Shown: one piece after another, positions 1 to 64,000 of the stretch
Layout: every line of letters starts with the position of its first letter
Numbering within the stretch: position 1 is the first letter of the stretch
The notes under the pieces: model-generated
What the model was told of the DNA's origin: nothing
What the model saw: the letters and a program-made list of their open reading frames with translations, nothing else
The model's database searches: none
Virus record (IMG/VR): IMGVR_UViG_3300020202_000061
Location: 186,001-250,000 of that record
Length of the DNA stretch: 64,000 bases
Reading direction: 5' to 3' (one strand)
Made by a program: the position numbers and the translations under genes

Positions 1-365
1 TACACCATCCGCTACGGTTTCCAACAGGGCAACTGCTTCGGTGTGGGCTTCGATCCCATCGAAGTCAGCCCGGAAGGTCTGCATGGCGCGTTGAAGGTGC
101 TGACCGGCATCATCGAGCGCACCAAGATCGCGATCACCGAGGCCGAGCAGGACAAGCGCGAGGAATACCCGGATTACAGCGCCGGAACCAACATGTATGG
201 TGGTGCGCTCAAGCAGGCCAAGCGTGGCGAGCCTAACTTTGAGCGGGCTCGCGAGCGGGCCATCCGCACCATGCAGGCCAACCTCAAGCAGGCTCTGCGC
301 GACGAGGTTCACTGGAATGAGCGCATCGTCGAGTGGAAGCCCGGAACCCTTCCTGGAGAACGGAA

Positions 366-656
366 ATGAGCACCAAGAACGATCTCGCCCTCCCCTCGAT
401 CCACGTGAACGGGACCAGTAAGGATGAACTGGTTCGTCAACTCTCTGAGGCGCATCTGCGCCTGCAACAGGCTCGTGAAGCGCTGATGCAGGCTGCGCCT
501 CACCAGCGAGATTACTACGTGCAGAAGGATCAGGGTAACTATTACCGTGCCCGGAAACAGTACGAGGCCCGACTCCTCAAGATCGAGGAAGTGATGAGCG
601 AACTGCTCGATCTCGGCATCCTCATTCAAGATGGTGGCCACAAGGCGGAGGAATAG
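366..656 (+). CDS. hypothetical phage protein
   Basis: ATG overlaps the upstream stop; part of a tightly packed + strand run. Confidence 0.6.
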   Translation: MSTKNDLALPSIHVNGTSKDELVRQLSEAHLRLQQAREALMQAAPHQRDYYVQKDQGNYYRARKQYEARLLKIEEVMSELLDLGILIQDGGHKAEE

Positions 657-798
657 ATGACTCTGGCTGGCCTGATCAAACTGACCTACGTGGCCCAGGG
701 CATGGCTGTGCTATTTGCGCTGCTTGCCGCATTCTCCCTCGGTATGGCCGTCAATGGTCGGAGTCGTGCTCGGCTCCGAACCCAACAGGAGCCCTAAC

Positions 799-1065
799 AT
801 GGATCAGGCAACTCGCGACAAACACAACCTGGACCTCATGTTTGAGGCAACCAGAGCGCTGCGTCATGCGATTGCGCCCAACACACCGATCATCAAGATC
901 GATGAGGCGTGCTTCGTATCGGCTCTTCATATGGCCGTGGTCCAACAGGACGTGGCGACCTTGGAGAAGATCGCCTACGACTGTCGCAAGAACCAGCAGC
1001 GTCTGGACAAGCTTCGGCTGTTGGTGAAGCGAATGGAGATCAACACGCGGGGGTATGCGATATGA
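799..1065 (+). CDS. hypothetical phage protein
   Basis: AGGAG before ATG799; stop overlaps next start. Confidence 0.6.
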   Translation: MDQATRDKHNLDLMFEATRALRHAIAPNTPIIKIDEACFVSALHMAVVQQDVATLEKIAYDCRKNQQRLDKLRLLVKRMEINTRGYAI

Positions 1066-1313
1066 CCCCGGCCGAAGCCCGTTGGGAGCGCATAGCCAGG
1101 GTGACGTTCTTCGTCCTGGAAAAGACCGGCTCCGTGTTCGGGACGTGGCGCGGTCGGATGTCCGCGAAGGATCAACGCGCCCTGTTCGGCCAGTTCCTCG
1201 GCAAGGGTCTGATCGCGATCAACGGTGAGAAAGAGACAATCAAGCACACCCGTAAGGTCTGTTTCGGCTTGGACTTCGACACCACCCACGACATCGCCTG
1301 GAGGGACCTGTGA
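1062..1313 (+). CDS. hypothetical phage protein
   Basis: ATGA overlap coupling on both sides. Confidence 0.55.
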   Translation: MTPAEARWERIARVTFFVLEKTGSVFGTWRGRMSAKDQRALFGQFLGKGLIAINGEKETIKHTRKVCFGLDFDTTHDIAWRDL

Positions 1314-2056
1314 CCGCAATGCTTCGCTCGACTCTGGCCGCCGCTATTGGCTGGGCCGACCCCACTCAGCGTCATCTGGTGGAACCGCCGATGAAGGATG
1401 GTGACTGGATGAAGCCGCTAGAGCGGGCCATCTTCATGGTGTTCGCCATGAACAAGACTGGTCCCAACGCAGACCTGCTGCGCCGAGCCGCCACCCAGTA
1501 TCTCCAAGGTGGTCGGATCGAATTCGACGATCCTGATCATCCTTCGGAGCATCTGGCCGAACAACCCTATCTGGAGTGTCTGGACTGGTACCGGAAGGAA
1601 CAGGAGCGCAAACAGCAGGTTCGGAACAAGCACGAACTGAGCCTCCAGCCTCTGGTTCTGACGCCAGAGCAGCAGGCCGAGATCATGAAGCCGGACTACG
1701 ATTTCCCTCGGTTGAAGAAAAACTCCAGCCGAGTCGTGGCCATGCTCTCGCATGTCATTCCGGAGATCGTGCACACCCACAGCAGTTGGGGTGCGATCTG
1801 GTCGAACAGCGCCAACACCAGCCACATCATGAATTCGATGGTTCGCCACGGAATTCTGGTGGTTGTCGAGGCCGTTCCCGACCGAAGCATCATGGCGGCC
1901 AAGGTCCGCAGCGGTCCGCAGTACGAGCGTGCCCTGGCTAAGTTCGGGATCAAGCCGGATTGGCGACCAACCGGAGTCAAAAAGGGTGTGAACTACGACT
2001 ATTATAATCAGGTCGCCACCGGACAAATCCCGCCGAAATTCCCTCACGGGGCTTGA
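1310..2056 (+). CDS. hypothetical phage protein (248 aa)
   Basis: long ORF ending at the next promoter. Confidence 0.7.
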   Translation: MTAMLRSTLAAAIGWADPTQRHLVEPPMKDGDWMKPLERAIFMVFAMNKTGPNADLLRRAATQYLQGGRIEFDDPDHPSEHLAEQPYLECLDWYRKEQERKQQVRNKHELSLQPLVLTPEQQAEIMKPDYDFPRLKKNSSRVVAMLSHVIPEIVHTHSSWGAIWSNSANTSHIMNSMVRHGILVVVEAVPDRSIMAAKVRSGPQYERALAKFGIKPDWRPTGVKKGVNYDYYNQVATGQIPPKFPHGA

Positions 2057-2081
2057 CAAACCCCGTCGTCTCGGTTATATG
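2053..2081 (+). promoter_or_regulatory. sigma70-like promoter for tRNA-Cys
   Basis: TTGACA-N17-TATATG. Confidence 0.7.
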
Positions 2082-2099
2082 GCGGTAAATAAGCAGTGT

Positions 2100-2176
2100 G
2101 TTGGGGTGGCTCGAAAGGCTAGGCACTCGGCTGCAAACCGTTATTCATGTGGGTTCAAATCCCATCCCCAACTCCA
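2100..2176 (+). tRNA. tRNA-Cys(GCA)
   Basis: GTTGGGG/CCCCAAC acceptor, CT-GCA-AA loop, U73, CCA. Confidence 0.88.
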
Positions 2177-2288
2177 AACCCTAAAATTTCCTTGACACCA
2201 CCCGAAATTGTGCTTGACGGGGAATAAAACCTGCGGTAGTTTACCACCTGAGGTTCATTTACCCCCGCCGTAACACACGGCTAACTCA

Positions 2289-2318
2289 AGCCCACCGGGA
2301 GACTGGTGGGCCTTTTTA
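2289..2318. terminator. intrinsic terminator, probably bidirectional
   Basis: GCCCACCGG-GAGA-CTGGTGGGC then T run; lies at the end of a convergent gene. Confidence 0.7.
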
Positions 2319-4343
2319 TTTGAGTCCGGCACGGCGACGTAGGGACTCGATCATGCGATCCATCCGATCAGGGCCGGGCATTTCGGCACGATCATTATCC
2401 AGGAGTTTCACCAGGATTGAGGCGGCGTCCATCGGATCGAATTCGAACTCCGGAATCACCGGTTTCTTTTTCATTGCCTTGTTGACGCGGTTCACCTTCT
2501 TGGTCGAGTTGGAATCCAGCAGAGTGGCCCATTTCTTGAAGATGGCTTTATCTCTGGGTGTGTCAGCGATGCTGCTGTCATAACCCCGAAGGATATTCTC
2601 ACGATCCTCTTGGACATTATAGTCGTCCATTGCGAGCCACGTATCCGAACTATCACGCACCGCCCTAGCTTCGCGATAGAATTCGTGATCGGGCATTTCA
2701 TCCTCATCATGTTTCAATAGTTCATCCACGGTTTCGGTAAACGTGTCGAGCGGAACATAGTAGGTGACGCCAACTTTGGGATCACCATTCCACACGCGCT
2801 CGCCATTGTCCCAGATCGAATAAACTTGCTGGTGCGTGAATGAATAATCCAGAAGCATCTGCATGTAGCGGAGAAGCTCTTTCTTCTCTTTCGGTGTGGT
2901 TTCGCCCGTGGGTGATCCAGCCTGTTTGATCGACCGGACTAGGATATCCTTGTAACGGCTCTTCTCGATGTTCTGTACCACATGAGCCAAAAGCTTACGA
3001 ATCGGTGCGCGTGAGCGATCCACACCTGCATCTTTGAGGAACATATCCTGGTAGCGATCTGGAAGACGTTCGAGCACGTCAAACAGATCGTGTGCGTCAT
3101 AGGTGAACTCGGGACGAATCATAGTCCAATCGTCCCAGACCTCCATGGCCTTTCTGAGATCATCATCTTGCATGGCCCAGTCCTTGGCGGTTCTCTTATC
3201 GACGACGACCACATATTCTTTATTATCATGCGCGGGATGTTCGGTCACTTCGAAATCATATCCCGGATAGACTCCAGCCTCTTCAGCTTTGAGTTTGAGT
3301 TCGGATTGAACTTCAGCGGTCGGACCATACAGCTTGAGCTTGTCCAACAGCGAGAGGAAGCGAGGATTCTGAGTGATGAGGCGTTCGCGGGTTTCCTCAT
3401 CGAGATCGGTCAGGCTGAAATTGTTCTCGGGCTTGTAGCCGCCACCCTTGATACCGTGAACTCCGGTTTGTTCCTCAGGCGCATCAAGTAGCGCCACGAT
3501 ATAGGGGTGATAACGAGGCACCGGTTTGTCGTTGTTGCGTCCCTTCATCTCACCGAGGTAGCCGCGCTTGTCCAGAATGAACGTCAAGAATGGCACATCC
3601 TGCGGCTTCCCACCGATGACCATGCGCTTGCGCAGGGATAGGACTTTCTCGCCGGGACGACCCATGCCATTGCCGCAGTGTCCCATGGACTTGGCCTCAA
3701 TCGGACATCCACCCACGCCGAGATTCCACCACGCCATCCCATCGGGGAATTCCATGATCTTCTCGGCATCCTGATATGAGTTCTCTGTGGGGTCCATTCC
3801 ACGCGCATCATCCGGACGATTGGTCTGCCAATCCGCCTCGATCTTACCGAACTCCGAGATCAATTGCTCCGGGGTCTGATAGCGCCATACCATGTTCTGC
3901 AAGGCCGGGATGTATTGCATCATCTGAAGGTAGTGCTTGAGGTTCTGTCGGAACTGGCCGCTCAGCGCAGTCGTGACGGCCATGTCAGCCTGCTGCTTGG
4001 TGACCCGTGACATCTTGGCCAGAGCCTCGATATCGCGCTGCACGACCTTCTCCAGTTCTTCATCCCTCGCATACTTCTGAGGATTCTTGTTTGCCATGTC
4101 TGGCTGACCGCCATTGAACAGCGCATCACCCAGGATCGCAGGGCGAGCCCAGCGCAGATACCAGACCACGCGGTCATCACGACGCAGATTCGTGTAGGCC
4201 CAATCCACATACTCGTTGGCACGCTCTGCGATCTCAGGGGCCGCCTGGATGTACTTCTGGAACATCGCACGATAACGATCTACAGCCGCCTCAATGAGCG
4301 GACGAACCCCAGCACGACGTTGAAGTTGCTCGATGAAATCCAC
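2316..4343 (-). CDS. late-type protein with a PcfJ-like domain (675 aa)
   Basis: E..SMGHCG...EMKGRNNDKP motif; TAAATA upstream; RRAG motif at both termini. Confidence 0.65.
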   Translation of the reverse strand: MDFIEQLQRRAGVRPLIEAAVDRYRAMFQKYIQAAPEIAERANEYVDWAYTNLRRDDRVVWYLRWARPAILGDALFNGGQPDMANKNPQKYARDEELEKVVQRDIEALAKMSRVTKQQADMAVTTALSGQFRQNLKHYLQMMQYIPALQNMVWRYQTPEQLISEFGKIEADWQTNRPDDARGMDPTENSYQDAEKIMEFPDGMAWWNLGVGGCPIEAKSMGHCGNGMGRPGEKVLSLRKRMVIGGKPQDVPFLTFILDKRGYLGEMKGRNNDKPVPRYHPYIVALLDAPEEQTGVHGIKGGGYKPENNFSLTDLDEETRERLITQNPRFLSLLDKLKLYGPTAEVQSELKLKAEEAGVYPGYDFEVTEHPAHDNKEYVVVVDKRTAKDWAMQDDDLRKAMEVWDDWTMIRPEFTYDAHDLFDVLERLPDRYQDMFLKDAGVDRSRAPIRKLLAHVVQNIEKSRYKDILVRSIKQAGSPTGETTPKEKKELLRYMQMLLDYSFTHQQVYSIWDNGERVWNGDPKVGVTYYVPLDTFTETVDELLKHDEDEMPDHEFYREARAVRDSSDTWLAMDDYNVQEDRENILRGYDSSIADTPRDKAIFKKWATLLDSNSTKKVNRVNKAMKKKPVIPEFEFDPMDAASILVKLLDNDRAEMPGPDRMDRMIESLRRRAGLK

Positions 4344-4408
4344 AGCTTAGACCCCCACGATATTTAGGAATCCCAGGCCCATCCCGGTCATGACTTGTAA
4401 ATATTAGC

Positions 4409-4840
4409 ATGGGAAGAGCCTGGAAACGACGCAAAGAGAACCATCGCAAGCCACCGAGGCCGATGAGTTGGGACTGTCCGCGAGGCAATTGTCGTTTCTG
4501 TGGCGGGGAGATCATCGAGGACGGAAAGAGAAACAACCGCAAGCATTGGCACCAAAAGTGTGCGGACTTCTGGGGGCTCCTGAACAACCCGGTGGACATG
4601 AAACGCTATGTGTTCGTCCGCGAGAAGGGCACCTGCCAGGGTTGCGGATGGTTCCGGCCACTCATGGGCGACTTCGATGCGGACCATCGTAGACCCCTAT
4701 TTGAGGCTTACGGAGACCTTCGGTACTGGGAACCAATCAACGTCGATCTCCTCTGCAAGGAATGCCATAAGAAGAAAACCAAGGAGGACATGATCCTCTG
4801 GAGGAAACTACAGGAAACCCCTCACACCCCCACTAAGTAG
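4409..4840 (+). CDS. HNH endonuclease with N-terminal Zn-binding motif
   Basis: CRFCG..HQKC; CQGCG...DADHRRPL...NVDLLCKECHKKKT. Confidence 0.85.
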   Translation: MGRAWKRRKENHRKPPRPMSWDCPRGNCRFCGGEIIEDGKRNNRKHWHQKCADFWGLLNNPVDMKRYVFVREKGTCQGCGWFRPLMGDFDADHRRPLFEAYGDLRYWEPINVDLLCKECHKKKTKEDMILWRKLQETPHTPTK

Positions 4841-4844
4841 GAGT

Positions 4845-4934
4845 GGAACTGTGTGTGAGTGGTTGAAACAACTCGCCTCCGACGCGAGCAGGCCCGCAAG
4901 GGCCTCGCGGGTTCGAATCCCGCCGGTTCCGCCA
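4845..4934 (+). tRNA. Ser-type (long variable arm, G73) tRNA with CCG anticodon
   Basis: GGAACTG/CGGTTCC-G-CCA, variable arm GGCCC-GCAA-GGGCC, loop CT-CCG-AC. Confidence 0.8.
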
Positions 4935-4982
4935 ACTTGAAACTCTTAACCCCCCGGATATATTGTTCCGGGGGGATTTTTT

Positions 4983-5213
4983 ATGACCGCATATACCTAC
5001 GAATTCAACGGCGCAATCACTCTGTTTGAGATCGACGGACACACCCACATCAACGTTCGCAATCGCGAACTCGGTGCGAGTGCGATCCTGGCGCTTCCAG
5101 ATTCAATGGAGGCTCCTCCCTATGACGACAAGCTCGGAACCATGTACGCCGGAGGCAGTGTCCGCATCACTGTGGAGATCAATCCCGAAACCGTGGTCCG
5201 CTTGAACAAGTAA
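4983..5213 (+). CDS. hypothetical protein
   Basis: compact ORF after the tRNA terminator. Confidence 0.6.
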   Translation: MTAYTYEFNGAITLFEIDGHTHINVRNRELGASAILALPDSMEAPPYDDKLGTMYAGGSVRITVEINPETVVRLNK

Positions 5214-5226
5214 CCAAGAAGAAACC

Positions 5227-5457
5227 ATGCTCAAAAAATCCATCATCCACGAAGAAGGCGAAGGCTATACCGTTCACACCGGGGACACCCTGACCTACCA
5301 GTTTGTCAGCAACGAAAGCCCGACCACACTCATGCTCAGCCGCAAGGTTGCAGAGATCGCACACGATTCGACCGTGACCCGCTACAAACGAGTCCGTGTC
5401 GAAATCTCGATTCTGCTGGAAGACGAGGAGTACACCGAAACCATCGAATCCGAATAA
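5227..5457 (+). CDS. hypothetical protein
   Basis: compact ORF in series. Confidence 0.55.
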   Translation: MLKKSIIHEEGEGYTVHTGDTLTYQFVSNESPTTLMLSRKVAEIAHDSTVTRYKRVRVEISILLEDEEYTETIESE

Positions 5458-5480
5458 ATATAAATCGGAGGGTTTCGGCC

Positions 5481-6008
5481 ATGAGTAAAAATGAACAGCG
5501 TCTGAGCTACACCGTGGAAAAATCTATTGGTGAGCATGATCCTCATGTTCTGGAGGACATCAAGTCGAGCCGTGAGAAGCTTGGTGAGTTCACCGTAGGG
5601 TTCTTCATGGAAGCGGTCTATGGCGAGGAGTATGCCAGAGCCATCCGTAAGGAAGTGGGTGTGCTCTACGAGAAGAAGCTCAAGGACGTGTCCATGGATG
5701 TGGTCAAGCAGGCCGATGGGTCGATCCGAACCAAGGTTGCAGGGGTCAATACGACACCGGATTCCGAGGAGAAGAAGAAGCACCTGAATGAGGTGTTGGA
5801 ACGACATGAGGACGGAGAGGTAGCGCGTTCGTCGGCCGAGAGCTATCGTCGTGTTCAGCAGACCACGATGGGTGTGAAACCCGAGCCGGAAGAAGATGAG
5901 GATGAGGGCGAGACCGATATGGTTGCGGCACTGAAGGCGCTCGCCAGCATGAGTCCAACAGAAAGAGAAGCCATCATGAAGTTGGCCAAGGCTATGGGGA
6001 AGAAGTGA
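5481..6008 (+). CDS. acidic hypothetical protein, late-type promoter
   Basis: TAAATA at 5455 and GGAGG before ATG. Confidence 0.7.
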   Translation: MSKNEQRLSYTVEKSIGEHDPHVLEDIKSSREKLGEFTVGFFMEAVYGEEYARAIRKEVGVLYEKKLKDVSMDVVKQADGSIRTKVAGVNTTPDSEEKKKHLNEVLERHEDGEVARSSAESYRRVQQTTMGVKPEPEEDEDEGETDMVAALKALASMSPTEREAIMKLAKAMGKK

Positions 6009-6247
6009 TGTCGAATGATTCGAGTTTGCCCGAGGAGATCGAACTAGATCGAGAAGAGGCGCGTGAACTTATTGCGAAGGTGTTGATCGCCACGTTGGTT
6101 GCGATTGTAGTTGGGTCCTTCGCCACGCTTTGGTTCAAGCTGGCTCCGATGACCGACCTCAAGATGCTGCTGGAGATCGTGTTCACGCCGATCATCGGCG
6201 TCATCGGCACCATCCTGGGCTTCTACTACGGAGCCCGCACCAGATGA
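6008..6247 (+). CDS. small two-TM membrane protein
   Basis: two hydrophobic stretches, basic C-terminus. Confidence 0.65.
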   Translation: MSNDSSLPEEIELDREEARELIAKVLIATLVAIVVGSFATLWFKLAPMTDLKMLLEIVFTPIIGVIGTILGFYYGARTR

Positions 6248-6687
6248 AATACGTTTATGACTTACGTGACCTGATCGGGGAGATTGCTCCGATCATTTCG
6301 TATCAGATTCGTTGGGCCTCAGCCACCTACACCAGCATCAAGCCGTTCGTGCGAACTCTGGTCAGGTTGTTTCGCTTCGACTATATGAGGTCCCACCGCA
6401 GGGCTCAGGATTCCTGGATCGCCATGCATATGGCGGATGTCGAGAAGTCTCTGGGTGGAGCAATTCTCGATAATCCACCAGACGTGATAAAACCCGCCAA
6501 CACCCTCATGGAAGAGTGGGAATCCGAACTCCGACTGATCATGGAAAAATGCACTCCGGAGGATTCATTCCAGCGTGATGTGGATTATTGGCGCAAGGAA
6601 CTCACCCAGCAGGACAATGAGAACGGCCATATTACCCCGCAGGTAGTCGATCTGGCCAATCAGTGGCCCTGCATTAAGTCGGAATAA
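6244..6687 (+). CDS. hypothetical protein
   Basis: ATGA coupling to upstream gene. Confidence 0.55.
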   Translation: MKYVYDLRDLIGEIAPIISYQIRWASATYTSIKPFVRTLVRLFRFDYMRSHRRAQDSWIAMHMADVEKSLGGAILDNPPDVIKPANTLMEEWESELRLIMEKCTPEDSFQRDVDYWRKELTQQDNENGHITPQVVDLANQWPCIKSE

Positions 6688-7471
6688 CCATGACCTCGCG
6701 CAGGTAAGAATCCTCCGGAAAATCCGTGAAGCGATCCGAACGAAAATCCATCGGTCGGGAATACCCATTAAGGGTGAGTGGTACCAACCCACTAACCGCG
6801 TGCAATCCTTTGATGCACTCGTTCCAAAACAATGGTGATTTTCCGCCTTTGTCTGTCCGATTGGGCTGTCCCTGGATGATCCATTTATTTGAGAAAGGTT
6901 GGGAACGATCAAACTGAATCATTTTCCCCAGTTCGTCCTGAACACCGAATGGGATACAGTCGAAGTTATCGATGATGACAATGGTATTCTGGACACCTCG
7001 TAGAGTTGTCAAGGCGGCCGTGAAATGCTCATGATGGAAGTGACTCATCTTGGTCACACCGGGCCAACGTAACTCGAAACGCTTCAGGACATCACTGTGA
7101 GACGACTTGGCCACAGAACTGAAGTAGTAGATAGGAATCGTGTTTTGCCTGAGCACCCAATAGAGAGCGTAGGCCAGGAGCAATGTAGTGACACCTAGCT
7201 GACGACCGACGTTCAGGATCGACGAGGGATAATTCTCGACGTGCTCCAGAATCAGTTGTTGAGCCAGTGTCGGACGGAATACCTGAGGTTGGGTATAGAG
7301 GGGATTTTTCACCCCTAGCGTCTCCATAAACTTGATCGGTTGCCAATCGTATTCGAATGGTTTCTGACTTTCTTGGCAGTATTTCTTGAGGTGGGCGAGA
7401 TGCTCGTCACGCTTGGACGGATCAAGATGAGAAGTGACCTCCTCCAGGAGGTCATGCAGAGTTTTTGACAT
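6674..7471 (-). CDS. terminase-large-subunit-like ATPase domain protein, degenerate
   Basis: PTLAQQ (Q motif), VGRQLGVTT (Walker-A-like), IIIDN (Walker-B-like). Confidence 0.55.
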   Translation of the reverse strand: MSKTLHDLLEEVTSHLDPSKRDEHLAHLKKYCQESQKPFEYDWQPIKFMETLGVKNPLYTQPQVFRPTLAQQLILEHVENYPSSILNVGRQLGVTTLLLAYALYWVLRQNTIPIYYFSSVAKSSHSDVLKRFELRWPGVTKMSHFHHEHFTAALTTLRGVQNTIVIIDNFDCIPFGVQDELGKMIQFDRSQPFSNKWIIQGQPNRTDKGGKSPLFWNECIKGLHAVSGLVPLTLNGYSRPMDFRSDRFTDFPEDSYLREVMVIPT

Positions 7472-7543
7472 TTCCAAATCCTATTCGGTTGGTTTCGGAA
7501 TCAGCCTATTCGGGATTCCTGAATCCAAGGTAGACAAAACCTC

Positions 7544-7572
7544 TTGACTTTCAAGATAAGTCAATCTAAATA
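7544..7572 (+). promoter_or_regulatory. composite promoter
   Basis: TTGACT-N17-TAAATA before tRNA-Ser. Confidence 0.7.
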
Positions 7573-7581
7573 CTTGCTCAT

Positions 7582-7671
7582 GGAAGGTGGGCAGGCTGGT
7601 AATGCAGCGGTTTGCTAAACCGTACAGCCCCTTAAAAGGCTGACAGGGTTCGATTCCCTGACCTTCCGCCA
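7582..7671 (+). tRNA. tRNA-Ser(GCT)
   Basis: GGAAGGT/ACCTTCC-G-CCA, long variable arm, TT-GCT-AA. Confidence 0.93.
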
Positions 7672-7940
7672 AATCTCATCACCCCAGGGGTGAAGGAGAT
7701 GAAACCGCCCTCGGGGCGGTTTTCCTTTGAGGATTCCACGATGACCTGACCGATCCGCTTAGCACGACGATGACCCGAAATGGTTCGGGCACGTATGTGC
7801 TGAGGGAAAAGTCATGTCTAAATCAAATGGAACGGTCCGCGAGGTCGCGGAGTATCTCGCCGAAAAGGCCAACCAGGGCTGGAAGGGCTCGAAGTCGATC
7901 CACGGCCGCGAATGGCCTAGGCTGGCCAAGCCGCAATCCC

Positions 7941-7969
7941 TTGACAAACCCAAGGGTTCCTGATATATA
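7941..7969 (+). promoter_or_regulatory. sigma70-like promoter
   Basis: TTGACA-N17-TATATA, followed by non-coding structured sequence. Confidence 0.7.
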
Positions 7970-8176
7970 CCCGCTGCCTCGTAGGAAGGTTGGGCTGAAA
8001 CCCCATCCTCTAAGGAGTGACGAGCGGAAGCAAGTAGGGAGCGCACCCGAAAGCAAGAGGTCCCACTGGGCGATGATCCCGACTGAGATGTCGGGTAGCT
8101 GAATCCACAGGGGTGGGCTTAGAACCGCAGGGAAACTGAAAGGCTAGACGGCAGCGTCGGGTAGTGGGTTTTTTGA
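7968..8176 (+). ncRNA. unassigned structured RNA candidate
   Basis: ends pair (CCCGCTGCC/GGCAGCG..GGG), internal hairpins, T run, no credible ORF. Confidence 0.45.
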
Positions 8177-8402
8177 TTTCCGGGCAACTGGATCAGTTCC
8201 TCCCACAAATGTCTGTGCTGTTCGAGACAAGCCGCCGAGTAGGTGCAGGTAGTTTTGCCCCCGCAGTACGTGAGGAACTGGGGGTTTGATCGGGACGGTA
8301 GATAAACGGATAAGGACCTACCGAGACGACTACCTAAAGCCCTCAGAGTCTTTGGCCTAACTGGCACACCACGCGGCATTCCAGCAATCTCTAAATATGA
8401 GC

Positions 8403-10397
8403 ATGAGATTGCTGGACCTTTTCGAAGATCACAATCATCCAGAACGCGGTGACGTTCGTTGGGCCGTGGGAAAGCATCTTTCCCGCGCCACCCGCGTTGG
8501 CACGAAGGACCAGAACGATCCCGATTACGCCCTGGTTTGGGGCAACATCAAGGACATCATGGACAATGCCGTCCCGAATATGGCGTTGGACCTGAATGAT
8601 CCGATGGGCGGGAAGAACCGGATCGGCCAGCGCGTGCCCAACGCGAAACTGCACTGGTCCGGTGGCAACTACATGGACCCGTCTCTGATCTACATGCGTG
8701 GCTCGAAGGTGGACTTCCAGGATGGTCGTCATCGCCTTGTCGCGGCCTACCAGCTTGGTCATCGCTATGCCCCGGTTTTGGTAGATCGAGAGGGACTCTC
8801 GGCGTTCCAGAAGGTCGTGCGTGTCAGACAGGACGAGGCACTGATCGAGGCCCAGATGATCCAGATTCCGGTGCGAACCCTAGGGGCTCGGCACATCGTG
8901 AAGGTCTGGAAGAATCCCACCCTGAGCCAAACTCGCGCCCTGGTGAACCGCATCCAGCAGGTTCGTGCACTCGATGATCGTCATGGAAACTTCTACTTGT
9001 GGGATGCACGTGATAGTTATCACGGTGCGATCCGTCGCGAACTTGGTCTGGGTCAGGCCGATTCGACCCGGCTCTACATGACCCCTCAGGGCGTGGCGAG
9101 CGATTACCTGGAGTGGAACCAAGACCCGGACTACGTCATCAACGGAATTGGTGTGTGGGCAGAGGACGATGAGTATTGGCGCACCAATAAGGGTACGGTG
9201 CGTGCGCTCGGCTCGGCTCGAATCACCGAGGATGCTAAATCATTCGAGATCACCATGTCCCATCATGGTGGTCAGGTTCGTGTCTGGAAGAATCCCACGC
9301 GTTCGCAAACACAAGCACTGGTCGAGCGTCTCGGCGAGGTTCGCGCGATCTCCACGATGAATGGGGATTTCTATCTGTGGCCTGCATTCCAAGCGATCCA
9401 CGAGACCGTGGCGAAGGAATTGGGTGTCAAAGGCGTACGGTTCTTTTTGACACCGATTGAGGGCGATAAAGAAGCATCGGAGTGGACGGGGCCGCCGTTG
9501 GAGATCAACGGGATTTGGGCCTGGGCCGAACCCGGTGCATATGCGGCCTGGAAATATCCGGGCACGGTTCGTGCACTGGGTCCGGCACGGAGATCGCGGT
9601 ATCCAAAGAATTGGAAAGAGGACATCGATGAGAGCCTGCATATCACCGAAGCACAATCCTTTGAGGTGGTTCTGGGCGACCACGGTTCGTGGAGAGTGCG
9701 AGTCTGGAAGAATCCCACCGCCAGTGAAACTCGCGCTCTGGTTGACCGTTTCAAGGAAGCACGCGGAATGGCCGAGGGTGCAGATTTCTATCTCTGGGAA
9801 GCATTCGAGGCGATCCATTCGACTATCGCTGGAAAGCTTGGCTTCCAGGGGGTTCGGTTCTATCTGACACCGGTTGGTTATGAGAAGTATGCGACCGAGT
9901 GGGATGGTAAACCCGAGACCTACAATGGCCTCTGGGTCTGGGCCAGTGATGAAGAGGGTTGGGGTTATCCTGGTGTACAGCGTGCACTCGGAATGACGCA
10001 ACCACAACTGCCTCAACGACAAATGGCGGCTGAATCCGCACGGATGCAAGTCGTGCAAAATCCGTTCGACCACAACAAGGAGTATCGAGTCTGGGTGAAT
10101 CCAGTTGCCTCGCAGACACGCGCCTTAGTTCATCAACTGGGGCAGGTTCGCGCCATATGTACGGGTAAGAACCTCTACTTGTGGAACGCTAATGACGCCA
10201 CACACGCGGACATGGAATACGCCTTGGATAAGGGTGGTGAACGGCTTTACATGGTCCCCAAAGGCGGGAAGCTCGAAGCCCCCGAGTGGGAAGGTCCGCC
10301 TGATCAGATCGTCAACGGAATCGAGGTCTGGGCGACCTGGGCCAAGACTACTCTGAAATTACCCGGCGTGGCTCGTGCGCTCGGATTGCCTTATTGA
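8403..10397 (+). CDS. late protein: ParB-like N-domain plus four ~120-aa VWKNP repeats
   Basis: DGRHRL motif; four repeats VW(K/V)NP..S.TRALV...YLW...RALG; TAAATA 5 nt upstream. Confidence 0.75.
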   Translation: MRLLDLFEDHNHPERGDVRWAVGKHLSRATRVGTKDQNDPDYALVWGNIKDIMDNAVPNMALDLNDPMGGKNRIGQRVPNAKLHWSGGNYMDPSLIYMRGSKVDFQDGRHRLVAAYQLGHRYAPVLVDREGLSAFQKVVRVRQDEALIEAQMIQIPVRTLGARHIVKVWKNPTLSQTRALVNRIQQVRALDDRHGNFYLWDARDSYHGAIRRELGLGQADSTRLYMTPQGVASDYLEWNQDPDYVINGIGVWAEDDEYWRTNKGTVRALGSARITEDAKSFEITMSHHGGQVRVWKNPTRSQTQALVERLGEVRAISTMNGDFYLWPAFQAIHETVAKELGVKGVRFFLTPIEGDKEASEWTGPPLEINGIWAWAEPGAYAAWKYPGTVRALGPARRSRYPKNWKEDIDESLHITEAQSFEVVLGDHGSWRVRVWKNPTASETRALVDRFKEARGMAEGADFYLWEAFEAIHSTIAGKLGFQGVRFYLTPVGYEKYATEWDGKPETYNGLWVWASDEEGWGYPGVQRALGMTQPQLPQRQMAAESARMQVVQNPFDHNKEYRVWVNPVASQTRALVHQLGQVRAICTGKNLYLWNANDATHADMEYALDKGGERLYMVPKGGKLEAPEWEGPPDQIVNGIEVWATWAKTTLKLPGVARALGLPY

Positions 10398-10422
10398 CAA
10401 ACCCCAGAGTTTCTCATAGATT
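10394..10422 (+). promoter_or_regulatory. sigma70-like promoter for the RNase P RNA
   Basis: TTGACA-N17-TAGATT. Confidence 0.7.
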
Positions 10423-10427
10423 TCCAC

Positions 10428-10774
10428 AGGGATATCCGAACCACCGGGCGGCCCAGTAATGGGAGTCAGGAAAGTCGGGACACCACGTGGTCATCCGAGA
10501 GGTTAACGGCCTCCAACTGAAAGGTTAGGGTAAACCGCACAGAGACAATACAGCCAAGGGGTTTCGGCCCCGGCGATAGGTGAAAAGTTGGGGCCTAAAA
10601 ATCCCTAAGGGTCCCCGTGAGGGTGACTCGTGCGGCACTTCGGTGGTGCAATTCCAGACCGAGCCTGTGACGGACCACGGGAGGCTCAGGTAGGAAGCAA
10701 AGAATCCAGGAGCAATCCTCGGATCAAGTCGAATGGTGGTTTGAGAAACAGAATCCCGCTTATAGGATATCCCT
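10428..10774 (+). ncRNA. rnpB: bacterial-type RNase P RNA
   Basis: P1 AGGGATATCC/GGATATCCCT; CAGGAAAGTCGGGACACC, ACAGAGACAATAC, GGTGAAAAG and ACAGAATCCCGCTTAT match conserved regions CR-I to CR-V. Confidence 0.88.
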
Positions 10775-10826
10775 TGATTTCCACCTCTACGCGCACCAAA
10801 TCGCAACAAACAACTTTGGAGATACC

Positions 10827-11450
10827 ATGAGATACGTTTGGGGTTTGCTGATCGCCATCGCACTGGTCGTGGGTGGTCAATTCAACACGGCGCTGGCTGA
10901 TCCGCCCACTGCTGTGAGCACGGAGGGATTGAAGGCCGAGGACCAGAAGCTGGTCGAGGACATGGTCAAGAAGCTCAAGGACGGCAATAAACCGCCGGTC
11001 GTTGAGAAGGTTGTGGAGAAGGTCGAGAGCCTCACGCCGGAGCAGGTATCCGAGTATGCCAAGGTGGGTCAGGCATACGGCACGGCGTTGGCCGAGACCG
11101 CCAAGTCCCTGGGTGTGGCGGCCGATGCTATCCTCGAATCCACTGCCGGGCAGATCGCCATGGTCATCATCGTGTGGAAGATGATCGGTCGCGATCTCAT
11201 GGAATATGTGATCGGCGTTGGTGGAGGTCTGGTTTGGTTCGGCGTGATGCTGCCGGGTTGGATGTGGTCGCTCCGCAAGTTTGTCCTAGGAGTCCAGGGC
11301 AAGGTCACGGAAAAGGTCAAGGACGGCGTCGTGATCGAGCGCATTGTCGCCCAGCCCGAATGGGATTCTAGCCGTGGTGCGCTCTACGCGGTGCATATGG
11401 CCGCCTTGGTCCTGATCTGCATCTGCGGCTTCATCATGGTGTTTGGCTAA
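10827..11450 (+). CDS. exported or membrane protein
   Basis: signal peptide (TALA-DP) and C-terminal TM helices. Confidence 0.7.
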   Translation: MRYVWGLLIAIALVVGGQFNTALADPPTAVSTEGLKAEDQKLVEDMVKKLKDGNKPPVVEKVVEKVESLTPEQVSEYAKVGQAYGTALAETAKSLGVAADAILESTAGQIAMVIIVWKMIGRDLMEYVIGVGGGLVWFGVMLPGWMWSLRKFVLGVQGKVTEKVKDGVVIERIVAQPEWDSSRGALYAVHMAALVLICICGFIMVFG

Positions 11451-11896
11451 TGGAACACCGATCCATCCTGGAGAAGTTGGCTACCCTCGATCAGCCCGAT
11501 CACAACCTGGATACCGCGATCTACGCGACCTGCCAGGGCTTCAAATACGATCAGGACGAGGATGGGAAGTATCGCTTCTTCCAGGGTGGAAGATGGGTGA
11601 AACCGGGCGAACAGTATCCCGACTCGGGTCAGTTCGTCTTGTGTCCGATCCCCGAATACACCCGGCAGTGGTCGGATGCAGTCTCAGTCATTCCTTATCC
11701 CTGGCGCATCAGCCGGTTATGGGAATCCGACCGCAAGGGGTTGACCTCGTTCTGGTCGGTCGAGATTGGCGGCGTTGTGACATTCCGTGATGATCTGGAA
11801 ACCACAGAGAAATCCGTGGTTCTTTCAGCAGGTGGGTTTCGCTTACCCACCATCGCCATCTGCTTCGTTGGACTCCAAGCCCGAGCCCTGATCTAA
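11450..11896 (+). CDS. hypothetical protein, possible ABA-sandwich-like domain
   Basis: PEYTRQWSDA...AICFVGLQA pattern. Confidence 0.5.
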   Translation: MEHRSILEKLATLDQPDHNLDTAIYATCQGFKYDQDEDGKYRFFQGGRWVKPGEQYPDSGQFVLCPIPEYTRQWSDAVSVIPYPWRISRLWESDRKGLTSFWSVEIGGVVTFRDDLETTEKSVVLSAGGFRLPTIAICFVGLQARALI

Positions 11897-12002
11897 CCCG
11901 TTCGTACTATACCGTACGTTTTCGGGTCCTGTGACAAATATGTGATAGACAAACCTGGGAATTTATGGTAAAGCTATTCACCATAATGAATCAATGTTCA
12001 GG

Positions 12003-12109
12003 TTTGTCCGATCAGAGATAGCGGTCCATACCGAGGAGGGGGAGCCGGTTCGCGGACCGCCGAGCCTTCGTGGGGAACCCCTCCTCGGTAGTTTTTAGAG
12101 ACGGACAAA
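12003..12109 (+). ncRNA. pseudoknotted leader or small RNA candidate
   Basis: outer stem TTTGTCCG/CGGACAAA with interleaved 7-bp and 11-bp helices. Confidence 0.5.
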
Positions 12110-12113
12110 GTTT

Positions 12114-12398
12114 GTGGCCGAGGTAGTTAATCTCCGACATACCAGTGGGTTTACCCCTCCGGGAGCGGTTCGAATCGACCGCAAGACCAAATGGGGAAAC
12201 CCCTTTCGGATTGGCCTCCATGGAGATCGTCAGGAGGTTATTCACCGATATACCGAGTGGATTCTCACCCAGGAGCATCTGTTGCTATGCCTGGGCGAAC
12301 TCCGAGGGAAGGACCTCGCCTGCTGGTGCTGCCCTGAGGAGTGTCATGGGGATATCTTACTGGTTCTGGCCAACTATCCCGAGGTTCTCGCTGCATAA
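12114..12398 (+). CDS. DUF4326 family protein
   Basis: IDRKTKWGNPF...LRGKDLACWC.P..CHGDIL. Confidence 0.88.
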   Translation: MAEVVNLRHTSGFTPPGAVRIDRKTKWGNPFRIGLHGDRQEVIHRYTEWILTQEHLLLCLGELRGKDLACWCCPEECHGDILLVLANYPEVLAA

Positions 12399-12403
12399 AC
12401 GAG

Positions 12404-12432
12404 AAGGGCCGCACAAGGCGGCCCTTCTCTGA
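12404..12432. terminator. bidirectional terminator hairpin
   Basis: GAGAAGGGCCGC-ACAAG-GCGGCCCTTCTC between convergent genes. Confidence 0.65.
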
Positions 12433-12451
12433 GATCACCCGAGGAAGGCGA

Positions 12452-13546
12452 TTACAGGAACTTCGAGTTGCGAGGACGCTTCGCATAGAAGCGCATACCC
12501 TCGTTGAGGGCACGAGTCGCGGTAGCAGCGGCATCATAGCTGGATGCTCCACCACCCTGGTTGAGTTCGGCGAGCATCTTGCGGAACAGGGTGTTCGCGA
12601 AACGAGCCTCACCGGGATTCTCAAGCGTAGCGATATACGAACGAAGAACCTCGACCATCGTCAGCAGACTGCGCTCGTTCACGGACGGGCCAGTACCAGC
12701 ATTCGGAGACAGCAAAGCCTCGAACACAGCATTGCCAGCAGATGCAGTCGCTACCGGAGCCGACGTATAATCGGTACCATTGTTGGTCATCACAACCTGA
12801 GCCACACCCCAAGTCGTATTCAGGTTCGCACCAGTGCCACCGGCCGGAGCCACCGTGGTACCACCGTTGGTGGTCGTCGGTAGAGCCGAGAAGACGCCCG
12901 GATGTGAGATTGCAACCGTGTGCACGCCCTGATTGGCCGTGTGCAAGGTCAGCGTGAAGCCGATTCCGGCACCGCTGCTGCTGGTCTGAGTCAGCGTCGG
13001 ACGATTCGTTGCAGAACCAGTCGATGCAGCAACGTTCATCGTGAATTGGGTAACCACGCCGCTGCTTACCGCAGTCACGGTAATGACGGTTCCGTCATTC
13101 AAAGTGATTGTGTCAGATGGAGCATAACCAGTGCCACCAGCAAACGTACCGTTCGAACCGGTGTTGTTGTAGTTGGCGTGACCCTGCGAAGCGGCCGGAG
13201 CAATTCTTTCAACCCTGTAGTTCGCCGGAGTAGTCGCGGTGCCATCCGAGTGAGATAGAGTCTCGTTGATCTGATAGCCCGAACCACGAGCACTTCCCAC
13301 TACCGCCGTCAGCACCTTCATACGGGCGCTTCCCGCCGCACCAGAACCACCAGTACCGGCGTTGTTGAAGTTCACATTGGGGATCGCCGTGTAGCCGGTA
13401 CCAGCCGAGGTAACTTTCACGGTTACGCCATCACCCTGCACATACTCGGGCGGAACACCGAAGTTACCAGGGCTCTGGTAGTTTGCATCATTGCCAACGT
13501 TGCCCGCGTAAAGCGAGAGAATGTTAGACGTAAAATTGAGAGCCAT
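12452..13546 (-). CDS. Gly/Thr-rich virion structural protein (fibre or baseplate-like)
   Basis: repeated GTGY/GSGY beta motifs; TAAATA upstream on the minus strand. Confidence 0.65.
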   Translation of the reverse strand: MALNFTSNILSLYAGNVGNDANYQSPGNFGVPPEYVQGDGVTVKVTSAGTGYTAIPNVNFNNAGTGGSGAAGSARMKVLTAVVGSARGSGYQINETLSHSDGTATTPANYRVERIAPAASQGHANYNNTGSNGTFAGGTGYAPSDTITLNDGTVITVTAVSSGVVTQFTMNVAASTGSATNRPTLTQTSSSGAGIGFTLTLHTANQGVHTVAISHPGVFSALPTTTNGGTTVAPAGGTGANLNTTWGVAQVVMTNNGTDYTSAPVATASAGNAVFEALLSPNAGTGPSVNERSLLTMVEVLRSYIATLENPGEARFANTLFRKMLAELNQGGGASSYDAAATATRALNEGMRFYAKRPRNSKFL

Positions 13547-13674
13547 CGTAGTTTTTCCTCGTTGAGGTAATCTCGGGAGTATTTACGGTCGGGTTGGAAT
13601 TTCATGACTTTCCCGAAGGTTGAAACCTTAGGATTTCCCTTGCATTTTCAAATGAACATGTTAAATTAAACTCC

Positions 13675-13986
13675 ATGCTTCATCAGGTGTTTACGAACGA
13701 CCACTACCGTTTCGATCCGGACGATCCGAAATCGAAGCTATTGGCGATTCAAGCCGGGATCGATGCGTGGGTCGCGATCAACCAGGGTGTGGCGAACGAA
13801 CAGGGTTGCCGTAGGGGGTTGGCCCGGATCGGAAGCTTCCTCGGGGTGTTGCCGACCTACCGGATTCTCAGCATGCTATGGGTGCAGGAGAATCCCACCC
13901 AGGTTCCTATTGTGGACACGCATCCGGATATTCCCTACGTGGGACGAAATACCGACGAATTACATTCGCACGGCCTCTTGGAATAA
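13675..13986 (+). CDS. hypothetical protein
   Basis: ORF after an AT-rich promoter region. Confidence 0.55.
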   Translation: MLHQVFTNDHYRFDPDDPKSKLLAIQAGIDAWVAINQGVANEQGCRRGLARIGSFLGVLPTYRILSMLWVQENPTQVPIVDTHPDIPYVGRNTDELHSHGLLE

Positions 13987-14023
13987 TCCGAATCCCTCCC
14001 ATATCTGGGGAATAGGGGGACAC

Positions 14024-14260
14024 ATGTCAGTATCGGTTAAAGTCAAAGAGGTTCGCCTCACCAAATCGCTCACCCTGAACCTGGGGAACTTTGAGAGTGC
14101 CCGAATCGAATGCGGGCTTACGGCCGACATCAATACGCCGAGTGGGGCTGCGCCATCGAATCAGGACGTTCAGGACGCCATGATGGACCTGGGCATGCAG
14201 ATCGACCAGCGTCTGCACACGGAAATGGTCGAACTCGGTGTGGAGACTGGGGAGGAATAG
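14024..14260 (+). CDS. hypothetical protein
   Basis: GGGGGA before ATG14024. Confidence 0.6.
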   Translation: MSVSVKVKEVRLTKSLTLNLGNFESARIECGLTADINTPSGAAPSNQDVQDAMMDLGMQIDQRLHTEMVELGVETGEE

Positions 14261-14574
14261 TGGATCAGGATTTCTCCATCCTATCCGGGGCAGAGCGCGA
14301 AACCATCTGGTGCCTGTTCAAGCACGGACCCACTCATGACGGGAATGTCCCGAGCAAATCCACTCGTGATGACCTAGTCTCCAAAGGGTTGGTTCAACGT
14401 GGTCACGGTTACGCATGGTTGACCCTGGCCGGAGTGAAGTCAGCGGTCCTGCTTGGGATGGATTCGAAAAAGGATCGATACCTCAGGGAACTCCATTATC
14501 CCACGATTGACTACGTGGCCCCAAATGAGGTTCGACAGCAGAAATTCCTTGACTTGGACACCACCCAGGGCTAA
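14260..14574 (+). CDS. hypothetical protein, possibly winged-helix
   Basis: GTG overlaps upstream stop; DLVSKGLV..G...LTLAG pattern. Confidence 0.55.
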   Translation: MDQDFSILSGAERETIWCLFKHGPTHDGNVPSKSTRDDLVSKGLVQRGHGYAWLTLAGVKSAVLLGMDSKKDRYLRELHYPTIDYVAPNEVRQQKFLDLDTTQG

Positions 14575-14583
14575 ATACAATCT

Positions 14584-14660
14584 GTTCTCGTAGGCTAACA
14601 GGATAAACCGCTGGTTTCCTAAACCGGATTTGTCGGGTTCGAATCCCACCGAGAACGCCA
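14584..14660 (+). tRNA. tRNA-Arg(CCT)
   Basis: GTTCTCG/CGAGAAC-G-CCA; TT-CCT-AA. Confidence 0.9.
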
Positions 14661-14679
14661 AAAGTTCCTCAAGGTTTCC

Positions 14680-15429
14680 ATGCAAGGCATTTACAAGATC
14701 AACGGTCTGGTCCATTGGACCGAGCGTGAAATTCGTCTGCGTGAGAGATTCATCACGGAGTTCGAATACGATGTCCGTGCATTCCTGCTCGGGACGAATC
14801 CTGCCTGGAACATTTCCCGTGTAGAAGGTCCCCTATTGACCCCGTTGGGGTTGATTTCCGCCGCGTACACTCCGAGTGACGTGTTCGTGCAGGAAACCTT
14901 CGAGAATGAAACACCGCTGGTTCTGCGCCCGGAAACCACTCCTGCGACCTACGCCTGGATGTGCCATCTGATCGAGCAGCAGGAGGCTCGCTTTCCGATG
15001 TGCGTATGGCAGGCCGGTAAATCGTTTCGTCGTGAACAGGATCAGGTCTCCAAGAACATGCGCCTGAAAGAATTCTATCAGATGGAATTCCAGTGCGCGT
15101 TCACGGCCGATTCCGCCAATGACTACCACGGCGCGAGTCTTGAACCGGTTCGTCGCATGCTGGAGAGTGCAATCTGCTTACCCACTCGTCTGGTTGAATC
15201 CGACCGACTTCCCGCATATTCCCAGATCACCATGGATGTCGAAGTTGACAACGGTGACAAATGGATGGAGGTCTGCTCGATTTCTCGCCGTACGGATTTT
15301 CCTATGAAGGCACGATTTGCCAACAAAAAGGGAGAGGTCGTCGAAAAGGAACTGTTGATCTTGGAGATCGCCATTGGTTTGGATCGCTGTGTTTACAATA
15401 GGTTAATTCGTGAATCCAGAATCCAGTGA
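14680..15429 (+). CDS. stand-alone class II aaRS catalytic core (GlyRS/ProRS/ThrRS-like)
   Basis: LRPET, GKSFRRE (motif 2), EFYQMEFQ, IGLDR (motif 3); no anticodon-binding domain. Confidence 0.8.
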   Translation: MQGIYKINGLVHWTEREIRLRERFITEFEYDVRAFLLGTNPAWNISRVEGPLLTPLGLISAAYTPSDVFVQETFENETPLVLRPETTPATYAWMCHLIEQQEARFPMCVWQAGKSFRREQDQVSKNMRLKEFYQMEFQCAFTADSANDYHGASLEPVRRMLESAICLPTRLVESDRLPAYSQITMDVEVDNGDKWMEVCSISRRTDFPMKARFANKKGEVVEKELLILEIAIGLDRCVYNRLIRESRIQ

Positions 15430-15475
15430 AAAACCTCTTGACATTCCTGCGAGAATCGCTAAATACCAGCGTGAT

Positions 15476-15550
15476 GCGGATGTAGCTCAGTGGTAGAGCG
15501 AGACGTTGCCAACGTCTAGGTCGAGGGTTCGATCCCCTTTATCCGCTCCA
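15476..15550 (+). tRNA. tRNA-Gly(GCC)
   Basis: cloverleaf, U73, CCA. Confidence 0.93.
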
Positions 15551-15565
15551 AATTTCTCCTCCCCT

Positions 15566-15640
15566 GCGGGTATGGTCTAGGGGTTGGGCCTCAGCCTTCC
15601 AAGCTGAAGAGGACCGGTTCGATTCCGGCTACCCGCTCCA
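15566..15640 (+). tRNA. tRNA-Gly(TCC)
   Basis: cloverleaf, U73, CCA. Confidence 0.92.
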
Positions 15641-15672
15641 GATGTCAACGGTCCCCGATACGTCGGGTCCAG

Positions 15673-15700
15673 CCCCAGTCTCCGGACTGGGGTTTTTCTT
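15673..15700 (+). terminator. intrinsic terminator
   Basis: CCCCAGTC-TCCG-GACTGGGG-TTTTT. Confidence 0.75.
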
Positions 15701-15751
15701 TGCCTTGAAAATCCCCAGGATTTGCTTACCTCTGCCTTGGGGGAAATTCTA

Positions 15752-16051
15752 ATGCCGCGATATAGAGAAGTCGAACTCACCAAGGAGGAGTGCCGTAAGG
15801 CTGGGCTTTCCTATGGGACTCCCAATTGCAAGCACTACAAGTTGGTCGAGATAAAGCCGAAGAAGCGCAAGGTTAAGCCGAAGAAGAAAGAGACTCTTCG
15901 CGAGAAGGTCAAGCGCCTGGAAGCCCAGGTCAAGCGCCTGAAATCGAAGAAGAAGGTCGAGGTTCACAACCACTACACGGCAAGCCAGCCGCTCTCGGCC
16001 GAGGATATTCTGGCCTGGGGCAAGGTTGGTGGCCCGAGTGGGTTGTTCTGA
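15752..16051 (+). CDS. Lys-rich hypothetical protein
   Basis: basic coiled-coil-like ORF. Confidence 0.55.
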   Translation: MPRYREVELTKEECRKAGLSYGTPNCKHYKLVEIKPKKRKVKPKKKETLREKVKRLEAQVKRLKSKKKVEVHNHYTASQPLSAEDILAWGKVGGPSGLF

Positions 16052-16060
16052 GGGGGATTC

Positions 16061-16336
16061 ATGAAGTTGATCGAGTGGGTTGGGAGGATGACGGAGGGGC
16101 CGTGGTTTGTGAGCCCACGTCAGGAAGATGAGTTTGGCCGATTCTTTTGGACGGTCGGACCACATGAGGGCGAGCACTACGAGGAGACGATCTGCGAGGT
16201 CTTCGACGGCAATAATGATGGCGAAGCCCATGCGAATCTGATCGCGATGGTTCCGGCGATGCTCCTGCACATAGAGACGTTGGAGGCTGAGGTCGAGCGA
16301 CTGGCCCATCTGAATCGGGTATTGGCTCGTGGTTGA
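16061..16336 (+). CDS. hypothetical protein
   Basis: T.GPW...ANLIAMVP.ML pattern common in small phage proteins. Confidence 0.6.
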   Translation: MKLIEWVGRMTEGPWFVSPRQEDEFGRFFWTVGPHEGEHYEETICEVFDGNNDGEAHANLIAMVPAMLLHIETLEAEVERLAHLNRVLARG

Positions 16337-16459
16337 GGGTTTGATTCTGCTCTGGGAGCAGTCGGAAACGGTCGGTCGCACGGGCATAGTTTTGATCGGT
16401 GCGATCTACCTCTCACTGCCTGTGCTTGCGGGGTATTGCTTCTACAGAGCTTGGAGAGC

Positions 16460-16789
16460 ATGGCGAAGATAGATTGGGCTGCGATCCACGCCTTGAACAT
16501 CGAGCACGCGGATAATCCTGTGACCGGGGATTACTGGCATGAGATGTTCTGTCCGATTGCCCGCATCCACAAAGTCACGGCAACTCATGTCCTTGTGGAG
16601 AAACTCACCAAGCCAGTTGTCGAACAGTCGCGCTTTAACATGACGAGATCGGAGTTTGCCCGTTGGATTCGTTACGATTCCATCCCGAATAAGACCTGGG
16701 CCGATGTAAGTCCAGCAGAGCCTGGACAAACTACAGGATTTTCGCTATTCTCGTGGTATGATAATCTACGCAGACGGTTCCTGGGATAA
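16460..16789 (+). CDS. hypothetical protein
   Basis: GGAG before ATG. Confidence 0.5.
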   Translation: MAKIDWAAIHALNIEHADNPVTGDYWHEMFCPIARIHKVTATHVLVEKLTKPVVEQSRFNMTRSEFARWIRYDSIPNKTWADVSPAEPGQTTGFSLFSWYDNLRRRFLG

Positions 16790-17300
16790 TCTGAAACGTG
16801 GCGGCTACGGCTGGGTGATCTTCGCCGGGGGCCAACGCCATTATCGTGGCGCGTCGGTGTTCCCGGCCGAGTCCTCCTCCCTGATGGAATTTACCGCCTG
16901 CATCAGCGCGCTCGAATTCGCCTGGAAATACCTGCTCGGTCGGGGCCAGGGCAACGCCGCACGTGCCAATGAGAAAATCATCATGGTGACAGACGTGGTG
17001 GATTTCCCGCGCACCCTGCCGTTGATCCCGATGATCCGGGACCGTGGGTGGCTCAACGAGAAGGGCGCACCCTTGTTGAATCGCGAACACTGGGAGCGGC
17101 TCCACGAGGTTCACGAACACATTCAACCCCATTGGGAATGGGTATCGGGCAAGCACAATCCGGCGGGAAAGATCGCCCATAAGCTGGACAACTATTACCG
17201 GCTGAAATGTGAGATTTCCCCGGCTCTGCTCGACAACAAAACCCGCAAGCGATTCCGGCGGTATGAGAAGCAGACCGCGTTAATCCTTGACAAACTCTGA
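16758..17300 (+). CDS. RNase H-like protein
   Basis: IYADGS..GGYGWV, MEFTA, WEWVSGKH. Confidence 0.75.
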   Translation: MIIYADGSWDNLKRGGYGWVIFAGGQRHYRGASVFPAESSSLMEFTACISALEFAWKYLLGRGQGNAARANEKIIMVTDVVDFPRTLPLIPMIRDRGWLNEKGAPLLNREHWERLHEVHEHIQPHWEWVSGKHNPAGKIAHKLDNYYRLKCEISPALLDNKTRKRFRRYEKQTALILDKL

Positions 17301-17343
17301 GGTTTCTGGTAGTATCTGGGCTCCACGCAATTAGGAGGATTGC

Positions 17344-17538
17344 ATGAAGCTTTATCAGAACCGATTCGGATTCCTGCTTGGTTTCAGCACCGAGGCGGAA
17401 GCGAATACGGAGGCGAATAAGCGGCGCGGTAAGGGTCATACCGTTGAGGTCACACAACGTACCGAGGGCGGCGAGACATGGTTTGATGTCTACGACAAGA
17501 CCGCTCAGCAGAATCTCATCAATAAACCCCGCCGCTAG
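17344..17538 (+). CDS. hypothetical protein
   Basis: promoter at 17287 and AGGAGG RBS. Confidence 0.7.
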   Translation: MKLYQNRFGFLLGFSTEAEANTEANKRRGKGHTVEVTQRTEGGETWFDVYDKTAQQNLINKPRR

Positions 17539-17560
17539 GTCCCAATCAGGAGGATTACAG

Positions 17561-17992
17561 ATGTCTGTTGTTACTCCGTTCTCTCGCCAGTCGGTCCAGG
17601 CCCTCGCCAAGGATATCCAGGCCGCGCTCGACGAGGTCGCCAAGAAGCATGGCCTCGTGATCCGGATGGACCCCGGCAAGTTCACCAGCCAGGACTATTT
17701 CGGCAAGTTCACCGCCACCCTGAACCAGCAGGACAAATCGCTTCTGGCCGACGCCGACCGCACCTACTACGAGACGGTTGCCCCGAAACTCGGCATCGAT
17801 ATCAAGAAGTTCCCCTTCGGCAAGGTTGTCGAATACGGCCGTGATCGCTACCAGATCACCGGCCTCCAGCCCGGCTCCAAGAAGTTCCCGATCAAGGTGA
17901 TGCGCGTCCGTGACGGCAAGGACGGCTTCGGCTTGCCGCTGCATGTGGTGGTCCAGCCCGGCAAGAACATCCTGCCGGAGGTTCCGGCCTGA
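17561..17992 (+). CDS. hypothetical protein
   Basis: AGGAGG RBS; strongly C-ending codons. Confidence 0.75.
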   Translation: MSVVTPFSRQSVQALAKDIQAALDEVAKKHGLVIRMDPGKFTSQDYFGKFTATLNQQDKSLLADADRTYYETVAPKLGIDIKKFPFGKVVEYGRDRYQITGLQPGSKKFPIKVMRVRDGKDGFGLPLHVVVQPGKNILPEVPA

Positions 17993-18344
17993 TGGGTCTG
18001 ATCGACCGCATCCTAGACTTTCTGTTTCCGCGCCCCGCGCCGATCCCCGTGAGGATTCCGGTGCGGGTTCGCCCACCCCGGAGATAACCATGGTGATCGA
18101 CAACGCGACCAGCAACGGATGATGAAACCTGAGGATATCAGCGAAGGTCGGTATTACGTGCGGCGTGATATGCCGTGGTATTTCCGCCGTGTCGAATTCA
18201 TTCTCGATTCTCCGTCTCGATCTGGTGGTAAGGCCGTCCAATGGTCCACGGATGCCTTTGGCGTTCGAGGCGGACGCCGTGCCGGTCGTTGTAGTCTCCA
18301 GACCTTTGCCCGATGGGCTCAGGAGGAAATGGAGTCACTCGGCA

Positions 18345-18773
18345 ATGATTGATCCTCGCGTTGAGCAGATCGCCCTCAAGACCCGGACCTGGGCGGAGAA
18401 GAAAGCCAACTACGGTTTGTTTTGTCGGGACCTGACAGGGTTTTGCGCCCGAGGCGCGGCTGAACTTCACATACGGCTGAGGCGGGCACGGTTCGCCTCG
18501 CAAATCGGCGTGTTTGATCCGAGAGTCTACGAGGATTCCCAGGCGTTCGGCGGCCACGCCTTCGTGATGGTCCAGGAACACGTCGTGGACATCACTGCGA
18601 CCCAATTCGGTCTGAAACCGGTCGAGATCGTCCCATTTGGACCCTCCAGGAGGGATCGGGAATTCTGGCACGCCACGTTCTCGTTCGAGCGGCTCAAAGA
18701 TTTCATCAACCACATTCAGGAATGGCCGCATTATCAGCGTCCCAAGCACAGAAAAATCCCAGAATTCGCTTGA
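18345..18773 (+). CDS. hypothetical protein
   Basis: C...A...H...GHAFV..VVDITATQF pattern. Confidence 0.55.
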   Translation: MIDPRVEQIALKTRTWAEKKANYGLFCRDLTGFCARGAAELHIRLRRARFASQIGVFDPRVYEDSQAFGGHAFVMVQEHVVDITATQFGLKPVEIVPFGPSRRDREFWHATFSFERLKDFINHIQEWPHYQRPKHRKIPEFA

Positions 18774-18798
18774 CAAACCCTGGGGTTTCTGGTAGACT
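18770..18798 (+). promoter_or_regulatory. early-type promoter with palindromic spacer
   Basis: TTGACAAACCCTGGGGTTTCTGGTAGACT; first 26 nt identical at 38967. Confidence 0.8.
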
Positions 18799-18827
18799 CT
18801 GACCTCGCAATCAGGAGGGCTACCCGA

Positions 18828-19313
18828 ATGTATCAGTTGATTTCCGAGATCGCTCGTGAAGTTGGTGTTGATGCGACGGTGGCCGAGGTAGTGGCGCGGA
18901 AGAACCGCGACGACCTCGCCGTTCACGACAGCTTCCGTGGTCTGGAACTCGGCTACTGGCAGGTCGATCAGTTCAAGGCGATGCTGCGCGGTAAGCCGTT
19001 CGTGCGGCCGGTGACCCAGGACGACATGCTGCGCCTGAACGAGAACATCGCAATCTTCCTGGGTTGGACCACCGAGGAAGAGCGTCGTCTCGCCGCCGAA
19101 GAAGCTCACGCCGAGTGGCTGGCCGAGAACGCTTATGTGATCGCCCAGGAGAACCGTTACGATCCGGAAGCCGAGGCCGACCTTGAGCGGCACAACGAAA
19201 TGTTCCCCTATGGTTATTGCAGCCCCGAGGAGGCCGCGCGTCGTGAGGCCGAACTGGTCGGTGACGAGCAGGCCGACCGCTGGCATGCGGACTCCATGGA
19301 AGAGGGCCGTTAA
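18828..19313 (+). CDS. hypothetical protein
   Basis: AGGAGG RBS after promoter. Confidence 0.7.
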   Translation: MYQLISEIAREVGVDATVAEVVARKNRDDLAVHDSFRGLELGYWQVDQFKAMLRGKPFVRPVTQDDMLRLNENIAIFLGWTTEEERRLAAEEAHAEWLAENAYVIAQENRYDPEAEADLERHNEMFPYGYCSPEEAARREAELVGDEQADRWHADSMEEGR

Positions 19314-19315
19314 TC

Positions 19316-19501
19316 ATGTGGCACAAGGTCGAAACCGTCGTCCAGAACTACCGGCTCGATCCGGTCGTGGCCGCGAAGGTCATCGAGAAGAACCGTGATC
19401 GGTTCAGCATCGTCAACGAGTTCGGCTGGGACGAGATCAGCACGTGGTACGTGAATGACTTCGTCGCCGAAGTTCGCAAACATCAGGAGACACAATCATG
19501 A
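19316..19501 (+). CDS. hypothetical protein
   Basis: coupled ORF; resembles the N-terminus of 18828..19313. Confidence 0.55.
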   Translation: MWHKVETVVQNYRLDPVVAAKVIEKNRDRFSIVNEFGWDEISTWYVNDFVAEVRKHQETQS

Positions 19502-19812
19502 GCAAAATGCCCGAAGTCAAGCGTATGCATTCGGCGCGAATGCCGGATGAACTCACCGAAGTGTTCAGCCCGGCCCGATTCCGAGTGTATCGGACGGACA
19601 AGCCCGATTATTTCGACATCGGTTGGGGCGGTCAACGGGTCGGCATGATCCGTTGGATCGAACAGACGAACGGCTATTTCCTGGGCTCGATGACCGTGGA
19701 GGGTCAGGCATTTCAGGCGCAGTCACACGACATTGAAAGCCTCATGCATTCCTTGCTTGATATGCTGGAGGCTTCGCTCGTCTACGTGAGCCAGAAGTTC
19801 CTCAATGCCTAG
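19498..19812 (+). CDS. hypothetical protein
   Basis: AGGAG RBS, ATGA overlap. Confidence 0.6.
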   Translation: MSKMPEVKRMHSARMPDELTEVFSPARFRVYRTDKPDYFDIGWGGQRVGMIRWIEQTNGYFLGSMTVEGQAFQAQSHDIESLMHSLLDMLEASLVYVSQKFLNA

Positions 19813-20005
19813 GAAGAAGGCCCAACCCACTCTCCAACCGGGTGATGTCGAGCGTAAGCCCGGCTTCTACTGGCTCGACATGGGCCAGGGTAAGTGGGAA
19901 CCCGCCGAATGGACCGGCACAAACTGGTTCCTCATTGGTGGACTCCGCCCGTTCCACACGGACGAGTTCGATCAGATTGGGGATCGCATCGAGCGAAACC
20001 CCTGA
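19805..20005 (+). CDS. hypothetical protein
   Basis: coupled ORF; PGFYW...WEPAEW. Confidence 0.55.
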   Translation: MPRKKAQPTLQPGDVERKPGFYWLDMGQGKWEPAEWTGTNWFLIGGLRPFHTDEFDQIGDRIERNP

Positions 20006-20095
20006 AATCGTTCAAAACCCCTTGACAACATCCCTGTGGTTATCCACATACCGTGGACAGTCACCATGGGGGTGATTCTATTTTGGGGGTTTTTA

Positions 20096-20344
20096 ATGGC
20101 AACGACTCGTACCGTCGCCGGAGTTCTGGCGACCGCAATCCGCAACAACCTGGGCAAGGGTCCGCATACCCTGGAGTCCATCTACAAGGCCACCAGCAAG
20201 ACTTGGCCGTTCTCGCGCAAGTCCCGCAAGGCCGTGATCCGTGCGACTCTCCAGCGCAATTCGGCGACTTCGCCCGCATTCACCGGCAATCAGAACCTGT
20301 TCCGCCACTACAATCAGGGCGTTTGGGGTCTGTCCGGTCGCTAA
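20096..20344 (+). CDS. small winged-helix (HARE-HTH-like) protein
   Basis: LESIYK...VIRATLQRNS...LF...GVWGL. Confidence 0.6.
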   Translation: MATTRTVAGVLATAIRNNLGKGPHTLESIYKATSKTWPFSRKSRKAVIRATLQRNSATSPAFTGNQNLFRHYNQGVWGLSGR

Positions 20345-20410
20345 GTCTGAGGGATTTCTTTACGGAAACCTCTTGACAAGAACAAGGGGTTTCCGTAAAT
20401 ACCCTTTGTC

Positions 20411-20484
20411 GCCCGCATAGGTAAGTGATATACCGTTTCTTTGGTAAGGAAAAATCGGAAGTTTGATTCTTCCTGCGGGCACCA
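20411..20484 (+). tRNA. tRNA-Thr(GGT)
   Basis: GCCCGCA/TGCGGGC-A-CCA; TT-GGT-AA; T-loop TTTGATT. Confidence 0.82.
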
Positions 20485-20487
20485 ATA

Positions 20488-21234
20488 TCAGTTCATGATG
20501 TCCTCGACAATCCCCCGATAATCGACCGGGGGATTTTCGTTTTTGGGCTTCCGAATCTCCTCACGGAGCTTGGCCAGGATCGGATCGTGCTGGAATAGTT
20601 TGTATGCGCCGGGATGCAGATCGATGTGCCGGAGCCCATCAAATCCCACCCAAATATAGTCCACGGCTTTTTCCGAGTTCAGATCGGGATCAAACTCCTC
20701 CTGCACCACATGGAGGTAATTGTGGTAGACGTGGTCCTGATTCTCGTCCACCCACAACGGGAGTAGTCTCCGGTGATCCACGCGGAACCTGCCGTCCTCA
20801 AGCGCCGCCCTTGCGGCTGCAATGGGTGCGGTTTCACCCTGTGCGACCGAACTCCCCCACAGACCCGCCAGCCAGGGATTGTCCTGCTCGGTCCGTCTGA
20901 TCTGCATGAGGAATCGACGAGTTTTGCGGCAGAACACCAGGAGACCACCGACCTGACGTTTCCGAACAGGCGGTGGTAGCAGATCGGTGAATTTCTTCTT
21001 CGAGGTCCGCTCGGGTCGAATGAAATTTTCCAGGTCCTTGCCAACGATGAATTCGATGAACCGAGGTTGGCTCGGATAGATCAGGAACACCGAGCGCAAT
21101 TCCTGAATCTTGTTCTGGTTCAGAAAATCCACCAACAACTTCTGTGCCACGCTGGGATAATCCCGGTAGACACGTGCGACACGCTTGATGTCGTCGTAGC
21201 GAATTGTGGCGTCTTTGGTCCGCAGGCGTTTCAT
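20488..21234 (-). CDS. NUDIX-fold protein with degenerate box
   Basis: GGLLVF..RFLMQIRR..GET..AAARAALED; TAAATA and GGAGG upstream. Confidence 0.6.
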   Translation of the reverse strand: MKRLRTKDATIRYDDIKRVARVYRDYPSVAQKLLVDFLNQNKIQELRSVFLIYPSQPRFIEFIVGKDLENFIRPERTSKKKFTDLLPPPVRKRQVGGLLVFCRKTRRFLMQIRRTEQDNPWLAGLWGSSVAQGETAPIAAARAALEDGRFRVDHRRLLPLWVDENQDHVYHNYLHVVQEEFDPDLNSEKAVDYIWVGFDGLRHIDLHPGAYKLFQHDPILAKLREEIRKPKNENPPVDYRGIVEDIMN

Positions 21235-21290
21235 TAGAGCCTCCGTGATATTTAGGTTGAAACCCCAGGTTTTTCTCTTACATCCCCAAG

Positions 21291-22028
21291 ATGTTCGAGA
21301 TTTCCAATGGGATAGTTCTGCGCACGAGCATTCTGGAGTTTCTTCCAGAATGCTGGCGAGCCCTACCCACACCGGAAGAGTTCTACGGCATCGACTGGCG
21401 CGAGGTGCCGATATCGACAATCTATGCCGACCTCTCTCATCACAGTTACGAGGAGAAATTCCACTATAACTGTGAGAATCGTAGTGGGCAGGCCACGCGC
21501 ATCAGTGAACCCAATTGGGAACGCCAAGAGCTTTGGGGCGCGGCTAAGACGAAAATTCCCACAACTCCACTTCAATGGACCCACAATCGTGGTGTGCTTG
21601 GCTCGCGTTGCTATGAGGGTTTGGTGCAACCGGCCGTGCGCAATTCCTATCTGGGTGTTTTCATGCGGAATGGGATCATCCACAATGATTACTCTCAACG
21701 CGCTGTCAAGAGTCTTGCGGATGATTATCGAGGGATTGTATTACCGCTGGCCCCAGTCGGGACTATGCGAATGACTTTGAATTGCCGAGCTTACAGTGAG
21801 CATTGGATCGATGGCGTGCACAAGAGTGTCATAGCGGAGAATGCTTACGTGGTGTTCTACGACACCCACGGCGTGCGCTTCCGCAGGTATATCCCGCGCG
21901 ACGACATGGACTGGTCCGGATTTTATTTCTCACCCAACGCGGAATACCCAAATGCCACGGACAAGATGATCTTTCTGTCAAAACTCCGGGAATTGACAGA
22001 GAAACCCAAAGCTGTTATGTTTCTTTGA
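21291..22028 (+). CDS. hypothetical protein
   Basis: 245-aa ORF. Confidence 0.55.
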   Translation: MFEISNGIVLRTSILEFLPECWRALPTPEEFYGIDWREVPISTIYADLSHHSYEEKFHYNCENRSGQATRISEPNWERQELWGAAKTKIPTTPLQWTHNRGVLGSRCYEGLVQPAVRNSYLGVFMRNGIIHNDYSQRAVKSLADDYRGIVLPLAPVGTMRMTLNCRAYSEHWIDGVHKSVIAENAYVVFYDTHGVRFRRYIPRDDMDWSGFYFSPNAEYPNATDKMIFLSKLRELTEKPKAVMFL

Positions 22029-22038
22029 GGAGAACCCC

Positions 22039-22554
22039 ATGGAAGTTGTGAATCCGGCCTATCTGTATCTGCTCGTCCGCAACGATCTCCAATCGTTGAA
22101 CGCGGGTAAGGCTGTTGCGCATGGAGCGCACGCCGCCAACCAATTCATGTGGAAGATGGAACGTGCCCTGCACGCGACTACCGCTGAGGCCGAGAGCAAG
22201 CTTCCTTTCCAGGCATATGCGGAGTGGCTCGGTGAGGGCCAGGAACATCGTGCCGATGGATTCGGTACGACCATCGCTCTGTCCGTGAATCTGACCCAAC
22301 TCCAGACCGTCTACAACCTGGGCTCCCGCCTGGGCTTCGAAACGGGTCTGGCCTGGGACCTCTCGTATCCGTACGATGTGACGGCCGAGGTCGCCAAGCT
22401 GATCGAGCGTGTCGAAGCGTATCCGCTGGAGTATCCCCCGATCTACAAGGGTGACCGCGCCACGTGCTTTCGACGTGAAGTCGCGGCCGGATACATCTTC
22501 GGTCGCAAGGATGACCTGCGCCCGCTTCTCCAGAACTTCCCGTTGATGCCGTGA
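22039..22554 (+). CDS. peptidyl-tRNA hydrolase Pth2-like, divergent
   Basis: YLLVRNDL.SLNAGKAVAHGAHAA. Confidence 0.7.
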   Translation: MEVVNPAYLYLLVRNDLQSLNAGKAVAHGAHAANQFMWKMERALHATTAEAESKLPFQAYAEWLGEGQEHRADGFGTTIALSVNLTQLQTVYNLGSRLGFETGLAWDLSYPYDVTAEVAKLIERVEAYPLEYPPIYKGDRATCFRREVAAGYIFGRKDDLRPLLQNFPLMP

Positions 22555-22561
22555 AACACTA

Positions 22562-23134
22562 ATGCTACTACCTGCTCTCCTCAATGAGATCATGGACACA
22601 CCGGCCGAGGACGAGTCGAAGAAGCTCGTTCAGGTTGCCACGATCCTCTATGACCAGGGTTGGATCGACACCTTCACCTATGCCAGGGTGAAGCAGTTGA
22701 TCAATCTGGGAGCGCCGGAGAGTGCCGTCATCTTCATGCGGCCGAAGAACCGGCTTTATTCGATTGGTTCCCGTGTCAAGGTTGGTGGTTTCGTCGGGAT
22801 CACCGATAACTCTGGAGTCTCCTACGACGGTGCTACACCCGCTCTGGCTCTGGCTGCGGCATTTGTCGCAGCCTACTGGAACAAGGGTTGCTACACGCCG
22901 GACGAACTCAAGCAGATTCGTGAGCATCGTCTGGAGGCGCAGAGACGCGCCCGTGAAGAAGCTGAGCGCCGTGGCATTCAGATGGACCCGGAGATTGCTC
23001 GTCTCCAAGAGATCAGAGAGAACGCTCGTAGCGAAGCCTTGGAAATCCTTGATGGCCATAAGGGCGTGATTGCCTCGATGAGTACCGAACAATTCATTGC
23101 CGAATTCGGGGAGTTCGGAGAGCAAGGGTGCTGA
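22562..23134 (+). CDS. hypothetical protein
   Basis: co-directional ORF. Confidence 0.6.
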   Translation: MLLPALLNEIMDTPAEDESKKLVQVATILYDQGWIDTFTYARVKQLINLGAPESAVIFMRPKNRLYSIGSRVKVGGFVGITDNSGVSYDGATPALALAAAFVAAYWNKGCYTPDELKQIREHRLEAQRRAREEAERRGIQMDPEIARLQEIRENARSEALEILDGHKGVIASMSTEQFIAEFGEFGEQGC

Positions 23135-23349
23135 AACCTTGACAATTCCTGGAGTTTCTGGTATATCTGGCTGAGGAGGACCCAAATGCTTTCTCAGAGT
23201 CAGATCGATCAGCTTCCTCGTTGGCCTCAGCGTCAGGACTCCCTGACAGATCAACTTCGTGATCTCGTGATCGTGGCCGATCTCCTAGGTATGCATGATG
23301 CGGCCGATTTCATCCGGTACAACCATGTCAAACGTCCGGAAGCCGAGTG

Positions 23350-24123
23350 ATGCCTGAGAAACCCCACAAACTAACCAAGAGCGAACTGTTCCTGCTGGAC
23401 GAGCTTTCCAAGCCGTTCTCCATGCTGGAGACGACCAGTGGTATGCACAGCAGTATTTCGGTCAGCTATCACGACGAGAATTGGAAACGTCTCGACGAGA
23501 AGGACAAGGTGCGCTGGCCGCATCGTGATTTCTGGAAGTTCGTGACGGAAATCCCCGAAACCGATTATCCCAAGTATGGTCGTGGTCAACGACCGTTCTG
23601 GCTCCGTTTGTATTTGCTCAACGACATGGGTCGAGCCGCGCTCGAAGCCAATCGGCCTGCTCTGGAAAAGTTCAAGCAGGCCGAAGCCGACGAACGTGCC
23701 AAGGCCGAGCGCCTCGTAATCGTCGGCTATTCCCGTGGTTTCGGTGGTGGATACGGCGGGCGGCGCAAGTTCGGTGCTCTGGTCCGGGTCCTGCGCGAGA
23801 CGGACAATCGTCTCTACGTGCAGCCGGTGGCCTCAGCCAGCAAACACAGCGATGGTGCGGCCTACTACGGCAGCACGGCTGTGCGTGGCCGTGGCAAGGA
23901 CCGGTATGTGGAAAAGGATGATATTCTGGTCGATCCCGCCACGGAGGAACAATTCCGTGCCCTGGTCCTGCTGGATGATGAGCGTGGTGCGACAACCGAC
24001 CGCATCAACAAGGCCGAACAGGACGAACTCGCCCCGATCAAGAAGCGTTGGGAGGACTCCCGCAAGCAGCAGGCCGCCATGTATGAGGAACTGGAACAGG
24101 GCCTCATCAAGGGGAAGAAATGA
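23350..24123 (+). CDS. hypothetical protein
   Basis: 257-aa ORF in the promoter-23139 unit. Confidence 0.65.
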   Translation: MPEKPHKLTKSELFLLDELSKPFSMLETTSGMHSSISVSYHDENWKRLDEKDKVRWPHRDFWKFVTEIPETDYPKYGRGQRPFWLRLYLLNDMGRAALEANRPALEKFKQAEADERAKAERLVIVGYSRGFGGGYGGRRKFGALVRVLRETDNRLYVQPVASASKHSDGAAYYGSTAVRGRGKDRYVEKDDILVDPATEEQFRALVLLDDERGATTDRINKAEQDELAPIKKRWEDSRKQQAAMYEELEQGLIKGKK

Positions 24124-24722
24124 AAATCCTTCGGCGTCCTATTGTTTCCGGCAGTGGCTACACCTACATTCTGTCGCCCAGGTGCTTCTACTGGGGTCGG
24201 GGCCGTCTGTACGTGGGCTACAACATCATGAGTAAACTTCATCCAGGGGATGAACCCCTGTGGGACCCGGTACCCGTGGCCCCCTTTACCGTGATGGAAG
24301 CCATGGGGGGTTTCTTCCAACTCACCCAGGTCCAAACCGAAGGTGGCCCGTACTATCGGAAATGGGCAACACTGGAATCTCATTTGGTGATTCAACCGTG
24401 TGACTACGGTGATGGATTTCTCAAGAAGCAGATCGACCAGGGCGAGATCGAATCACACAACGTCTATACTCTGGAACCCAGCACCATGCTCCGGTTCGAA
24501 CACGAATGGGGCCGAGAAACCATCGCCCGCTGGGAAAATCCTGATCGGCTGATCCCGAAAATCGAGCGCCAACTCAGGTTGTCCCGTGAACGCGCAGTCA
24601 ACGGTAAACAACGGAAAAATTTGGAGGAATTGTTCCCCTTCCCTCGCATCCTGGAGAATCGTGCTCGGATGATCGCTCGATACGCGCGTCTCCGAAGATC
24701 AAACAGTAATCATCAGTTCTGA
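24120..24722 (+). CDS. hypothetical protein
   Basis: ATGA-coupled ORF. Confidence 0.6.
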   Translation: MKILRRPIVSGSGYTYILSPRCFYWGRGRLYVGYNIMSKLHPGDEPLWDPVPVAPFTVMEAMGGFFQLTQVQTEGGPYYRKWATLESHLVIQPCDYGDGFLKKQIDQGEIESHNVYTLEPSTMLRFEHEWGRETIARWENPDRLIPKIERQLRLSRERAVNGKQRKNLEELFPFPRILENRARMIARYARLRRSNSNHQF

Positions 24723-25044
24723 TTGCGTGGGCCGGAAAAAAGAGATTCCGGCCCAAATTTTTTGGAACCGAATCCCAGGTTCAGGAGTTTACGGATTCAT
24801 AACGAACCACAATGGAGTGTAAAAAGATTCTTAATCTACATTTTCCCTATTGACGGAATCTAAACGACTCGCTACGATAGGGAACGACTATGGTGTAAAC
24901 TTTCAAAGTGGAGCCGAATTCCCCCCGGCTCCCAACACGAGCCAGGACTCTTCCCCCCAAGGGTCCTGGCTCTTCTTTTCTGGTAAAAGAAAAACTCTTG
25001 ACATTCTCGGGATTCTCGCATAAATACTCCCTGCGACACGGTTT

Positions 25045-25120
25045 GGGGCCTTAGCTCAGTTGGGAGAGCGCAACGCTGGCAGTGTTGAGGTCAGGGGTTC
25101 GACCCCCCTAGGCTCCACCA
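25045..25120 (+). tRNA. tRNA-Ala(GGC)
   Basis: G3:U70, CT-GGC-AG. Confidence 0.93.
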
Positions 25121-25157
25121 AATCAGATTCGAGGGCGGTTCGCCGCCCTTTGTGTTT

Positions 25158-25233
25158 GGGGCCATAGCTCAATTGGGAGAGCAGTAGCTTTGCAAGCTAA
25201 AGGTTCGGGGTTCAAGTCCCCGTGGCTCCACCA
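25158..25233 (+). tRNA. tRNA-Ala(TGC)
   Basis: G3:U70, TT-TGC-AA. Confidence 0.93.
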
Positions 25234-25244
25234 AACATGTGTAA

Positions 25245-25320
25245 GGGGCTTTAGCTCAGTTGGGAGAGCGTCTCGTTCGCAATGAGAAGGTCAGGGGTTC
25301 GACTCCCCTAAGCTCCACCA
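25245..25320 (+). tRNA. tRNA-Ala(CGC)
   Basis: G3:U70, TT-CGC-AA. Confidence 0.93.
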
Positions 25321-25531
25321 AGCACTTCGGTGCTAAGTTCGTGCGGCACGGGATCGTGAAGTGTCTGGCAGCGGCCCCCTTAAAAGGGCACTCAAGCCGG
25401 ATCGCTTGGAGACCTCTTTAATCCGAGAGGTTGTTGAAGGGCATCGGACCGTGGTCTCACCCATGAGGGAGTGGATTCCCGCGTGGGTCCCAAGAAGAGA
25501 CGCCAGAGGTCTAAGAGACGCTGGCACTTTT

Positions 25532-25606
25532 GACTCGTTAGCTCAGCGGGAGAGCATCGCCTTGACATGGCGGGGGCCACAGGTTCAATCCCTGTACGAG
25601 TCACCA
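25532..25606 (+). tRNA. tRNA-Val(GAC)
   Basis: cloverleaf, A73-CCA. Confidence 0.92.
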
Positions 25607-25609
25607 AAT

Positions 25610-25684
25610 GGGTCCTTAGCTCAGCGGGAGAGCGTTCCCTTCACACGGGAAAGGCCACAGGTTCAATCCCTGTAGGACCCACCA
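25610..25684 (+). tRNA. tRNA-Val(CAC)
   Basis: cloverleaf, A73-CCA. Confidence 0.92.
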
Positions 25685-25871
25685 AGCCCCTTAGATGATT
25701 CATGTTACCTGATGAAGGTCGTGCACGACCATTGGGGAACCTGAGCGTCTGAATCGGTCCTCTGGAGAAATACTGCTTTATTGTGGTTGATCTGGTCCGG
25801 CCGCAGCGGTGAATCCGTCTAAGGGGCTTACCTTTTCTCTCCCCCGCGCCTACATACGACGGGGGTCATCA

Positions 25872-26267
25872 ATGAAAATCAGACATCTCACAATGGGCTA
25901 TCAGGCATACTTCGTGCCGCGCACGGTCATCGACACGTTGGCCATAGGGTTTCCGCCGCGATTCCCCAAGTTTGATCCGCACCACGTGACCATCGTCTTT
26001 GGGGTGACCCAGCAGGAACCGCTCCCAGAGGGACTCGCGGAGATCAAGATCGTGGGCTATGCGAGTGACCGTAAGGGAATCGAGGCGTTCGTGTGCTCGG
26101 TGAACGGGACGGAGAAGCGTCCGGATGGTCAAACCTATCATATTACCTGGAGCTACGATCCTGCTCAGGGTTATGCGCCGAAGAACTCGAATGATCTGAT
26201 TCAGAAGTATGGCTGGGTCAAGGTTAATACGGGCGTGCGGTTCCACGCCCAAGCGAAATTCATTTAA
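25872..26267 (+). CDS. 2H phosphoesterase family protein
   Basis: two HxT motifs (HHVTI, YHITW) about 65 aa apart. Confidence 0.75.
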   Translation: MKIRHLTMGYQAYFVPRTVIDTLAIGFPPRFPKFDPHHVTIVFGVTQQEPLPEGLAEIKIVGYASDRKGIEAFVCSVNGTEKRPDGQTYHITWSYDPAQGYAPKNSNDLIQKYGWVKVNTGVRFHAQAKFI

Positions 26268-26689
26268 CGTTGCGGGCGTTGGAGCTTCTGCAAGTCCTGC
26301 GGAGCCAATTTCTCCACGGTGCCAATGGTGATGGAATTGCTAAATGCCTTCACTAGGCTTTCCAGATTGATCGCTCCGACCTCACTCAGCTTGGCCAAAA
26401 CACCCACGGAGACCTCTACGTCATGTAGTTCCACGTCGATCTCAACTTGTCCGGTCTTGGGATCGATATCCACGCTGATCTCCCGGATTTCTCCAGCGAT
26501 TCCTGCCTTCTGGTAGAGACCGAGGTATTTCTGCTTATAGACTTTCTCGATAACAATCTGGCGGTCGAAAATCATGTCGTTCTCGGCGTCGATGCGTGCC
26601 TGTTCATCGTCATCACGGATTGGCGGGATGATTTCCTGGGCTTCGGTGAGCCCAGCCAGTTTACGGATACGTTCGAGTTCCTTGTCCAT
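26264..26689 (-). CDS. late protein with RKLAGLTEA motif
   Basis: TAAATA 5 nt before ATG; MDKELERIRKLAGLTEAQE. Confidence 0.7.
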   Translation of the reverse strand: MDKELERIRKLAGLTEAQEIIPPIRDDDEQARIDAENDMIFDRQIVIEKVYKQKYLGLYQKAGIAGEIREISVDIDPKTGQVEIDVELHDVEVSVGVLAKLSEVGAINLESLVKAFSNSITIGTVEKLAPQDLQKLQRPQR

Positions 26690-26740
26690 GCTCATATTTA
26701 GGGCCTTGATTATTCCTTGGGTTTTGACTAATATTGGTTC

Positions 26741-27070
26741 ATGCCAGTTCAGGAAGTATATTGGGGTGTCCCCTATCAGATCATCGACGGTCGTCAGACC
26801 TACTTCGATATCTACGAGAGGAAGTGGCTGACCGAGGCCAAGGTGAACGGGAACAAGGGCAACGCGCTTCGTCTGAGAATCCACGAGCGCCAACCCGAGG
26901 ACCCACCCAGCACGTACTGGGGCTGGCTTCGTACGGACGATGACGCATACATAATGATCCAGCCGGTGAGGCTTTTCTTTGACATGTGCTTCCCGTACGG
27001 TCCGAAGATCGAAGAGGAAAAGGGTAAAGGTCGCGCCGTGAATCTTCACGTCGAGCCGTGGCCGGAGTAA
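26741..27070 (+). CDS. hypothetical protein
   Basis: divergent ORF. Confidence 0.55.
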   Translation: MPVQEVYWGVPYQIIDGRQTYFDIYERKWLTEAKVNGNKGNALRLRIHERQPEDPPSTYWGWLRTDDDAYIMIQPVRLFFDMCFPYGPKIEEEKGKGRAVNLHVEPWPE

Positions 27071-27137
27071 ATATGAGCATGATCCACGAGAATCACAAGG
27101 CAGGTTTCCAGTAGTGTAAACTACTGAGGAATCTGAA

Positions 27138-27794
27138 ATGTTCACTGCTGATTGGTCCGGTAACCTCGGACCGTGCCGCCTCGTCCGCCACACCGGGGAA
27201 ACCTGGAGCTACGAGAATCTCGACGCGCTGGTTCGCGACAACCACAACATCCTGATCAAGAATCTACTCTCGGACCGCCCTCCGCTACTGAGCGGGGTGC
27301 GCCCGAAGAACGAGTACGTCCGCATCGACGATCACCACGAGTATCGTCGCCGCATGATGAAGGACTACGGCTACGACCCATTCGCTCCGTGGGATCGTCC
27401 CTGGTACGTGGTTCTGGATGAACTCGACCTGATCGTGCCGCCCTGGAAGGTCCTGGAGCGTGCCTACGCCCTGCGTCTGTTCGACCGCTGGTATTGGCCC
27501 TGGTATACACCGGGTGTGGATCGCAAGACGCGCAAGCGCACCTACATGTTCCGTCAGGGCGTGGTGCCCGGCACCGGCCACAGCAGGGGTCGTCACCGCT
27601 GCTACATGCGCCGTCCTCACACCACGGCCGAGCGCCGTCAGTACGAGCGGGACCTTGTCGATGAAGATTTAGAGGATTTCCCCCAGCTTCGCGTGAGGAA
27701 TCGTCACCTGCGTCATTCCTATGACGATATCCCTCGCAACAAGCCTCGGAAGTCCTGGAAAAGCCAGCGCAAAACCCAGTACCGTCCGACTTGA
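27138..27794 (+). CDS. Arg-rich hypothetical protein
   Basis: GAGGA RBS; C-terminal SWK..RKTQY. Confidence 0.65.
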   Translation: MFTADWSGNLGPCRLVRHTGETWSYENLDALVRDNHNILIKNLLSDRPPLLSGVRPKNEYVRIDDHHEYRRRMMKDYGYDPFAPWDRPWYVVLDELDLIVPPWKVLERAYALRLFDRWYWPWYTPGVDRKTRKRTYMFRQGVVPGTGHSRGRHRCYMRRPHTTAERRQYERDLVDEDLEDFPQLRVRNRHLRHSYDDIPRNKPRKSWKSQRKTQYRPT

Positions 27795-27901
27795 CTTCTT
27801 GAAAAACCCCTCTATTTCAGGATTACACACGACACGAAATGAGCGCCTTTTCCAGGTTTTGACGGGGACCCGGAAAGGCGCTCTTCTTTCAAGGGGGAAA
27901 C

Positions 27902-28390
27902 GTGGAGATCGTCTATCAACAGGGCGACCTATTAGAAGCGCCAGAAACGGTTATCGCCCACGGGTGCAATGCCCAGGGTGCAATGGGGTCAGGAGTGGCC
28001 AAGGCGATTCGCGCAAAATATCCCAGCGTCTATCAGACGTATCGAGCCCATTATGAGAATCATAATCTCGGTTTGAAACTGGGTGATGTGATCTGGGTTG
28101 CCCAGACCGATGGCAAGACCATTGCCAACTGCATCACTCAACAACACTACGGCAACGATGGAAAGCGCTACGTCGATTACGACGCGGTGCGTCTGTGCAT
28201 GAAAGAGATCAACGGGGTTGGCCGATCCCTCCAGGAGCAGAAACGAAACTGGTGGGATGAGGTCGATACGTTCTTCCGATTCGCCATGCCTAAGATAGGT
28301 GCGGGACTTGGAGGTGGAAGTTGGGACGAAATCGCCAAGATTGTGGAAGAGGAAACCATTTGGGTGCAAGCCGTGGTGTATGAGATATGA
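27902..28390 (+). CDS. macro domain protein (ADP-ribose processing)
   Basis: IAHGCNAQGAMGSGVAKAI; MPKIGAGLGGG.W. Confidence 0.9.
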   Translation: MEIVYQQGDLLEAPETVIAHGCNAQGAMGSGVAKAIRAKYPSVYQTYRAHYENHNLGLKLGDVIWVAQTDGKTIANCITQQHYGNDGKRYVDYDAVRLCMKEINGVGRSLQEQKRNWWDEVDTFFRFAMPKIGAGLGGGSWDEIAKIVEEETIWVQAVVYEI

Positions 28391-28557
28391 GCAAGAAATT
28401 CACACTCACTGATGAACAGATCGATGCGATTCAGACCGAACTCGTTTATGCGCTGGATCGTCTGAGCGATGAACTGGAAAACTCCGATATTGATGAGATG
28501 GACGAACTCCAGATTCGAATCGCTGCGGTCAAAGAACTTCAAAAGGTGTTTGAATGA
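28387..28557 (+). CDS. small acidic protein (56 aa)
   Basis: fills the gap between macro and metK with overlaps at both ends. Confidence 0.55.
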   Translation: MSKKFTLTDEQIDAIQTELVYALDRLSDELENSDIDEMDELQIRIAAVKELQKVFE

Positions 28558-29657
28558 GTCAGGTCTGGACCAGCGAATGTGTGGCTCCGGGCCACCCCGA
28601 CAAGATCGCCGACCGTATCAGTGATGCGGTGGTGGACGAGGCCATGCGTGGGGACGTGAATTCACGTGTCGCTGTGGAAACCCTGGTGAAATCCGATACG
28701 GTGTATATCGCGGGTGAGATCACCACCAAGGCGGAACTCGACTACCAGCGAATCGTGCGCTCCACCCTGCGTGGTCTGGGTTATGGCGATCCCAAGTGGG
28801 GATTTCCAGCCGATGATGTGACGATTGTCACCAACATTAATGAGCAGGCTCCGAAGCTGCATCAATTGAGTCAGCATAAGGCGGGTGATCAAGGCATCAT
28901 GTTTGGATATGCCTGCACCGAGACGCTCGATTACATGCCATTACCGCTGGTGTTGGCACGAGAGATGCAAATTGAGATGCGTCTCTACTCTCAGCGCAAT
29001 CCTGGTCGTTTCGGTCCGGATGGCAAGTCTCAGGTCACGGTACGCTACTCCGATGAAGGACGCGTAAGTGCTGTGCCGTTGGTGTTGTTGTCGGTCTTGC
29101 ACTCATCTGAGGTGACCCGAGAAGAACTCGATCATCTGGGCGCGAACGTGTTCAAGCTCGCCATATTTAACCTCGGTCTGACTCGTGCGCAGACCGAGCA
29201 CACTCAGGTTCTGGTGAACCCAGACGGTCTGTGGACCCGTGGTGGTCCCCAGGTGGACGCAGGCGTAACCGGCCGCAAGATCATCGTGGACACTTATGGC
29301 GGTCGTGGCCGTCACGGTGGTGGCGCATTCTCAGGGAAGGACCCGAGCAAGCTAGATCGCACCGGAGCCTACGCCGCACGTTATCTGGCCAAACACATCT
29401 GTCGTCGATTCAAACTCCCGGAGGTGGAGGTCCAACTCGCCTACGTGATCGGTCAGGAACAGCCCGTGTCGATCTGGGTCTCTGGAATGGATGAGGTCGA
29501 AGCGCGAAAGGTCGTGCACGATCAGTTACCGGATTTATCCCCGAATGGACTGATCGAACGCTTTCAGTTGAAAACCCCAGGGAAGATGCCCATCTATTCC
29601 TGGTTGGCAAGTGGGGGACATTTTGGTATACCCGACCTGCCATGGGAGAAACTATGA
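28554..29657 (+). CDS. metK: S-adenosylmethionine synthetase
   Basis: GHPDKIAD, AGDQGIMFGYA, DGKSQV, TGRKIIVDTYGG..HGGGAFSGKDPSK. Confidence 0.95.
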   Translation: MSQVWTSECVAPGHPDKIADRISDAVVDEAMRGDVNSRVAVETLVKSDTVYIAGEITTKAELDYQRIVRSTLRGLGYGDPKWGFPADDVTIVTNINEQAPKLHQLSQHKAGDQGIMFGYACTETLDYMPLPLVLAREMQIEMRLYSQRNPGRFGPDGKSQVTVRYSDEGRVSAVPLVLLSVLHSSEVTREELDHLGANVFKLAIFNLGLTRAQTEHTQVLVNPDGLWTRGGPQVDAGVTGRKIIVDTYGGRGRHGGGAFSGKDPSKLDRTGAYAARYLAKHICRRFKLPEVEVQLAYVIGQEQPVSIWVSGMDEVEARKVVHDQLPDLSPNGLIERFQLKTPGKMPIYSWLASGGHFGIPDLPWEKL

Positions 29658-30235
29658 GTGAGATTTACTTTTCCACGGATATCGAATCCGATGGACCTAT
29701 TCCGGGACCCTACTCGATGTTTGCATTCGGGTGTGTTCCTATCTTGGAGAACGGCCAGATTCTACACGGTCGTGGATGGAACCTGAAACACCTGGAGGGT
29801 GCGAATCAGCATCCCGATACTATGGCGTTCTGGAATCGTCCAGAGAATGTCAAAGTCTACAAGCGCCTGCATGAGGCTCAGTTCGAACCCGAAGCAGCGA
29901 TGTTTCAGTTTTCCGATTGGGTGAAGAGCCTCTCGAAGCAGCACAACGCGACTCCGGTATTCGTGGCGTATCCGGCCGGGTTCGACTTCATGTTCGTTCT
30001 TTGGTATTTGAACCACTTCGTCGGAGAGTCGGTATTCTCGCATTCCGCTTTGGATATGAAAACCGCCGCATGGTCCTGGTTCAAGAACCGTGCGTTCCGC
30101 AAGGTCACCAAATCGTTCCTGCGAGAACACTGGCCCAGCGATCACGTCCATGATCATGATCCGGTCAATGATGCGCGTCAGCAGGCGGAGATATTTTCGT
30201 TGATGCTCCAACACCGTCAGAGGATAGCTGCGTGA
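29654..30235 (+). CDS. DEDDh 3'-5' exonuclease
   Basis: TDIESDGP, GFDF, HDPVNDA. Confidence 0.85.
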   Translation: MSEIYFSTDIESDGPIPGPYSMFAFGCVPILENGQILHGRGWNLKHLEGANQHPDTMAFWNRPENVKVYKRLHEAQFEPEAAMFQFSDWVKSLSKQHNATPVFVAYPAGFDFMFVLWYLNHFVGESVFSHSALDMKTAAWSWFKNRAFRKVTKSFLREHWPSDHVHDHDPVNDARQQAEIFSLMLQHRQRIAA

Positions 30236-30552
30236 AACTCCCACTAAGACGTGCCGGGTTTCGTGATTGTGCTGGAGGAGCATTTCGTTGTGTGGTGCCA
30301 GTCGATCTCAAAGCCAACAATAATCTTCGTCAACGCGTGATTCGCGTGCCACATCAGCACACGAAGTCCACCGTGATTGCTCCGTTCAACGAATACACAT
30401 TTAAGCATTCGGATCGCTACGCTGAAGAGCGCGATCTGGCAGAACTTGTCCATATCACACAATCATTCTTTGGTGAGCGTGATGACGAGGAGAGCGATAT
30501 CGAATCGGTCGATATCGAGTGGGGTAGTTACAATGACTTTGGAGATTCCTGA
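30232..30552 (+). CDS. hypothetical protein
   Basis: GTGA coupling. Confidence 0.5.
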   Translation: MKLPLRRAGFRDCAGGAFRCVVPVDLKANNNLRQRVIRVPHQHTKSTVIAPFNEYTFKHSDRYAEERDLAELVHITQSFFGERDDEESDIESVDIEWGSYNDFGDS

Positions 30553-30561
30553 GGGGGAAAC

Positions 30562-30774
30562 ATGCAGGAAACACTTTATGCTTTGATTGCGATTTTCTGG
30601 ATTCTACAACCGGATGGTTCGGTTGTGATGGAGGAAGCTATATCGGATTATTATTATCCGATGGAAGAATGTCTGGACCTCCAAAAGCAAATTCCTAAAT
30701 CTATGGCGATGGAGCCCGTCGCTCACGGTTCGAAGTCACAGTGCGTGCCGATTCAGGTGATTCCGGCGAACTAA
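30562..30774 (+). CDS. small protein with N-terminal hydrophobic segment and two Cys
   Basis: GGGGGA RBS. Confidence 0.5.
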   Translation: MQETLYALIAIFWILQPDGSVVMEEAISDYYYPMEECLDLQKQIPKSMAMEPVAHGSKSQCVPIQVIPAN

Positions 30775-30918
30775 CCGATCCAGAACGGGTCGGGCATAGG
30801 TCCAATAGAACCGCATATGACCGGACCACGAATAGGCATCGCGATCCGGGAATATTCTGGCGTATTTCTGTTTGAGTCGGGTAAGCGGGGTCAAGGGTTC
30901 CTCCGGAACCGCTCCCCC

Positions 30919-31956
30919 TTATTCGGCCGCTGCCTTCTGCTCGACGCGATCCCGGCCATACTGGATACCGGGCTTATTCGTGGCTGAGAAACGCTGCGAC
31001 TTGATCCTGGTCCACCCCTGAGGATCAATGTTCCGGAACCGGATTTGGTTCCCGAGGGTGTGGAACTTGTTGCCCTCGCTGTCGTAGAGCCGAATCTCCT
31101 CACCATCACCGAACAGAAACGATTCTTGATTGTACTTCGCACACAGGTAGATGGCGAACTTCAAAAACGCATTCAGGTTGAGTGTGCCCAGATTCCGTGT
31201 GGGTAGAACCAGAAACCGCTGCTCCTCATGAGGGCGATTCTCTTCCTTCTCTTGATACCCACCCATCACCGGGATATACCGGACTGCCTCCTGAGAGAGG
31301 TCGGTGCGAAGTTGGTGGGTGAGTCTCTTGTTGAGACGATCATTCTTGGGTTTATCCTGGACAAGACCACGCGCCTCGGGGCTACGCGAGGCCGAAATCG
31401 CGAAGAACGGAGTCCCTGCCTTGATCTTCTGCACGATACGTGAGGCACCCGCACCGGCCTCCATCAGACCAGCACGACGACGAATATCAGCGATTTCGAT
31501 GTCCTCGGCGGCCATCCGACCCGGACGCGGCGGCACACCGTGTTTGATGAAGCGCTCGATCCCGTCCTGATCAAGGATACGATGTTCCTCACCACGACCG
31601 ATGGTCGTGCGTGGTGCACGAGCCACGATGATCAGGCGTTGAATGCCTGGAATCTGATCGGCTAGAAACTTTGTGGCCCGACGCAGGTCCTTCCAATCAC
31701 GACCTTCCAGGTTCGAACCCACATCAGGTTTACGACGGTCGAACGCCAGACGCACCCAGCCGTGGCTGAACATCACGTCCAGTGTGACCGGGTCATAATC
31801 GCCCTGGATCGCATCGTCGAGTTCCTCAGGATCGACCCCGTAAACCTCAGGACGCTTTTGCACATCTCCGGTATGGCTGTTCGATCCGAACGGAATCGTC
31901 ACCAATTCCCCGGTTTTCGCGTTATACCAATGACGGTCGGACTGATACAAGCTCAT
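30919..31956 (-). CDS. late two-domain protein with internal RRRAGLMEA linker
   Basis: TAAATA 5 nt before ATG; C-domain GGYQE..EQRFLV..KYNQES pattern. Confidence 0.7.
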   Translation of the reverse strand: MSLYQSDRHWYNAKTGELVTIPFGSNSHTGDVQKRPEVYGVDPEELDDAIQGDYDPVTLDVMFSHGWVRLAFDRRKPDVGSNLEGRDWKDLRRATKFLADQIPGIQRLIIVARAPRTTIGRGEEHRILDQDGIERFIKHGVPPRPGRMAAEDIEIADIRRRAGLMEAGAGASRIVQKIKAGTPFFAISASRSPEARGLVQDKPKNDRLNKRLTHQLRTDLSQEAVRYIPVMGGYQEKEENRPHEEQRFLVLPTRNLGTLNLNAFLKFAIYLCAKYNQESFLFGDGEEIRLYDSEGNKFHTLGNQIRFRNIDPQGWTRIKSQRFSATNKPGIQYGRDRVEQKAAAE

Positions 31957-32027
31957 GAGGATATTTAGGAATTCCGCTTGACGGATACCTATCCGGGAGT
32001 TAAATTTAATCTAGGAGGAGAAATAGC

Positions 32028-32657
32028 ATGAATTTTCAGGATTACAACAAGATTCGAGCCAGTCTGAGATATTGGCTACTGGGGAGAAACTATTTCAAAG
32101 CACTGAAGGCGATGGAAGTCGGTCTGGAATACCATACGGGAACCCGCAAGAACGGGGCTCCGGAGTTTATCCATCAGGTCAGTCAGGTCCAGTACGCGAG
32201 AACCCTCGAATCCCAGCTACTCTATCCGGAGGATACGTTCTGCACGATTTTCCTCCACGACATTGTCGAGGATCACAAGTATCCACGATCCGGCATCAAA
32301 CAGTTCGGCGATTCGGTGTATCGAGCGGTCGAACTCATGACGGATGCGGATGAGACGGGTGAGGATAAAGCCCTGGCTGACTATTTCCGCGCTATGGGCT
32401 ACGATCCCATCGCAAGTTTCGCCAAGGGTTGTGACCGTGTGCACAACTTCCAGACCATGATGGGTGTGTTCAAGCCGGAGAAGAAGGAACGCTACATCCG
32501 GGAGGGGACCGACCTGATTATCCCGATGCTGAAAATCGCTCGCAAGCAATTCCCCGAGCAAGAGCAGGCATATCACAACGTCACGCATATTCTGAGGATG
32601 CAGATCGAACTGATCCAGTATTCCTTAACTTCGGAACTCCAGGAGACAGTTTCCTAA
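32028..32657 (+). CDS. HD-domain protein, RelA/SpoT-hydrolase (Mesh1)-like
   Basis: HTGTRKNG.PEFIH, FLHDIVED, KGCDRVHN. Confidence 0.85.
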   Translation: MNFQDYNKIRASLRYWLLGRNYFKALKAMEVGLEYHTGTRKNGAPEFIHQVSQVQYARTLESQLLYPEDTFCTIFLHDIVEDHKYPRSGIKQFGDSVYRAVELMTDADETGEDKALADYFRAMGYDPIASFAKGCDRVHNFQTMMGVFKPEKKERYIREGTDLIIPMLKIARKQFPEQEQAYHNVTHILRMQIELIQYSLTSELQETVS

Positions 32658-32698
32658 TCTCTTGACAAGGTTTGGGGTTCTGATATATACTCGGATAT

Positions 32699-32776
32699 GG
32701 CGGTGTACTGCTTAGCGGCCTAAAGCGGGTGTCTCTAAAATACTGATCGCGGGTTCGAATCCCGCCACCGCCGCCA
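32699..32776 (+). tRNA. amber suppressor tRNA (CTA anticodon)
   Basis: GGCGGTG/CACCGCC-G-CCA; GGTGT-CT-CTA-AA-ATACT; own promoter at 32662. Confidence 0.82.
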
Positions 32777-32790
32777 AGAAAGGAACTAGA

Positions 32791-33009
32791 ATGCCCTATC
32801 GCCGTCGTTCCGGTCTCAGTGCCGGAGATACAATTTTCGCCGGGATCAGTGCCGTCTGGATTGTTCTCTGGATCGCCTGCATTGCCGCGTGGATCACCCA
32901 CGTGATCACCTGCATTCAGACCGAGCAATGGGTATTGCTGATTGTGGGCGCACTTCTCGCTCCGATTGGGGTCATCCATGGCTGGGGTCTGTGGCTCGGG
33001 ATATTCTGA
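32791..33009 (+). CDS. small two-TM membrane protein
   Basis: hydrophobic; P.GVIHG. Confidence 0.65.
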   Translation: MPYRRRSGLSAGDTIFAGISAVWIVLWIACIAAWITHVITCIQTEQWVLLIVGALLAPIGVIHGWGLWLGIF

Positions 33010-33530
33010 TGGAAAACCGCAAAGGACTTCTCGCGCTGCTCCTGGCCCTGTTGGTCGGAGCTTGCACGAATCAACCCTATCCCCCGGTGACCCACCGGAT
33101 GCAGCCGAACTGGCAGCAGGTCTACCAACAGCAACACGGTCTGGTCTATGTGTGCGAGCCCTCCAGGGGCGTCAGCACCGGCCAGATCATTGGAACCCTT
33201 GGTGGGGCCGCAGCGGGCGGCTACATCGGCTCTGAGGCCATCGGCAGCAAGGCAGGCACCGCTGGTCTGGCTGTGCTTGGCGCGATCATCGGCAATCAAG
33301 CCGGTGCTGCGATGGACCAGCAGCAGAACTGTTACTACACCCAGGGTCCACAGCCCTACGCGGGCGCGGCCACACCCTACTATCTGCGGGAGCCCCAGGG
33401 CTTTGGTCCGGGCGGCCGTATCTGTCGAGAATTCGTCGAGGACGTGACCATGGTCCGTACCAACACGATCACCCAGGCCCACTACATCGCCTGCCAGGAT
33501 TCCCAGGGTTTCTGGAGAATCATGCAGTGA
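33009..33530 (+). CDS. glycine-zipper lipoprotein (17-kDa surface antigen-like)
   Basis: lipobox LVGAC; GTLGGAAAGGYIG; CREF...AC.D..G.W. Confidence 0.8.
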   Translation: MENRKGLLALLLALLVGACTNQPYPPVTHRMQPNWQQVYQQQHGLVYVCEPSRGVSTGQIIGTLGGAAAGGYIGSEAIGSKAGTAGLAVLGAIIGNQAGAAMDQQQNCYYTQGPQPYAGAATPYYLREPQGFGPGGRICREFVEDVTMVRTNTITQAHYIACQDSQGFWRIMQ

Positions 33531-33865
33531 CCGAAATGTATCCGAATCTGGAGAACCCGGCTGTAAACCCGGACGAGCTTCCATATCCGGATCAAAACGA
33601 GGTCTACCAGACCCGTGGCGGCCACAAGGCGCGATTCCTCATGGAATTGCCCAAACATTGTGTGCCGGGTGACGAGACAGTGACCCACAAGCGTTTCCTC
33701 TACGCGGTCGAAACCGGACCCGACTCGGGCTGCTACCAGTATCAAATCTGCCACGAGGACGGTACCCAATTCGGGGTCTCTCAGAGTGGCCCTCTTATGT
33801 TCGATATCATGCCGTTCGCCGATATTCGATGGGGTCGAACATGGCCGCAATGGCGAGGGGAATAG
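33527..33865 (+). CDS. hypothetical protein
   Basis: GTGA coupling. Confidence 0.5.
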   Translation: MTEMYPNLENPAVNPDELPYPDQNEVYQTRGGHKARFLMELPKHCVPGDETVTHKRFLYAVETGPDSGCYQYQICHEDGTQFGVSQSGPLMFDIMPFADIRWGRTWPQWRGE

Positions 33866-34155
33866 GCCGCACGCGTCTGCGTCTGGCCAGGATGATCGAG
33901 GCCAAACTCCGCGATCTCGGCCACTCTGTTCGTGTCGATCCCGCCCGACTTGATCCCGCCCAGGGTTATTGGCGAACGGATTCCCGTGCCGACGTGATGC
34001 GCTGGGAAGGTTGGTTCGAGCGTGAGATCGAACCCGGCCGATGGATGCGCCAGAGCATCTGTTCCTGGGATACCATGACGGACTGTGTCAGGGGTTTCGA
34101 GATTTGGCAGGACACCGGATGGTCGTGGGAAGTCGGCGCTCACAAAAACTCTTGA
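33850..34155 (+). CDS. hypothetical protein
   Basis: ORF ending at promoter 34152. Confidence 0.5.
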   Translation: MARGIGRTRLRLARMIEAKLRDLGHSVRVDPARLDPAQGYWRTDSRADVMRWEGWFEREIEPGRWMRQSICSWDTMTDCVRGFEIWQDTGWSWEVGAHKNS

Positions 34156-34275
34156 CAAACTCCTCGGTTTGACATAAGTATTCATCAACCGTTATCCCCG
34201 CCGAGTGCGGGTTGTGATTTGAAAGCGATTGTGCTGTCAACTTGGGACTATGAGGATCAAACCATGTTGTAGGAT

Positions 34276-34680
34276 TTGACTACCGACACGCGTAACCGGA
34301 GGGATTCTGATCCCCTTCGTCTCTATGCGATCCTCCGAGGCGATCTCGATATGACGCCCGGTAAGATTGCAGCGCAAGCGGGTCATGCATATCTCGACTC
34401 GTTTCTTGCCGCACGGACACTCCGTCCCGATACCATCGACCCTTACAAGACTCTGCACGGGATCAAGATCGCCATGAAGGCGAAGTCCCTGGTGCATCTG
34501 GAAGAGGCCCACGAGAAGCTCGTGCAGGCCGGGATTCCCTGTGCCCTGATCACCGATCTCGGATACTACGGGGTTCGTGAGGACCTCCTGGGCAAGGCCA
34601 CGATCACCGCGCTCGGTGTGGGTCCGGCTCGCCGTGGCGAGGTCGAGAAGATTTTCCATCGCTTCCGCTTGATGGACTGA
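34276..34680 (+). CDS. pth2: peptidyl-tRNA hydrolase Pth2
   Basis: LYAILRGDLDMTPGKIAAQAGHA..KIAMK..ITD.G..TALGVGP. Confidence 0.9.
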   Translation: MTTDTRNRRDSDPLRLYAILRGDLDMTPGKIAAQAGHAYLDSFLAARTLRPDTIDPYKTLHGIKIAMKAKSLVHLEEAHEKLVQAGIPCALITDLGYYGVREDLLGKATITALGVGPARRGEVEKIFHRFRLMD

Positions 34681-34691
34681 GGAGAACAATC

Positions 34692-35075
34692 ATGAAAACC
34701 AAAGAACTCATCCGCCAACTGATGGAGCAGGACCCTACCGGAGAAGAAGAGGTCTGCGTGAACAACGTGGACATCCACTTCGTCCAGCGTGAACCCGCCT
34801 GTCATGACGGTCACCATCAGGTATTGATCCGCGACGAATCCAATCCCTACTACAACATAATCGGCGCGGAGTATCGCTCCGAGGGGATCAAAATCAACAT
34901 CACGCCTCTCTCGATCCAGTGGGCCATCTATAACGATCCGAAAGTCCCGGTAAGTTACGTCGGTGATTACACCGAGGAGGATCACAAAGAACAGGTCGAG
35001 CAATGGCGTGCAGAGACCCGCAAGATTATCAAAGAGATTGCGGCCGAGAAACCCAAGCGTAAGAAAGGAAAGTGA
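34692..35075 (+). CDS. hypothetical protein
   Basis: GAGGAG RBS. Confidence 0.6.
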   Translation: MKTKELIRQLMEQDPTGEEEVCVNNVDIHFVQREPACHDGHHQVLIRDESNPYYNIIGAEYRSEGIKINITPLSIQWAIYNDPKVPVSYVGDYTEEDHKEQVEQWRAETRKIIKEIAAEKPKRKKGK

Positions 35076-35076
35076 C

Positions 35077-35445
35077 GTGAGCGATTTTACTATTCCGACT
35101 CCTGAGCAGGCTCAGTGGTTCATGAACCGCATCGAGCAGTTCTCCTCGAATCGTATTGAGGAAGTGTTCATCAACGAGACGGATGAAATGGTCCATCTGA
35201 CGACCTCTTATGAGGATTACTGTATGGGTTGTCATATGGGCACAGAGCGCGAAAGCTTTGGGATTCCATTTGGAATCTTCTTCTCTCATATCAATCCTAA
35301 ACAGTGGCTCGATGAGAGAAAGGCGCGTCTCGATGCTGAGAAGAAGGCTAAGGAAGAACAGTCTCGCCTGGAACAGCAGCGCATCATCGAGCGATCTGAG
35401 CGCGAAGAGTTGGCGCGACTCTCACGCAAATATAATGAGGCATAA
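35077..35445 (+). CDS. hypothetical protein
   Basis: co-directional ORF. Confidence 0.55.
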   Translation: MSDFTIPTPEQAQWFMNRIEQFSSNRIEEVFINETDEMVHLTTSYEDYCMGCHMGTERESFGIPFGIFFSHINPKQWLDERKARLDAEKKAKEEQSRLEQQRIIERSEREELARLSRKYNEA

Positions 35446-35781
35446 CCATGTCGTAGAAGTGCTCCTGCGATTCTAACGTTGCTTACGGCATCTTCAAGGA
35501 TGATCGACTCTACCGCGTCACGTTCAGTCGCGCGGTAGCCCGTCATATCCTTTCGTATTTCCCGGAACATCACGCGCGTCTGATCGACATCGTGATGGGT
35601 CCGGAACTCCAACCCGGTGAGACTCACGGTCTCCTCGGTATCGTCAATCGCCGAAACAACCGACTCCTCAGGGCCACGTGTATCCCTGGGGTTGCGGAGC
35701 TATTGACGGAAGACCCCTCGCGATACATCGCCAAGTGCTGGATCGCGGGAACTCAACCCCTAACCCAAGAGGAACTCAATC

Positions 35782-36159
35782 ATGACTAACAGCGAAATGA
35801 ATGCGAAGCTCCGTGATTTCTTCAAACTACCCGAACCCAAGGATAGAGAATCATATCTGGCCTGGGTGAAGGAGTGGAAGGCGCTCTACCGCGAGCTTAC
35901 CCTGTTCATCAGGAAACTCCGCACCACCCGTAAGCAGTACATCTGGAAGCGCACGGAGGCCAACGGTTACACCGATCCCAGCGGTAAGTTCATCCGTATG
36001 AACAAGAAGTACGAGCAGGTGGGGCCGAATCCCAACCACGATAGCTCGGCCAACTATTGGATCGCTCGGTTCTCGGCATCAGCCGCAAGTATGCTCGAAC
36101 TTCGTGCGATGCAAAAGGAAAATGCCCGGAAGCGTATGACAGAGAAAAGGGCTGCTTAA
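35782..36159 (+). CDS. hypothetical protein
   Basis: GAGGA RBS. Confidence 0.6.
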   Translation: MTNSEMNAKLRDFFKLPEPKDRESYLAWVKEWKALYRELTLFIRKLRTTRKQYIWKRTEANGYTDPSGKFIRMNKKYEQVGPNPNHDSSANYWIARFSASAASMLELRAMQKENARKRMTEKRAA

Positions 36160-36482
36160 GGGGTGCAAAATAGGGGTTATAAATATTTTTCTTCAAACGA
36201 ATCACATCCAAGTATTTGTGATCCCTCATGTTCCTAAATGTCCAGATAGCGCTAAATTGACGTTATCTGGACATTTTTGCACCCATTTGTAACCCCATGA
36301 AATCCAGGTATTGAATAAATTCAAAACTCTGTTACATCTGGTGAATAGTGGTGGGCCGTAAACAGGGGTCGCCAGAGAGCAATCCATCCAACCTGTGGAA
36401 AACTCTTGACAAACCCTAGGGTTGACAGTATGTTTCTCGGGTAACGAACGGGAATTGATCTCGTTTAACCTGTGGGGGAACC

Positions 36483-37727
36483 ATGTCTGCACCTTTCGAA
36501 AAGGACCTCGACGTTTTGTTCGAGGAATTGAACAAGCGTGAAATACCGGAAGTCGATCCTGCGTTGGGGTATGCTCGTACCTCAAAGCTAACGGTCGGCA
36601 AACTTAGGCAGTATTTTCCGGAGATCGATGATCTTACCTGGAAGAAGCTGGTGTCCGGCAAGATCGAGGACTACTTCACCAAACGTGCACACGATCAAGA
36701 TTTTGGTATCGTTCTTCTATTTGATGCTTGGTACGAGCATCAGCGTTACGTCGCGTCGGATTGGCTCTACACGGTGATGGAGTCGATGGAGGATGGAACC
36801 TACAAGGCAAAGGTCGATCCCATCATCATTGGTTTGCTCGACGGCTACGCCTATCATCTGGCCGGTCGCCATCGTACCGTAGCTACTGTTGCCACTGGTA
36901 AGAGCTACGTTCACAACTACCAGATCATCAACTTCGACAGCTATGAAGAAATGCGGGAGTTCTACGGACACACGCACACCCGTCGTGCTGCGAACACTAA
37001 CACCAAGAACACGTTCTGGCTCGACAAGACCACATGGAAGATGACCGAACGTTTCGTGGACAAGGTCGTCTCGGCTGTGAAGGCTGTTGTCGTTCTGAAC
37101 ATGGACCCGCGCACTGGCTTCACCAAGGACATGCTGATGTCGGATCGCAAGTTTTACAAGGACATCCTGCCGACCTATAAGAAGGCGGCCGAAGCGATCT
37201 ACGAAATTCTGGAGAACGGTGAGCGTGATATTCTCAAGGGTCTGAGCTACGCCGGTCGTTTGGGTTTTATGCTCGTCGCAATGCGCTATCAACCAGCCAA
37301 GGCGTCGGCTCTTCTCATGACGTTGGCCAATCCTCGTCATTTGTCTGAGGATACGCCTGCGTGGTTCATGAATCGTGTGCTCAAGGATTTGAACAAGCCC
37401 ATCGATCCGGTTATTCTCAAAGCCGGTCGTGGCTATTCCACAGGTGTCGGTCAGCAGATCGAGCATGCCAGTGAGTTTTCGGTTCTCTGGTTCCGTTACT
37501 GCAAGCAGGTGACGATGAAGCGATACATCGTTCCGCCGGAACTCGTCAACGCCCCGATTTTTATCGAGGGTGCGCCTGCTCAGCATCAGCAGGGTCGTGA
37601 GCACTACGCGGTTCGTCTCTCGAAGAAAGATGAAGCCAAACAAACATTAGCCAATCGTATGGCCAGGGTTCTCGGAGCGCGTAAGAAGATGATGACTCAG
37701 GCGAAGCGTCTGCAAGCAGCCGAGTAA
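36483..37727 (+). CDS. 414-aa protein with ParB-like (GRHR) motif
   Basis: own promoter (36406) and terminator (37747); LAGRHRTVA. Confidence 0.65.
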   Translation: MSAPFEKDLDVLFEELNKREIPEVDPALGYARTSKLTVGKLRQYFPEIDDLTWKKLVSGKIEDYFTKRAHDQDFGIVLLFDAWYEHQRYVASDWLYTVMESMEDGTYKAKVDPIIIGLLDGYAYHLAGRHRTVATVATGKSYVHNYQIINFDSYEEMREFYGHTHTRRAANTNTKNTFWLDKTTWKMTERFVDKVVSAVKAVVVLNMDPRTGFTKDMLMSDRKFYKDILPTYKKAAEAIYEILENGERDILKGLSYAGRLGFMLVAMRYQPAKASALLMTLANPRHLSEDTPAWFMNRVLKDLNKPIDPVILKAGRGYSTGVGQQIEHASEFSVLWFRYCKQVTMKRYIVPPELVNAPIFIEGAPAQHQQGREHYAVRLSKKDEAKQTLANRMARVLGARKKMMTQAKRLQAAE

Positions 37728-37746
37728 CGTTGGATCGACAACAGAG

Positions 37747-37778
37747 AACCCCCGGCATTTTCTGCCGGGGGTTTTTCA
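37747..37778 (+). terminator. intrinsic terminator
   Basis: AACCCCCGGCA-TTTTC-TGCCGGGGGTTTTT. Confidence 0.75.
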
Positions 37779-37974
37779 TTGGACAATATGGTTTACAGTC
37801 ATGGTTAGTATTCGGGTAGTATAATAGATATCTGTCCATTTACAATACTCAGAGATTTCCACTTAGACTGCATAATTGTGACCGATATGCCACGATCATT
37901 TCACACCATTTCTGGAAATTCTTGACAACCTCTGGATTTCCCCGATATACTCCTGAACAGGAAGGGAGAACCAC

Positions 37975-38382
37975 ATGGCTGAAACACAAGCGGCTCAACC
38001 GAGCCATACTCTGCGAAACATCACGCTTGGCATTTTGCTGATCGGTGCGGTCGCAGGCTCAGTGCTAGGAACCCTCAAGGGGAAAGAGAAGTTCGATGAG
38101 TTTGTGGACGCACGGGTCCAGGCTCGATTCGAGGAACTCTCCAAGAACAACGTGATGGTGGACAAGAACGCCGCCGTTATGACCACGGTCTGGTCCAGTT
38201 CGGACGCGAAAGAGCCGGTGCGTCGAACCATGGCGTTGGACGCGGTCAAATGCCAGGAACTCAAGGAATCCAACACCAAGGCCAGTGCCACCAGTACTCT
38301 CTCGGTGGACTGTCTGCCCGTGGATTCCCTATTCGGGGCGGCTCCGGCTCCGTCCGTAACAACGGCACCAGCCACCAACTGA
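37975..38382 (+). CDS. single-TM membrane-anchored protein
   Basis: N-terminal TM; promoter at 37922. Confidence 0.65.
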   Translation: MAETQAAQPSHTLRNITLGILLIGAVAGSVLGTLKGKEKFDEFVDARVQARFEELSKNNVMVDKNAAVMTTVWSSSDAKEPVRRTMALDAVKCQELKESNTKASATSTLSVDCLPVDSLFGAAPAPSVTTAPATN

Positions 38383-38421
38383 TCGTCCCTCGGGGCGAAA
38401 CCCTGACAACAGGAGTTCGCT

Positions 38422-38970
38422 ATGTCTACGACGACAATCGTAGCGGGGATGTTGCAGTTTCTGCACCCGCTGTTCTTTGATACGACCATCGAGATTAATC
38501 GGGCGGAGATCGAATGTCTGGCTACGAACATCTACTTCGAAGCAGCAGCCGAAGAACGCCTTGGGAAAACCGCCGTCGCCCACGTCACGTTGAATCGTCT
38601 GCGCGATCCCGCATACGAACACAGCGTTTGCAACGTGGTCGAGGAATCGTTCGCCCCTGGCACGAAATCATGCCAGTTTTCCTGGACGTGTGACGGAAAA
38701 TCCGACGTGGTGCCGGTGGATACCAAAGCCGGGGCTAGGGTCTACCAGGAGTGTGTGGAAGAGGCGATCCTCGCCTACTTCGGGCTCACCCCGGACCCCA
38801 CGCAGGGGGCGACCTACTACTACGCGTATGAGTTGGTCACCCCGCATTGGGCATCCAAATTCAAAGAGGTTGCGGTGATCGGCGGTCACCGATTCATGGC
38901 CGACCAAAACGATCTCCGTCGTTACAATAATCCGGTCGAATCCTTACTGGTTCGGGCCAGCTATCCTTGA
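38422..38970 (+). CDS. cell wall hydrolase (SleB/Hydrolase_2)
   Basis: CLATNIYFEA..AVAHVTLNR..CQFSW..IGGHRF. Confidence 0.9.
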   Translation: MSTTTIVAGMLQFLHPLFFDTTIEINRAEIECLATNIYFEAAAEERLGKTAVAHVTLNRLRDPAYEHSVCNVVEESFAPGTKSCQFSWTCDGKSDVVPVDTKAGARVYQECVEEAILAYFGLTPDPTQGATYYYAYELVTPHWASKFKEVAVIGGHRFMADQNDLRRYNNPVESLLVRASYP

Positions 38971-39018
38971 CAAACCCTGGGGTTTCTGGTAGGATCGCGG
39001 AAATCCCAGGAGTCTTTC

Positions 39019-39255
39019 ATGACGTTTACCCGCGAGCAGGTCGATGCCATCACCATCGGTACGATGATCACCAGAGGTATCGATGACCGTTGGAGTGATC
39101 CTCATCCGGTTGTGAGTATTCACGCCAAGCAAAATGACATCGAGGGCAAGCTGTTCGTCTGTGGTTACACCACCTACGGCGAAGATGCTCAGATGAGTTT
39201 CTCCATCAAGGAAGGCGATCCCACGGATTTTCGCCATTACAGGATCGGCGAATGA
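39019..39255 (+). CDS. hypothetical protein
   Basis: AGGAG RBS after promoter 38967. Confidence 0.6.
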   Translation: MTFTREQVDAITIGTMITRGIDDRWSDPHPVVSIHAKQNDIEGKLFVCGYTTYGEDAQMSFSIKEGDPTDFRHYRIGE

Positions 39256-40499
39256 CCCAACCCTTTCCATATCCAGTTCGCCGGGTACTGGCGCGTCTGA
39301 ACCACGCGGGGTTCGAGGCACGTGTGGCGGGCGGCGCAGTTCGTGATCTTCTGCTGGGCCAGACTCCGAAGGATTACGATGTGGCGACCACGGCACGGCC
39401 CGAACAGGTTGTGAAACTGTTCGAACAATGCGGGCTCCAGGTGATCCCCACCGGTATCTTTCACGGAACAGTCACGGTAGTTGTGCCGGACGATGAGCCG
39501 GGCACCCCGACGAACCTCGTCGAGAACGAGGACCTCCGTTTCATGCAGATCGAGATCACCACGTTGCGGGTGGATCGGGAAACCGATGGCCGCCACGCCG
39601 TGGTCGAATTCACCGACGACTGGGAGGCCGACGCCGCCCGCCGAGACTTCACGATCAATGCGATGTTCATGGACGCCGAGGGTGAGGTCTACGACTTCTT
39701 CCACGGCCAAGAGGACCTGGAACATTCGGTGATCCGGTTCGTCGGCAACGCGGATGAGCGCATTCAGGAGGATTACCTCCGTATCTTGCGATTCTATCGG
39801 TTCGCAGCACGCTTCGGCAACAACGACATGTGTCCGATGATGAGCGACCGCGAAGCTATCCGCCGGAACCTCGCCGGGCTCAAACAGATCAGCGGTGAGC
39901 GCATCTGGATGGAACTGACCAAACTGATCCGGTTGCCCGGCGCGAGCATGGCCCTCTACTGCATGTGCCTGGATGGTGTGCATGAGGCTATTGACCTGTC
40001 GATGATCCGGACTGCCGAGTTCATCAACATCCGTTATCATACGGATGATCCGATCACGTGTTTGGTCGGAGCTTGCTCGGCCGACCGTATGCCCCTGGCC
40101 GAGGGCTATCAAACCCTCATGGACACTCTGTGGCATCGCTACAAGGTCAGCAAGGTTGAGGTCGCCCGAGCCCAGTTTCTGATCGCCCATCGTGAACCGG
40201 GACGGTTTCAGTCGCTCCAGGACTATCTGCGGCTGATCACCCAGCAGGACCCGAAGAGCCAGGAGTTCGCAAAGGAATCCGCGCAGTTCCTGGCACTGCT
40301 GCATGATCGACCGGGGATTTCCACGACCATCGCGGTTTGGACAATCCCAACGTTTCCTCTGACCGGGAAGGACTTGATCCAACAGGGTATCCTGCCCGGC
40401 GCGGATATGGGCCGAATGTTGAAACGGGCCAAGGTCTTTTGGATCGATTCCCAATACACCCTTACCACGGAGGAATTGGTAAATTTAGTGAGAACCTGA
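39252..40499 (+). CDS. cca: CCA-adding tRNA nucleotidyltransferase (class II)
   Basis: GGAVRDLLLG..PKDYDVAT, RRDFTINAM, DYLRILRFYRF, SGERI. Confidence 0.9.
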   Translation: MTQPFPYPVRRVLARLNHAGFEARVAGGAVRDLLLGQTPKDYDVATTARPEQVVKLFEQCGLQVIPTGIFHGTVTVVVPDDEPGTPTNLVENEDLRFMQIEITTLRVDRETDGRHAVVEFTDDWEADAARRDFTINAMFMDAEGEVYDFFHGQEDLEHSVIRFVGNADERIQEDYLRILRFYRFAARFGNNDMCPMMSDREAIRRNLAGLKQISGERIWMELTKLIRLPGASMALYCMCLDGVHEAIDLSMIRTAEFINIRYHTDDPITCLVGACSADRMPLAEGYQTLMDTLWHRYKVSKVEVARAQFLIAHREPGRFQSLQDYLRLITQQDPKSQEFAKESAQFLALLHDRPGISTTIAVWTIPTFPLTGKDLIQQGILPGADMGRMLKRAKVFWIDSQYTLTTEELVNLVRT

Positions 40500-40542
40500 A
40501 AAAACCTCTTGACCTTCCGCTCGCAATCCCCTAAGTAGGTGT

Positions 40543-40621
40543 TGCGGGCGGGAGGCATTTAGAGTTTCTCACAGCGCTCATAACGCTGCAAGCCGGGTGC
40601 GATATCCGGGCCTCGCAACCA
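40543..40621 (+). tRNA. tRNA-Met(CAT), initiator-like, atypical
   Basis: fMet-like 3' end CGCAACCA, CT-CAT-AA, T-loop TGCGATA. Confidence 0.72.
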
Positions 40622-40651
40622 AAAGGGACCTCCGGGTCCCTTCTTCTCTTT

Positions 40652-40723
40652 GGCGAATCCTCTGGTGAGGAGTCGGCTCTCATAAGGCTGATAGCGTGAG
40701 TTCGATTCTCCGATTCGCCACCA
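40652..40723 (+). tRNA. tRNA(CAT), Met or Ile2, shortened D arm
   Basis: GGCGAAT/ATTCGCC-A-CCA; CT-CAT-AA. Confidence 0.75.
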
Positions 40724-40735
40724 AAAATCTCCGAT

Positions 40736-40814
40736 GGGTGGTTGAAGGGAATTGGGTATACCTGCCGGTCTTAGAAGCCGGTGTTTGTGGGTTCGAGTCC
40801 CACACCACCTACCA
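40736..40814 (+). tRNA. tRNA-Leu(TAG), short variable loop
   Basis: GGGTGGT/ACCACCT-A-CCA; CT-TAG-AA. Confidence 0.85.
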
Positions 40815-40830
40815 GACCTCTGGAGGCCGT

Positions 40831-41580
40831 ATGCGTGAATATCCTTTCCGTTACATCGGTCCGTCCATCAATCAGACAGTCTGGTTCGTCCTGTGCCAGA
40901 AAGGCAACCCCCAGGTATTCGAGGGGAAGATCGTCGAGATCGCCGATTACGCGGAGATCGCCCGTAGTCATGGCCATTACAAAGACCCGGTCGAGAACTA
41001 CCTAGTGGATTATTGGGTGGAATCCCCAGACTATTCATTCGGCCATGGTGTGACCTTCGGGAATGAAATCTACGAGACGCGTGAGGAAGCCGAGCGGGTT
41101 GCGGCGGATTGGAAAATTGAGATCAATCTGGTTCTCGATCTCTCTCAAAGGCTCATCGGTGAGCCCAAGCTGACCGGCCAAGACCAACTTGATATGGCCA
41201 AAATCCTTGGCAAGGCTCCGTTGAATGCGGAGTTTGACGGTTATGATCCGGAGACGGGTTGGATCAAATGGTCTACCCAGGCGTATCGTGATTGGGATCA
41301 GAACCAGCGCGAATACTTCGAGAAACATCATGATCTTCCGGATGAGTATCCGCCCGAGAACAGCAGCGGGGAGCATCCCTGCTATCTCAGCAATTTCGAT
41401 GCAATCCGTTCATACCTCCCTATGGGCGGGTGGACCCTGGCACAACCGACCGAATCATATTTCGAGGTCGAGTTGACTTCCACTTTTTCCGCAACACCTT
41501 ATAGGGGAACGAGTACGCAGAGCCCAGCACTGGCACTGTGTAGGGCGATCCTCGCTTATGAGATCGCCCAAATAAACTGA
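40831..41580 (+). CDS. hypothetical protein, possible C-terminal ABA-sandwich-like domain
   Basis: GGAGG RBS; PCYLSNFDA...PALALCRAIL. Confidence 0.6.
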   Translation: MREYPFRYIGPSINQTVWFVLCQKGNPQVFEGKIVEIADYAEIARSHGHYKDPVENYLVDYWVESPDYSFGHGVTFGNEIYETREEAERVAADWKIEINLVLDLSQRLIGEPKLTGQDQLDMAKILGKAPLNAEFDGYDPETGWIKWSTQAYRDWDQNQREYFEKHHDLPDEYPPENSSGEHPCYLSNFDAIRSYLPMGGWTLAQPTESYFEVELTSTFSATPYRGTSTQSPALALCRAILAYEIAQIN

Positions 41581-41589
41581 GGGGATTTC

Positions 41590-42120
41590 ATGGAACTGCT
41601 CGACCCACCTGTCGCTGGCCAAGTCTACGCGGCACAACATCCACATGCGGCAACTGGTGCCGAGAACAAATACACAGTTCTGGCGGTGATTGATGATGTC
41701 GTGATCGTCGAGGATTCCTGGAAGGGTGAAGCCTATCTGGAGGAGCGCCATTGGGAGGCTCCGAAGGTGATGAGTCTCAGCCAATTCAACGCGTGGCCTA
41801 AGACGCTGGTCGAGGACGTGGTTGAATTGGAGCTTGTGGATGATATCACCGATATCGATGACACCGATATCGATGACACCGATGTCGATGACACCAATGT
41901 GAGCGCTGATGACGTTAATCTGTCATCAACATGTTGGGTAGTATCATCGAGCTATGATGAGGCTGAGTTCTGGAGCATTCGTGACGGCGGATACTGGACC
42001 AACGATGTTTCGTCCGCCCTGAAATTCTATTCCGCACAGGACGCGGATGATTATGCGAGGTCTGCTCTGGGCACGCACACACGCTTCGTCATTTCCATGG
42101 TCAATGTTGTTCGTGACTAA
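41590..42120 (+). CDS. acidic hypothetical protein
   Basis: GAGGGG RBS; internal TDIDD repeats. Confidence 0.6.
   Translation: MELLDPPVAGQVYAAQHPHAATGAENKYTVLAVIDDVVIVEDSWKGEAYLEERHWEAPKVMSLSQFNAWPKTLVEDVVELELVDDITDIDDTDIDDTDVDDTNVSADDVNLSSTCWVVSSSYDEAEFWSIRDGGYWTNDVSSALKFYSAQDADDYARSALGTHTRFVISMVNVVRD
41851..41895 (+). repeat. 15-bp tandem repeat x3, in frame
   Basis: GAT(A/G)TCGATGACACC x3. Confidence 0.85.
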
Positions 42121-42404
42121 TGATCAGGAAGATAGTTCTGAGTCCGAATGAGATGGATTTCTTCATGTCAGCCGATCTCGATCCTGCTGAGAAGCAGTTG
42201 TTCGCAATCGTGCTCAAGGCAAATCCTGATGAAATCCTCAAGTTCGAACCCAAGACCTATCGCACGAAGAACTCCAAGACCGGTCGTGTCGTAGACTATT
42301 TCGCATGTTCTTCTGATCGTGCACTTGCCCTGGCCTACATGGACCAGGGATGGCATCACCAAATTGATCTCGTTGATCTTGACACGGAATCGAAAGGCTC
42401 GTAA
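42120..42404 (+). CDS. hypothetical protein
   Basis: TAATG coupling. Confidence 0.55.
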   Translation: MIRKIVLSPNEMDFFMSADLDPAEKQLFAIVLKANPDEILKFEPKTYRTKNSKTGRVVDYFACSSDRALALAYMDQGWHHQIDLVDLDTESKGS

Positions 42405-42437
42405 CTCTGGTAATCGGGGACGAGTTTTGGGGGAAGA

Positions 42438-43064
42438 ATGGAGACCTTGGGGAAGGATGCGTACGAGGACGACGTTGTCGTCCGCGATCTCGCACGCATG
42501 AAGAACCACATCGAGACTGCCGTAATTCTGGGTCGTCTCGAAGAATTCTATGTAGCCACCTGTACCTTTCGTAGTCCCAAACATTTCCAGGGCGAACGTC
42601 GTTGCGTGATGCTGCACGATCACGAACGCGTCGTGGCCATGGTTGGTCTAGGTGATTATCAAAGCGGATTGATCTCTGGCTACGATATTCGTTGGGTGGG
42701 GGTACATCCCGATTTTCGTGGCCGTAGGCTGGCGATGAAACTCTACGTGTTCCTGATCATCAAAACCCGCACACGCCTCTGGAGCGGAAGCCAACAGACA
42801 CCAGACGGGCGTAAGCTGTGGTTGAATCTGTCTCGGGAACCCGGTATTGAAATGCGGGTGATCTCTCCGCGTCACGTTGATCATGTCGTTCCCGGACAGC
42901 ACCGCCTGCATGGCGAGACCCACCCACTCTACAATGGGAAGCTCGCTGAGGACACCCGAATTCTGGCATTTCACCAGGATGATCCTGTAGGAAAGTGGAT
43001 CGATCTGATTCCCACTATCTTCGAGGAACGATCTATTTTACGAAGATTCGAAAAAACCGCTTGA
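42438..43064 (+). CDS. GNAT-fold protein
   Basis: VGVHPDFRGRRLAMKLY; QTPDGRKLW. Confidence 0.75.
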   Translation: METLGKDAYEDDVVVRDLARMKNHIETAVILGRLEEFYVATCTFRSPKHFQGERRCVMLHDHERVVAMVGLGDYQSGLISGYDIRWVGVHPDFRGRRLAMKLYVFLIIKTRTRLWSGSQQTPDGRKLWLNLSREPGIEMRVISPRHVDHVVPGQHRLHGETHPLYNGKLAEDTRILAFHQDDPVGKWIDLIPTIFEERSILRRFEKTA

Positions 43065-43398
43065 CGAGACCTAGGGGTTTCCTATATACGGATCGAGAAG
43101 AGGTGCGGTGGAGCCGAAATGACCGTTGTAACCGGATTGCCGGTGGTCGTTGAGGTGTCGGGCGATGCCCGTGAACATCGATAGCCAAATACAACCCAGG
43201 CACTCCTGGAATGGCCGTAGGTCGCTGAACCTCGTCTCGAAACTGACACCGGACCTAAATAGGTCCTAGAGGAATCTGAGATGACCATTCGATTTTATCA
43301 TTATTTGCTTAGTGAGGGCTGGGGCGGATAACGTATCCCAAATACGTTCACGCGTCTCCGGCCACCCAACGCAAGTTCGGTGGTCTTTTTTTGTATCT

Positions 43399-43474
43399 GC
43401 ACCTTTGGTGAAGCTGGTGCTCACAGCGGTCTGAAAAGCCGAAGAAGTTGGTTCGATTCCAACAGGGTGCACCA
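43399..43474 (+). tRNA. tRNA-Phe(GAA)
   Basis: cloverleaf, CT-GAA-AA, CCA. Confidence 0.9.
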
Positions 43475-43548
43475 AGAAGTTGGGCTTTGCGATAGCCTCT
43501 GGATTGGAGCCAGTGACCGTGGTGACGGTCGAACAAAGTCGCAGCTAT

Positions 43549-43625
43549 GGTGGATATAGTGTACTGGTGTGCACGTCAGGCTGTGAACCTGAAAGGCGAG
43601 GGTTCGATTCCCCGTTTCCACCCCA
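43549..43625 (+). tRNA. tRNA-His(GTG) with G-1 and C73
   Basis: G-GTGGATA/TTTCCAC-C-CCA. Confidence 0.9.
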
Positions 43626-43638
43626 AAGTTTTGAGTAT

Positions 43639-43722
43639 GCACGAGCCGTTCCTTGGAGAGATCAAGTGGCTGTAAACCACCCGGCTTCGCCTGAGTAGGT
43701 TCGAATCCTACCTCGTGCACCA
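43639..43722 (+). tRNA. tRNA-Tyr(GTA)
   Basis: GCACGAG/CTCGTGC-A-CCA; variable arm. Confidence 0.85.
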
Positions 43723-43727
43723 ATTAT

Positions 43728-43818
43728 GGGTTTCCTTCTTCACGGCGGTCTGTAAAACCGCTGGCGCAAAATCGAGTGAAGCGGATGCTGAGAGGTTCGA
43801 CTCCTCGGAAACCCACCA
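43728..43818 (+). tRNA. tRNA-Tyr(GTA)-like, lacking a D hairpin
   Basis: GGGTTTC/GAAACCC-A-CCA; only 9 nt in place of the D arm; 28-nt extra region. Confidence 0.65.
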
Positions 43819-43891
43819 AATATCGCAGGTGATTAGCTCCTGAAATTCTTAAAGGCGGGCCGCCAGGAGTCCCCCGCCGCCTGCACAGAAT

Positions 43892-43975
43892 GCGGTCGTG
43901 GTGTAACGGTAGCCACGCTGGTCTCAGAAGCCAGTGCCGAAAGGCGTGGGAGTTCGACTCTCCCCGGCCGCACCA
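43892..43975 (+). tRNA. tRNA-Leu(CAG)
   Basis: cloverleaf with variable arm, CCA. Confidence 0.92.
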
Positions 43976-44112
43976 ACTTCGGGTCGTTTGGATTGGGTTA
44001 TTGCTCCATAAGCACGAGGGTGTAGGTTCGAATCCTACTCTGCCGACCAATACCGGCAGATAGCATAACGGTAGTGCACGTAAAACATCTGGTCCGCCTT
44101 TTATCCGAAGTT
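43976..44112 (+). ncRNA. YrlA-like Y RNA / circularly permuted tRNA module, copy A
   Basis: CTTCGGGT(C)G/TTATCCGAAG bulged stem; T arm, TCTGCCG-ACCA-ATAC-CGGCAGA, then D arm. Confidence 0.72.
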
Positions 44113-44118
44113 GATTTC

Positions 44119-44200
44119 GCGCCTATGGCGAAACTGGTAGACGCACTGGAATGAGAGTCCAGCGAGTAAAATCATGGAGGTTCGAGTCCTCTTAGGCGCA
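44119..44200 (+). tRNA. tRNA-Leu(GAG), no encoded CCA
   Basis: GCGCCTA/TAGGCGC-A then CTA. Confidence 0.88.
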
Positions 44201-44203
44201 CTA

Positions 44204-44339
44204 AACTCGGGTCGTTAGATTGGGTTATCGTAGCCCGTCCCCATCGTGGGTTCGAATCCCACTACCTGTCGTATGACGGGTATAGCCAAGTGGTTAAGGC
44301 AGGGACTTGTATAAACCAGTCGGCCTTTTTATCCGAGTT
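44204..44339 (+). ncRNA. YrlA-like Y RNA, copy B
   Basis: AACTCGGGT(C)G/TTATCCGAGTT; T arm, acceptor closed by GTAT, D arm, GGGAC/GTCCC stem. Confidence 0.72.
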
Positions 44340-44343
44340 GTTT

Positions 44344-44424
44344 GCCCTGGTGGCGTAATGGTAGCCGCGCTGGATTCAAAACCCAGTGCCGAGAGGCGTG
44401 TCGGTTCGAGTCCGACCTGGGGCA
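44344..44424 (+). tRNA. tRNA-Leu(CAA), no encoded CCA
   Basis: GCCCTGG/CTGGGGC-A then CCC. Confidence 0.88.
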
Positions 44425-44477
44425 CCCAGTTGACAAAATCCTCTGTATCTCTTAGATGAGTGCAGGGGATTATTTTT

Positions 44478-45002
44478 ATGACACGCATTGGCATCTACGC
44501 GGGATCGTTTGATCCACCGACCAATGGTCACCAATGGATGATTCAGGAGGGGGCCAAGCTCTTCGACAATCTGATTGTGGCCATCGGTGTAAACCCGGCG
44601 AAACGCCCCATGTTCAGCGTGGCCGAGCGCAAAGCCATGCTCCAGGACATGTTGGTATGTGATCGATATGGTTTGCAAAACGTCCAGGTAACGACGTTCG
44701 AAAACGAGTTCCTCATCGGCTACGCGCGTGAGATCGGAGCCAACTACATTCTCCGTGGAATCCGTTCGGCCGCCGATTACGAATACGAACACAATATGCG
44801 CAACATCAACGAGGATATTGGCTCGGATTGGCCCGAGCGGAACAGAACCACAGTGTTTTTGATTCCACCGAGGGAGGTCTGTGAGATCAGTTCCAGTACG
44901 GTGAAGGGGTTGATCGGCCCCAATGGTTGGGAGGGCATTGTCGCGAAATATGTGCCGCGCAGTGTTTACGAGATTTTGATCAAAAAATCCAGGGAAGGGT
45001 GA
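44478..45002 (+). CDS. coaD: phosphopantetheine adenylyltransferase
   Basis: GIYAGSFDPPTNGH, LRGIRS..DYEYE, EISSSTVK. Confidence 0.9.
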   Translation: MTRIGIYAGSFDPPTNGHQWMIQEGAKLFDNLIVAIGVNPAKRPMFSVAERKAMLQDMLVCDRYGLQNVQVTTFENEFLIGYAREIGANYILRGIRSAADYEYEHNMRNINEDIGSDWPERNRTTVFLIPPREVCEISSSTVKGLIGPNGWEGIVAKYVPRSVYEILIKKSREG

Positions 45003-45003
45003 A

Positions 45004-45240
45004 ATGGCATTGTTCGTGAGTTACGTCTTGAACACGGCTGGTATCACGCAGCACGAATTTGACTGGCGCGTGATTGATTGTCCGACACCAACTTGCAAGG
45101 AAGAGATCGCAGCGCTCCAATCCAGTCTGAAACAGACCATTTGCGGTGAGCGCGACCGAGCCTGCATCGAACGACGGGGCAATAGTGCTCATGTCTACGG
45201 GCTGACCGTGTTGAATTGGAGAGAGATCGGTGCTGGTTAG
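45004..45240 (+). CDS. hypothetical protein
   Basis: coupled ORF. Confidence 0.5.
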   Translation: MALFVSYVLNTAGITQHEFDWRVIDCPTPTCKEEIAALQSSLKQTICGERDRACIERRGNSAHVYGLTVLNWREIGAG

Positions 45241-45694
45241 TGTTTTCGCGGACGCCTCGTACCATCACGAGTCCCGTGCAGGAGGCTGGGCCGGGTGGGC
45301 GAAGTCCGACCGTGGTTCTCATTATGAGGGGGGTCCGATCCGGACCCCTCTTGCCTCATCAACCGAGGCCGAGTTTCTCGCCGTGGTCAATGCCGTCCAC
45401 ATGTCGATCAAAGCCAAGATCACTGAAAAGCATGATTTCATTCTGATCCAATCTGATTGTCAGTCCGTCGAGCACATCCTGTTCAAACCGAACTATGTGA
45501 TGACCTCCATCATTAAGCGGGCTCGTGCCCATTTGATGGCATTACGATTCGAGCATCAACTCTCCTTCTCATATCGTCATGTCAAGGGTCACTCCTACAA
45601 GAACGAACCCAGATACGCGATAAATCGTCTCTGTGACGGTATAGCCGGTCGAGGTATGGTCCAGGCCCGAACCGCACGGGGATGGCGTAGCTGA
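45230..45694 (+). CDS. RNase HI-like protein
   Basis: FADAS, TEAEFLA, QSDC, HVKGH, NRLCD. Confidence 0.85.
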   Translation: MLVSVFADASYHHESRAGGWAGWAKSDRGSHYEGGPIRTPLASSTEAEFLAVVNAVHMSIKAKITEKHDFILIQSDCQSVEHILFKPNYVMTSIIKRARAHLMALRFEHQLSFSYRHVKGHSYKNEPRYAINRLCDGIAGRGMVQARTARGWRS

Positions 45695-45719
45695 ATAAAT
45701 ATCCCATGGAGGAACCCCC

Positions 45720-46184
45720 ATGGATATCCAACTTAGCCCACACTTTCGTATGTCCGAATTGGTACGTTCGGAGACTGCTGCCCGCCTCGGCCTGGACAAT
45801 TGGCCGCGCGAACCCCGAGTGATTGAAAACCTCCGTAGTACTGCCCTTCACATCCTAGAGCCGATCCGTGTTCAGTTCGGTATTCCCTTCGCACCAAATT
45901 CCGGCTATCGTAGTCCTGAGGTGAACAGGGCTACCGGGGGTTCCAAAACACGGCAACACATGATGGGACAGGCAGTCGATATCGAACTGCCGGGCGTTTC
46001 CAATCACTTATTGGCGGAATGGGTGCGGAAAAATCTACAGTTCGACCAAATCATTCTTGAATGCTATCGTCGCGGAATTCCCAACTCCGGATGGGTTCAT
46101 ATCCGGTACGCAAGCTCTTCGAATCGTCATCAAACTCTGACATTCATTCAGGGTCAGGGATATCTGCCGGGATTTGTTATCTGA
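45720..46184 (+). CDS. peptidase M15A family endolysin-like
   Basis: NSGYRS..VN..GG....QH..GQAVD..WVHI; TAAATA upstream. Confidence 0.88.
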   Translation: MDIQLSPHFRMSELVRSETAARLGLDNWPREPRVIENLRSTALHILEPIRVQFGIPFAPNSGYRSPEVNRATGGSKTRQHMMGQAVDIELPGVSNHLLAEWVRKNLQFDQIILECYRRGIPNSGWVHIRYASSSNRHQTLTFIQGQGYLPGFVI

Positions 46185-46558
46185 TAATTCCGAGATATCA
46201 ATCCTGTGACAAAATATTCTTAACGGCAGAAATTACCTACTGCTCAATTGACAACGTGCTTTTTGTGTGATTTGTAGCACTTCGGGGATGTTGTTCAACC
46301 GGGGGATACAGACGGAGACGGGGTATGACTCCAGCACGTATCGAAACGAGACATACGCGTTATGGGACGCGTCTTGATCGGGTCACCATTGAGGAACCCG
46401 ATGTGATCGTGATCCACACTCAGTCGGAGGTGATCACGGTGGATGCGAGACGTAAATCCGAACTGGTTCGGGTCGAGTTCATCCACACCGGAGAAGTCGA
46501 GATCATTCGTTGACATTCTCGGGGTTTCGTGGTATTTCCGGGGAAACGGAGAAATACC

Positions 46559-46738
46559 ATGTCGTTGTCCAATACTGACGAGATTGACCATCGCTGGGCG
46601 AATGCGCTTGCATCGTTGCAGGGCGCATACCGTCATATGCTGGACACCGTGGTCGATGCCGAGGAGGTCCGGTCCCGCAACCGACTGATCGCACTCTGCA
46701 AGCGTATCGCCGAGGATCATAAGGATTCGCCAACATGA
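46559..46738 (+). CDS. hypothetical protein
   Basis: GGAG RBS. Confidence 0.5.
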   Translation: MSLSNTDEIDHRWANALASLQGAYRHMLDTVVDAEEVRSRNRLIALCKRIAEDHKDSPT

Positions 46739-46959
46739 TCGATGGCACCAAGGAACTCTTCCTGGTCACAGCCACGATCTGGCAGCACGGCTACCAGAAT
46801 GAGGAAGAGGCCGCCATCATCACGGAGGTTCGTCTGGTCGAGGCCGACACAACGAGCGATGCCCGCGCCAAATACGAGAAGTATTGGGAGCGGAAGTCCG
46901 AGCCCTTTGGCACGTGGTATGAGCTTCGCGAAGTCGAAGTGACGGACGTGATCCGATGA
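46735..46959 (+). CDS. hypothetical protein
   Basis: ATGA coupling. Confidence 0.55.
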   Translation: MIDGTKELFLVTATIWQHGYQNEEEAAIITEVRLVEADTTSDARAKYEKYWERKSEPFGTWYELREVEVTDVIR

Positions 46960-47249
46960 GCCGGTTCTGTCCGAACGCGATGCTGGCCTGCTACAACCCG
47001 AAGTGCGACAAGGGGTGTGCTCATCCCATGTTCCAGGCTGTTTACACGCTATCGATGGACCACAAGGACAAGAGCGTCCGCAAGGTTGTTGGAACCCTGA
47101 GTGAATGTCTGTCGGCGGCCAGTGAGATCGTGAAGCGCCCACCGCCGGGCACCCTCGACGTGATTCTGACCGATCCCCAGGGCGAGAAATTGTTCACCTG
47201 GGACCTGATCAAACACGCATCCTATCGGGGAAATACCGAGAATACTTGA
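46956..47249 (+). CDS. hypothetical protein, Cys-containing
   Basis: ATGA coupling. Confidence 0.5.
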   Translation: MSRFCPNAMLACYNPKCDKGCAHPMFQAVYTLSMDHKDKSVRKVVGTLSECLSAASEIVKRPPPGTLDVILTDPQGEKLFTWDLIKHASYRGNTENT

Positions 47250-47297
47250 CAATCCCCAGGGTTTCTGGTAGAATCCTCTTGCAATTCAGGAGGACCC

Positions 47298-47606
47298 ATG
47301 CCCGGCACCCGTGCGACCATCCGTCAGATGCTGAACTTCTTCAACGCGAATGTTCGGCTGGCCTTCGCCAAGCATCAAAATCGTGAGCAGTTCCTGGCCG
47401 GGTTCAAGCCGGACCTCCACGAGAAGCTGGGTACGCTCTACGATGACTATCACAAGCGTGTTCTGAACGCGCAGACCCTCCGAGACAAATGGTTGGCCGA
47501 TGGCAACGAGGCGGCAGAGCGCGGCAATCAGAAGCGTGCCGACTATTGCTACGCGAAGTCGCAGACCTGGACCGACCGCTACAACCGGTTGGTCGGTGAC
47601 GCCTAG
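47298..47606 (+). CDS. hypothetical protein
   Basis: AGGAGG RBS after promoter 47246; ends in TAG. Confidence 0.7.
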   Translation: MPGTRATIRQMLNFFNANVRLAFAKHQNREQFLAGFKPDLHEKLGTLYDDYHKRVLNAQTLRDKWLADGNEAAERGNQKRADYCYAKSQTWTDRYNRLVGDA

Positions 47607-47855
47607 ATGTTCACCCTGATCGTCCTCTCCTGCCTGCTCCCGACCACCTGCATCGAGGATCATTCCCCAGCGGATTACATCACGGAGGAACGGTGTTTCG
47701 CCCAGGGTGCGATCCTGGCCGGGATGAATCGGGTCGAATTCGGTAGGATCGGCTGGGACTTTTCCATCGAACACACTCTGATCTGCACAGATCAATTCGG
47801 GGAGCAAATCGTCCGCAAACATACGGATTTGGTTGACAAATCGCTGGGTTTCTGA
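47607..47855 (+). CDS. small exported protein
   Basis: ATG directly after an in-frame TAG; hydrophobic N-terminus with Cys. Confidence 0.55.
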   Translation: MFTLIVLSCLLPTTCIEDHSPADYITEERCFAQGAILAGMNRVEFGRIGWDFSIEHTLICTDQFGEQIVRKHTDLVDKSLGF

Positions 47856-47890
47856 TAGACTTGGCGAACCAAATCAGGAGAAACCACCGC

Positions 47891-48229
47891 ATGATGTTGC
47901 TGACCAAGGAACTGCGCCGCGAGCTTTTGAAGAACGGCACTCTGTCAGAGTCCGAGAAAGAGAAGCTCAAACCCGTCGTGAAGTTCTTCAACCCAACCGG
48001 CGCGGCCACGTGGTTGATCACGGAAATGGACCCGGACGGGGATCGCCTGTTCGGCCTTTGCGATCTCGGCTTCGGGGAGCCCGAACTCGGCTACGTCAGC
48101 CTGACCGAGCTTCAACTCACTCCAGTGCGTTTCGGTTTGGGGATCGAGCGTGATCGCTGGTTCACCCCGAACAAGACCCTCCAGGAATACGCCGACGAGG
48201 CACGCGAGAAGGGTCGCGTCCAGGCATGA
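47891..48229 (+). CDS. DUF2958 family protein
   Basis: PVVKFFNPTGAATWLITE..LFGLCDLG.G.PELGYVSL.EL. Confidence 0.9.
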   Translation: MMLLTKELRRELLKNGTLSESEKEKLKPVVKFFNPTGAATWLITEMDPDGDRLFGLCDLGFGEPELGYVSLTELQLTPVRFGLGIERDRWFTPNKTLQEYADEAREKGRVQA

Positions 48230-48447
48230 GACGCAAGCCGCGCCCCCTCGGTGACTATACTGACAAGGCATGGCTGACCGGCTGGGATTACTGCATCATG
48301 CTCCGCCGGATCAATGAGAATCCCTATACTCGGCGTCCCCAGCATGACGCGTTCCGACGTGGCTACAAGGCGTGTGAAAACAACGCCGTGAGCAGCTTGC
48401 GCACGGTGATGCGGCGGCGATATCCAGAAAGGTTGTTCGCAACATGA
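48226..48447 (+). CDS. hypothetical protein
   Basis: AW..GW....NPY.....AF.RGY (RMF-like pattern). Confidence 0.5.
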   Translation: MRRKPRPLGDYTDKAWLTGWDYCIMLRRINENPYTRRPQHDAFRRGYKACENNAVSSLRTVMRRRYPERLFAT

Positions 48448-48617
48448 CTGCGATTTTCATCATGTTCGTGTTTGCATTCATTCTGGTCCTGATCCTGTTG
48501 TTCGGAGATTTGACCATCGAGCAAGCAGGGGCAATACAGACCTACGGTGTCTCAGTCATGGGTCTGTTTACGGTCGGCGTCCTGATCTACGAAGGCTTGA
48601 AGCTCTAGGAGGCATCC

Positions 48618-49064
48618 TTGTTGAAAGGTCCCTACGAACTCGAACTCTGCCGGTTTCGCATCGGTGAGCGCGTGCGGGTGAAAGAGTCCAGCAAGGCCCG
48701 CTGGTGTCGTGACAAGCCTTTGGTCGTGTTGAACCTGAGCTACGCTGATGGCCAATCAGCAATACCCGGCAAGCTCGTGGTGGGTTGTGCGGTCGAACGA
48801 CCGTTTGAAGCCTACGGGCCGATCATACACGAGTTCGCCCAGGATGATCTGGAACCGAATCCGTTCCCGGCTCTGACCGAGGAACATCTTCCAGATGGTT
48901 GGTTCCCGGCCAGTGGTGGAGCGGAGAAGCCCTTCAAGTCGCGTTCCGGCCGCACCCTGCTCTACTGCTACAATCCGGCCAAGCACGCCCACGCCTACCT
49001 GGATCAGGACAACGACATTATCCTGACCGACAAGGAAGCGGCTGATCTCATGCAGATGACGTAA
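48618..49064 (+). CDS. hypothetical protein
   Basis: AGGAGG RBS before TTG. Confidence 0.6.
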   Translation: MLKGPYELELCRFRIGERVRVKESSKARWCRDKPLVVLNLSYADGQSAIPGKLVVGCAVERPFEAYGPIIHEFAQDDLEPNPFPALTEEHLPDGWFPASGGAEKPFKSRSGRTLLYCYNPAKHAHAYLDQDNDIILTDKEAADLMQMT

Positions 49065-49072
49065 ATATTCGC

Positions 49073-49327
49073 ATGCCAAGATACGTCCTTGAAGTCCCCA
49101 CATTGGCCACGAACGGGAGCATCAATTCCCCGGCTCTGAAATCGTTTGAAGTTCCGAACGATAAGGAAGCGCGTGACTATTGTGTTCTTCACGCCAGAAG
49201 CCTGTATACGCTGTTCCACAGCAGCCAAAACAATCCGTTCAGTTCGGGCGGCACCAACTGGACCAAAATCGCTCAATGCCGCCGTACAGACAACGATAAG
49301 ATCGTCTGGAGATACGGTCAGTATTGA
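49073..49327 (+). CDS. hypothetical late-type protein
   Basis: TAAATA 5 nt before ATG. Confidence 0.55.
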   Translation: MPRYVLEVPTLATNGSINSPALKSFEVPNDKEARDYCVLHARSLYTLFHSSQNNPFSSGGTNWTKIAQCRRTDNDKIVWRYGQY

Positions 49328-49358
49328 CAAATTGCTGATCATCCAACAGATTATTAAT

Positions 49359-49558
49359 CGAGCGATGGCGTAACACACGTCGAACCCGGCCTTAAAGGAT
49401 GCCCCTCGGGGTGGTCGCAACAAGACGTGTGCCAGCCGGGTGGAAGTTCGAATCGTAGGTCGTAGGACCGCTCTTAGCGTCCGCATAGAGGCTTGGTAAT
49501 GCGCAAGCCGGTGGGTAGATTCGAACTCGTGGGACCGGGAACTAAACCGGATCGCTCG
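49359..49558 (+). ncRNA. unassigned ~200-nt structured RNA
   Basis: CGAGCGAT/ATCGCTCG closing stem; ACACGTC/GACGTGT; AGTTCGAATC/GATTCGAACT; promoter at 49324. Confidence 0.6.
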
Positions 49559-49572
49559 CCTTGGGGAGAGCT

Positions 49573-50112
49573 ATGCGTCCTGTCATCTTCTTGGACTTTG
49601 ATGGTCCGCTTCTACCGAAGCGTGGCTTCTACCATCCCGACAATCAGACCGTCATGCCTCGCACGTACGATCCCTACGCGATAGGGATGATCGAATGGTG
49701 CGCCAGCAAGGTCAACGCCCACTACGTGATCAGTTCGACGTGGCGCGATAGCGGACGCGGATGGATCGTCGCGCTGCTCAAAGAGAATAGAGTCTCGGTG
49801 GATCGCCTCCACCCGGACTGGGCCACGCCCCGATATGGTGGTGGCTCTATGGCTACCCGCACCGAAGAGATTCTTCTCTGGCTGAATCAGCACCCTGAGG
49901 TTCAACAGTGGGTGGCCATCGACGATATGGGTGATCCGAAGAAACTTCCCAACCTGATCAAGGTCACCGAGGAGGACGGATTCCTTCTTCGTCATTTCAA
50001 CCAGATGTGCAAACTCCTCAAAATCACCGCTCGAATCGAGGATCAGCTTTTAATCCCGAGTGAGTTCTTGACTTCCTCGGGGATTCCTCCCATAAATATT
50101 ACAGACGGGTAG
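49573..50112 (+). CDS. HAD-domain protein (Swiss-army-knife RNA-repair type)
   Basis: IFLDFDGPL, VISSTWR, EI..WL..HP...WVAIDD. Confidence 0.88.
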   Translation: MRPVIFLDFDGPLLPKRGFYHPDNQTVMPRTYDPYAIGMIEWCASKVNAHYVISSTWRDSGRGWIVALLKENRVSVDRLHPDWATPRYGGGSMATRTEEILLWLNQHPEVQQWVAIDDMGDPKKLPNLIKVTEEDGFLLRHFNQMCKLLKITARIEDQLLIPSEFLTSSGIPPINITDG

Positions 50113-50279
50113 AGTGCCACGTCGCCTATGGCTTTAACCTTGCGGATTTCCCGGCCTTGGCGAAATGTTTACTCGTATATTAAGGGAAGGCGGCTTAGAG
50201 CGGGCAGATGTCGTTCTCGGCGGTGACCCCAGCCGGATCGGGCAGGTCTATAAGAGGTCCCTAGGACTTCGGGTTGTTT

Positions 50280-50355
50280 GGGTCTTGAGCCAGATGGGAC
50301 GGCTGCGGTTTTACACGCCGCTATTGAGCAGGTTCGATTCCTGCAAGACCTACCA
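50280..50355 (+). tRNA. tRNA-Val(TAC)
   Basis: GGGTCTT/AAGACCT-A-CCA; TT-TAC-AC. Confidence 0.85.
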
Positions 50356-50373
50356 ACGACCGAAAGTCAATCT

Positions 50374-50775
50374 ATGCCTACCCTGGCTGAATCTCTTCGT
50401 CGCACTCAAAAGACCGTCGAACGCCGCGCTCATAAGGTTGCAGATGTTGCATCGCGTAAGACGCAAGTCGAGGACAAGAAGCGTTGGGATGCCTACGTAA
50501 CGAAGGTTCGGTCCACCCTTACCGAGAAAGCCAAGAAAGCCGCTAAGGATGGTCAGGACTACATCAGAATCGAATGTCCTGGTGATCTTTCTGGAGCCCA
50601 TAGAGAAAAGCTCATGAAGCTGTTTGAATCGAAGGGGTTTTGGGTTCTGGAAGATACCCGAAAGTATTATCCCTCGGATGATTCTCCGGAGGAAGTTCTT
50701 TTCGCTTTCATCGTGGGATGGGGTGAGAAACCCACATACTCAGCCGGTTTCAATTCGGGTTGGAATTACCGCTGA
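50374..50775 (+). CDS. hypothetical protein
   Basis: ORF after the tRNA. Confidence 0.55.
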   Translation: MPTLAESLRRTQKTVERRAHKVADVASRKTQVEDKKRWDAYVTKVRSTLTEKAKKAAKDGQDYIRIECPGDLSGAHREKLMKLFESKGFWVLEDTRKYYPSDDSPEEVLFAFIVGWGEKPTYSAGFNSGWNYR

Positions 50776-50829
50776 CGCTTCGGGTATTGAAATCCCGCAA
50801 AGAACCCCTAGGTATGCCTGGGGGATTTC

Positions 50830-51243
50830 ATGGAAGAAGAAGTCAAGTCTCACACATTCACGAAGGTGCGTGGCCTCTCCTATGAGGAGTTCGCACCGAA
50901 ACCGCCATTCCTGGGTCGTTACAAGATTGGGGATTGGTGTGCGGTCCGTCCGGTAACGGACAACCCTGAGAATCAAACCTACCTGGGTATCTACCTGGGC
51001 GACCTTCCAACCGGGATCATGCACAGCATCAAGGGTGACGAACTCATCCCGATGGTTGGTGCGTTCAACCGCAACCCTGCGATCTACTGCTTCGAGTTGA
51101 AGCGTGTGGTCATGGGGTATGAGAGTTGGTGGTCCAACATCGAGAGCCCGGACGATCTCAAGCAGATCACCAACACCGACATCGATTCGGTCTGGTACGT
51201 GCAGGCGTTGAAGGCGCTGTCCACGAAGGACGAAGAAGCGTGA
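50830..51243 (+). CDS. hypothetical protein
   Basis: GGGGGA RBS; TYLGIYLG..NPAI..GYESWW. Confidence 0.65.
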   Translation: MEEEVKSHTFTKVRGLSYEEFAPKPPFLGRYKIGDWCAVRPVTDNPENQTYLGIYLGDLPTGIMHSIKGDELIPMVGAFNRNPAIYCFELKRVVMGYESWWSNIESPDDLKQITNTDIDSVWYVQALKALSTKDEEA

Positions 51244-51521
51244 GCCCTGCCCTTGATACCCTCATCCAATACGCGAGGCTCATCCTCGATGATGCCCTGA
51301 TGGAGGAGAACGATGCGGAACTCCGACAGAGTGTGGTCGATGAGATCAGCGAGTATGCGAACGATCTGACCCTGATGGAGGGGTATCAAATCGACGCTTA
51401 TCAGGTGATTTGTGACGACACCAACAATCCATCGAGTGTGATCAACGCGGGAGAAATTCGCGTGACCATCGCGGTCGTTTCCAATGGAAAACGACAAATC
51501 GCAAAGTTGAGGGCACCATGA
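51240..51521 (+). CDS. hypothetical protein resembling a tail-sheath C-terminal segment
   Basis: Y.VICDDTNN.SSVINAGEI.V.I. Confidence 0.5.
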   Translation: MSPALDTLIQYARLILDDALMEENDAELRQSVVDEISEYANDLTLMEGYQIDAYQVICDDTNNPSSVINAGEIRVTIAVVSNGKRQIAKLRAP

Positions 51522-51751
51522 CACGAATTCAGAAGAATATCCGAATCGGCCTGCTCTGGTTGGGTTTGTTCGTGACGTTTTCCCTCAGCATGGCTGGTCT
51601 CGGTGAAGCAGTGGATGAGATTCGCCAACTCTCTGGTTTTTGGGAAACCTTTTGGAAAACCATGCTTACCCTCCTGTTCATGGCTTCGGTGTTCGGACAT
51701 ATCATCGGTGGACTCTTGATGAGCATTGCGATTGACGAGATCAAATCATGA
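51518..51751 (+). CDS. two-TM membrane protein
   Basis: hydrophobic helices. Confidence 0.6.
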   Translation: MTRIQKNIRIGLLWLGLFVTFSLSMAGLGEAVDEIRQLSGFWETFWKTMLTLLFMASVFGHIIGGLLMSIAIDEIKS

Positions 51752-51942
51752 GCATGGACGCAACCCCTACCGGCCGTTGGGAAATCACCCCGTGGTGGCT
51801 CCGCCTGATCGGGAAGCCCAGCTTTCGTATGTTCTATGAGGGTTGGGGCAGTGATTTCATGGGTAGTGTGCCGGACTATTGGGAATACTCTTGGGAGCCT
51901 TGGAAGGAAGAGTTTCTTCACGACAACACAAAAACCCCTTGA
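51748..51942 (+). CDS. Trp-rich hypothetical protein
   Basis: ATGA coupling. Confidence 0.5.
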   Translation: MSMDATPTGRWEITPWWLRLIGKPSFRMFYEGWGSDFMGSVPDYWEYSWEPWKEEFLHDNTKTP

Positions 51943-51977
51943 CATCCCCATGGGGTTCCCCTAAATAGGTCTTGGAT

Positions 51978-52056
51978 AGGACGAGCCGCTTGGTTCGGGT
52001 TATTGCTTGGTGCAACGGGCGTAAGCCCATATCCCGGTCCGCTTTTTGTTCGTCCT
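51978..52056 (+). ncRNA. minimal Y-RNA-like element D
   Basis: GGACGAGC(C)G/TTGTTCGTCC bulged stem; GGGTTATTG; promoter at 51939. Confidence 0.55.
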
Positions 52057-52077
52057 CCTTTTTAGAGGTGCTTTGAG

Positions 52078-52155
52078 ATGAAGTTTGGCGTTAACACTCA
52101 CATCACTCAGATCGCCCGCGATGCTCAGCAACGCGGCGAGGAGAAGTCTGTGTAA
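52078..52155 (+). CDS. 25-aa small ORF
   Basis: GAGGTG RBS; followed by terminator 52185-52208. Confidence 0.4.
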   Translation: MKFGVNTHITQIARDAQQRGEEKSV

Positions 52156-52220
52156 GGCCCCGGATGTACGGGTCATGCACAGGCGCTCCGTTTTGAGCGC
52201 CTTTTTTATTGCTTGAATGA

Positions 52221-52296
52221 TGCCCCTTGGCGCAATTGGTAGCGCAGCGGACTCTGAATCCGAAGGTTCCAGGTTCGACCCCTGGAGGGGCAACCA
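52221..52296 (+). tRNA. tRNA-Gln(CTG)
   Basis: TGCCCCT/AGGGGCA-A-CCA; CT-CTG-AA. Confidence 0.92.
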
Positions 52297-52401
52297 AACA
52301 CGGGCCGACTGGCTTGGATTATTGGATGAAGGCTGAGGACGATGACTCCTCTTGCCGCAGGGCTTCGAAACCCTGGTCCAGGTCTCTAACTTGTCCGTGT
52401 T
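52297..52401 (+). ncRNA. Y-RNA-like element E
   Basis: AACACGGGC(C)GA/TTGTCCGTGTT; GGATTATTG; internal TTCGA hairpin. Confidence 0.6.
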
Positions 52402-52406
52402 CTTGA

Positions 52407-52485
52407 TCCAGTGTTGCTCTGTCGGTATGGGCGACCTGCCTCTGAAGCAGGGAATTCGTAGGTTCGACTCCTACCGCTGGAACCA
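52407..52485 (+). tRNA. tRNA-Gln(CTG), second copy
   Basis: TCCAGTG/CGCTGGA-A-CCA. Confidence 0.82.
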
Positions 52486-52499
52486 AATAGTTGCCGTGA

Positions 52500-52582
52500 T
52501 CCAGAGTTGCTCTGTCGGCAAGGGGCCGCTCGGCTTTGAACCGAGATTAGGGACGTAGGTTCGACTCCTACCTCTGGAACCA
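52500..52582 (+). tRNA. tRNA-Gln(TTG)
   Basis: TCCAGAG/CTCTGGA-A-CCA; CT-TTG-AA. Confidence 0.85.
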
Positions 52583-52643
52583 AACTAATTCTTGAATATT
52601 CCATAATTCCTGTTATATTGGGCTTGACAACAAGGAGCCCATA

Positions 52644-54941
52644 ATGTCAGCGATTCGATTCAAGAATTTCTCCCTCCACACCCAGATCATTCAAGCAGCG
52701 CCGACCAAACTGGTCGAGCCCGCGCTGAACCATGTGATCGTGATCGACGTATCTGGATCGATGTATTCGGACCTGCCCGGACTCCGCACCCAACTCAAGA
52801 ACAAGCTGGTGTCGCTGGTCAAGGACCAGGACACGGTGACGATGATCTGGTTCTCCGGCCGTGACCATTACGGTGTCCTGCTGGAGGGAGAGCCCATCCG
52901 CACCCTGACCGACCTCAGTCAGATTCACAAGGCCATTGACCGCTTCTTGGTCCCGCAGGGTCTGACCGGATTCAAGCAGCCCCTGGAGGAAGTCTCCAAG
53001 GTGATCGGCCGCCTCAGCAAGAAGAACAACCACGGCTTCTCCATGTTCTTCATGACCGATGGCTATGACAATCAGTGGGGACAGACAGAGATTCTCAAGG
53101 CTGCGCAGGCGCTGGAATCGCTCCTGGTCAATGCAACGTTCGTCGAGTATGGCTGGAACTGCAACCGTTCACTGATCACCAAGATGGCCGAGACGGTCGG
53201 TGGCAACTACATATTCTCGGAGAATCTCTCGGCGTATCAGGTGATCTTCGAGAAGGAACTCGCCAAGCGCTCGGGTGGTAAGAAGATCGAGGTTCGACTC
53301 AAGACCCCGGCTGCACATGGGTTCGTGTTCGCTCAGGACAAAGACGGCGGCCTGATCACGTTCGCCGTGGAGAACAATTCCGTGCGTGTGCCGGAAAACA
53401 TCCAGGAGATCGCCTATTTCACCCGTACTCGTGATGGCGACAGTCTTGATCCCACCGAGGATGCGGTACACTGGAGCGTCTATGCGGGCCTCGCCGCGCT
53501 ATCCCAGCGCATGATGTCCACGGAAATCTTCGACATCCTGGCGGACCTCGGCGACGTAGCCCTGGTGAACAAGTTCGTAAACTGCTTCTCCAAGCAGGAT
53601 TACTCAGAATTCGAGGCAATGGCCCTGGCTGGGTCTCGCGATTTCGTACACCAGTTCGTCCAGGGTCGCGATCTCAACGCGGTACCGCCGGAGGACGCCT
53701 ACACCGTGCTGGAGGCATTGCGTGATCTCGCCGATGATGACGAGAACCTTCTCTATCTGAACCACGAGGCGTTCGGCTACAAGCGCATCGGCGCGGCTCG
53801 CGTGGACGTGGCCGACACCGTCACGGACAAGGAAATCAATCTGCTCGCGGAGAAGGTCCGCAACGCCAACAAGGCTGATGACCTCAACGCGATCAAGGAT
53901 GAGATTGACGCGCTCCAGGCCAGCAAGGTCAAGCTGGTGTTCGAGAAGCACGACAAAGACGCGGGTGTTCCGGTCAGCAAGCTGGTCTACAACAGCGACC
54001 GCCCGAACGTCAGCATCCTGACCCGCTCTGAGGGGTCGATCAAACTGCCGGAAAATCAGTTCAAGAAGCTGCCGGAACGTATCGATTCGTTCATCTACCG
54101 TAACTACACGATCATCCGCGACGGTATCGTGCATACCCGCGTGCTGCCGGTGAGCCTCGCTAAGGACACATTCGATCTACTCCAGTCCGAGGGACTTCTC
54201 CAGGGTGAGACCTACAAGACTGGTCGGGTCTATGTGCTCGATCTGAGCCCGCTGCCGGTGATCAACCGCCAGATGGTCAAGAGCGTGACCGCGAAAGACC
54301 TCTGCACGAAGCTCTGGAAGCTCCAGCAGTTGAAGGCGGAGCAGAAGGTGTTCAACGACGCGTTCAAGTCGGACTTCGAGCGTGTCTCGGAGAGCTTCGC
54401 CCTGCTCTACGGCGAGGATGCGGCCGATTGGCTGAAAGAGATCGGAATCACCGACTACAACGGGTTCAACCCCAAGACCGTGGCCGGTGCCTTCGACGAT
54501 GTCTACATCGCGAAGATTCTCAAGACCACCATCAAGGGGCTGAGCAGCCTGCCCAAGGTCGAGGAAGTCCGCAAGAAGCTGGCCACCCTTGGCGGGAAGA
54601 ATCCCAGGGATGTCCTGACCATTTCTCAGTGGGTCATGGTGCCCGCATTGGAACGCCTGGACGAGTTCAAGGCGAGCAAGGCATTCCAGTCCAGCAAGAA
54701 CCAGGACGCTCTTCTGGGCACGTGGTTGGACGCGGAGAAGGCCGAGATCACCAAACAGACCCGTGCCCTGATGCTGGAGATCGCGCAGATCAAATTCGCC
54801 GTCGTGGTCGGTCATGTGTGGTTCCAGGACCTGGGATCGCTCGACAACACTACATACGAACTGGACGTGGGCTTCCGCGAGAAGGCCCTGTTCAACCTCC
54901 TGCTGGAGGACAAAGAGATCGGCGGCAAGGACAAAGACTGA
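52644..54941 (+). CDS. N-terminal vWA-domain protein (765 aa)
   Basis: MIDAS DVSGSM, T, FMTDG. Confidence 0.85.
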   Translation: MSAIRFKNFSLHTQIIQAAPTKLVEPALNHVIVIDVSGSMYSDLPGLRTQLKNKLVSLVKDQDTVTMIWFSGRDHYGVLLEGEPIRTLTDLSQIHKAIDRFLVPQGLTGFKQPLEEVSKVIGRLSKKNNHGFSMFFMTDGYDNQWGQTEILKAAQALESLLVNATFVEYGWNCNRSLITKMAETVGGNYIFSENLSAYQVIFEKELAKRSGGKKIEVRLKTPAAHGFVFAQDKDGGLITFAVENNSVRVPENIQEIAYFTRTRDGDSLDPTEDAVHWSVYAGLAALSQRMMSTEIFDILADLGDVALVNKFVNCFSKQDYSEFEAMALAGSRDFVHQFVQGRDLNAVPPEDAYTVLEALRDLADDDENLLYLNHEAFGYKRIGAARVDVADTVTDKEINLLAEKVRNANKADDLNAIKDEIDALQASKVKLVFEKHDKDAGVPVSKLVYNSDRPNVSILTRSEGSIKLPENQFKKLPERIDSFIYRNYTIIRDGIVHTRVLPVSLAKDTFDLLQSEGLLQGETYKTGRVYVLDLSPLPVINRQMVKSVTAKDLCTKLWKLQQLKAEQKVFNDAFKSDFERVSESFALLYGEDAADWLKEIGITDYNGFNPKTVAGAFDDVYIAKILKTTIKGLSSLPKVEEVRKKLATLGGKNPRDVLTISQWVMVPALERLDEFKASKAFQSSKNQDALLGTWLDAEKAEITKQTRALMLEIAQIKFAVVVGHVWFQDLGSLDNTTYELDVGFREKALFNLLLEDKEIGGKDKD

Positions 54942-55177
54942 TGTCATCGACCACCTACCACACCCAGTGTACCCTCCAGAAGAAAGACGGTTCCACTCAG
55001 ACCAGTTGGATTCCCAGCAAGTTCGCCAACCAGGACAAGTATGTCCAGTTGAAGAAGGACGATGGCACTTGGGATGATGGTTGGAAGGTGATCCAGGTCG
55101 GAACGAAGATGCTTTCCAAATTCATTCAGGAGCGCACGCAGGACTACAAGAACATGCGTAAGATGACCGACATCTAG
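54941..55177 (+). CDS. hypothetical protein
   Basis: TGATG coupling; SWIPSKFA. Confidence 0.6.
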   Translation: MSSTTYHTQCTLQKKDGSTQTSWIPSKFANQDKYVQLKKDDGTWDDGWKVIQVGTKMLSKFIQERTQDYKNMRKMTDI

Positions 55178-55193
55178 TCGGTCGGGGGATTCT

Positions 55194-55442
55194 ATGTGGG
55201 GACTACTCAGTAAATTTTTCACGGATTCGAAAACAACCCGATTTGTTCTTCTAGCTCTGTTCGGGTGTTTCCTGGGTCTGTTGGTGGTTTCGGTTATTGT
55301 CGGTGGGGGTGGGCTCATCGCGATGATGGCGGTCGAACTCGGAGCCAGTGCCGAAGGCCATTCTGCGGCATGGGTGATGTCGTCGCTGTTCATCGGAATC
55401 GCCACTGTTGTGGTTCCACTAATTTACTCGGGGATTGATTAA
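55194..55442 (+). CDS. membrane protein
   Basis: hydrophobic helices. Confidence 0.6.
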   Translation: MWGLLSKFFTDSKTTRFVLLALFGCFLGLLVVSVIVGGGGLIAMMAVELGASAEGHSAAWVMSSLFIGIATVVVPLIYSGID

Positions 55443-55443
55443 G

Positions 55444-55668
55444 ATGTTGACGATTCAGAACCCGGACTTGGCTCCGGATCAGCTAAAGCCGTTCATCCCG
55501 AATGGCGCGAAGTGGTACGCCCTCTATGAGATCGGTGACAATCCGCAGGACTACGCCTACTATCGCAACCTCCTGAACCGCCTGCTCCCTCTGGCCACTC
55601 GTGAGTTCCAGGGCAAGCCTCTCGGTCTCAAGGATAAGAACTATCTGTTTGCGGTCGGAATGACCTGA
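55444..55668 (+). CDS. hypothetical protein
   Basis: coupled ORF. Confidence 0.5.
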   Translation: MLTIQNPDLAPDQLKPFIPNGAKWYALYEIGDNPQDYAYYRNLLNRLLPLATREFQGKPLGLKDKNYLFAVGMT

Positions 55669-55722
55669 TAAATTTTTGACGACCTCCGATAAATAGTATC
55701 GAATTTTCGGAGGACATGAAAC

Positions 55723-56148
55723 ATGGGTTTGGATTTTTGGAATACCTTGACGCGCACGTATAATGCCAACGATTTCTCCGTGGTGTTCACGGACAAGGAC
55801 TGGGAGCCGGGCTGGGACAAGAAGCTGTCGGCTCAGATTGCGTCGGCGTCGTTCAACTTGGTCAGCAAGACCCTGACTATCCGTGTGAGGCAGACCAAGG
55901 ACGATATCGTCCAGGACCTGCTGTTCCATCTGTTGACGCCGGAGACGCAGGAGATCGATTCGGTTGAGTTGAAGCCGATGAGCGGCGACAGTCACTCCTG
56001 GATGTTTGTCAAAGGCAAGTTGGTGGATCACTCCTGTGGGTTCGCCTATGGTGATCCCGATCCGGCCTACCACACGTTGGTGATCCAGTTCGAGGAGATC
56101 AACTTCACCACGGTCATGACCAAGACGGTTCGGCTTAAGAGGGCGTAA
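55723..56148 (+). CDS. late protein, possibly tail-tube-like
   Basis: TAAATA and GGAGG upstream; beta-rich with a final xIQF strand. Confidence 0.5.
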   Translation: MGLDFWNTLTRTYNANDFSVVFTDKDWEPGWDKKLSAQIASASFNLVSKTLTIRVRQTKDDIVQDLLFHLLTPETQEIDSVELKPMSGDSHSWMFVKGKLVDHSCGFAYGDPDPAYHTLVIQFEEINFTTVMTKTVRLKRA

Positions 56149-56373
56149 GTGAGCTACGATATCGAGCGCAAGCTGATCTACACGAAGGAAGAATCCGGCC
56201 TCATTGATGATGGGGTCGAATTCTTTCCGGCCGAAACCATCACGATCTACCTGAATGATCTGGACGAGATCGAAATCACCAAGGTTCTCTATACCAAACC
56301 CGTCCGGATTCAGCATTTCAAGCTGGATCGAGTTCTCCGTGATCTCATCGCCAATGCCAAGTGGGAATCGTGA
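56149..56373 (+). CDS. hypothetical protein
   Basis: coupled ORF. Confidence 0.5.
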   Translation: MSYDIERKLIYTKEESGLIDDGVEFFPAETITIYLNDLDEIEITKVLYTKPVRIQHFKLDRVLRDLIANAKWES

Positions 56374-57005
56374 ACTGGTTCGATCTACCATTCTTCGAAG
56401 TCGAATTTGAGCAGACCCTGCAACGTGTCCTGGATGAGCAGGTTGAAGGCAAGTTGGTGCTGCCCGATCTCGATGATATTCTGAACGCCTACCATACAAC
56501 GCCACTCGACAAGGTCCGTGTGGTGATTCTTGGCCAGGACCCCTATCCGACCCCTGGTCACGCGCACGGATTAGCATTCTCGGTGCGTCCCGAGGTGGAG
56601 ATTCCCGCATCACTCAGAAACATCTACGCGGAACTCCAGGACGATCTGGGTGTAACCAGGGTCACGGGTAATCTCCAGGATTGGGCCGAGCAGGGTGTAT
56701 TCTTGTTGAATACGAGCCTGACCGTGTTAGCGGGTTCGCCGGGTTCCCATCAACGATATTGGACAAGTCTGATTCGGCAGACCTTAGAGGCTGTTAGCAG
56801 CCACCAGGAACACGTTGCGTTCATCCTCTGGGGCAACCCAGCCCAGGGGAAATCCGTCTACATCAACCGTCGCCAAAACCATCTGATTCATCGATCTCCA
56901 CATCCGAGCCCGCTCAGTGCCAGAACTGGATTCTTTGGATCAAAACCCTTCTCTAAGACTAATATTTTCCTTGACAGTCATGGCATTCGTCCGATATTCT
57001 GGTGA
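56370..57005 (+). CDS. ung: uracil-DNA glycosylase (family 1)
   Basis: ILGQDPYP..AHGLAFSV, LLNTSLTV, HPSPLS. Confidence 0.95.
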   Translation: MNWFDLPFFEVEFEQTLQRVLDEQVEGKLVLPDLDDILNAYHTTPLDKVRVVILGQDPYPTPGHAHGLAFSVRPEVEIPASLRNIYAELQDDLGVTRVTGNLQDWAEQGVFLLNTSLTVLAGSPGSHQRYWTSLIRQTLEAVSSHQEHVAFILWGNPAQGKSVYINRRQNHLIHRSPHPSPLSARTGFFGSKPFSKTNIFLDSHGIRPIFW

Positions 57006-57208
57006 TCATGAATTTGCGAAAAACCCTGAGCAATATCGGTTTTACTCTGACCATGGGTGGGTTGGCCTATGGAATGGTATTCTTGATCGGGGCCATCGCA
57101 CATCAAATGAGTCTCTACGAAAATATCGCCTTTTCCGGAGTTTGTGCCCTGATCTCGACGGGCATGACGATGATGGCGATGATCAAGAATCCAAAACTTC
57201 GAGCTTAA
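57005..57208 (+). CDS. two-TM membrane protein
   Basis: hydrophobic helices. Confidence 0.55.
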   Translation: MMNLRKTLSNIGFTLTMGGLAYGMVFLIGAIAHQMSLYENIAFSGVCALISTGMTMMAMIKNPKLRA

Positions 57209-57224
57209 CGCGTAGGGGGAACGA

Positions 57225-57677
57225 ATGCGTACATCACTGCTTGGACTGATGCTGATCGTGTCCGCCTCGACCCCGGTCCTGGCCGACGAATACGATCACG
57301 AGAAGGCGTTGGTCGCGGTGGGCTTCTCGACGTTGGTCGGGAACGACTCAGTCACCTGGGACACCCAGGATGGATTTGGCCGCTCGATTACCGAGGTCAC
57401 AATCACGGAGCCGAACGGACGTGAGTGCACCTATGTGAGTGTTGATCTCTACCCGAGCAATCCCGGCTACATGAACGCAGCTTGCCGCCGGGACAACACC
57501 CAGGATTGGATCGTCAACGAAGCCTACAAGATGGACGTGCAGGAATTACCTGCACCACAGCCGTTGTGCCGTCAAGTCAGGGTCAGCATGATCGGCGTGG
57601 CCACAGGCCTTCTGACCCGCATTGGCACGTTTTGCCAAAACAGTCAGGGTGTGTGGAATCTCCAGGAAATCCGATAA
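57225..57677 (+). CDS. exported protein with 17-kDa-antigen-like C-terminal repeats
   Basis: signal peptide; C......AC....W twice. Confidence 0.65.
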   Translation: MRTSLLGLMLIVSASTPVLADEYDHEKALVAVGFSTLVGNDSVTWDTQDGFGRSITEVTITEPNGRECTYVSVDLYPSNPGYMNAACRRDNTQDWIVNEAYKMDVQELPAPQPLCRQVRVSMIGVATGLLTRIGTFCQNSQGVWNLQEIR

Positions 57678-57719
57678 TTTCCCTTGACAAACCCCGGAGT
57701 TTCCTGTAGACTCCGAGGT

Positions 57720-58394
57720 ATGGAAAATAGCCGCTTCGCCTCCGTCGATCAGTATCTCGCCGCCCTCATCCGGGCTTGGCCCACCCTGTTCGCGAGCCGC
57801 GAGGATGCGCTCCTGCGGGTGGCCACTCAGTCCTGGAACGACAAGACGGGTTGTCCCTATCGGGAGGATGATGACTCCGAGAAGGACCTGAGCCAGACTT
57901 TTGAAGAGATTCTGGCCGAAAAGCGCGGCAAGCTCGGCGGCCGTGATCGCTCGACGCTGATGGATAGCTTCGATCATCGCATGGCCCTGGAACGGATGCG
58001 CGAGAACCACGACGCGCTGTTCACCCGCAACAACGCCGATCTGATCGCCACGCTGGAGGGCGAGTTCACGTCTCCGCCCAATCTGTCCATCTACAATGTC
58101 AATCGTTGGCCTGCTACCATGACTCCGGCCTGGAAGGCTGCGATGGTCGAACTGGCCGACCGCATCCTGGAATACCGGGATGTTCAGGTGGACAAGCACA
58201 CGGAGAGTCCGATCAGTCGTGATCAGTATCGTGCCGGTCTGAAAGAGGCTCAGGCGGCGGCTCGTGAAATCCTCGCCCGGTTCGCGCCGGAGCGCTTCAC
58301 CCAGGCACAGAAGCAGGAGCGCGATCAGGAAGTCCAGAAGCTGCGCTATGCGGCCGAGGCGCTCGGCTACAAGCTGACCCCGGTACAGCAGTAA
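57720..58394 (+). CDS. hypothetical protein
   Basis: promoter at 57684 and GAGG RBS. Confidence 0.65.
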   Translation: MENSRFASVDQYLAALIRAWPTLFASREDALLRVATQSWNDKTGCPYREDDDSEKDLSQTFEEILAEKRGKLGGRDRSTLMDSFDHRMALERMRENHDALFTRNNADLIATLEGEFTSPPNLSIYNVNRWPATMTPAWKAAMVELADRILEYRDVQVDKHTESPISRDQYRAGLKEAQAAAREILARFAPERFTQAQKQERDQEVQKLRYAAEALGYKLTPVQQ

Positions 58395-58711
58395 TGCACA
58401 AGACAGCCGAACAACTCCGTGACAGCCACCCCGCGACCTTTCGACGATTGCTGGAGGCGAGCACCCACACCACACGGATAATTCGAGCGGCTTTGGATAA
58501 GGGAATGTCTGGTCCTTCTTTGATGGACCCCGAATACGCGAAATGGTCAACCATCGAGAACCGCATGGGTGATCGGCTCTACGTCAAGGCGATCAAGCTG
58601 CCGTTGGCCGAAGCCAAGCGGTTCATCGCGTTCTTCCCACCCTGCGTGGAGCGGGCCTTCCTTGCGGATTGGGTCCGGCAACAGGAGAAGGCGAATGAAA
58701 ACCGCCAGTGA
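58394..58711 (+). CDS. hypothetical protein
   Basis: TAATG coupling; paralog-like to 58695..59000. Confidence 0.55.
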   Translation: MHKTAEQLRDSHPATFRRLLEASTHTTRIIRAALDKGMSGPSLMDPEYAKWSTIENRMGDRLYVKAIKLPLAEAKRFIAFFPPCVERAFLADWVRQQEKANENRQ

Positions 58712-59000
58712 ATTTCTTTCGGTGTATCAGACCGATCTGGACACAATGCGTCGTCAGACGAATGTGATGAACCAGATCATCGCCGACTACGAGGCGCTGG
58801 GTCAGGTTGAGCTTCCGGCAGACGATCCCCGATATCGAGCCGCATTCAAGACAAAGCTCCGTCTCGGAAAGGAACTCTTGGCCGAGATCAAGCGACTCCC
58901 GCTGGATGAGGCGATCATCGTCTACAACCATTTCCCTCATGGCGCACACCGGTCGTTTCTGCGGACGTGGATCGCCGATCAGGGAGTTCTGGTCCAATGA
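58695..59000 (+). CDS. hypothetical protein
   Basis: shares IKxLPL.EA...FP....R.FL..WI with the upstream gene. Confidence 0.55.
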   Translation: MKTASEFLSVYQTDLDTMRRQTNVMNQIIADYEALGQVELPADDPRYRAAFKTKLRLGKELLAEIKRLPLDEAIIVYNHFPHGAHRSFLRTWIADQGVLVQ

Positions 59001-59305
59001 AGCAGATCGAGATCATTCCCATTCAACATGGGATTCCGTGCCAACCAGGGAACGCCACAGCATTTCGCTTGGACGTGTTCGGGATGTACGTCGGGAATTT
59101 TTCGACCGAGTCAGAAGCACAGGAAACGGCTGACAATCTGGTCGCCGGAGTGTTTCCGTCGAATTTCTCACGGGAGTTTATCGACCTGTTTCTGAACAAC
59201 AAGAAGGTCTGGCAGGACCAGGAAACAGAACGACTCGCCGATATCCGTTCCGACGCGGATTGGGAGGAATTATTGTGGAATTCCTCAACGGGAGCCCCGG
59301 AATGA
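58997..59305 (+). CDS. hypothetical protein
   Basis: ATGA coupling. Confidence 0.5.
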   Translation: MKQIEIIPIQHGIPCQPGNATAFRLDVFGMYVGNFSTESEAQETADNLVAGVFPSNFSREFIDLFLNNKKVWQDQETERLADIRSDADWEELLWNSSTGAPE

Positions 59306-59568
59306 CCCGCGATTTCCAAAAGTTTCACAACAGCCTCCGCATCATGTACAGCCTCGATTTGGCTGATCTGGTCGAGGCTGACGTGCTCCCGAAGCATGAG
59401 GATGGCAGTTTCAACACGCTCGGCGTGATCCTCTCCTACGAGCAGTTCCACCAGAACCCGATGGGTTGGCTGGTTCAGACCGCCTCCGATGAACAGGTCG
59501 AACGTCTCTGGAACTTGATTGAGTCCCGTCAACCTAACAATCTCAAGGGGGAAGCCAATGTCTCATAA
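59302..59568 (+). CDS. hypothetical protein
   Basis: ATGA coupling. Confidence 0.5.
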   Translation: MTRDFQKFHNSLRIMYSLDLADLVEADVLPKHEDGSFNTLGVILSYEQFHQNPMGWLVQTASDEQVERLWNLIESRQPNNLKGEANVS

Positions 59569-59770
59569 CGGCCATCTGACCGTGCTGTGCGAGGTCGAGC
59601 GCTACTTTCAGCGCACTCGCTGTGTCTCGATCATGCCGGTCCCGCACCCGACTCGTGTTGGCGCGAAGGTGATCCAGGACGAGATCGAGTGGATCGTTAC
59701 TCGCATCATCAATCCGACGCCGATGACGCCGTTCGAGGCAGCGGCGGCCGACGCCCATGCCCACTCTTGA
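59558..59770 (+). CDS. hypothetical protein
   Basis: GGGGGA RBS. Confidence 0.45.
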   Translation: MSHNGHLTVLCEVERYFQRTRCVSIMPVPHPTRVGAKVIQDEIEWIVTRIINPTPMTPFEAAAADAHAHS

Positions 59771-59957
59771 TCAGACCTACCTCCTGTGTGACGTGGCCTG
59801 GAACCACTTGAAGGCTCGCACCTACATCCGCCAGCGTGAGGCGGTGCCGGGAGAAAAAGGGATCAACTTCTTCGGCACCATGTGGGATGTGGTTGCGGTG
59901 GTCGATCCAAATCCGATCACTGAGGAACAACTGAGGCACCAATACTATGGATACTGA
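59757..59957 (+). CDS. hypothetical protein
   Basis: overlapping series. Confidence 0.45.
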   Translation: MPTLDQTYLLCDVAWNHLKARTYIRQREAVPGEKGINFFGTMWDVVAVVDPNPITEEQLRHQYYGY

Positions 59958-60171
59958 GCCACAACGGATCATCCGCCGTGTCATTGCTGGTTTCTTGTTC
60001 GGGAAACCACAGATGGAGATCGCCTGTTCTGATCCCTGCTGCGAGTACCAGCTTGGTGCATATGACCAGGACGAGGAACGGCATCGTGAGGGCAACCCCC
60101 ACTACCAGGGACTCTGTCTGAATCATATCGACGATCAGCGCCGGGCCGACGAGGAAGTCTATTGGCTATGA
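59947..60171 (+). CDS. hypothetical Cys-containing protein
   Basis: GAGG RBS. Confidence 0.5.
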   Translation: MDTEPQRIIRRVIAGFLFGKPQMEIACSDPCCEYQLGAYDQDEERHREGNPHYQGLCLNHIDDQRRADEEVYWL

Positions 60172-60458
60172 GCAAGACCTCCTACGTGATCCACGTGAAC
60201 CGGCAGGTCATCGCGTTCAACGCGAAGCACGGGAAGCCTCTCCTGCCTCCGTATATCGTCCGCAGGGGCTCGAAGCCCTCGGTCTACGGGTTCGGTGTGG
60301 AGATCACCGGCAAGACCATCCTGGTCGATCCTAGGCGGCACAAGCCTCTGAAATGTGGTGCTCGCGCCTGGATCGCATGTGATGGACCCGTAAAGATCAC
60401 CGATCCGATGAGTTTCCGGGAGGTTGAAGCCCTTCGGAAGAAGCACGAGTCCGCGTAA
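60168..60458 (+). CDS. hypothetical protein
   Basis: IHVNRQVI..N...KPLKCGARAWI pattern. Confidence 0.65.
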   Translation: MSKTSYVIHVNRQVIAFNAKHGKPLLPPYIVRRGSKPSVYGFGVEITGKTILVDPRRHKPLKCGARAWIACDGPVKITDPMSFREVEALRKKHESA

Positions 60459-60512
60459 ATACCGTGGTATTTTTTCCTGGATCGGCCAGGAAAACCATGG
60501 TATAATACGCGC

Positions 60513-61028
60513 ATGAGGCGATCTCTAACCACTGCCATAGCACTGGTTCTTGGCTTCCAGGCAATCACCGCCGATCTGGCGAGCGCCGCTGCCAATACAC
60601 CTATCCAGGTCAATTGGGGTGCCGTCGAGTTCTATGGTCAGAATCACGACCAGATGTCTCAGGGAGAGATCAAACCAGCCCAAATTGAACCCCAATTGAT
60701 TGCTGCCGCCCAGGACGTGTTGAATCGGAGGGGCATCTACATTCCCGAACCGAATGGTCGGGACAAATGGAAGATTTCCTGGATCGGTGACTGTGAGGAT
60801 CAGGCTCTGGCAGTGATGAAGTGGCTGAACCAGAAGGGTGTACCGTTGGAGGCGATGAGGATCGTCTATACCCCGCCCACGAAGAAGCGCTTGGGCCACG
60901 CCATGCTATGCATCTGGGACGCCGAACGCGGTCCGATCTGCATCGACAGCCTGAGCAAAACTCCGACCTTTCTCAAGGATAAGCCCGGCAAGTGGTTTGA
61001 GGCTCTCTCGAACAAACGCGTGAAATAA
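60513..61028 (+). CDS. transglutaminase-like cysteine protease (BTLCP-like), exported
   Basis: signal peptide; GDCEDQA...GHAML...ID. Confidence 0.8.
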   Translation: MRRSLTTAIALVLGFQAITADLASAAANTPIQVNWGAVEFYGQNHDQMSQGEIKPAQIEPQLIAAAQDVLNRRGIYIPEPNGRDKWKISWIGDCEDQALAVMKWLNQKGVPLEAMRIVYTPPTKKRLGHAMLCIWDAERGPICIDSLSKTPTFLKDKPGKWFEALSNKRVK

Positions 61029-61097
61029 TTCACTACCTCGTAAAAACCTCTTGACTTCCCTAGGATGCCCCGCTAAATACCCGTTACCAACTTCGTT

Positions 61098-61174
61098 GGG
61101 CGCGTAGAGGAGAGGCCGTCCTCGGCACCCTGTCACGGTGCATATCGCGGGTTCGAATCCCGTCGCGCTCGCCA
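61098..61174 (+). tRNA. tRNA-Asp(GTC)
   Basis: cloverleaf, G73, CCA. Confidence 0.92.
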
Positions 61175-61255
61175 ACGAGGGCCGAACTGAATCGGATTAT
61201 TGTTCTTCCAAAACAAGAGGGATAGCATCCCACCGGTTCTCAAATTTGCCCTCGT
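61175..61255 (+). ncRNA. minimal Y-RNA-like element F
   Basis: ACGAGGGC(C)GAA/TTTGCCCTCGT; GGATTATTG. Confidence 0.62.
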
Positions 61256-61261
61256 GATTTT

Positions 61262-61339
61262 CTGGGTGTAGCTCAGCTTGGTTAGAGTGTCGTGTTCGGA
61301 ACGCGAAGGTCGGAGGTTCAAATCCTCTCACCCAGACCA
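61262..61339 (+). tRNA. tRNA-Pro(CGG)
   Basis: CTGGGTG/CACCCAG-A-CCA; TT-CGG-AA. Confidence 0.92.
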
Positions 61340-61344
61340 GTTTT

Positions 61345-61572
61345 AGTAGGAATCTGCGGGTTCATGTCCCCGAGTGTTGACATGATGGCGGCTGGTAGCC
61401 GAGGCAATGAGATTCATGCAACCACCCTTCGGGGTGTATCTCAGGCCGGTTCTCGGACCTAAACCGAGTGGTGGAAGGAGCGCGAGGACGTGCGAATCTC
61501 GCCCCCGGTTCCCGGACCTAAACCGGGTGGAGACGGTGATCCGTTGGGCGTGCCGGTGCCCTAGTACCGGCG
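61345..61572 (+). ncRNA. unassigned structured RNA with twin ACCUAAA hairpins
   Basis: CTCGG-ACCTAAA-CCGAG and CCCGG-ACCTAAA-CCGGG. Confidence 0.5.
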
Positions 61573-61576
61573 ATTT

Positions 61577-61653
61577 CAGGGTGTAGCTCAGCTTGGTTAG
61601 AGTGCCGTGTCGGGAACGCGGAGGCCGGTGGTTCAAATCCACTCATCCTGACC
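61577..61653 (+). tRNA. tRNA-Pro(GGG)
   Basis: CAGGGTG/CATCCTG-A-CCA; TC-GGG-AA. Confidence 0.88.
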
Positions 61654-61829
61654 AATTAGATCACCTGGATAGGTGGCCCATGAGGGACCGATTCCAGATG
61701 ATATCCACGCCTGCGGTTTACCGTAGGCCCCGGCGGGCAGAGGAAACTCTGGCCCGCCGTTTTCATTAGGGCTTTCTTCACGACCGGTGGCTTACCATCT
61801 ATCCAGTAAATATTCTGGGGGAAACCACC

Positions 61830-62075
61830 ATGAATGAGATCGTCGATCTAAAGCGTCGTGCCGGAATCCACAAAATATCTCGGTTGGATAATCCCGAGGG
61901 GTATCTCCAGGCGGTGCTCGATGCGAAATTGGAACTGGACGACTTCAAGAAGTCTATCCAGCATCTGACCTGGACGCCCGAGTTGGAAGCGAAATTCACC
62001 GAGGTATTCGCGTTCATGGATCAGGCCCTAAAATCGGGGATTGAACAAGCCACGAATCGTCGTCGTAACTCTTGA
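61830..62075 (+). CDS. late protein with KRRAGI motif
   Basis: TAAATA upstream; MNEIVDLKRRAGI. Confidence 0.65.
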   Translation: MNEIVDLKRRAGIHKISRLDNPEGYLQAVLDAKLELDDFKKSIQHLTWTPELEAKFTEVFAFMDQALKSGIEQATNRRRNS

Positions 62076-62110
62076 CATTCCCTCTGATCTGTCCTAAGTA
62101 GGATGTTGAT

Positions 62111-62232
62111 GACGGGTCGTTAGAATTGGGTTATTGTTGCCTTGATAGCAAACGAGTGGGTTCGATTCCCACGCATCCTCGGAAGAGGGTGTCCTTGGCG
62201 GTAGTTCTAGTCCGGTTCGCCTCTTATCCGTC
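62111..62232 (+). ncRNA. YrlA-like Y RNA, copy C
   Basis: GACGGGT(C)G/TTATCCGTC; TGGGTTATTG; T arm then looped acceptor-like stem; promoter at 62072. Confidence 0.68.
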
Positions 62233-62238
62233 TTCTTT

Positions 62239-62316
62239 CTGGGATTAGCTCAGTCAGGTTAGAGTGTCGGTTTTGGAAGCCGAAGGTCGAGGGTTCAAAT
62301 CCCTCATCCCAGACCA
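62239..62316 (+). tRNA. tRNA-Pro(TGG)
   Basis: CTGGGAT/ATCCCAG-A-CCA; TT-TGG-AA. Confidence 0.92.
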
Positions 62317-62389
62317 AAATTGGAAGACCAGTTGAAAAATCCCCACGAAACTCCTATGTGAGTCGTGGGGATTTTCGTTGGGGGAATTC

Positions 62390-62611
62390 ATGATCAGTAT
62401 TTTGATTGTTTCGCTGGTGGCCGGTTTGGTCATCGCTATTGGTTTTTTGATCAACGACTCTCTTCCAGTGAAATACCCCTATCTGGGGTTCCTTGGCGTT
62501 ACAGTGTTTTGGCCCCTCGGGCTGGTTGCGGCTGCAATCTTCGGGCTCGGGTATTTTCTGTTTCAGACTGGGCGTGAGATCGGCGTACTGCTGGGGATGG
62601 TGAAGTCATGA
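62390..62611 (+). CDS. two-TM membrane protein
   Basis: FWPL motif; paralogous series. Confidence 0.6.
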   Translation: MISILIVSLVAGLVIAIGFLINDSLPVKYPYLGFLGVTVFWPLGLVAAAIFGLGYFLFQTGREIGVLLGMVKS

Positions 62612-62862
62612 TCAGTGGGATTCTCGCATATATTTTGGTCGGTGGCTTATGCTGGGCATTCGGGGTTCTGGGGCTTGTTGCTTTCGATGAAAGTGATCAC
62701 GGATTGTTTAGCCAATATCCGTATCTGATCTCGTTGATTCTATTGCTGGGATGGCCTTTGGTTATTCCGAGTGTTATATTGGGACTGATCTGTTATGCGC
62801 TGTATCGCGCCACTAAGGAGATTCAACTGCTCTGGTCACGTCTTTCCGGGAAAGCCCTATGA
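62608..62862 (+). CDS. two-TM membrane protein
   Basis: GWPL motif. Confidence 0.6.
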   Translation: MISGILAYILVGGLCWAFGVLGLVAFDESDHGLFSQYPYLISLILLLGWPLVIPSVILGLICYALYRATKEIQLLWSRLSGKAL

Positions 62863-63104
62863 ATTGGTTTTTTGTTGCACTTGCCTACTCGTTTATAGGA
62901 GCATGCATCATTGCATTTTATTGGTCGGCGTATGACGATGCCCCACTCGATGCGAAACCACCCCTGCCGTTGTGGACCGGAACCCTACTATTTTTGGGCT
63001 GGCCAATTGCAGGAGTTATTGGTATAATTATCGGGTCGTATTTGTTCGGCCGCGCCCTCTACAGGGAAGCCGCAGAGTTCTTCTCCAAAAAGGGAACTAC
63101 CTGA
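62859..63104 (+). CDS. two-TM membrane protein
   Basis: GWPI motif. Confidence 0.6.
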   Translation: MNWFFVALAYSFIGACIIAFYWSAYDDAPLDAKPPLPLWTGTLLFLGWPIAGVIGIIIGSYLFGRALYREAAEFFSKKGTT

Positions 63105-63301
63105 TGCAGTATTTGGTGTTCTTGGTGGTCGGTCTGTTGTGGGGACTCTACGCCTGCTCGATCCAGGCCCACCGCAAACCCGATGTCGGCGCACTCCGTC
63201 AGACATGGACATTCGTGTTGAACTTTGTCGGCTGGTTCATCCTGATTCCAACCGCTGTGATCAGCCGCCTTATCTACAACCGTACCCTTATTGTTGGATG
63301 A
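63104..63301 (+). CDS. two-TM membrane protein
   Basis: GWF motif. Confidence 0.55.
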   Translation: MQYLVFLVVGLLWGLYACSIQAHRKPDVGALRQTWTFVLNFVGWFILIPTAVISRLIYNRTLIVG

Positions 63302-63391
63302 TAAATTTAATCCACGGGGTTTTTCTCATAGGGAATTGACAAACCTCCTGACTGCTCCAAATTTCCTATATAGAGTATAGGGGGTGCGGTC

Positions 63392-63967
63392 ATGATTAAG
63401 AGTTTCTTTGAGAAAACGCAGAACCTTCCAATCTACTCGTGGCTGGTCTGGAATGTATTTGGCCTTGCGCTAATCGGTTATTCGGCTCTCCAGGGTTGGG
63501 TCCAGATGTTTCTGACCCAGGACAACACCCACATCACCAAGATCATTGTCGCGATCTTCCTGATTTTTCAAGGAATCGGTTTCTTCCGAATCCGTGACTT
63601 CTCGAACCAACTCGAAGACTTTCGTACCGGAAAAGTTGATCCGGCCGGGGTGAAGCTGTCTGCGTTGATGACGAGAATGGCCGGTAAGGTTCGTATCTTC
63701 CAGGATGCTGCCGTAGCCCTGGTCACGTTGGGCCTGATTGGAACCGCTGTGGGCTACAAAATCGCGATCTCCGAGGTTGATCCCAACGCGGTGAGTGATC
63801 CCAGTGCGTTGACCGGGATGATCACGACGATGTTCGCCGGAATGAACTACATGCTCTACACCACGATTGCCGGAATGGTGTTCGGAATGTGGTTGATGAA
63901 CACCTATTACATTCTGCGTGGTGCTGGCACGGAAATAGTCGCTCTGGTCCAGGAGAAACAGCCCTGA
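63392..63967 (+). CDS. MotA/TolQ/ExbB family membrane protein
   Basis: LGLIGTAVG...MFAGM..MLYTTIAG. Confidence 0.82.
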   Translation: MIKSFFEKTQNLPIYSWLVWNVFGLALIGYSALQGWVQMFLTQDNTHITKIIVAIFLIFQGIGFFRIRDFSNQLEDFRTGKVDPAGVKLSALMTRMAGKVRIFQDAAVALVTLGLIGTAVGYKIAISEVDPNAVSDPSALTGMITTMFAGMNYMLYTTIAGMVFGMWLMNTYYILRGAGTEIVALVQEKQP

Positions 63968-64000
63968 TGTTCGACTCGAACAGCGATGAGTTTCTAGGAC

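What the first reader, a model, noticed from the sequence alone, without database searches (positions are those of the whole stretch)
4398..49075. Late genes appear leaderless: TAAATA-TNNNC-ATG with exact 5-nt spacing
Seen: TAAATA followed by exactly 5 nt (TTAGC, TGAGC, TGAGC, TCCTC, TTCGC) and then ATG with no Shine-Dalgarno, at 4409(+), 8403(+), 26689(-), 31956(-) and 49073(+). A sixth case at 27079 opens only a 12-codon ORF. Other TAAATA genes (4343-, 21234-, 45720, 55723, 61830) instead have a leader with a purine-rich RBS. Knowledge: T4-type late promoters are -10-only TATAAATA boxes. Inference: +1 falls on the A of ATG, defining a leaderless late mRNA class, possibly linked to the atypical initiator-like tRNA at 40543.
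Basis: partly seen in the sequence, partly recalled or inferred. Interest (0 to 1): 0.66.

Follow-up and report, generated by a model that had tools for sequence, protein, structure and literature searches.

The report
Leaderless late genes in jumbo phage
In an uncultivated 347-kb T4-type soil phage, a subset of genes has the six-base late promoter TAAATA exactly five bases before the ATG, so their mRNAs most likely begin at the start codon with no ribosome-binding leader; four related phage lineages share this habit, but no transcript data exist to prove it.

Summary
TAAATA-N5-ATG occurs 6 times in the window (0.04 expected) and 19 times in the 347,504-bp phage genome, against 0-4 at spacings 0-13. 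Seventeen of the 19 open ORFs of at least 60 codons.

- The phage encodes a gp55-like late sigma.
- TAAATA without a -35 box precedes tail sheath, portal and baseplate wedge genes.
- T4 geometry puts +1 on the sixth base after the box, the A of ATG.
- Position -1 is a pyrimidine in 44 of 49 cases across three genomes, and starts are ATG 49, GTG 2, TTG 0.
- Orthologues switch between N5-ATG and TAAATA plus an SD-bearing leader.
- Relatives G001, G002 and G006/G007 share the excess; Atu_ph07, Phosso, SCTP-2, GAP32 and T4 do not.

Leaderless starts are not confined to late genes: 13 of 45 sigma70-type promoters sit 6-7 nt before an ORF-opening ATG.

The tRNA at 40543 is a degenerate homologue of initiator-type tRNAs in the two relatives examined. 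Its link to leaderless translation is only correlative.

No RNA data exist, so the start sites remain inferred. This is a new variant of known kinds (T4 late promoters, leaderless mRNAs).

The parts
4398..4411 (+). Late promoter box TAAATA, spacer TTAGC and ATG (predicted +1 at 4409). It is back to back with the TAAATA at 4361-4366(-) in a 65-bp divergent gap.
4409..4840 (+). Leaderless gene, 143 aa, HNH endonuclease.
   Evidence: PHROG 11604 E 2.2e-32 with the match starting at residue 6; Pfam HNH
8392..8405 (+). TAAATA-TGAGC-ATG (predicted +1 at 8403).
8403..10397 (+). Leaderless gene, 664 aa, function unknown. The N-terminus MRLLDLFE resembles a capsid-targeting tag. The G001 homologue is also N5-leaderless.
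26687..26700 (-). TAAATA-TGAGC-ATG on the minus strand (predicted +1 at 26689).
26264..26689 (-). Leaderless gene, 141 aa, function unknown. Codon score is 0.34 per codon, against 0.08 for the upstream in-frame extension.
27068..27114 (+). TAAATA-TGAGC-ATG opening an 11-codon mini-ORF. The TAA of the box is the stop codon of the 26741 gene. The transcript would carry a 59-nt leader for the SD-led gene at 27138-27794.
31954..31967 (-). TAAATA-TCCTC-ATG (predicted +1 at 31956), in a 71-bp divergent gap opposite the SD-led gene at 32028.
30919..31956 (-). Leaderless gene, 345 aa, with a C-terminal S-adenosylmethionine lyase family domain.
   Evidence: Pfam PF23780 E 6e-8
49062..49075 (+). TAAATA-TTCGC-ATG. 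The TAA is also the stop codon of the preceding ORF 48618-49064.
49073..49327 (+). Candidate leaderless ORF, 84 aa, with weak coding score and no family match.
4361..4366 (-). Late TAAATA box with a 17-nt SD-bearing leader for the 675-aa gene 2316-4343(-).
21249..21254 (-). Late TAAATA box with a 14-nt GGAGG leader for gene 20488-21234(-).
45696..45701 (+). Late TAAATA box with an 18-nt GGAGG leader for gene 45720-46184.
55690..55695 (+). Late TAAATA box with a 27-nt GGAGG leader for gene 55723-56148.
61807..61812 (+). Late TAAATA box with a 17-nt GGGGGA leader for gene 61830-62075.
26706..26743 (+). Sigma70-type leaderless candidate: TTGATT-N17-TAATAT-N6-ATG for the 109-aa gene 26741-27070. 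It is divergent from the 26689(-) leaderless gene across a 51-bp gap.
57684..57722 (+). Sigma70-type leaderless candidate: TTGACA-N17-TAGACT-N7-ATG for the 224-aa gene 57720-58394.
56971..57010 (+). Sigma70-type leaderless candidate: TTGACA-N18-TATTCT-N7-ATG for the 66-aa ORF 57008-57208.
21257..21293 (+). Sigma70-type leaderless candidate: TTGAAA-N16-TACATC-N6-ATG for the 245-aa gene 21291-22028.
13640..13677 (+). Sigma70-type leaderless candidate: TTGCAT-N16-TAAATT-N7-ATG for the 103-aa ORF 13675-13986.
60498..60515 (+). Extended -10 leaderless candidate: TGgTATAAT-N6-ATG for the 171-aa gene 60513-61028.
40543..40621 (+). Atypical tRNA with CAU anticodon: U1-A72 pair, irregular D and T arms, encoded CCA. 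It follows a TTGACC-N17-TAAGTA promoter and precedes a terminator-like hairpin. It is homologous to the initiator-type tRNAs of G001 and G002.

Best explanation
The window comes from an uncultivated soil jumbo myovirus with T4-type late transcription. Its gp55-like sigma most likely directs the host RNA polymerase core to a -10-only box, (C)CTAAATA, and transcription starts on the sixth base after the box, as at T4 late promoters.

At about 50 late genes this start lies 14-45 nt before the start codon and the leader carries a GGAGG-type Shine-Dalgarno sequence. At 17 genes (five in the window, plus one 11-codon mini-ORF) the box lies exactly 5 nt before ATG, so the mRNA begins with AUG. Such an mRNA has no leader and must be translated by direct recognition of the 5'-terminal AUG by ribosome plus initiator tRNA.

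The same design appears at the phage's sigma70-type promoters (TTGACA-N17-TAnnnT), there at 6-7 nt as sigma70 geometry requires. Leaderless initiation is therefore a general option in this phage and its close relatives, not a property of the late class alone.

What is shown directly: the motif, its spacing statistics, the sigma gene, the gene functions, conservation in relatives and the orthologue switches. What is inferred: the exact start site, gp55 dependence and the translation mode.
For: Spacing and position
- N5 occurs 19 times against 0-4 at spacings 0-13, and 17 of the 19 open at least 60 codons.
- TAAATA occurs 108 times against 26-42 expected from Markov models. Only 13 copies lie deep inside genes, which cover 81% of the genome.

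Late-promoter identity
- A gp55-like late sigma is present (phrog_234, E 3.6e-30), next to SbcCD-like genes resembling T4 gp46/47.
- TAAATA without a -35 box precedes tail sheath, portal, baseplate wedge and tail-fibre-like genes. The leaderless gp15-like tail sheath stabiliser is a late gene too.
- There is no TG or -35 signal upstream of these boxes.

Start-site geometry
- In the T4 gp55 open complex A-12, A-9 and A-8 are flipped out and the P23 scaffold reads TATAAATA-CTCCT-G. The box therefore spans -13 to -6 and +1 is the sixth base after it.
- The offset differs by promoter class as each geometry predicts: 5 nt for TAAATA-only boxes, 6-7 nt for sigma70-type boxes, where 13 of 45 promoters qualify.
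- Position -1 is a pyrimidine in 44 of 49 N5 genes in three genomes. At SD-led late promoters the predicted +1 is a purine in 37 of 48.

Translation signals
- Starts are ATG 49, GTG 2 and TTG 0, whereas 14% of all my gene calls start with GTG or TTG.
- The first 36 nt are less structured than internal windows of the same genes (-3.2 against -6.5 kcal/mol, p=0.001) and less than the starts of SD-led genes (p=0.011).

Genomic context
- Nine of the 17 sites face a divergent gene, five of them across only 65-82 bp. Two more sit directly behind hairpins of -27 and -30 kcal/mol.

Comparative evidence
- Orthologues keep TAAATA but alternate between N5-ATG and a 14-25-nt leader with an SD: gp15, g0_171936, g1_72188, g2_199042 and g2_111752.
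- The excess recurs in G001 (11 ORF-opening sites), G002 (21), G006 (14 against 2 control) and G007 (8 against 0).
- Domain matches start at or near residue 1: SLOG at 1-66, gp15 at residue 9, HNH at residue 6.
Against: - No transcript 5' end has been seen. Only two soil DNA runs hold the sequence.
- The upstream TA of T4's TATAAATA is not conserved; only 3 full octamers occur in the genome. No gp45-type clamp was found with PF02916. The T4 mechanism may therefore differ in detail and the start site could be shifted by a base or two.
- Six of the 17 sites lie 8 nt after a co-directional gene, with the TAA of the box serving as its stop codon. There, termination-reinitiation on a polycistronic mRNA could also serve.
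- About 40% of the N5 genes share an N-terminal peptide tag, so some sites may be copies of one promoter-plus-tag module rather than independent events.
- The 49073 ORF is weakly coding, and 27079 opens only 11 codons.
Confidence: 0.75

Rival explanations
1. These genes are translated from longer polycistronic mRNAs. The TAAATA before the ATG is then the stop codon region of the upstream gene, or an A/U-rich ribosome-binding enhancer occupying the usual SD position, and initiation occurs by termination-reinitiation or SD-independent 30S binding.
For: In 6 of 17 G000 sites, 5 of 11 G001 sites and 4 of 21 G002 sites, the TAA of the box closes an upstream open frame of at least 60 codons, leaving an 8-nt gap. 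TAAATA occupies the position where an SD would normally lie.
Against: - Nine of 17 sites face a divergent gene across short gaps, so no co-directional upstream message is available.
- The spacing is exactly 5 nt, whereas SD-like or enhancer elements tolerate several spacings.
- The same hexamer sits 14-45 nt upstream of SD-led structural genes.
- Pyrimidine at -1 with A at +1 is a transcription-start signature.
Confidence: 0.1
2. The repeated exact spacing is mainly common descent. A mobile cassette of late promoter plus start codon plus a short N-terminal targeting peptide has been shuffled between genes, so the count overstates independent selection for leaderless starts.
For: - Six sites in G000 share the exact 14-mer TAAATATGAGCATG.
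- About 5 of 17 N5 ORFs in G000, about 5 of 11 in G001 and about 11 of 21 in G002 start with M[KR][LI]x[DE]L[FL]E-like peptides on otherwise unrelated proteins.
- T4-type phages are known to shuffle internal-protein genes that carry capsid-targeting sequences.
Against: - The gp15, HNH, SLOG-NADAR, SAM-lyase-family, 786-aa and other N5 genes lack the tag.
- Tagged proteins also occur with SD leaders: G001 has 6 strict tags, none at N5.
- Identity does not extend beyond the 14-mer.
- Even if true, the cassette would still yield leaderless mRNAs.
Confidence: 0.1
3. The pattern is a chance or compositional artefact of an A/T-rich hexamer near start codons.
For: None beyond the fact that intergenic DNA is A/T-richer than coding DNA.
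Against: - Shuffles expect 0.04 in the window, against 6 observed.
- Neighbouring spacings give 0-4.
- Reversed-pattern controls give 1-2 against 14-25 in the relatives.
- Markov expectation for TAAATA is 26-42, against 108 observed.
Confidence: 0.01

Closest known systems
Bacteriophage T4 late promoters (gp55/gp33/gp45 system)
   Same: - A -10-only A/T box with no -35 element, read by a small diverged sigma (a gp55 homologue is present here).
- The box precedes virion structural genes.
- T4 geometry puts +1 on the sixth base after the box.
   Different: - The box is TAAATA, usually preceded by C or CC rather than TA.
- No gp45-type clamp was detected with PF02916, and gp33 was not tested.
- In T4 itself TAAATA-N5-ATG is not enriched (10 against 5 control). 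I know of no report of leaderless T4 late mRNAs (own knowledge), and full-text searches found none for T4-like or jumbo phages.
Predicted ATAAATA late promoters of Rak2-like jumbo phages (vB_PcaM_CBB, GAP32)
   Same: - Related phages by baseplate wedge similarity.
- A gp55-like sigma and an ATAAATA motif before structural genes; gp33 and gp45 were not found there either (PMC5259590).
   Different: No N5-ATG excess in GAP32 (5 against 8 control). The CBB paper does not mention leaderless genes.
Leaderless genes with a -10 motif adjacent to the ORF in Deinococcus-Thermus and Actinobacteria
   Same: A -10 hexamer a fixed few bases before the start codon is the accepted sequence signature of leaderless genes, and was verified experimentally in D. 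radiodurans (PMC12340547; PMC3160421).
   Different: Those are host sigma-A promoters of cellular genes. Here the signal belongs to a phage-specific late sigma class (5 nt) as well as to sigma70-type promoters (6-7 nt), in a phage whose other genes use strong SD sequences.
Classical leaderless phage mRNAs (lambda cI from PRM and similar)
   Same: The transcript starts at the A of AUG and is translated without an SD (own knowledge of the literature; Brock et al. 2008 is cited).
   Different: Those are single regulatory genes. Here roughly 30 genes per genome are involved, across two promoter classes. Transcript 5'-end mapping found no leaderless transcripts in the jumbo phages phiKZ (dRNA-seq) and AR9.
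T4 capsid-targeting sequences of internal proteins
   Same: A short N-terminal peptide ending in (L/I)xE, shared by otherwise unrelated late proteins, together with a gp21-type prohead protease.
   Different: The peptide sequence differs from the T4 tag, and neither packaging nor cleavage was tested. This is a side observation, not part of the leaderless claim.

Membership tests
T4-type late transcription | A gp55-family late sigma is encoded | tested here: met
   Genome 89265-89759(-), 165 aa: phrog_234 'late sigma transcription factor' E 3.6e-30; Sigma70_r2 25 bits. Homologues occur in G001 (51% identity) and G002 (38%).
T4-type late transcription | Promoter is a -10-position A/T box with no conserved -35 element | tested here: met
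   86 TAAATA copies lack a TTGACA-like -35. The frequency matrix shows no -35 and no TG extension.
T4-type late transcription | Full 8-bp consensus TATAAATA | tested here: not met
   Only 3 TATAAATA copies occur in the genome. The positions before TAAATA are mostly C.
T4-type late transcription | The box precedes virion structural (late) genes | tested here: met
   Tail sheath, portal, baseplate wedge, tail-fibre-like, virion structural protein and gp15-like genes.
T4-type late transcription | Sliding-clamp activator (gp45) and co-activator (gp33) | tested here: inconclusive
   PF02916 (DNA_PPF) gave no match. gp33 was not searched. The related phage CBB also lacks detectable homologues.
T4-type late transcription | Transcription starts on the sixth base after the box | not testable with these tools
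   No RNA run holds the phage. The geometry is taken from the T4 structure paper.
Leaderless mRNA | The primary 5' end coincides with the A of the start codon | not testable with these tools
   No RNA data. Inferred from promoter geometry and the -1/+1 base preference.
Leaderless mRNA | A promoter -10 element at a fixed short distance from the start codon, leaving no room for an SD | tested here: met
   Exactly 5 nt in 17 ORF-opening cases against 0-2 at each spacing 0-13; 6-7 nt for sigma70-type promoters.
Leaderless mRNA | The start codon is AUG | tested here: met
   ATG 49, GTG 2 and TTG 0 at N5 in three genomes.
Bacterial initiator tRNA (for the tRNA at 40543) | CAU anticodon and homology to initiator tRNAs | tested here: met
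   CAU anticodon. It shares the 5' UGCGGG and 3' CGCAACCA ends with the G001 and G002 tRNAs, which open xGCGGGGUGGAG.
Bacterial initiator tRNA (for the tRNA at 40543) | Mismatch at positions 1:72 (C1 x A72) | tested here: not met
   U1-A72 pair in G000 and G001; A1 x A72 mismatch only in G002.
Bacterial initiator tRNA (for the tRNA at 40543) | Three consecutive G:C pairs closing the anticodon stem | tested here: inconclusive
   The pairs are G:C, C:G and G:C, so three strong pairs but not GGG:CCC. G001 has G:C, G.U, G:C. G002 has none.
Bacterial initiator tRNA (for the tRNA at 40543) | Canonical tRNA fold | tested here: not met
   It does not reach E 0.01 against Rfam RF00005, whereas the neighbouring tRNA-Leu does. 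ARAGORN draws irregular D and T arms.

The most novel reading that the evidence does not exclude
A clade of uncultivated soil jumbo T4-type phages has built a parallel, phage-favouring initiation route. Dozens of early and late genes are transcribed as leaderless mRNAs, and the phage supplies its own variant initiator tRNA (U1-A72 or A1xA72, altered anticodon stem) and, in this genome, an IF3 homologue. Phage messages would then still be translated when SD-dependent initiation is shut down or targeted by host defence. Many of the late leaderless genes would encode capsid-targeted proteins that are ejected into the next host.
Probability: 0.15. Interest if true: 0.8.

Novelty: new variant of a known kind. 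Interest (0 to 1): 0.58.

Why it matters
T4-type late transcription and leaderless translation are each well studied, but I found no report of them combined. If 5' mapping confirms it, this clade would show three things.

First, a phage-specific sigma class can be fused directly to start codons, and this happens repeatedly in evolution, because orthologues flip between zero leader and an SD-bearing leader.

Second, it yields a simple sequence rule, box-N5-ATG, for calling the true starts of late genes in such metagenomic phages. Standard gene callers mis-start them: the ORF listing starts the 8403 gene two codons upstream at 8397, inside the box, and my own greedy ORF caller extended the 26689 gene to a GTG upstream and failed to call five N5 genes (window 4409, 49073; genome 126647, 274084, 308548).

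Third, it offers a natural system for asking why a phage with strong SD usage keeps a leaderless subset, and whether phage-encoded initiator tRNA or IF3 tunes that choice.

Tried and rejected
Searches that found nothing
- Megablast and tblastn of the 664-aa leaderless gene against the phage collection gave no match. The search for related loci in IMG/VR found no relative of it.
I did not use read laying, because contigs cannot show transcript ends.

Cultured relatives
- Atu_ph07 (15 against 9 control), Phosso (3 against 2), SCTP-2 (24 against 19), GAP32 (5 against 8) and T4 (10 against 5) show no N5 excess. The feature is therefore not general to T4-like or Rak2-like phages.

Translation factors
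- An IF3 homologue is present in G000, and also in Atu_ph07 and Phosso, but it is absent from G001 and G002. It does not track the leaderless habit.
- No ribosomal protein S21 was found.

Initiator-type tRNA
- A BLAST of the G001 tRNA found a homologue in G002 but none in Atu_ph07, Phosso, SCTP-2 or GAP32. This is a weak correlation from few, related genomes and a 77-nt query.

Host inference
- The IF3 homologue has only hits of 41% identity or less, scattered over many phyla. The host remains unknown.

Alternatives considered and rejected
- An extended -10 (TGn) promoter reading of TAAATA was rejected, because there is no TG upstream.
- The longer 309-aa reading of the 26689 frame was rejected on codon score, and because the + strand ORF 26741-27070 scores better across that stretch.

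Full report
**What the window is**

The window is bases 186001-250000 of a single 347,504-bp IMG/VR virus record with 54.5% G+C, estimated about 90% complete. ARAGORN finds 30 tRNA genes in the window and 55 in the genome. The only public runs that hold the sequence are two soil metagenomes, and neither is an RNA run.

A 1457-aa baseplate wedge protein has its best matches, at 34-39% identity, in Sinorhizobium phage Phosso, Agrobacterium phage Atu_ph07, Salicola phage SCTP-2 and the Rak2-like phages GAP32, CBB and BF. The genome encodes:
- a T4 gp15-like tail sheath stabiliser
- tail sheath and portal proteins
- a gp21-type prohead protease
- SbcCD-like proteins resembling T4 gp46/47, lying next to a 165-aa gp55-like late sigma (phrog_234, E 3.6e-30)
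- a second sigma70-family protein of 296 aa

It is therefore a distant T4-type jumbo myovirus of unknown host.

**The observation**

Genome-wide there are 19 at spacing 5, against 0-4 at spacings 0-13. Seventeen of the 19 open at least 60 codons, against 0-2 at each spacing 0-13. TAAATA is the most over-represented hexamer at that offset from ATG, 19 observed against 1.74 expected.

**What TAAATA is**

TAAATA occurs 108 times, against 26-42 expected from Markov models. Only 13 copies lie deep inside genes, which cover 81% of the genome. It appears in two settings.
- About 22 copies have a TTGACA-like -35 box 15-19 nt upstream (16-17 nt in most). Most of these stand in the tRNA-rich part of the genome, several directly before a tRNA gene.
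- 86 copies have no -35 box. Of these, 17 sit 5 nt before an ORF-opening ATG and 48 sit 12-45 nt before a called start that has an SD.

The boxes without a -35 precede tail sheath, portal, baseplate wedge, a tail-fibre-like protein and a virion structural protein. There is no TG extension; the two bases before the box are mostly C. Together with the gp55 homologue, this identifies a T4-type late promoter class. Related phages CBB and GAP32 were already predicted to use ATAAATA (PMC5259590).

**Where transcription should start**

T4 late promoters are an 8-bp box about one helical turn upstream of the start, with no -35 element (PMC2988020). In the cryo-EM open complex the flipped bases are A-12, A-9 and A-8, and the P23 scaffold reads TATAAATA-CTCCT-G (PMC7892883). 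The box therefore spans -13 to -6 and +1 is the sixth base after it.

Several independent features fit this placement.
- Position -1 is a pyrimidine in 15/17, 11/11 and 18/21 N5 genes of three genomes. At SD-led late promoters the base at the predicted +1 is a purine in 37 of 48.
- The start codon is ATG in 49 cases, GTG in 2 and TTG in 0. By contrast, 14% of all my gene calls start with GTG or TTG. That leaderless translation requires a 5'-terminal AUG is established knowledge.
- The first 36 nt fold weakly: -3.2 against -6.5 kcal/mol for internal windows of the same genes (p=0.001), and weaker than the starts of SD-led genes (p=0.011). The same holds in both relatives.
- Nine of the 17 sites face a divergent gene, five of them across only 65-82 bp that also hold the opposite promoter. 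Two more follow hairpins of -27 and -30 kcal/mol. No upstream co-directional message is available at these sites.
- Domain matches begin at or near residue 1: SLOG at 1-66, gp15 at residue 9 and HNH at residue 6.

**Comparative evidence**

Relatives found through the gp15-like and portal proteins show the same excess.

| Genome | Size | G+C | N5 result |
|---|---|---|---|
| G001 | 376 kb | 53% | 11 ORF-opening sites |
| G002 | 336 kb, terminal repeats | 42% | 21 ORF-opening sites |
| G006 | 360 kb | not measured | 14 sites against 2 in the reversed-pattern control |
| G007 | 204 kb | not measured | 8 sites against 0 control |

In G001 and G002 each spacing from 0 to 13 has 0-2 ORF-opening sites. 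G001 and G002 also carry the gp55-like sigma, the second sigma and the protease. Atu_ph07, Phosso, SCTP-2, GAP32 and T4 show no excess.

Orthologues keep the TAAATA box but alternate between zero leader and a leader carrying an SD.
- gp15 is N5 in G000 and in an 87%-identical contig, but TAAATA-N22 with GTGGGGG in G001.
- g0_171936, g1_72188, g2_199042 and g2_111752 behave likewise.

The distance is either exactly 5 nt or long enough for an SD. That is what a promoter-to-start-codon constraint predicts and what a ribosome-binding enhancer would not.

Leaderless design is not confined to the late class. Of 45 TTGAC-N16-18-TAnnnT promoters, 13 have an ORF-opening ATG 6 or 7 nt after the -10 hexamer, and almost none at other distances. 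That is the distance sigma70 geometry requires.

Six such candidates lie in the window, at 13675, 21291, 26741, 57008, 57720 and 60513. The genes at 26689(-) and 26741(+) are back-to-back leaderless genes in a 51-bp gap.

In total about 30 of roughly 440 genes appear leaderless, while most others carry GGAGG- or GGGGG-type SD sequences.

**The window's individual cases**

- 4409 is an HNH endonuclease.
- 8403 is a 664-aa protein of unknown function.
- 26689 is a 141-aa protein. Its frame stays open upstream, but the codon score there drops from 0.34 to 0.08 per codon, and the opposite strand scores better.
- 31956 has a SAM-lyase-family domain.
- 49073 is an 84-codon ORF with weak coding score. 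Its promoter's TAA is the stop codon of the preceding ORF.
- 27079 opens 11 codons and then leaves a 59-nt leader for the SD-led gene at 27138. It is either a leaderless mini-ORF or simply a late promoter with a fortuitous ATG.

These are not classic structural genes. They share their promoter class with the structural genes, and the leaderless gp15 gene elsewhere in the genome is a bona fide late gene.

**Rival explanations**

- Termination-reinitiation or SD-independent initiation on longer mRNAs is possible for the third of sites that directly follow a co-directional gene. It cannot explain the divergent sites, the exact spacing or the start-site base preference.
- A shuffled promoter-plus-tag cassette may inflate the count. 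About 40% of N5 ORFs in the three genomes begin M[KR][LI]x[DE]L[FL]E on otherwise unrelated proteins. However, untagged genes and SD-led tagged genes both exist, and the cassette would still give leaderless mRNAs.
- Chance is excluded.

**The tRNA at 40543**

ARAGORN calls a 79-nt tRNA with a CAU anticodon. It has a U1-A72 pair, three G/C pairs closing the anticodon stem (G:C, C:G, G:C), irregular D and T arms and an encoded CCA. It does not reach E 0.01 against the Rfam tRNA model.

Its ends match better-formed tRNAs in the two relatives, which open with the xGCGGGGUGGAG sequence typical of initiators (own knowledge). The G001 tRNA has U1-A72 and G:C, G.U, G:C closing the anticodon stem. The G002 tRNA has an A1xA72 mismatch.

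A BLAST with the G001 tRNA finds the G002 copy but nothing in Atu_ph07, Phosso, SCTP-2 or GAP32. The initiator-type tRNA therefore co-occurs with the leaderless habit in the three clade genomes checked for it (G006 and G007 were not examined). That is suggestive only, because the genomes are few and related, and the G000 copy looks degenerate.

An IF3 homologue in G000 does not track the habit.

**Comparison with known systems, and novelty**

The promoter class is a variant of T4 late promoters: the sigma is met, the -35-less box is met, the full octamer is not met, and the clamp is not found. The leaderless signature is the one accepted for Actinobacteria and Deinococcus-Thermus (PMC3160421, PMC12340547).

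Single leaderless phage genes are classic. In the jumbo phages phiKZ and AR9, however, mapped transcripts showed no leaderless mRNAs. My full-text searches found no report of leaderless late genes in T4-like phages.

I rate this a new variant of known kinds, moderately interesting, and well supported by sequence evidence. It remains unproven until 5' ends are mapped.

Noticed in passing
window 13640-13677, 21257-21293, 26706-26743, 56971-57010, 57684-57722, 60498-60515 (all +): Sigma70-type promoters (TTGACA-like -35, TAnnnT -10) sit 6-7 nt before ORF-opening ATGs. These are leaderless candidates of the early class. Genome-wide, 13 of 45 such promoters qualify.
   Followed up: partly
window, e.g. 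57684-57712 and 47246-47274; genome-wide list: Many early-type promoters share not only the two boxes but also the spacer: TTGACAaaccctggggtttctggTAGACT. This suggests a phage-specific factor, or the phage's 296-aa sigma, reads more than the hexamers.
   Followed up: no
window 15438-15466, 20373-20401, 24998-25026, 51939-51967, 61051-61079: TTGACA-N16-17-TAAATA promoters stand in front of tRNA genes. Their -10 box is identical to the late box, so the tRNAs might be transcribed both early and late.
   Followed up: no
window 8403 (MRLLDLFE); genome 286663(-), 52387(-), 274084(-); many ORFs in G001 and G002: Otherwise unrelated late proteins share an N-terminal peptide M[KR][LI]x[DE]L[FL]E ending in an (L/I)xE motif. 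This resembles T4 capsid-targeting sequences cut by the prohead protease, and a gp21-type protease is encoded at genome 67324-67755(-).
   Followed up: partly
window 4343(-) N-terminus, 26689(-) N-terminus, 61830(+) N-terminus, C-terminus of the 675-aa protein near 2316: A short peptide motif L(R/K)(R/K)(R/L)AG(L/I/V) recurs at protein ends and inside the SAM-lyase-family protein. Its meaning is unknown.
   Followed up: no
genome 312774-313376(-), i.e. L016:7774-8376(-), outside the window: A phage-encoded IF3 homologue (IF3_N 56.6 bits, weak IF3_C). It is also present in Atu_ph07 and Phosso, but not in G001, G002 or SCTP-2.
   Followed up: partly
window 32699-32776 (+): A well-formed tRNA with a CUA anticodon (a potential amber suppressor; ARAGORN labels it Pyl) sits behind a sigma70-type promoter. 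TAG is the stop of 54 of my 439 gene calls, so there is no sign of wholesale recoding.
   Followed up: partly
window 40622-40650 (+): A terminator-like hairpin (GGGACC-TCCG-GGTCCC followed by a T-rich run) lies between the atypical tRNA at 40543 and the next CAU tRNA at 40652. The atypical tRNA would thus be a one-gene transcription unit.
   Followed up: no
window 4361-4403; genome 70746/70792, 126608/126636, 308517/308537, 339350/339379: Late TAAATA boxes often come as back-to-back divergent pairs 20-46 bp apart, one arm leaderless and the other SD-led.
   Followed up: no
window 8397-8405, 26687-26695, 27073-27081: In the exact 14-mer TAAATATGAGCATG an in-frame ATG lies two codons upstream, inside the promoter box. 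ORF finders choose it: the ORF listing reports 8397. Under the leaderless model it is not transcribed.
   Followed up: partly

What the first reader, a model, noticed from the sequence alone, without database searches (positions are those of the whole stretch)
4845..4934. Serine-body tRNA carrying an arginine (CCG) anticodon
Seen: G1:C72, G2:C71, A3:U70, G73 and a long variable arm, as in tRNA-Ser(GCT) at 7582, but the 7-nt loop reads CT-CCG-AC. Knowledge: bacterial SerRS recognises the variable arm and acceptor, not the anticodon. Inference: it could be serylated and insert Ser at CGG codons (missense decoding). Alternatively it is a drifted tRNA-Ser(CGA) or a decoy.
Basis: partly seen in the sequence, partly recalled or inferred. 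Interest (0 to 1): 0.75.

Follow-up and report, generated by a model that had tools for sequence, protein, structure and literature searches.

The report
Serine-bodied phage tRNA with arginine anticodon
A giant soil phage and its relatives carry a well-conserved transfer RNA that looks in every respect like a serine tRNA but bears the anticodon for the arginine codon CGG, so it probably inserts serine where the genes say arginine: a rare natural case of mistranslation machinery carried by a virus.

Summary
Window 4845-4934 (+) is a 90-nt class II tRNA with G1:C72, G2:C71, A3:U70, G73, encoded CCA and the loop CU-CCG-AC.

It is not an assembly error or a drifting pseudogene:
- Two independent assemblies are identical.
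- Syntenic orthologues in three diverged relatives of this 347-kb soil jumbo phage all keep CCG.
- 12 of 26 stem pairs change by compensatory substitution.

With the anticodon masked, its architecture and profile scores are those of tRNA-Ser (41-48 bits against 12-17 for Arg). It lacks A20, the main bacterial ArgRS determinant. GGAA...G73 stays invariant, as in the phage's own tRNA-Ser.

The phage and one relative also encode a canonical tRNA-Arg(CCG). CGG behaves as an ordinary Arg codon (about 15-19% of Arg codons), so the code is not reassigned.

Two unrelated low-GC phage fragments carry Ser-type tRNAs with CCG, and two further IMG/VR contigs (identical copies) carry one with ACG. Among 185,579 species genomes the pattern found one, in an alphaproteobacterial MAG beside a phage gene.

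Best reading (about 0.55): host SerRS charges it and it reads CGG as Ser, a phage-borne missense tRNA that works like allo-tRNAs. Charging, expression and biological purpose are untested.

The parts
4845..4934 (+). Class II (long variable arm) tRNA gene, Ser-type body, anticodon CCG, CCA encoded
   Evidence: ARAGORN; Rfam RF00005 51.8 bits; conserved with covariation in orthologues
4845..4851 (+). Acceptor stem 5' strand GGAACUG. G1 G2 A3 A4 are invariant in all four phage lineages
   Evidence: Sequence; alignments A3 and A6; acceptor comparison with control tRNAs
4854..4870 (+). D arm: 3-bp stem UGU/ACA and 11-nt loop GAGUGGUUGAA (Ser-type; positions 20/20a/20b = U,U,G, no A20)
   Evidence: Sequence; ARAGORN bracket string identical to genuine tRNA-Ser(UGA) and (CGA) of an alphaproteobacterial MAG. 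All three D-stem pairs change compensatorily in relatives
4872..4888 (+). Anticodon stem-loop CUCGC-CUCCGAC-GCGAG; anticodon CCG at 4879-4881, U33 at 4878, A37 at 4882
   Evidence: Sequence. U33-CCG-A37 is the same in all orthologues (sequences; MAFFT shifts the L022 loop by one column in A6)
4889..4906 (+). Variable arm, 18 nt: C + 6-bp stem (AGGCCC/GGGCCU) + GCAA loop + C48
   Evidence: ARAGORN structure; compensatory changes GG..CC to CU..AG in L017/L018
4907..4923 (+). T arm GCGGG-UUCGAAU-CCCGC (5-bp stem, so a canonical 7/5 acceptor branch)
   Evidence: Sequence; ARAGORN
4924..4934 (+). Acceptor 3' strand CGGUUCC, discriminator G73 (4931), encoded CCA (4932-4934)
   Evidence: Sequence; invariant in orthologues
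4409..4840 (+). HNH homing endonuclease ORF ending 4 nt before the tRNA. Relatives have HNH and/or LAGLIDADG genes at the same spot
   Evidence: Pfam PF01844 and phrog_11604; gene tables of L017, L018, L022, L068
4950..4985 (+). Intrinsic-terminator-like hairpin (9 pairs, 8 G-C) plus T run, 16 nt after the tRNA; conserved in relatives
   Evidence: Terminator scan; alignment A2
7582..7671 (+). Genuine phage tRNA-Ser(GCU), syntenic neighbour of the CCG tRNA in all lineages (likely source or paralogue)
   Evidence: ARAGORN; alignment A4

Best explanation
This is a functional, selectively maintained tRNA gene of a soil jumbo-phage lineage, whose host is probably an alphaproteobacterium (inferred). 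It combines the complete bacterial tRNA-Ser recognition set with the arginine anticodon CCG. The Ser set comprises the Ser-geometry long variable arm, the 3-bp D stem with a Ser-type D loop, G1:C72, G2:C71, A3:U70 and G73. Proposed mechanism: (1) the gene is transcribed with the upstream homing-endonuclease gene up to the terminator and processed to a CCA-ending tRNA (inferred from layout); (2) the host seryl-tRNA synthetase, which does not read the anticodon, charges it with serine (inferred from identity elements); (3) Ser-tRNA(CCG) competes with canonical Arg-tRNA(CCG) at CGG codons and inserts Ser for Arg at some frequency. It would thus be a phage-delivered missense tRNA rather than a codon reassignment. 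Shown here: the gene, its fold, its conservation, its Ser-type identity signature, the absence of A20, co-retention with a canonical tRNA-Arg(CCG), the Arg meaning of CGG in phage genes, and recurrence of the combination in unrelated phages. Not shown: charging, decoding, expression and the benefit to the phage.
For: Real and under selection: orthologues at the syntenic site in L017, L018, L068 and L022/L024, all with CCG. 12 of 26 pairs carry double-sided compensatory changes, and 0 of 500 shuffles reach that. Identical sequence in independent assemblies. Ser identity: the ARAGORN architecture string is identical to genuine tRNA-Ser(UGA) and (CGA) of an alphaproteobacterial MAG and differs from Leu and Tyr. 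Anticodon-masked isotype HMMs give Ser 41.1/47.8/46.5/26.8 bits against Arg 12.3/13.0/17.0/6.6; with the variable arm deleted, Ser still wins at 42-49/34 against 13-23 (cross-validation 205 of 238 correct). This is the largest discordance among the phage's 55 tRNAs. After the model's own training sequences, the best hits of a covariance model of the chimera are genuine tRNA-Ser at 74-85 bits. Evolutionary signature: G1 G2 A3 A4 and G73 are invariant while pairs 5-7 change, as in the tRNA-Ser(GCU) orthologues. Control tRNAs conserve exactly their own identity pairs, and tRNA-Arg(CCU) varies at position 2. No A20 in any of the 7 distinct Ser-type CCG tRNA sequences found (four phage-lineage orthologues, L263, L264 and the G001 copy), whereas the canonical Arg tRNAs of the phage and of the MAG have it. 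A20 is the main determinant for bacterial ArgRS, and Ser identity is anticodon-independent (PMC9976931). No phage SerRS or ArgRS. Two CCG tRNAs are co-retained in two phages that share about 70-76% protein identity. Rarity elsewhere: the strict pattern gives 0 hits in IMG/VR and in 185,579 species genomes, against at least 120 for the same pattern with NGA anticodons. Recurrence in phages: L263 and L264 (CCG), L271/L272 (ACG). [quoted passage not shown]
Against: CGG is a normal, fairly common Arg codon in the phage: 14-19% of Arg codons, aligned to Arg in relatives 72% of the time and to Ser only 1.9%, no more than CGH codons. Efficient Ser insertion would therefore damage the phage's own proteins. 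C35, G36 and G73 are ArgRS determinants, so some arginylation cannot be excluded. C11:G24, a minor E. coli Ser element (own knowledge), is not conserved: G:C, A:U and C:G are all seen. This phage duplicates several other anticodons with divergent bodies (Glu, Gln, Asn, Ile), so a second CCG tRNA need not mean a second amino acid. Long-arm tRNAs with non-Ser/Leu/Tyr anticodons make up about 2% of phage tRNAs (17 of 808), and several (Thr, Cys, Asn) have acceptor/discriminator features matching their anticodon (my reading of the printed sequences). No expression or charging data exist, and the only 'RNA' run holding related sequence is probably DNA. The host is unknown.
Confidence: 0.55

Rival explanations
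1. It is a structurally unusual but faithful arginine tRNA. ArgRS charges it through C35, G36 and G73 despite the Ser-type body. The phage keeps it as a second CGG decoder whose foreign body escapes a host tRNA-Arg-directed nuclease or depletion system.
For: C35, G/U36 and A/G73 belong to the bacterial Arg identity set. The anticodon loop (U33-CCG-A37) matches that of the canonical phage and MAG tRNA-Arg(CCG). CGG means Arg in phage genes. The phage carries many duplicated anticodons with divergent bodies, as well as RNA ligase and tmRNA genes, which fits a tRNA arms race (PMC10264068). Long-arm Thr, Cys and Asn tRNAs in phages have acceptor/discriminator features that fit their cognate identity, by my reading of the printed sequences. 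ArgRS is a class I enzyme, so the variable arm should face solvent (own knowledge).
Against: A20, the main ArgRS determinant, is absent in all 7 distinct sequences from at least 4 independent lineages. Not one has acquired it. The full Ser set is retained under purifying selection. In contrast, the phage's long-arm Thr tRNAs replaced G2:C71 and G73 with Thr-type C2:G71 and U73. Nothing known would stop SerRS from charging it.
Confidence: 0.2
2. It does not decode. It is a tRNA-shaped decoy, sponge or regulator, for example bait for an anticodon nuclease that attacks tRNA-Arg(CCG), a competitor for a tRNA-binding defence protein, or a homing-endonuclease target kept for the mobile element's sake.
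For: It always sits directly after a homing endonuclease gene, HNH or LAGLIDADG. tRNA-targeting defences and phage tRNA counter-measures are established. Such a role would avoid the cost of mistranslating the phage's own CGG codons.
Against: Every feature needed for aminoacylation and ribosome use is conserved: 7/5 acceptor branch, G73-CCA, U33, A37, 7-nt loop, G18G19 and the T loop UUCGAAU. A decoy would not need the SerRS acceptor signature. Unrelated phages carry the same combination without the same neighbouring genes.
Confidence: 0.15
3. CGG has been reassigned from Arg to Ser in this phage, and this tRNA is the reassignment's cognate decoder.
For: A dedicated Ser-type tRNA(CCG) is what such a code change would require.
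Against: CGG aligns with Arg codons in relatives 72% of the time and with Ser 1.9% (CGH 1.5%, Fisher p 0.48). A canonical tRNA-Arg(CCG) is co-encoded. CGG exchanges with CGC, CGA, CGT, AGG and with Gln and Lys, as an Arg codon does.
Confidence: 0.03
4. It is a decaying tRNA-Ser(CGA) copy or a sequencing or assembly error.
For: The loop CUCCGAA of the relatives is two substitutions from the CUCGAAA loop of the phage's Ser(CGA). This suggests the origin, not present decay.
Against: Identical in independent assemblies and read-derived contigs. CCG is conserved across four lineages that differ at up to about 45% of positions, with compensatory changes in all five helices. A separate intact Ser(CGA) exists.
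Confidence: 0.02

Closest known systems
allo-tRNAs (Mukai et al. 2017, PMC5389517): bacterial and metagenomic tRNAs with Ser identity and non-Ser anticodons
   Same: Long variable arm plus G73 (or U73), hence predicted SerRS substrates. Anticodons for other amino acids, with Arg anticodons prominent (GCG; AGA/AGG readers). Shown to insert Ser at non-Ser codons and to be toxic in E. coli. Found in soil metagenomes, and (8/4) tRNA-Ser/His occur in alphaproteobacterial phage clusters.
   Different: allo-tRNAs are defined by an 8/4 or 9/3 acceptor branch and a tRNA-Sec-like D arm. This tRNA has the canonical 7/5 branch and an ordinary tRNA-Ser D arm. It is phage-borne, syntenically conserved, and co-encoded with a canonical tRNA-Arg of the same anticodon. 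CCG is not mentioned anywhere in the main text of the paper.
Canonical bacterial tRNA-Ser (class II)
   Same: Architecture string identical to alphaproteobacterial tRNA-Ser(UGA) and (CGA). GGA...G73, D loop GAGUGGUUGAA. Top isotype-profile and covariance-model similarity.
   Different: The anticodon is CCG (Arg), not a Ser anticodon. The 11:24 pair is not fixed as C:G.
Canonical bacterial tRNA-Arg(CCG)
   Same: Anticodon loop U33-CCG-A37 and G73.
   Different: No A20, a 3-bp rather than 4-bp D stem, an 18-nt variable arm instead of a 4-5-nt loop, and an Arg profile score of only 7-17 bits.
Candida (CTG-clade) tRNA-Ser(CAG), decoding Leu CUG as Ser (PMC2246281, abstract)
   Same: A Ser-identity tRNA with another amino acid's anticodon causes ambiguous or altered decoding of one sense codon.
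   Different: It is eukaryotic and chromosomal, and it led to genome-wide reassignment. Here CGG keeps its Arg meaning in the phage's genes.
Nematode nev-tRNAs (PMC4300185, abstract)
   Same: Class II-bodied tRNAs with Gly(CCC) or Ile(UAU) anticodons, charged according to the body and not the anticodon.
   Different: Leu identity, eukaryotic. In this phage the long-arm Ile(UAU) and Thr tRNAs are separate genes.
Phage tRNAs that evade tRNA-targeting defences (PMC10264068; PARIS and retron escape tRNAs)
   Same: Phage-encoded extra copies of a host tRNA specificity, with altered sequence.
   Different: Those keep their cognate identity and change loop nucleotides. This one has the whole body of another isotype.

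Membership tests
tRNA (Rfam RF00005) | Cloverleaf that matches the tRNA covariance model above the gathering score | tested here: met
   51.8 bits against a gathering score of 29; ARAGORN call; covariation in all five helices
Bacterial tRNA-Ser | Long variable arm with Ser geometry (1 unpaired nt, 6-bp stem, tetraloop, 1 nt before the T stem) | tested here: met
   Bracket string identical to genuine tRNA-Ser(UGA) and (CGA) of MAG G001; Leu and Tyr differ
Bacterial tRNA-Ser | G1:C72, G2:C71 and discriminator G73 | tested here: met
   Sequence; invariant in the four phage lineages; rule from PMC9976931
Bacterial tRNA-Ser | Overall body resembles tRNA-Ser once the anticodon is ignored (isotype-specific profile) | tested here: met
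   Ser 41.1 bits against the next best, Asp 19.8, and Arg 12.3; still Ser-first with the variable arm removed; CM hits to genuine tRNA-Ser at 74-85 bits
Bacterial tRNA-Ser | Anticodon for a Ser codon (NGA or GCU) | tested here: not met
   The anticodon is CCG in every orthologue
Bacterial tRNA-Ser | Charged with serine by SerRS | not testable with these tools
   Needs an aminoacylation assay. No phage SerRS is present, so the host enzyme would act
Bacterial tRNA-Arg | A20 in the D loop (main determinant for bacterial ArgRS) | tested here: not met
   Positions 20/20a/20b are U,U,G (window), U,U,U (L017, L068) and C (L022). Canonical Arg tRNAs of the phage and of G001 have A after G18G19 (rule)
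Bacterial tRNA-Arg | C35 and G/U36 in the anticodon; A/G73 | tested here: met
   C35, G36, G73
Bacterial tRNA-Arg | Class I body (short variable loop, 4-bp D stem) that resembles tRNA-Arg | tested here: not met
   18-nt variable arm and 3-bp D stem; Arg profile 6.6-17 bits against 27-56 for the phage's canonical Arg tRNAs
allo-tRNA (Mukai 2017) | 12-bp acceptor branch arranged 8/4 or 9/3, with a tRNA-Sec-like D arm | tested here: not met
   7-bp acceptor plus 5-bp T stem, and an ordinary Ser-type D arm; definition
allo-tRNA (Mukai 2017) | Ser identity elements (long variable arm, G73/U73) combined with a non-Ser anticodon | tested here: met
   definition

The most novel reading that the evidence does not exclude
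Codon-specific mistranslation is a deliberate and recurrently evolved phage strategy. Large phages deliver a Ser-charged tRNA that reads an Arg codon (CCG here and in two unrelated low-GC phages, ACG in two further contigs). This would corrupt, re-tune or rescue translation at that codon during infection. The phage's core replication enzymes are shielded because they contain no CGG at all, and a co-encoded canonical tRNA-Arg(CCG) sets the Ser:Arg ratio.
Probability: 0.2. Interest if true: 0.9.

Novelty: new variant of a known kind. Interest (0 to 1): 0.78.

Why it matters
Natural tRNAs whose charging identity contradicts their anticodon are very rare. Each known case has changed how the fidelity and evolvability of the genetic code are understood: Candida tRNA-Ser(CAG), nematode nev-tRNAs, allo-tRNAs, and Streptomyces tRNA-ProX (the last from my own knowledge).

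This case has four properties that make it worth following:
- It is a canonical-shaped Ser tRNA with an Arg anticodon.
- It is carried by viruses.
- It is kept under purifying selection next to a faithful tRNA of the same anticodon.
- It recurs in unrelated phages.

If it is serylated, phages can impose sense-codon ambiguity on an infected cell. That is a new kind of translational manipulation, and it bears on phage-host conflict over tRNAs and on recoded 'firewall' organisms that rely on tRNA identity. If it is arginylated instead, it would show that bacterial ArgRS accepts a class II body without A20, which would also be new. Either outcome can be tested directly with a 90-nt transcript and standard enzymes.

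Tried and rejected
- **Close relatives in cultured phages.** Megablast and blastn of the locus and of the tRNA against INPHARED found nothing close. There was only a 76% match to tRNA-Ser of Bacillus phage G and a short HNH match to Sinorhizobium phage Phosso.
- **Exact-pattern scans of IMG/VR.** The 5' half and the 3' half of the tRNA each gave 0 hits.
- **Relatives through DNA polymerase.** The search for related loci in IMG/VR gave 0 hits.
- **blastn against E. coli genomes.** It matched only the T arm of tRNA-Asp, which is uninformative.
- **Whole-record searches.** The genome search does not draw 'relatives' for a virus record, and the 409-kb JGI record behind L017 is not held.
- **Distant homologues of the upstream 675-aa protein.** The 42 loci other than the window's own copy (about 28-39% identity) carry no such tRNA nearby.
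- **Expression.** The single 'RNA' run (X3, wastewater) is flagged as probably DNA. It holds only a 167-nt contig of a relative that covers the 5' half of the tRNA, so there is no expression evidence.
- **Ser meaning of CGG.** CGG-to-Ser exchanges with relatives are not enriched (14/719 against 38/2564, p 0.48).
- **CGG over-dispersion among genes.** It is real (chi2/df 2.78, the highest of all codons), but GGG and GGC are nearly as high. Residual antisense ORFs could contribute. I treat it as suggestive only.
- **Stop-codon recoding.** There is no evidence for it despite a tRNA(CUA): all three stops are used and no stop stands out.
- **The two conserved 76-aa ORFs downstream.** They have no family hits.
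- **Not attempted.** Complex prediction was not run, because it gives no verdict for RNA partners.
Full report
**What is there**

ARAGORN finds 30 tRNA genes in the window. One is a 90-nt gene at 4845-4934 (+) with anticodon CCG. Rfam's tRNA model scores it 51.8 bits.

Read directly from the sequence, it has these parts:
- a 7-bp acceptor stem GGAACUG/CGGUUCC (G1:C72, G2:C71, A3:U70)
- U8 and G9
- a 3-bp D stem with the loop GAGUGGUUGAA
- the anticodon stem CUCGC/GCGAG with the 7-nt loop CU-CCG-AC
- an 18-nt variable arm (one free nucleotide, a 6-bp stem, a GCAA loop, one free nucleotide)
- a 5-bp T stem with UUCGAAU
- G73 and an encoded CCA

The gene starts 4 nt after the stop codon of an HNH homing-endonuclease ORF (4409-4840). 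A strong terminator-like hairpin with a T run follows it at 4950-4985.

**Where it comes from**

The window is positions 186001-250000 of a 347,504-bp IMG/VR virus record with 54.5% G+C. The record comes from a soil metagenome. A 401-kb ENA assembly of the same phage also exists.

The genome encodes 55 tRNAs and a permuted tmRNA. Its DNA polymerase is only about 33-34% identical to those of cultured jumbo phages; the best match is Sinorhizobium phage Phosso.

The same genome holds a canonical 78-nt tRNA-Arg(CCG) at 292892-292969, together with Arg tRNAs for ACG, GCG, UCG, UCU and CCU. It also holds four Ser tRNAs (GCU, GGA, CGA, UGA). There is no ArgRS. The only class II synthetase core is a 249-aa GlyRS-like protein, so host enzymes must charge these tRNAs.

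**It is not an error and not decaying**

- A Logan contig of run X1 covers the stretch with no differences at depth 16.8. Contigs of a second run also agree.
- The independent ENA assembly is identical.
- Homologues of the neighbouring 666-aa protein led to syntenic contigs of relatives.
- Each relative has a class II tRNA with anticodon CCG at the same place: after a large reverse-strand gene and a homing endonuclease, and before two 76-aa ORFs and tRNA-Ser(GCU). The copies are L017:7716-7805, L018:5853-5942, L068:9862-9951 and L022:5716-5801 (identical to L024:677-762).
- The four distinct sequences differ mostly by compensatory pairs. The D stem reads UGU/ACA, CGC/GCG, CAC/GUG or CCC/GGG. 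Anticodon-stem and variable-stem pairs are swapped, and acceptor pairs 5-7 change.
- RNAalifold recovers the class II cloverleaf, with 12 of 26 pairs showing double-sided changes.
- The counting tool gives 92% paired cells and 12 covarying pairs, against 3.5 +/- 1.4 in shuffles (0 of 500 reach it) and 1-3 when the partners are slid.
- U33-CCG-A37, G1 G2 A3 A4, G73 and CCA do not change.

**Which amino-acid identity does the body carry?**

Four lines of evidence agree on serine.

1. *Architecture.* The ARAGORN structure string is identical to that of the genuine tRNA-Ser(UGA) and tRNA-Ser(CGA) of an alphaproteobacterial MAG (G001). It differs from that MAG's Leu and Tyr tRNAs, which have shorter variable stems and more unpaired 3' nucleotides.

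2. *Isotype profiles.* I collected 808 tRNAs from 120 IMG/VR loci, masked their anticodons and built one profile per isotype. Two-thirds/one-third cross-validation classified 205 of 238 correctly, and no Ser, Leu or Tyr tRNA was assigned to another isotype.

| Sequence | Ser (bits) | Arg (bits) |
|---|---|---|
| window | 41.1 | 12.3 |
| L068 | 47.8 | 13.0 |
| L017 | 46.5 | 17.0 |
| L022 | 26.8 | 6.6 |

The phage's own three canonical Ser tRNAs score 37-42 bits for Ser. With the variable arm deleted from queries and models, Ser still wins, at 34-49 bits against 13-23 for Arg. This is the largest body/anticodon discordance among all 55 tRNAs of the phage.

3. *Covariance model.* After its own training sequences, a model built from the orthologues finds the MAG's genuine tRNA-Ser genes next, at 74-85 bits. 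That is above the phage's own Ser tRNAs, which score 54-59 bits.

4. *Which positions are frozen.* Among orthologous tRNAs of these phages, the invariant acceptor positions track the known identity sets. Gly keeps G1 C2 G3 and U73. Thr keeps G1 C2. Arg(CCU) varies at position 2. The CCG tRNA keeps G1 G2 A3 A4 and G73, as tRNA-Ser(GCU) keeps G1 G2 A3 and G73.

According to the identity review PMC9976931, bacterial Ser identity rests on the variable arm, on G1:C72 and G2:C71, and on G73. It is independent of the anticodon. Bacterial Arg identity rests mainly on A20, with C35, G/U36 and A/G73.

The CCG tRNA has C35, G36 and G73 but never A20. Positions 20-20b are UUG, UUU or C. The canonical Arg tRNAs of the phage and of G001 all have A20. 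SerRS should therefore accept it fully, and ArgRS should accept it at best poorly.

**What CGG means in this phage**

- CGG is not avoided overall. It makes up 14-19% of Arg codons in every gene-length class.
- In 157 true-frame alignments with relatives (25,860 aligned residues), CGG faces Arg 72% of the time. It then faces Gln, Gly, Lys and Trp.
- It faces Ser only 1.9% of the time, no more than CGU/CGC/CGA at 1.5% (Fisher p 0.48).

The code is therefore not reassigned. If the tRNA inserts Ser, that is true mistranslation.

The 409-kb relative also keeps both CCG tRNAs. L017 holds the Ser-type copy and L071 the canonical one in its Arg/Lys/Ile cluster.

One suggestive pattern emerged:
- CGG is the most unevenly used codon among genes (chi2/df 2.78).
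- Its usage is uncorrelated with GC3 or with other G-ending or rare codons.
- Core enzymes contain none: DNA polymerase 0 of 56 Arg codons, helicase 0 of 31, SbcC-like nuclease 0 of 43. Those that use minor Arg codons at all use CGA, AGA or AGG rather than CGG, and all three favour CCG and CUG.
- Other long genes use CGG for 30-40% of Arg codons.

This fits CGG being a risky codon during infection. Ordinary expression-linked bias or gene origin could also produce it, and GGG and GGC are almost as uneven. I do not lean on it.

**How unusual the combination is**

| Scan | Collection | Result |
|---|---|---|
| Strict Ser-type body (GGAA start) + CCG | IMG/VR | 0 hits outside this record |
| Strict Ser-type body + CCG | 185,579 species genomes | 0 hits |
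| Relaxed pattern + CCG | species genomes | 22 matches, 1 a real tRNA |
| Relaxed pattern + CCG | IMG/VR | 2 hits |

The one real genomic hit is a 90-nt paralogue of tRNA-Ser(GCU) with anticodon CCG and A73, in an alphaproteobacterial MAG (L077:692-781). It lies next to a Mu Gp27-like phage gene. That genome has a complete normal tRNA set, including a canonical Arg(CCG).

The two IMG/VR hits are unrelated low-GC phage fragments with Ser-type class II tRNA(CCG). They are L263:2299-2386 (40% GC) and L264:11465-11552 (38% GC, next to a permuted tmRNA). Both have a GGAG start and G73, and neither has A20. CGG is only 2-4% of Arg codons on those fragments.

A Ser-type tRNA with the Arg anticodon ACG occurs in L271/L272.

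So the combination is almost absent from cells but recurs in phages. This pattern is what one would expect of something harmful to a cell and useful to a virus.

**Comparison with known systems**

Functionally the closest are the allo-tRNAs of Mukai et al. (PMC5389517). These tRNAs have a long variable arm and G73/U73, with anticodons for 35 different codons; Arg GCG is among the commonest. They insert Ser at Leu codons and arrest growth in E. coli.

Membership fails, however. allo-tRNAs are defined by an 8/4 or 9/3 acceptor branch and a tRNA-Sec-like D arm, whereas this tRNA is a canonical 7/5 tRNA-Ser in all but its anticodon.

The same paper notes (8/4) tRNA-Ser and tRNA-His in tRNA clusters of alphaproteobacterial phages. 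This phage has an 8/4-looking Ser(GGA) and His.

Several observations make an alphaproteobacterial host likely, though this is an inference:
- the permuted tmRNA
- the similarity of the CCG tRNA to alphaproteobacterial tRNA-Ser
- the Sinorhizobium-phage affinities

Other analogues are Candida tRNA-Ser(CAG) and the nematode nev-tRNAs (abstracts). I found no paper in the held library that describes a Ser-type tRNA(CCG) or any identity-mismatched tRNA conserved in phages.

**Verdict**

The feature is real, conserved and recurrent. The most likely mechanism is serylation by host SerRS and competitive reading of CGG as Ser (0.55).

The rivals are:
- a faithful Arg-charged tRNA with a foreign body, perhaps to escape a tRNA-Arg-directed defence (0.20). 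Against it stand the universal absence of A20 and the retained Ser acceptor signature.
- a non-decoding decoy or regulator (0.15)
- reassignment of CGG to Ser (0.03)
- artefact or decay (0.02)

The purpose is unknown. Candidates include host shut-off by proteome corruption, rescue of ribosomes stalled at CGG when Arg-tRNA is attacked or depleted, and controlled protein heterogeneity. I rate it a new variant of a known kind (natural Ser-identity missense tRNAs), with high interest because the decisive experiments are simple.

Noticed in passing
window 14680-15429 (+): A 249-aa minimal class II synthetase core, most like the catalytic domain of GlyRS (NCBIfam PRK04173 6.8e-18, far below cut-off; Pfam tRNA-synt_2b). 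It has no anticodon-binding domain. It is wedged between tRNA-Arg(CCU) and the tRNA-Gly(GCC)/(UCC) pair and contains 0 CGG among 22 Arg codons. Relatives L017, L018 and L020 lack it at this position.
   Followed up: partly
window 32699-32776 (+): An amber-suppressor-type tRNA with anticodon CUA (ARAGORN labels it 'Pyl') and G73. The genome shows no sign of TAG recoding: 59 of 370 crude ORFs end in TAG.
   Followed up: partly
L013:1227-1312 and L013:5948-6033 (genome 271227-271312, 275948-276033): Two 86-nt long-variable-arm tRNAs with Thr anticodons CGU and UGU. They have a Ser-type D arm (GAGUGGUCGAA) but a Thr-type acceptor (G1:C72, C2:G71, C3:G70, U73). They look like Ser-scaffold tRNAs whose identity elements were switched. 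Similar long-arm Thr(UGU) genes occur in IMG/VR loci L123 and L212.
   Followed up: partly
L008:13337-13428 (genome 133337-133428): A 92-nt tRNA-Ile(UAU) with a long variable arm. Long-arm Ile(UAU) tRNAs recur in other viral contigs (L149, L191, L209).
   Followed up: no
L013:10599-10686 (genome 280599-280686) and window 43550-43625: tRNA-Ser(GGA) folds best with an 8-bp acceptor and a 4-bp T stem, with U73. tRNA-His also looks 8/4. This resembles the (8/4) tRNA-Ser/His pairs that Mukai et al. reported in alphaproteobacterial phage tRNA clusters.
   Followed up: partly
L008:8216-8552 (genome 128216-128552); L071:11080-11508: The phage encodes a permuted (two-piece type) tmRNA with tag ANDNFVADEGFRMAA. 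Relatives L071 and L072 also encode an RF-1-domain protein of 142-143 aa, which I read as ArfB-like, and L071 alone a peptide deformylase. This looks like investment in ribosome rescue.
   Followed up: no
L077:692-781 (-), Alphaproteobacteria MAG contig JAJDUK010000051.1: The only cellular hit: a 90-nt paralogue of that genome's tRNA-Ser(GCU) with anticodon CCG and discriminator A73. It lies beside a Mu Gp27-like phage gene near a contig end. It may be a prophage-borne or att-site-derived copy.
   Followed up: partly
L263:2299-2386; L264:11465-11552; L271:8080-8168 (-) and L272:3556-3644: Unrelated IMG/VR phage fragments carry Ser-type class II tRNAs with Arg anticodons. L263 and L264 have CCG (GC 0.40 and 0.38; on each fragment it is the only tRNA, and in L264 it lies next to a permuted tmRNA). 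L271 and L272 (identical copies) have ACG.
   Followed up: partly
window 4409-4840; L017:6891-7711; L022:4772-5707: Different homing endonucleases occupy the slot immediately upstream of the CCG tRNA: HNH in the window, L018 and L068; HNH plus LAGLIDADG in L017; LAGLIDADG in L022. The last ~35 nt before the tRNA stay conserved in the window, L017 and L018 whichever endonuclease ORF ends there, which suggests a shared homing site or processing leader.
   Followed up: no
genome-wide; e.g. L012:6807-9701 (DNA polymerase), L016:6953-8653 (helicase), L006:4988-6892 (SbcC-like): CGG is the most unevenly distributed codon among genes (chi2/df 2.78). Three core enzymes have 0 CGG in 130 Arg codons; where they use minor Arg codons these are CGA, AGA or AGG. 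Other long genes reach 35-40% CGG (for example genome 70662-73163 and 167699-169321).
   Followed up: partly
genome 64636-64709 (L005:4636-4709) and 178288-178364 (L010:18288-18364): Two tRNA-like genes with 6-nt anticodon loops, for which ARAGORN gives no anticodon. The phage also has second, strongly divergent copies of Glu(UUC), Glu(CUC), Gln(CUG), Asn(GUU) and Ile(GAU) tRNAs next to canonical ones.
   Followed up: no
L032 (genome 340651-347504): The phage carries a second, diverged copy (39% identity over residues 47-342) of the 675-aa protein encoded on the reverse strand just upstream of the CCG tRNA locus. Neither copy has a family assignment.
   Followed up: no

Follow-up and report, generated by a model that had tools for sequence, protein, structure and literature searches.

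Bacterial class-A RNase P RNA (rnpB; E. coli M1 RNA, Thermotoga maritima P RNA; Rfam RF00010) is the catalytic RNA that trims tRNA 5' ends. RNase P RNA is one of the few ribozymes shared by all cellular life and, to our knowledge, is known only from cells and organelles. In plastids, cyanelles and some mitochondria, the rnpB gene sits on a reduced, non-cellular genome while the protein partner is supplied from another genome, and these organellar copies descend from endosymbionts and are often structurally reduced and weakly active alone. Huge phages duplicate parts of the host's translation apparatus, including tRNAs, tmRNA, CCA-adding enzyme, aaRS and ribosomal proteins (Al-Shayeb et al. 2020, PMC7162821). 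The text of that survey lists tmRNA and CCA-adding enzymes but never mentions RNase P, and its tRNAs and tmRNAs were detected with tRNAscan-SE and ARAGORN, which cannot find RNase P RNA.

The DNA analyzed here (hereafter the window) is a 64,000-nt stretch, positions 186,001 to 250,000 of the IMG/VR soil record IMGVR_UViG_3300020202_000061. A first-pass annotation made from the sequence alone had proposed a phage-encoded RNase P RNA with its own promoter at 10428-10774. The observation was confirmed by the analyses below, and the interpretation that the phage supplies its own tRNA 5'-processing ribozyme was supported. The RNA is complete, in contrast to many organellar copies, and differs from the class-A RNAs of cells in being encoded by a virus, in its phage-specific extended promoter, in the absence of a visible rnpA partner gene, in a short P3 and a P11 in shifted register, and in being at most 55% identical to any cellular copy in hand. 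A literature search, which did not cover subscription journals, found no description of a phage-encoded RNase P RNA.

Class-A anatomy and promoter of the RNA

To verify the family assignment, for which the lack of a significant RNase P model hit had been named in advance as a refutation, the window was scanned with the Rfam covariance models. One strong non-tRNA hit was obtained, RNaseP_bact_a (RF00010) at 10428-10778 (+), with 146.6 bits against a gathering score of 100, E 3.5e-45, covering model positions 1-367 of 367. P1 has 11 pairs (10428-10438 with 10763-10774) and closes 10428 with 10774, which are exactly the ends given by the first-pass annotation, and both P4 strands that it had recognized were found in place, GAAAGTCGGG at 10470-10479 and ATCCCGCTT at 10753-10761. 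The RNA folded with an MFE of -138.3 kcal/mol (z = -3.95), and 0 of 100 dinucleotide shuffles folded as well. The description of the unit as free of ORFs was not literally true, since mechanical ORFs overlap the RNA at 10525-10863 (-, 112 aa), 10630-10830 (+, 66 aa) and 10686-10880 (-, 64 aa), but none of them passed a codon-usage gene model trained on the window's own genes.

The alignment and the sequence showed all type-A elements from P1 to P18, indicating a complete class-A RNase P RNA and not a fragment or an attachment-site remnant. P2 is AACCACC/GGUGGUU, and P3 is short and capped by GUAA. The P4 5' strand (10472-10480; AAG, bulged U10475, CGGGA), within conserved region CR-I, pairs with the 3' strand (10754-10761; UCCCG CUU), within CR-V, with two compensatory differences from the family consensus. 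P5, P7, P8 and P9 (GAAA loop) are present, as are P12 with a UUCG loop, P13, P14 (GUGA loop), P15-P17 and P18 (GCAA loop), so that L9, L14 and L18 are GNRA loops. The P6 pseudoknot, read from the sequence, pairs UGGUC (10488-10492) with GACCA (10673-10677) in the P17 loop. In the specificity domain, CR-II (ACAGAGACAAUAC, J11/12) lies at 10539-10551 and was aligned to the model's ACAGAAAacAgAC, and CR-III (GGUGAAAA, J12/13) lies at 10579-10586. The L15/16 internal-loop strand AGGUA (10688-10692), aligned to the model's GGGUa, contains the GGU that binds the tRNA 3'-CCA in class-A enzymes. All of the unpaired conserved regions CR-I to CR-V are present. About 92 of the 102 model pairs are canonical in this alignment. 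Four of the ten exceptions are P11 pairs, which are restored by a register shift of 1-2 nt (CCGCAC/GUGCGG) that is supported by the orthologues described below.

The proposed promoter was also confirmed. TTGACA (10394-10399), a 17-nt spacer and TAGATT (10417-10422) match the consensus at 10 of 12 positions, and two such sites were found in the 800-nt region against 0.3 expected. The -10 hexamer ends 5 nt before the first RNA base, so a transcript started there would carry the mature 5' end without processing, and in E. coli rnpB the transcription start likewise coincides with the mature 5' end. No terminator follows the gene, and the 3' end was not mapped. A second promoter-like site (TTGAGA, 16-nt spacer, TAGGAT; 10741-10768, +) lies inside the 3' end of the RNA, positioned to drive the downstream 207-aa gene, whose product starts with a hydrophobic N-terminus that reads as signal-peptide-like. 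The promoter at 10394-10422 (+) is one copy of a 29-nt motif, TTGACAAACCCNNGGGTTTCTGGTAGANT, which with at most 3 mismatches occurs 7 times in the window, always on the + strand, against 0.00 expected in 100 shuffles. A further copy lies in the upstream flank. The other copies sit 20-30 nt before a ribosome-binding site and start codon of phage genes, and one of them (38967-38995) precedes an operon (38967-40499, +) that ends with a CCA-adding enzyme (39252-40499), another tRNA-maturation function. A looser pattern gave 15 sites on the + strand and none on the - strand, against 1.9 expected. The RNase P RNA gene is thus wired into the phage's transcription programme, which is hard to reconcile with contamination or a recent capture. 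The motif spacer, at window positions 10394, 17287, 18770, 38967, 47246, 47833 and 57684 and at 8154 of locus L128, contains an inverted repeat (AAACCC..GGGTTT), which could be an operator for a phage regulator or a specificity element for a phage sigma factor. One more copy (4 mismatches) at 7941-7969 is followed by about 430 nt (7941-8396, +) with no ORF accepted by the codon model, no Rfam hit and no folding signal (z = +0.72), and what is transcribed there is unexplained.

Genomic context and presumed substrates

The window belongs to a 347,504-bp contig, and the same sequence also sits in a 401,308-bp ENA contig, identical over the 12 kb compared. Of 104 predicted genes, 97 lie on the + strand. 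Most have no family match, and those that do are typical of large phages and include HNH endonucleases, endolysins, phrog families, RNase H, NUDIX, UDG, SAM synthetase and SAM lyase, together with a translation and tRNA set comprising the CCA-adding enzyme, two PTH2 genes, a class-II aaRS-like core, an Rv2179c-like exoribonuclease and an RNA-repair HAD domain. The aaRS-like protein (14680-15429, +) has 249 aa, consists only of a class-II aminoacyl-tRNA-synthetase catalytic core (tRNA-synt_2b, E 1.2e-11), is too short to be a full synthetase, and lies between tRNA-Arg and two tRNA-Gly genes. The flanks add an RNA ligase, a DNA ligase, a dCMP deaminase and a family-B DNA polymerase (PolB). PolB is 32-34% identical to that of jumbo phages Phosso, RsoM2USA, SCTP-2 and 121Q, and a 765-aa VWA protein (phrog_2426) is 36-37% identical over 97% of its length to a protein of about 500 phage records.

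The possibility that the gene is cellular, carried by a chimeric assembly, host contamination, or a megaplasmid or other non-viral element, was considered. In its favor, about half of the IMG/VR loci with RNase P RNA have no tRNA gene in the locus and look like host flanks, GenBank phage records with RNase P hits are host DNA or prophage flanks, and large putative plasmids can carry similar translation gene sets (PMC7162821). The size exceeds the 200 kb of huge phages, but phage identity rests on metagenomic contigs, and no capsid or terminase gene lay in the sequence read, which did not extend to the capsid, portal and terminase genes, so that membership in the huge Caudoviricetes is left undecided by hallmark genes and a non-viral giant element is not fully excluded. 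However, the same promoter-RNA-downstream junction was found in a second soil sample and the junctions recur in separate JGI, ENA and Logan assemblies, the gene carries the phage's own promoter motif and is syntenic in four related genomes, no bacterial RNase P RNA in hand is more than 55% identical, PolB and the VWA protein have their best matches in jumbo phages, and endolysins and HNH genes are present. That the gene is cellular and not viral is therefore considered very unlikely, and phage identity well supported though not complete.

ARAGORN and Rfam identified 30 tRNA genes, the presumed substrates, scattered among + strand genes (2100-62316, +). With these tRNAs, the CCA-adding enzyme, the two PTH2 genes and the aaRS-like core, the window follows the same genomic logic as other huge phages, in which a large phage duplicates parts of the host's translation apparatus. 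Of 25 tRNA genes examined, 22 encode 3'-CCA, which matches the retained GGU, 16 have U at position -1, and tRNA-His has an encoded G-1 opposite C73, all marks of bacterial RNase P substrates. An amber-suppressor tRNA(CUA) at 32699-32776, called 'Pyl' by ARAGORN, lies directly behind its own promoter-like site (32662-32691, +), which hints at TAG read-through or recoding in part of the genome, and 11 of 97 greedy ORF calls end in TAG. Inside the tRNA cluster 43399-44428, a sub-threshold match to YrlA (bacterial Y RNA-like, RF02553; 36.8 bits against a gathering score of 69, E 2e-4) was found at 43994-44110 (+). YrlA RNAs have a tRNA-like module, so this could be another RNase P substrate.

Orthologues, structural selection and wider occurrence

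The upstream 666-aa ORFan has homologues at 72%, 70%, 62% and 32% identity on other metagenomic contigs, one of them 409,210 bp long. In the three closer relatives, referred to as loci L132 (a 409-kb contig), L133/L134 and L135, the order of big ORFan, RNase P RNA and 208-aa gene is kept, and the ~430-nt gap after the big gene holds an RF00010 hit of 145.7-149.2 bits. These RNAs are 84.5-86.5% identical to the window's, similar to the flanking genes at the nucleotide level (71-88%), and the promoter is conserved in all four. L132 also has a hit to the selenocysteine tRNA model (5182-5270; 49.7 bits against a gathering score of 47) near the RNase P locus.

To test whether the secondary structure is maintained, the native helices were mapped on the four-sequence alignment by script, no new covariance model being built. 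Of 104 pairs, 79 are invariant, 13 have changes on both sides that keep the pair, 7 have a one-sided change that keeps it, and 5 contain a non-canonical cell, of which three were read as artefacts of alignment gaps or a shifted bulge. In total, 403 of 416 cells are canonical, and RNAalifold independently reported 12 compensated pairs. P4, P5, P6, P8, P15, the L15 GGU and CR-III do not vary, and CR-II is nearly invariant. The 49 substitutions between the window and L132 were then placed at random with the same transition/transversion counts in 5000 simulations. Only 2 of 100 pairs are broken, where 17.8 +/- 3.0 are expected (minimum 7), and 11 are doubly compensated, where 0.87 are expected (maximum 6), indicating that the gene is under selection for structure in the phage lineage. 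A wastewater variant differs from the window over 10404-10617 only by a distal P3 replaced with a longer, perfectly paired helix and by one U-G pair changed to C-G.

These results bear on the reading that the RNA is a decaying relic, an rnpB captured from a host and now drifting as a pseudogene. The RNA has the lowest Rfam score among the large-contig phage copies (146.6 bits against 167-300) and the longest terminal branch of the 75 RNase P RNAs compared (1.43 against a median of 0.11). The long branch, together with an identity of at most 55% to any bacterial or other viral copy in hand, could mean relaxed or altered function. However, the compensation statistics exclude a pseudogene for practical purposes, the promoter is conserved in four genomes, and the gene is retained in the relative whose neighbouring protein is only 32% identical, making this reading very unlikely. 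That more distant relative (L136 4775-5084; also L137) has an RNase P RNA of 130.5 bits at a different genomic position, behind TTGACA and a terminator-like hairpin, with an altered CR-I (GGAAGUUC) and without P13/P14 (43 model positions deleted).

A degenerate CR-I pattern found 83 loci in IMG/VR, of which about 55 contain RNase P RNA by nhmmer. Rfam confirmed full-length hits beside multiple tRNA genes on at least 14 further contigs of 100-463 kb, one of them cut at the locus end, plus four of 61-94 kb, and three of the loci also carry tmRNA. Across 13 of these phage RNAs all 8 P4 pairs are canonical and two positions covary (GC:8/CG:5 and GC:9/AU:4). As far as could be found, these RNAs (for example loci L055, L035, L013, L025, L080, L001 and L004) are also undescribed. 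They are of class-A type but very divergent in sequence from the window's, and most sit inside dense tRNA arrays, whereas the window's RNA lies between protein genes with its own promoter. Several (L024, L007, L001 8629-8905, L008/L053, L012, L003 ~11185-11410) are much shorter than the class-A norm (about 215-290 nt). In our reading of the MAFFT alignment, L001 goes from a short P15-like hairpin straight to the J18/2 region, so P16-P18 appear missing, yet it scores 188 bits. L003 gives only a weak bipartite hit, and L028, L013, L018 and L025 have a differently built specificity domain.

No copy was found in bona fide GenBank phage isolates by blastn, which does not exclude very divergent copies. 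The window RNA and the RNAs of L055, L035 and L013 were searched against 50,697 GenBank phage records, with either no hit or only host-derived sequence. The region of 'Microcystis phage MaAM05' (L085; MW495066.1 111323-119473) carries fabI, engB, mtgA, glyS and an unannotated RNase P RNA in one stretch and looks like host DNA within a phage record, 'Acinetobacter phage MD-2021a' is a prophage flank next to an integrase, and one record is a Salmonella contig. Megablast of window 1-25000 found nothing. For the donor, the CR-I variant 18-mer occurs in Gaiellales/Thermoleophilia, Bacteroidota and other MAGs, but none is more than 55% identical and the tree does not place the window RNA reliably, so no donor is claimed. 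RNase P RNA is sometimes treated as a cellular marker gene, and tRNA-focused phage pipelines do not detect it, so its presence here also matters for annotation.

Proposed function and protein partner

The best explanation, held at a probability of roughly 0.8, is that 10428-10774/8 is a functional gene for the catalytic RNA subunit of RNase P, carried by a huge soil phage of roughly 350-400 kb and transcribed from a phage-type sigma-70-like promoter whose predicted start coincides with the mature 5' end. The family membership, the class-A anatomy, the phage context with the qualification given above, the shared promoter motif, the vertical inheritance in a phage clade and the strong selection for secondary structure were demonstrated by the analysis, whereas the events during infection are deduced. 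In this view, the RNA folds and recruits the host's RnpA, because no phage rnpA was found in the roughly 83 kb examined and bacterial RnpA proteins function with foreign P RNAs, and the resulting enzyme would cleave the 5' leaders of the phage's many tRNAs. As these are embedded between protein genes on the same strand, cleavage would also cut polycistronic transcripts. A phage copy would raise or safeguard tRNA-maturation capacity alongside the CCA-adding enzyme, PTH2 and the aaRS-like protein, or make processing independent of host rnpB transcription. Cleavage of pre-tRNA was not assayed and no expression data were obtained, as the only RNA-Seq run holding a relative is probably DNA and gives no RNA ends, its contig running 24 nt upstream of the RNA. 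The molecule is an ordinary member of a known RNA family, and what is new is where it lives, in a virus, kept there by selection, and not alone. The finding extends the list of core translation-apparatus parts that viruses carry to a catalytic RNA, suggests hybrid enzymes made of a viral RNA and a host protein, and offers a set of fast-evolving and naturally reduced RNase P RNAs for studying the minimal requirements of the ribozyme.

The first-pass statement that no rnpA is seen in the window was confirmed. No PF00825 protein was found among the 104 window ORFs. A word-index search seeded with E. coli RnpA returned only Enterobacterales and was of little use, but an HMM built from 150 representatives, obtained by a phmmer search of 1.8 billion proteins, hit only E. 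coli's own gene when run against six-frame ORFs of the window and all fetched loci. Alignment of two small basic ORFs to RnpA with hhalign was negative. The search covered about 83 kb of a genome of at least 347 kb, with neither the rest of the contig nor IMG/VR screened, and the host has not been identified, so absence from the whole genome is not shown. The immediate neighbours (666-aa, 207-aa and 148-aa proteins) have no Pfam or PHROG family and are acidic or neutral, and so are not RnpA-like cofactors.

A different job for a real, structured RNA was also considered, such as a decoy that titrates host RnpA to cripple host tRNA maturation, a ribozyme retargeted to non-tRNA substrates (phage polycistronic mRNAs, Y-like RNAs or host RNAs), or an RNA that works without protein or with an unrelated phage protein. 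The very long branch, the identity of at most 55% to any other RNase P RNA, the lack of rnpA in the window, the YrlA-like match and the loss of whole domains in relatives such as L136 are in line with it. However, every element needed for canonical pre-tRNA recognition and catalysis (CR-I to CR-V, bulged-U P4, L15 GGU and J5/15) is kept and is invariant among the orthologues, nearly so for CR-II, a pure decoy would not need these, and the phage tRNA genes carry the canonical substrate marks, so that this reading is regarded as unlikely. The first-pass suggestion that the ribozyme is tuned to atypical tRNAs or Y-like RNAs was not supported by any test here, and its substrate-binding elements look canonical.

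More speculatively, huge phages may harbour a whole, previously unrecognized radiation of RNase P ribozymes that are inherited vertically within phage lineages, evolve much faster than cellular copies and repeatedly shed domains. In this tentative view, considered less likely than not, phages would be a natural source of minimal or re-specialized RNase P RNAs, which may work with the host protein, with an unrelated phage protein, or alone, and may give the phage tRNA-processing capacity independent of the host's own RNase P RNA, the loss of P13/P14 in L136 and the forms of 215-290 nt in other tRNA-array phages being examples of such shedding.
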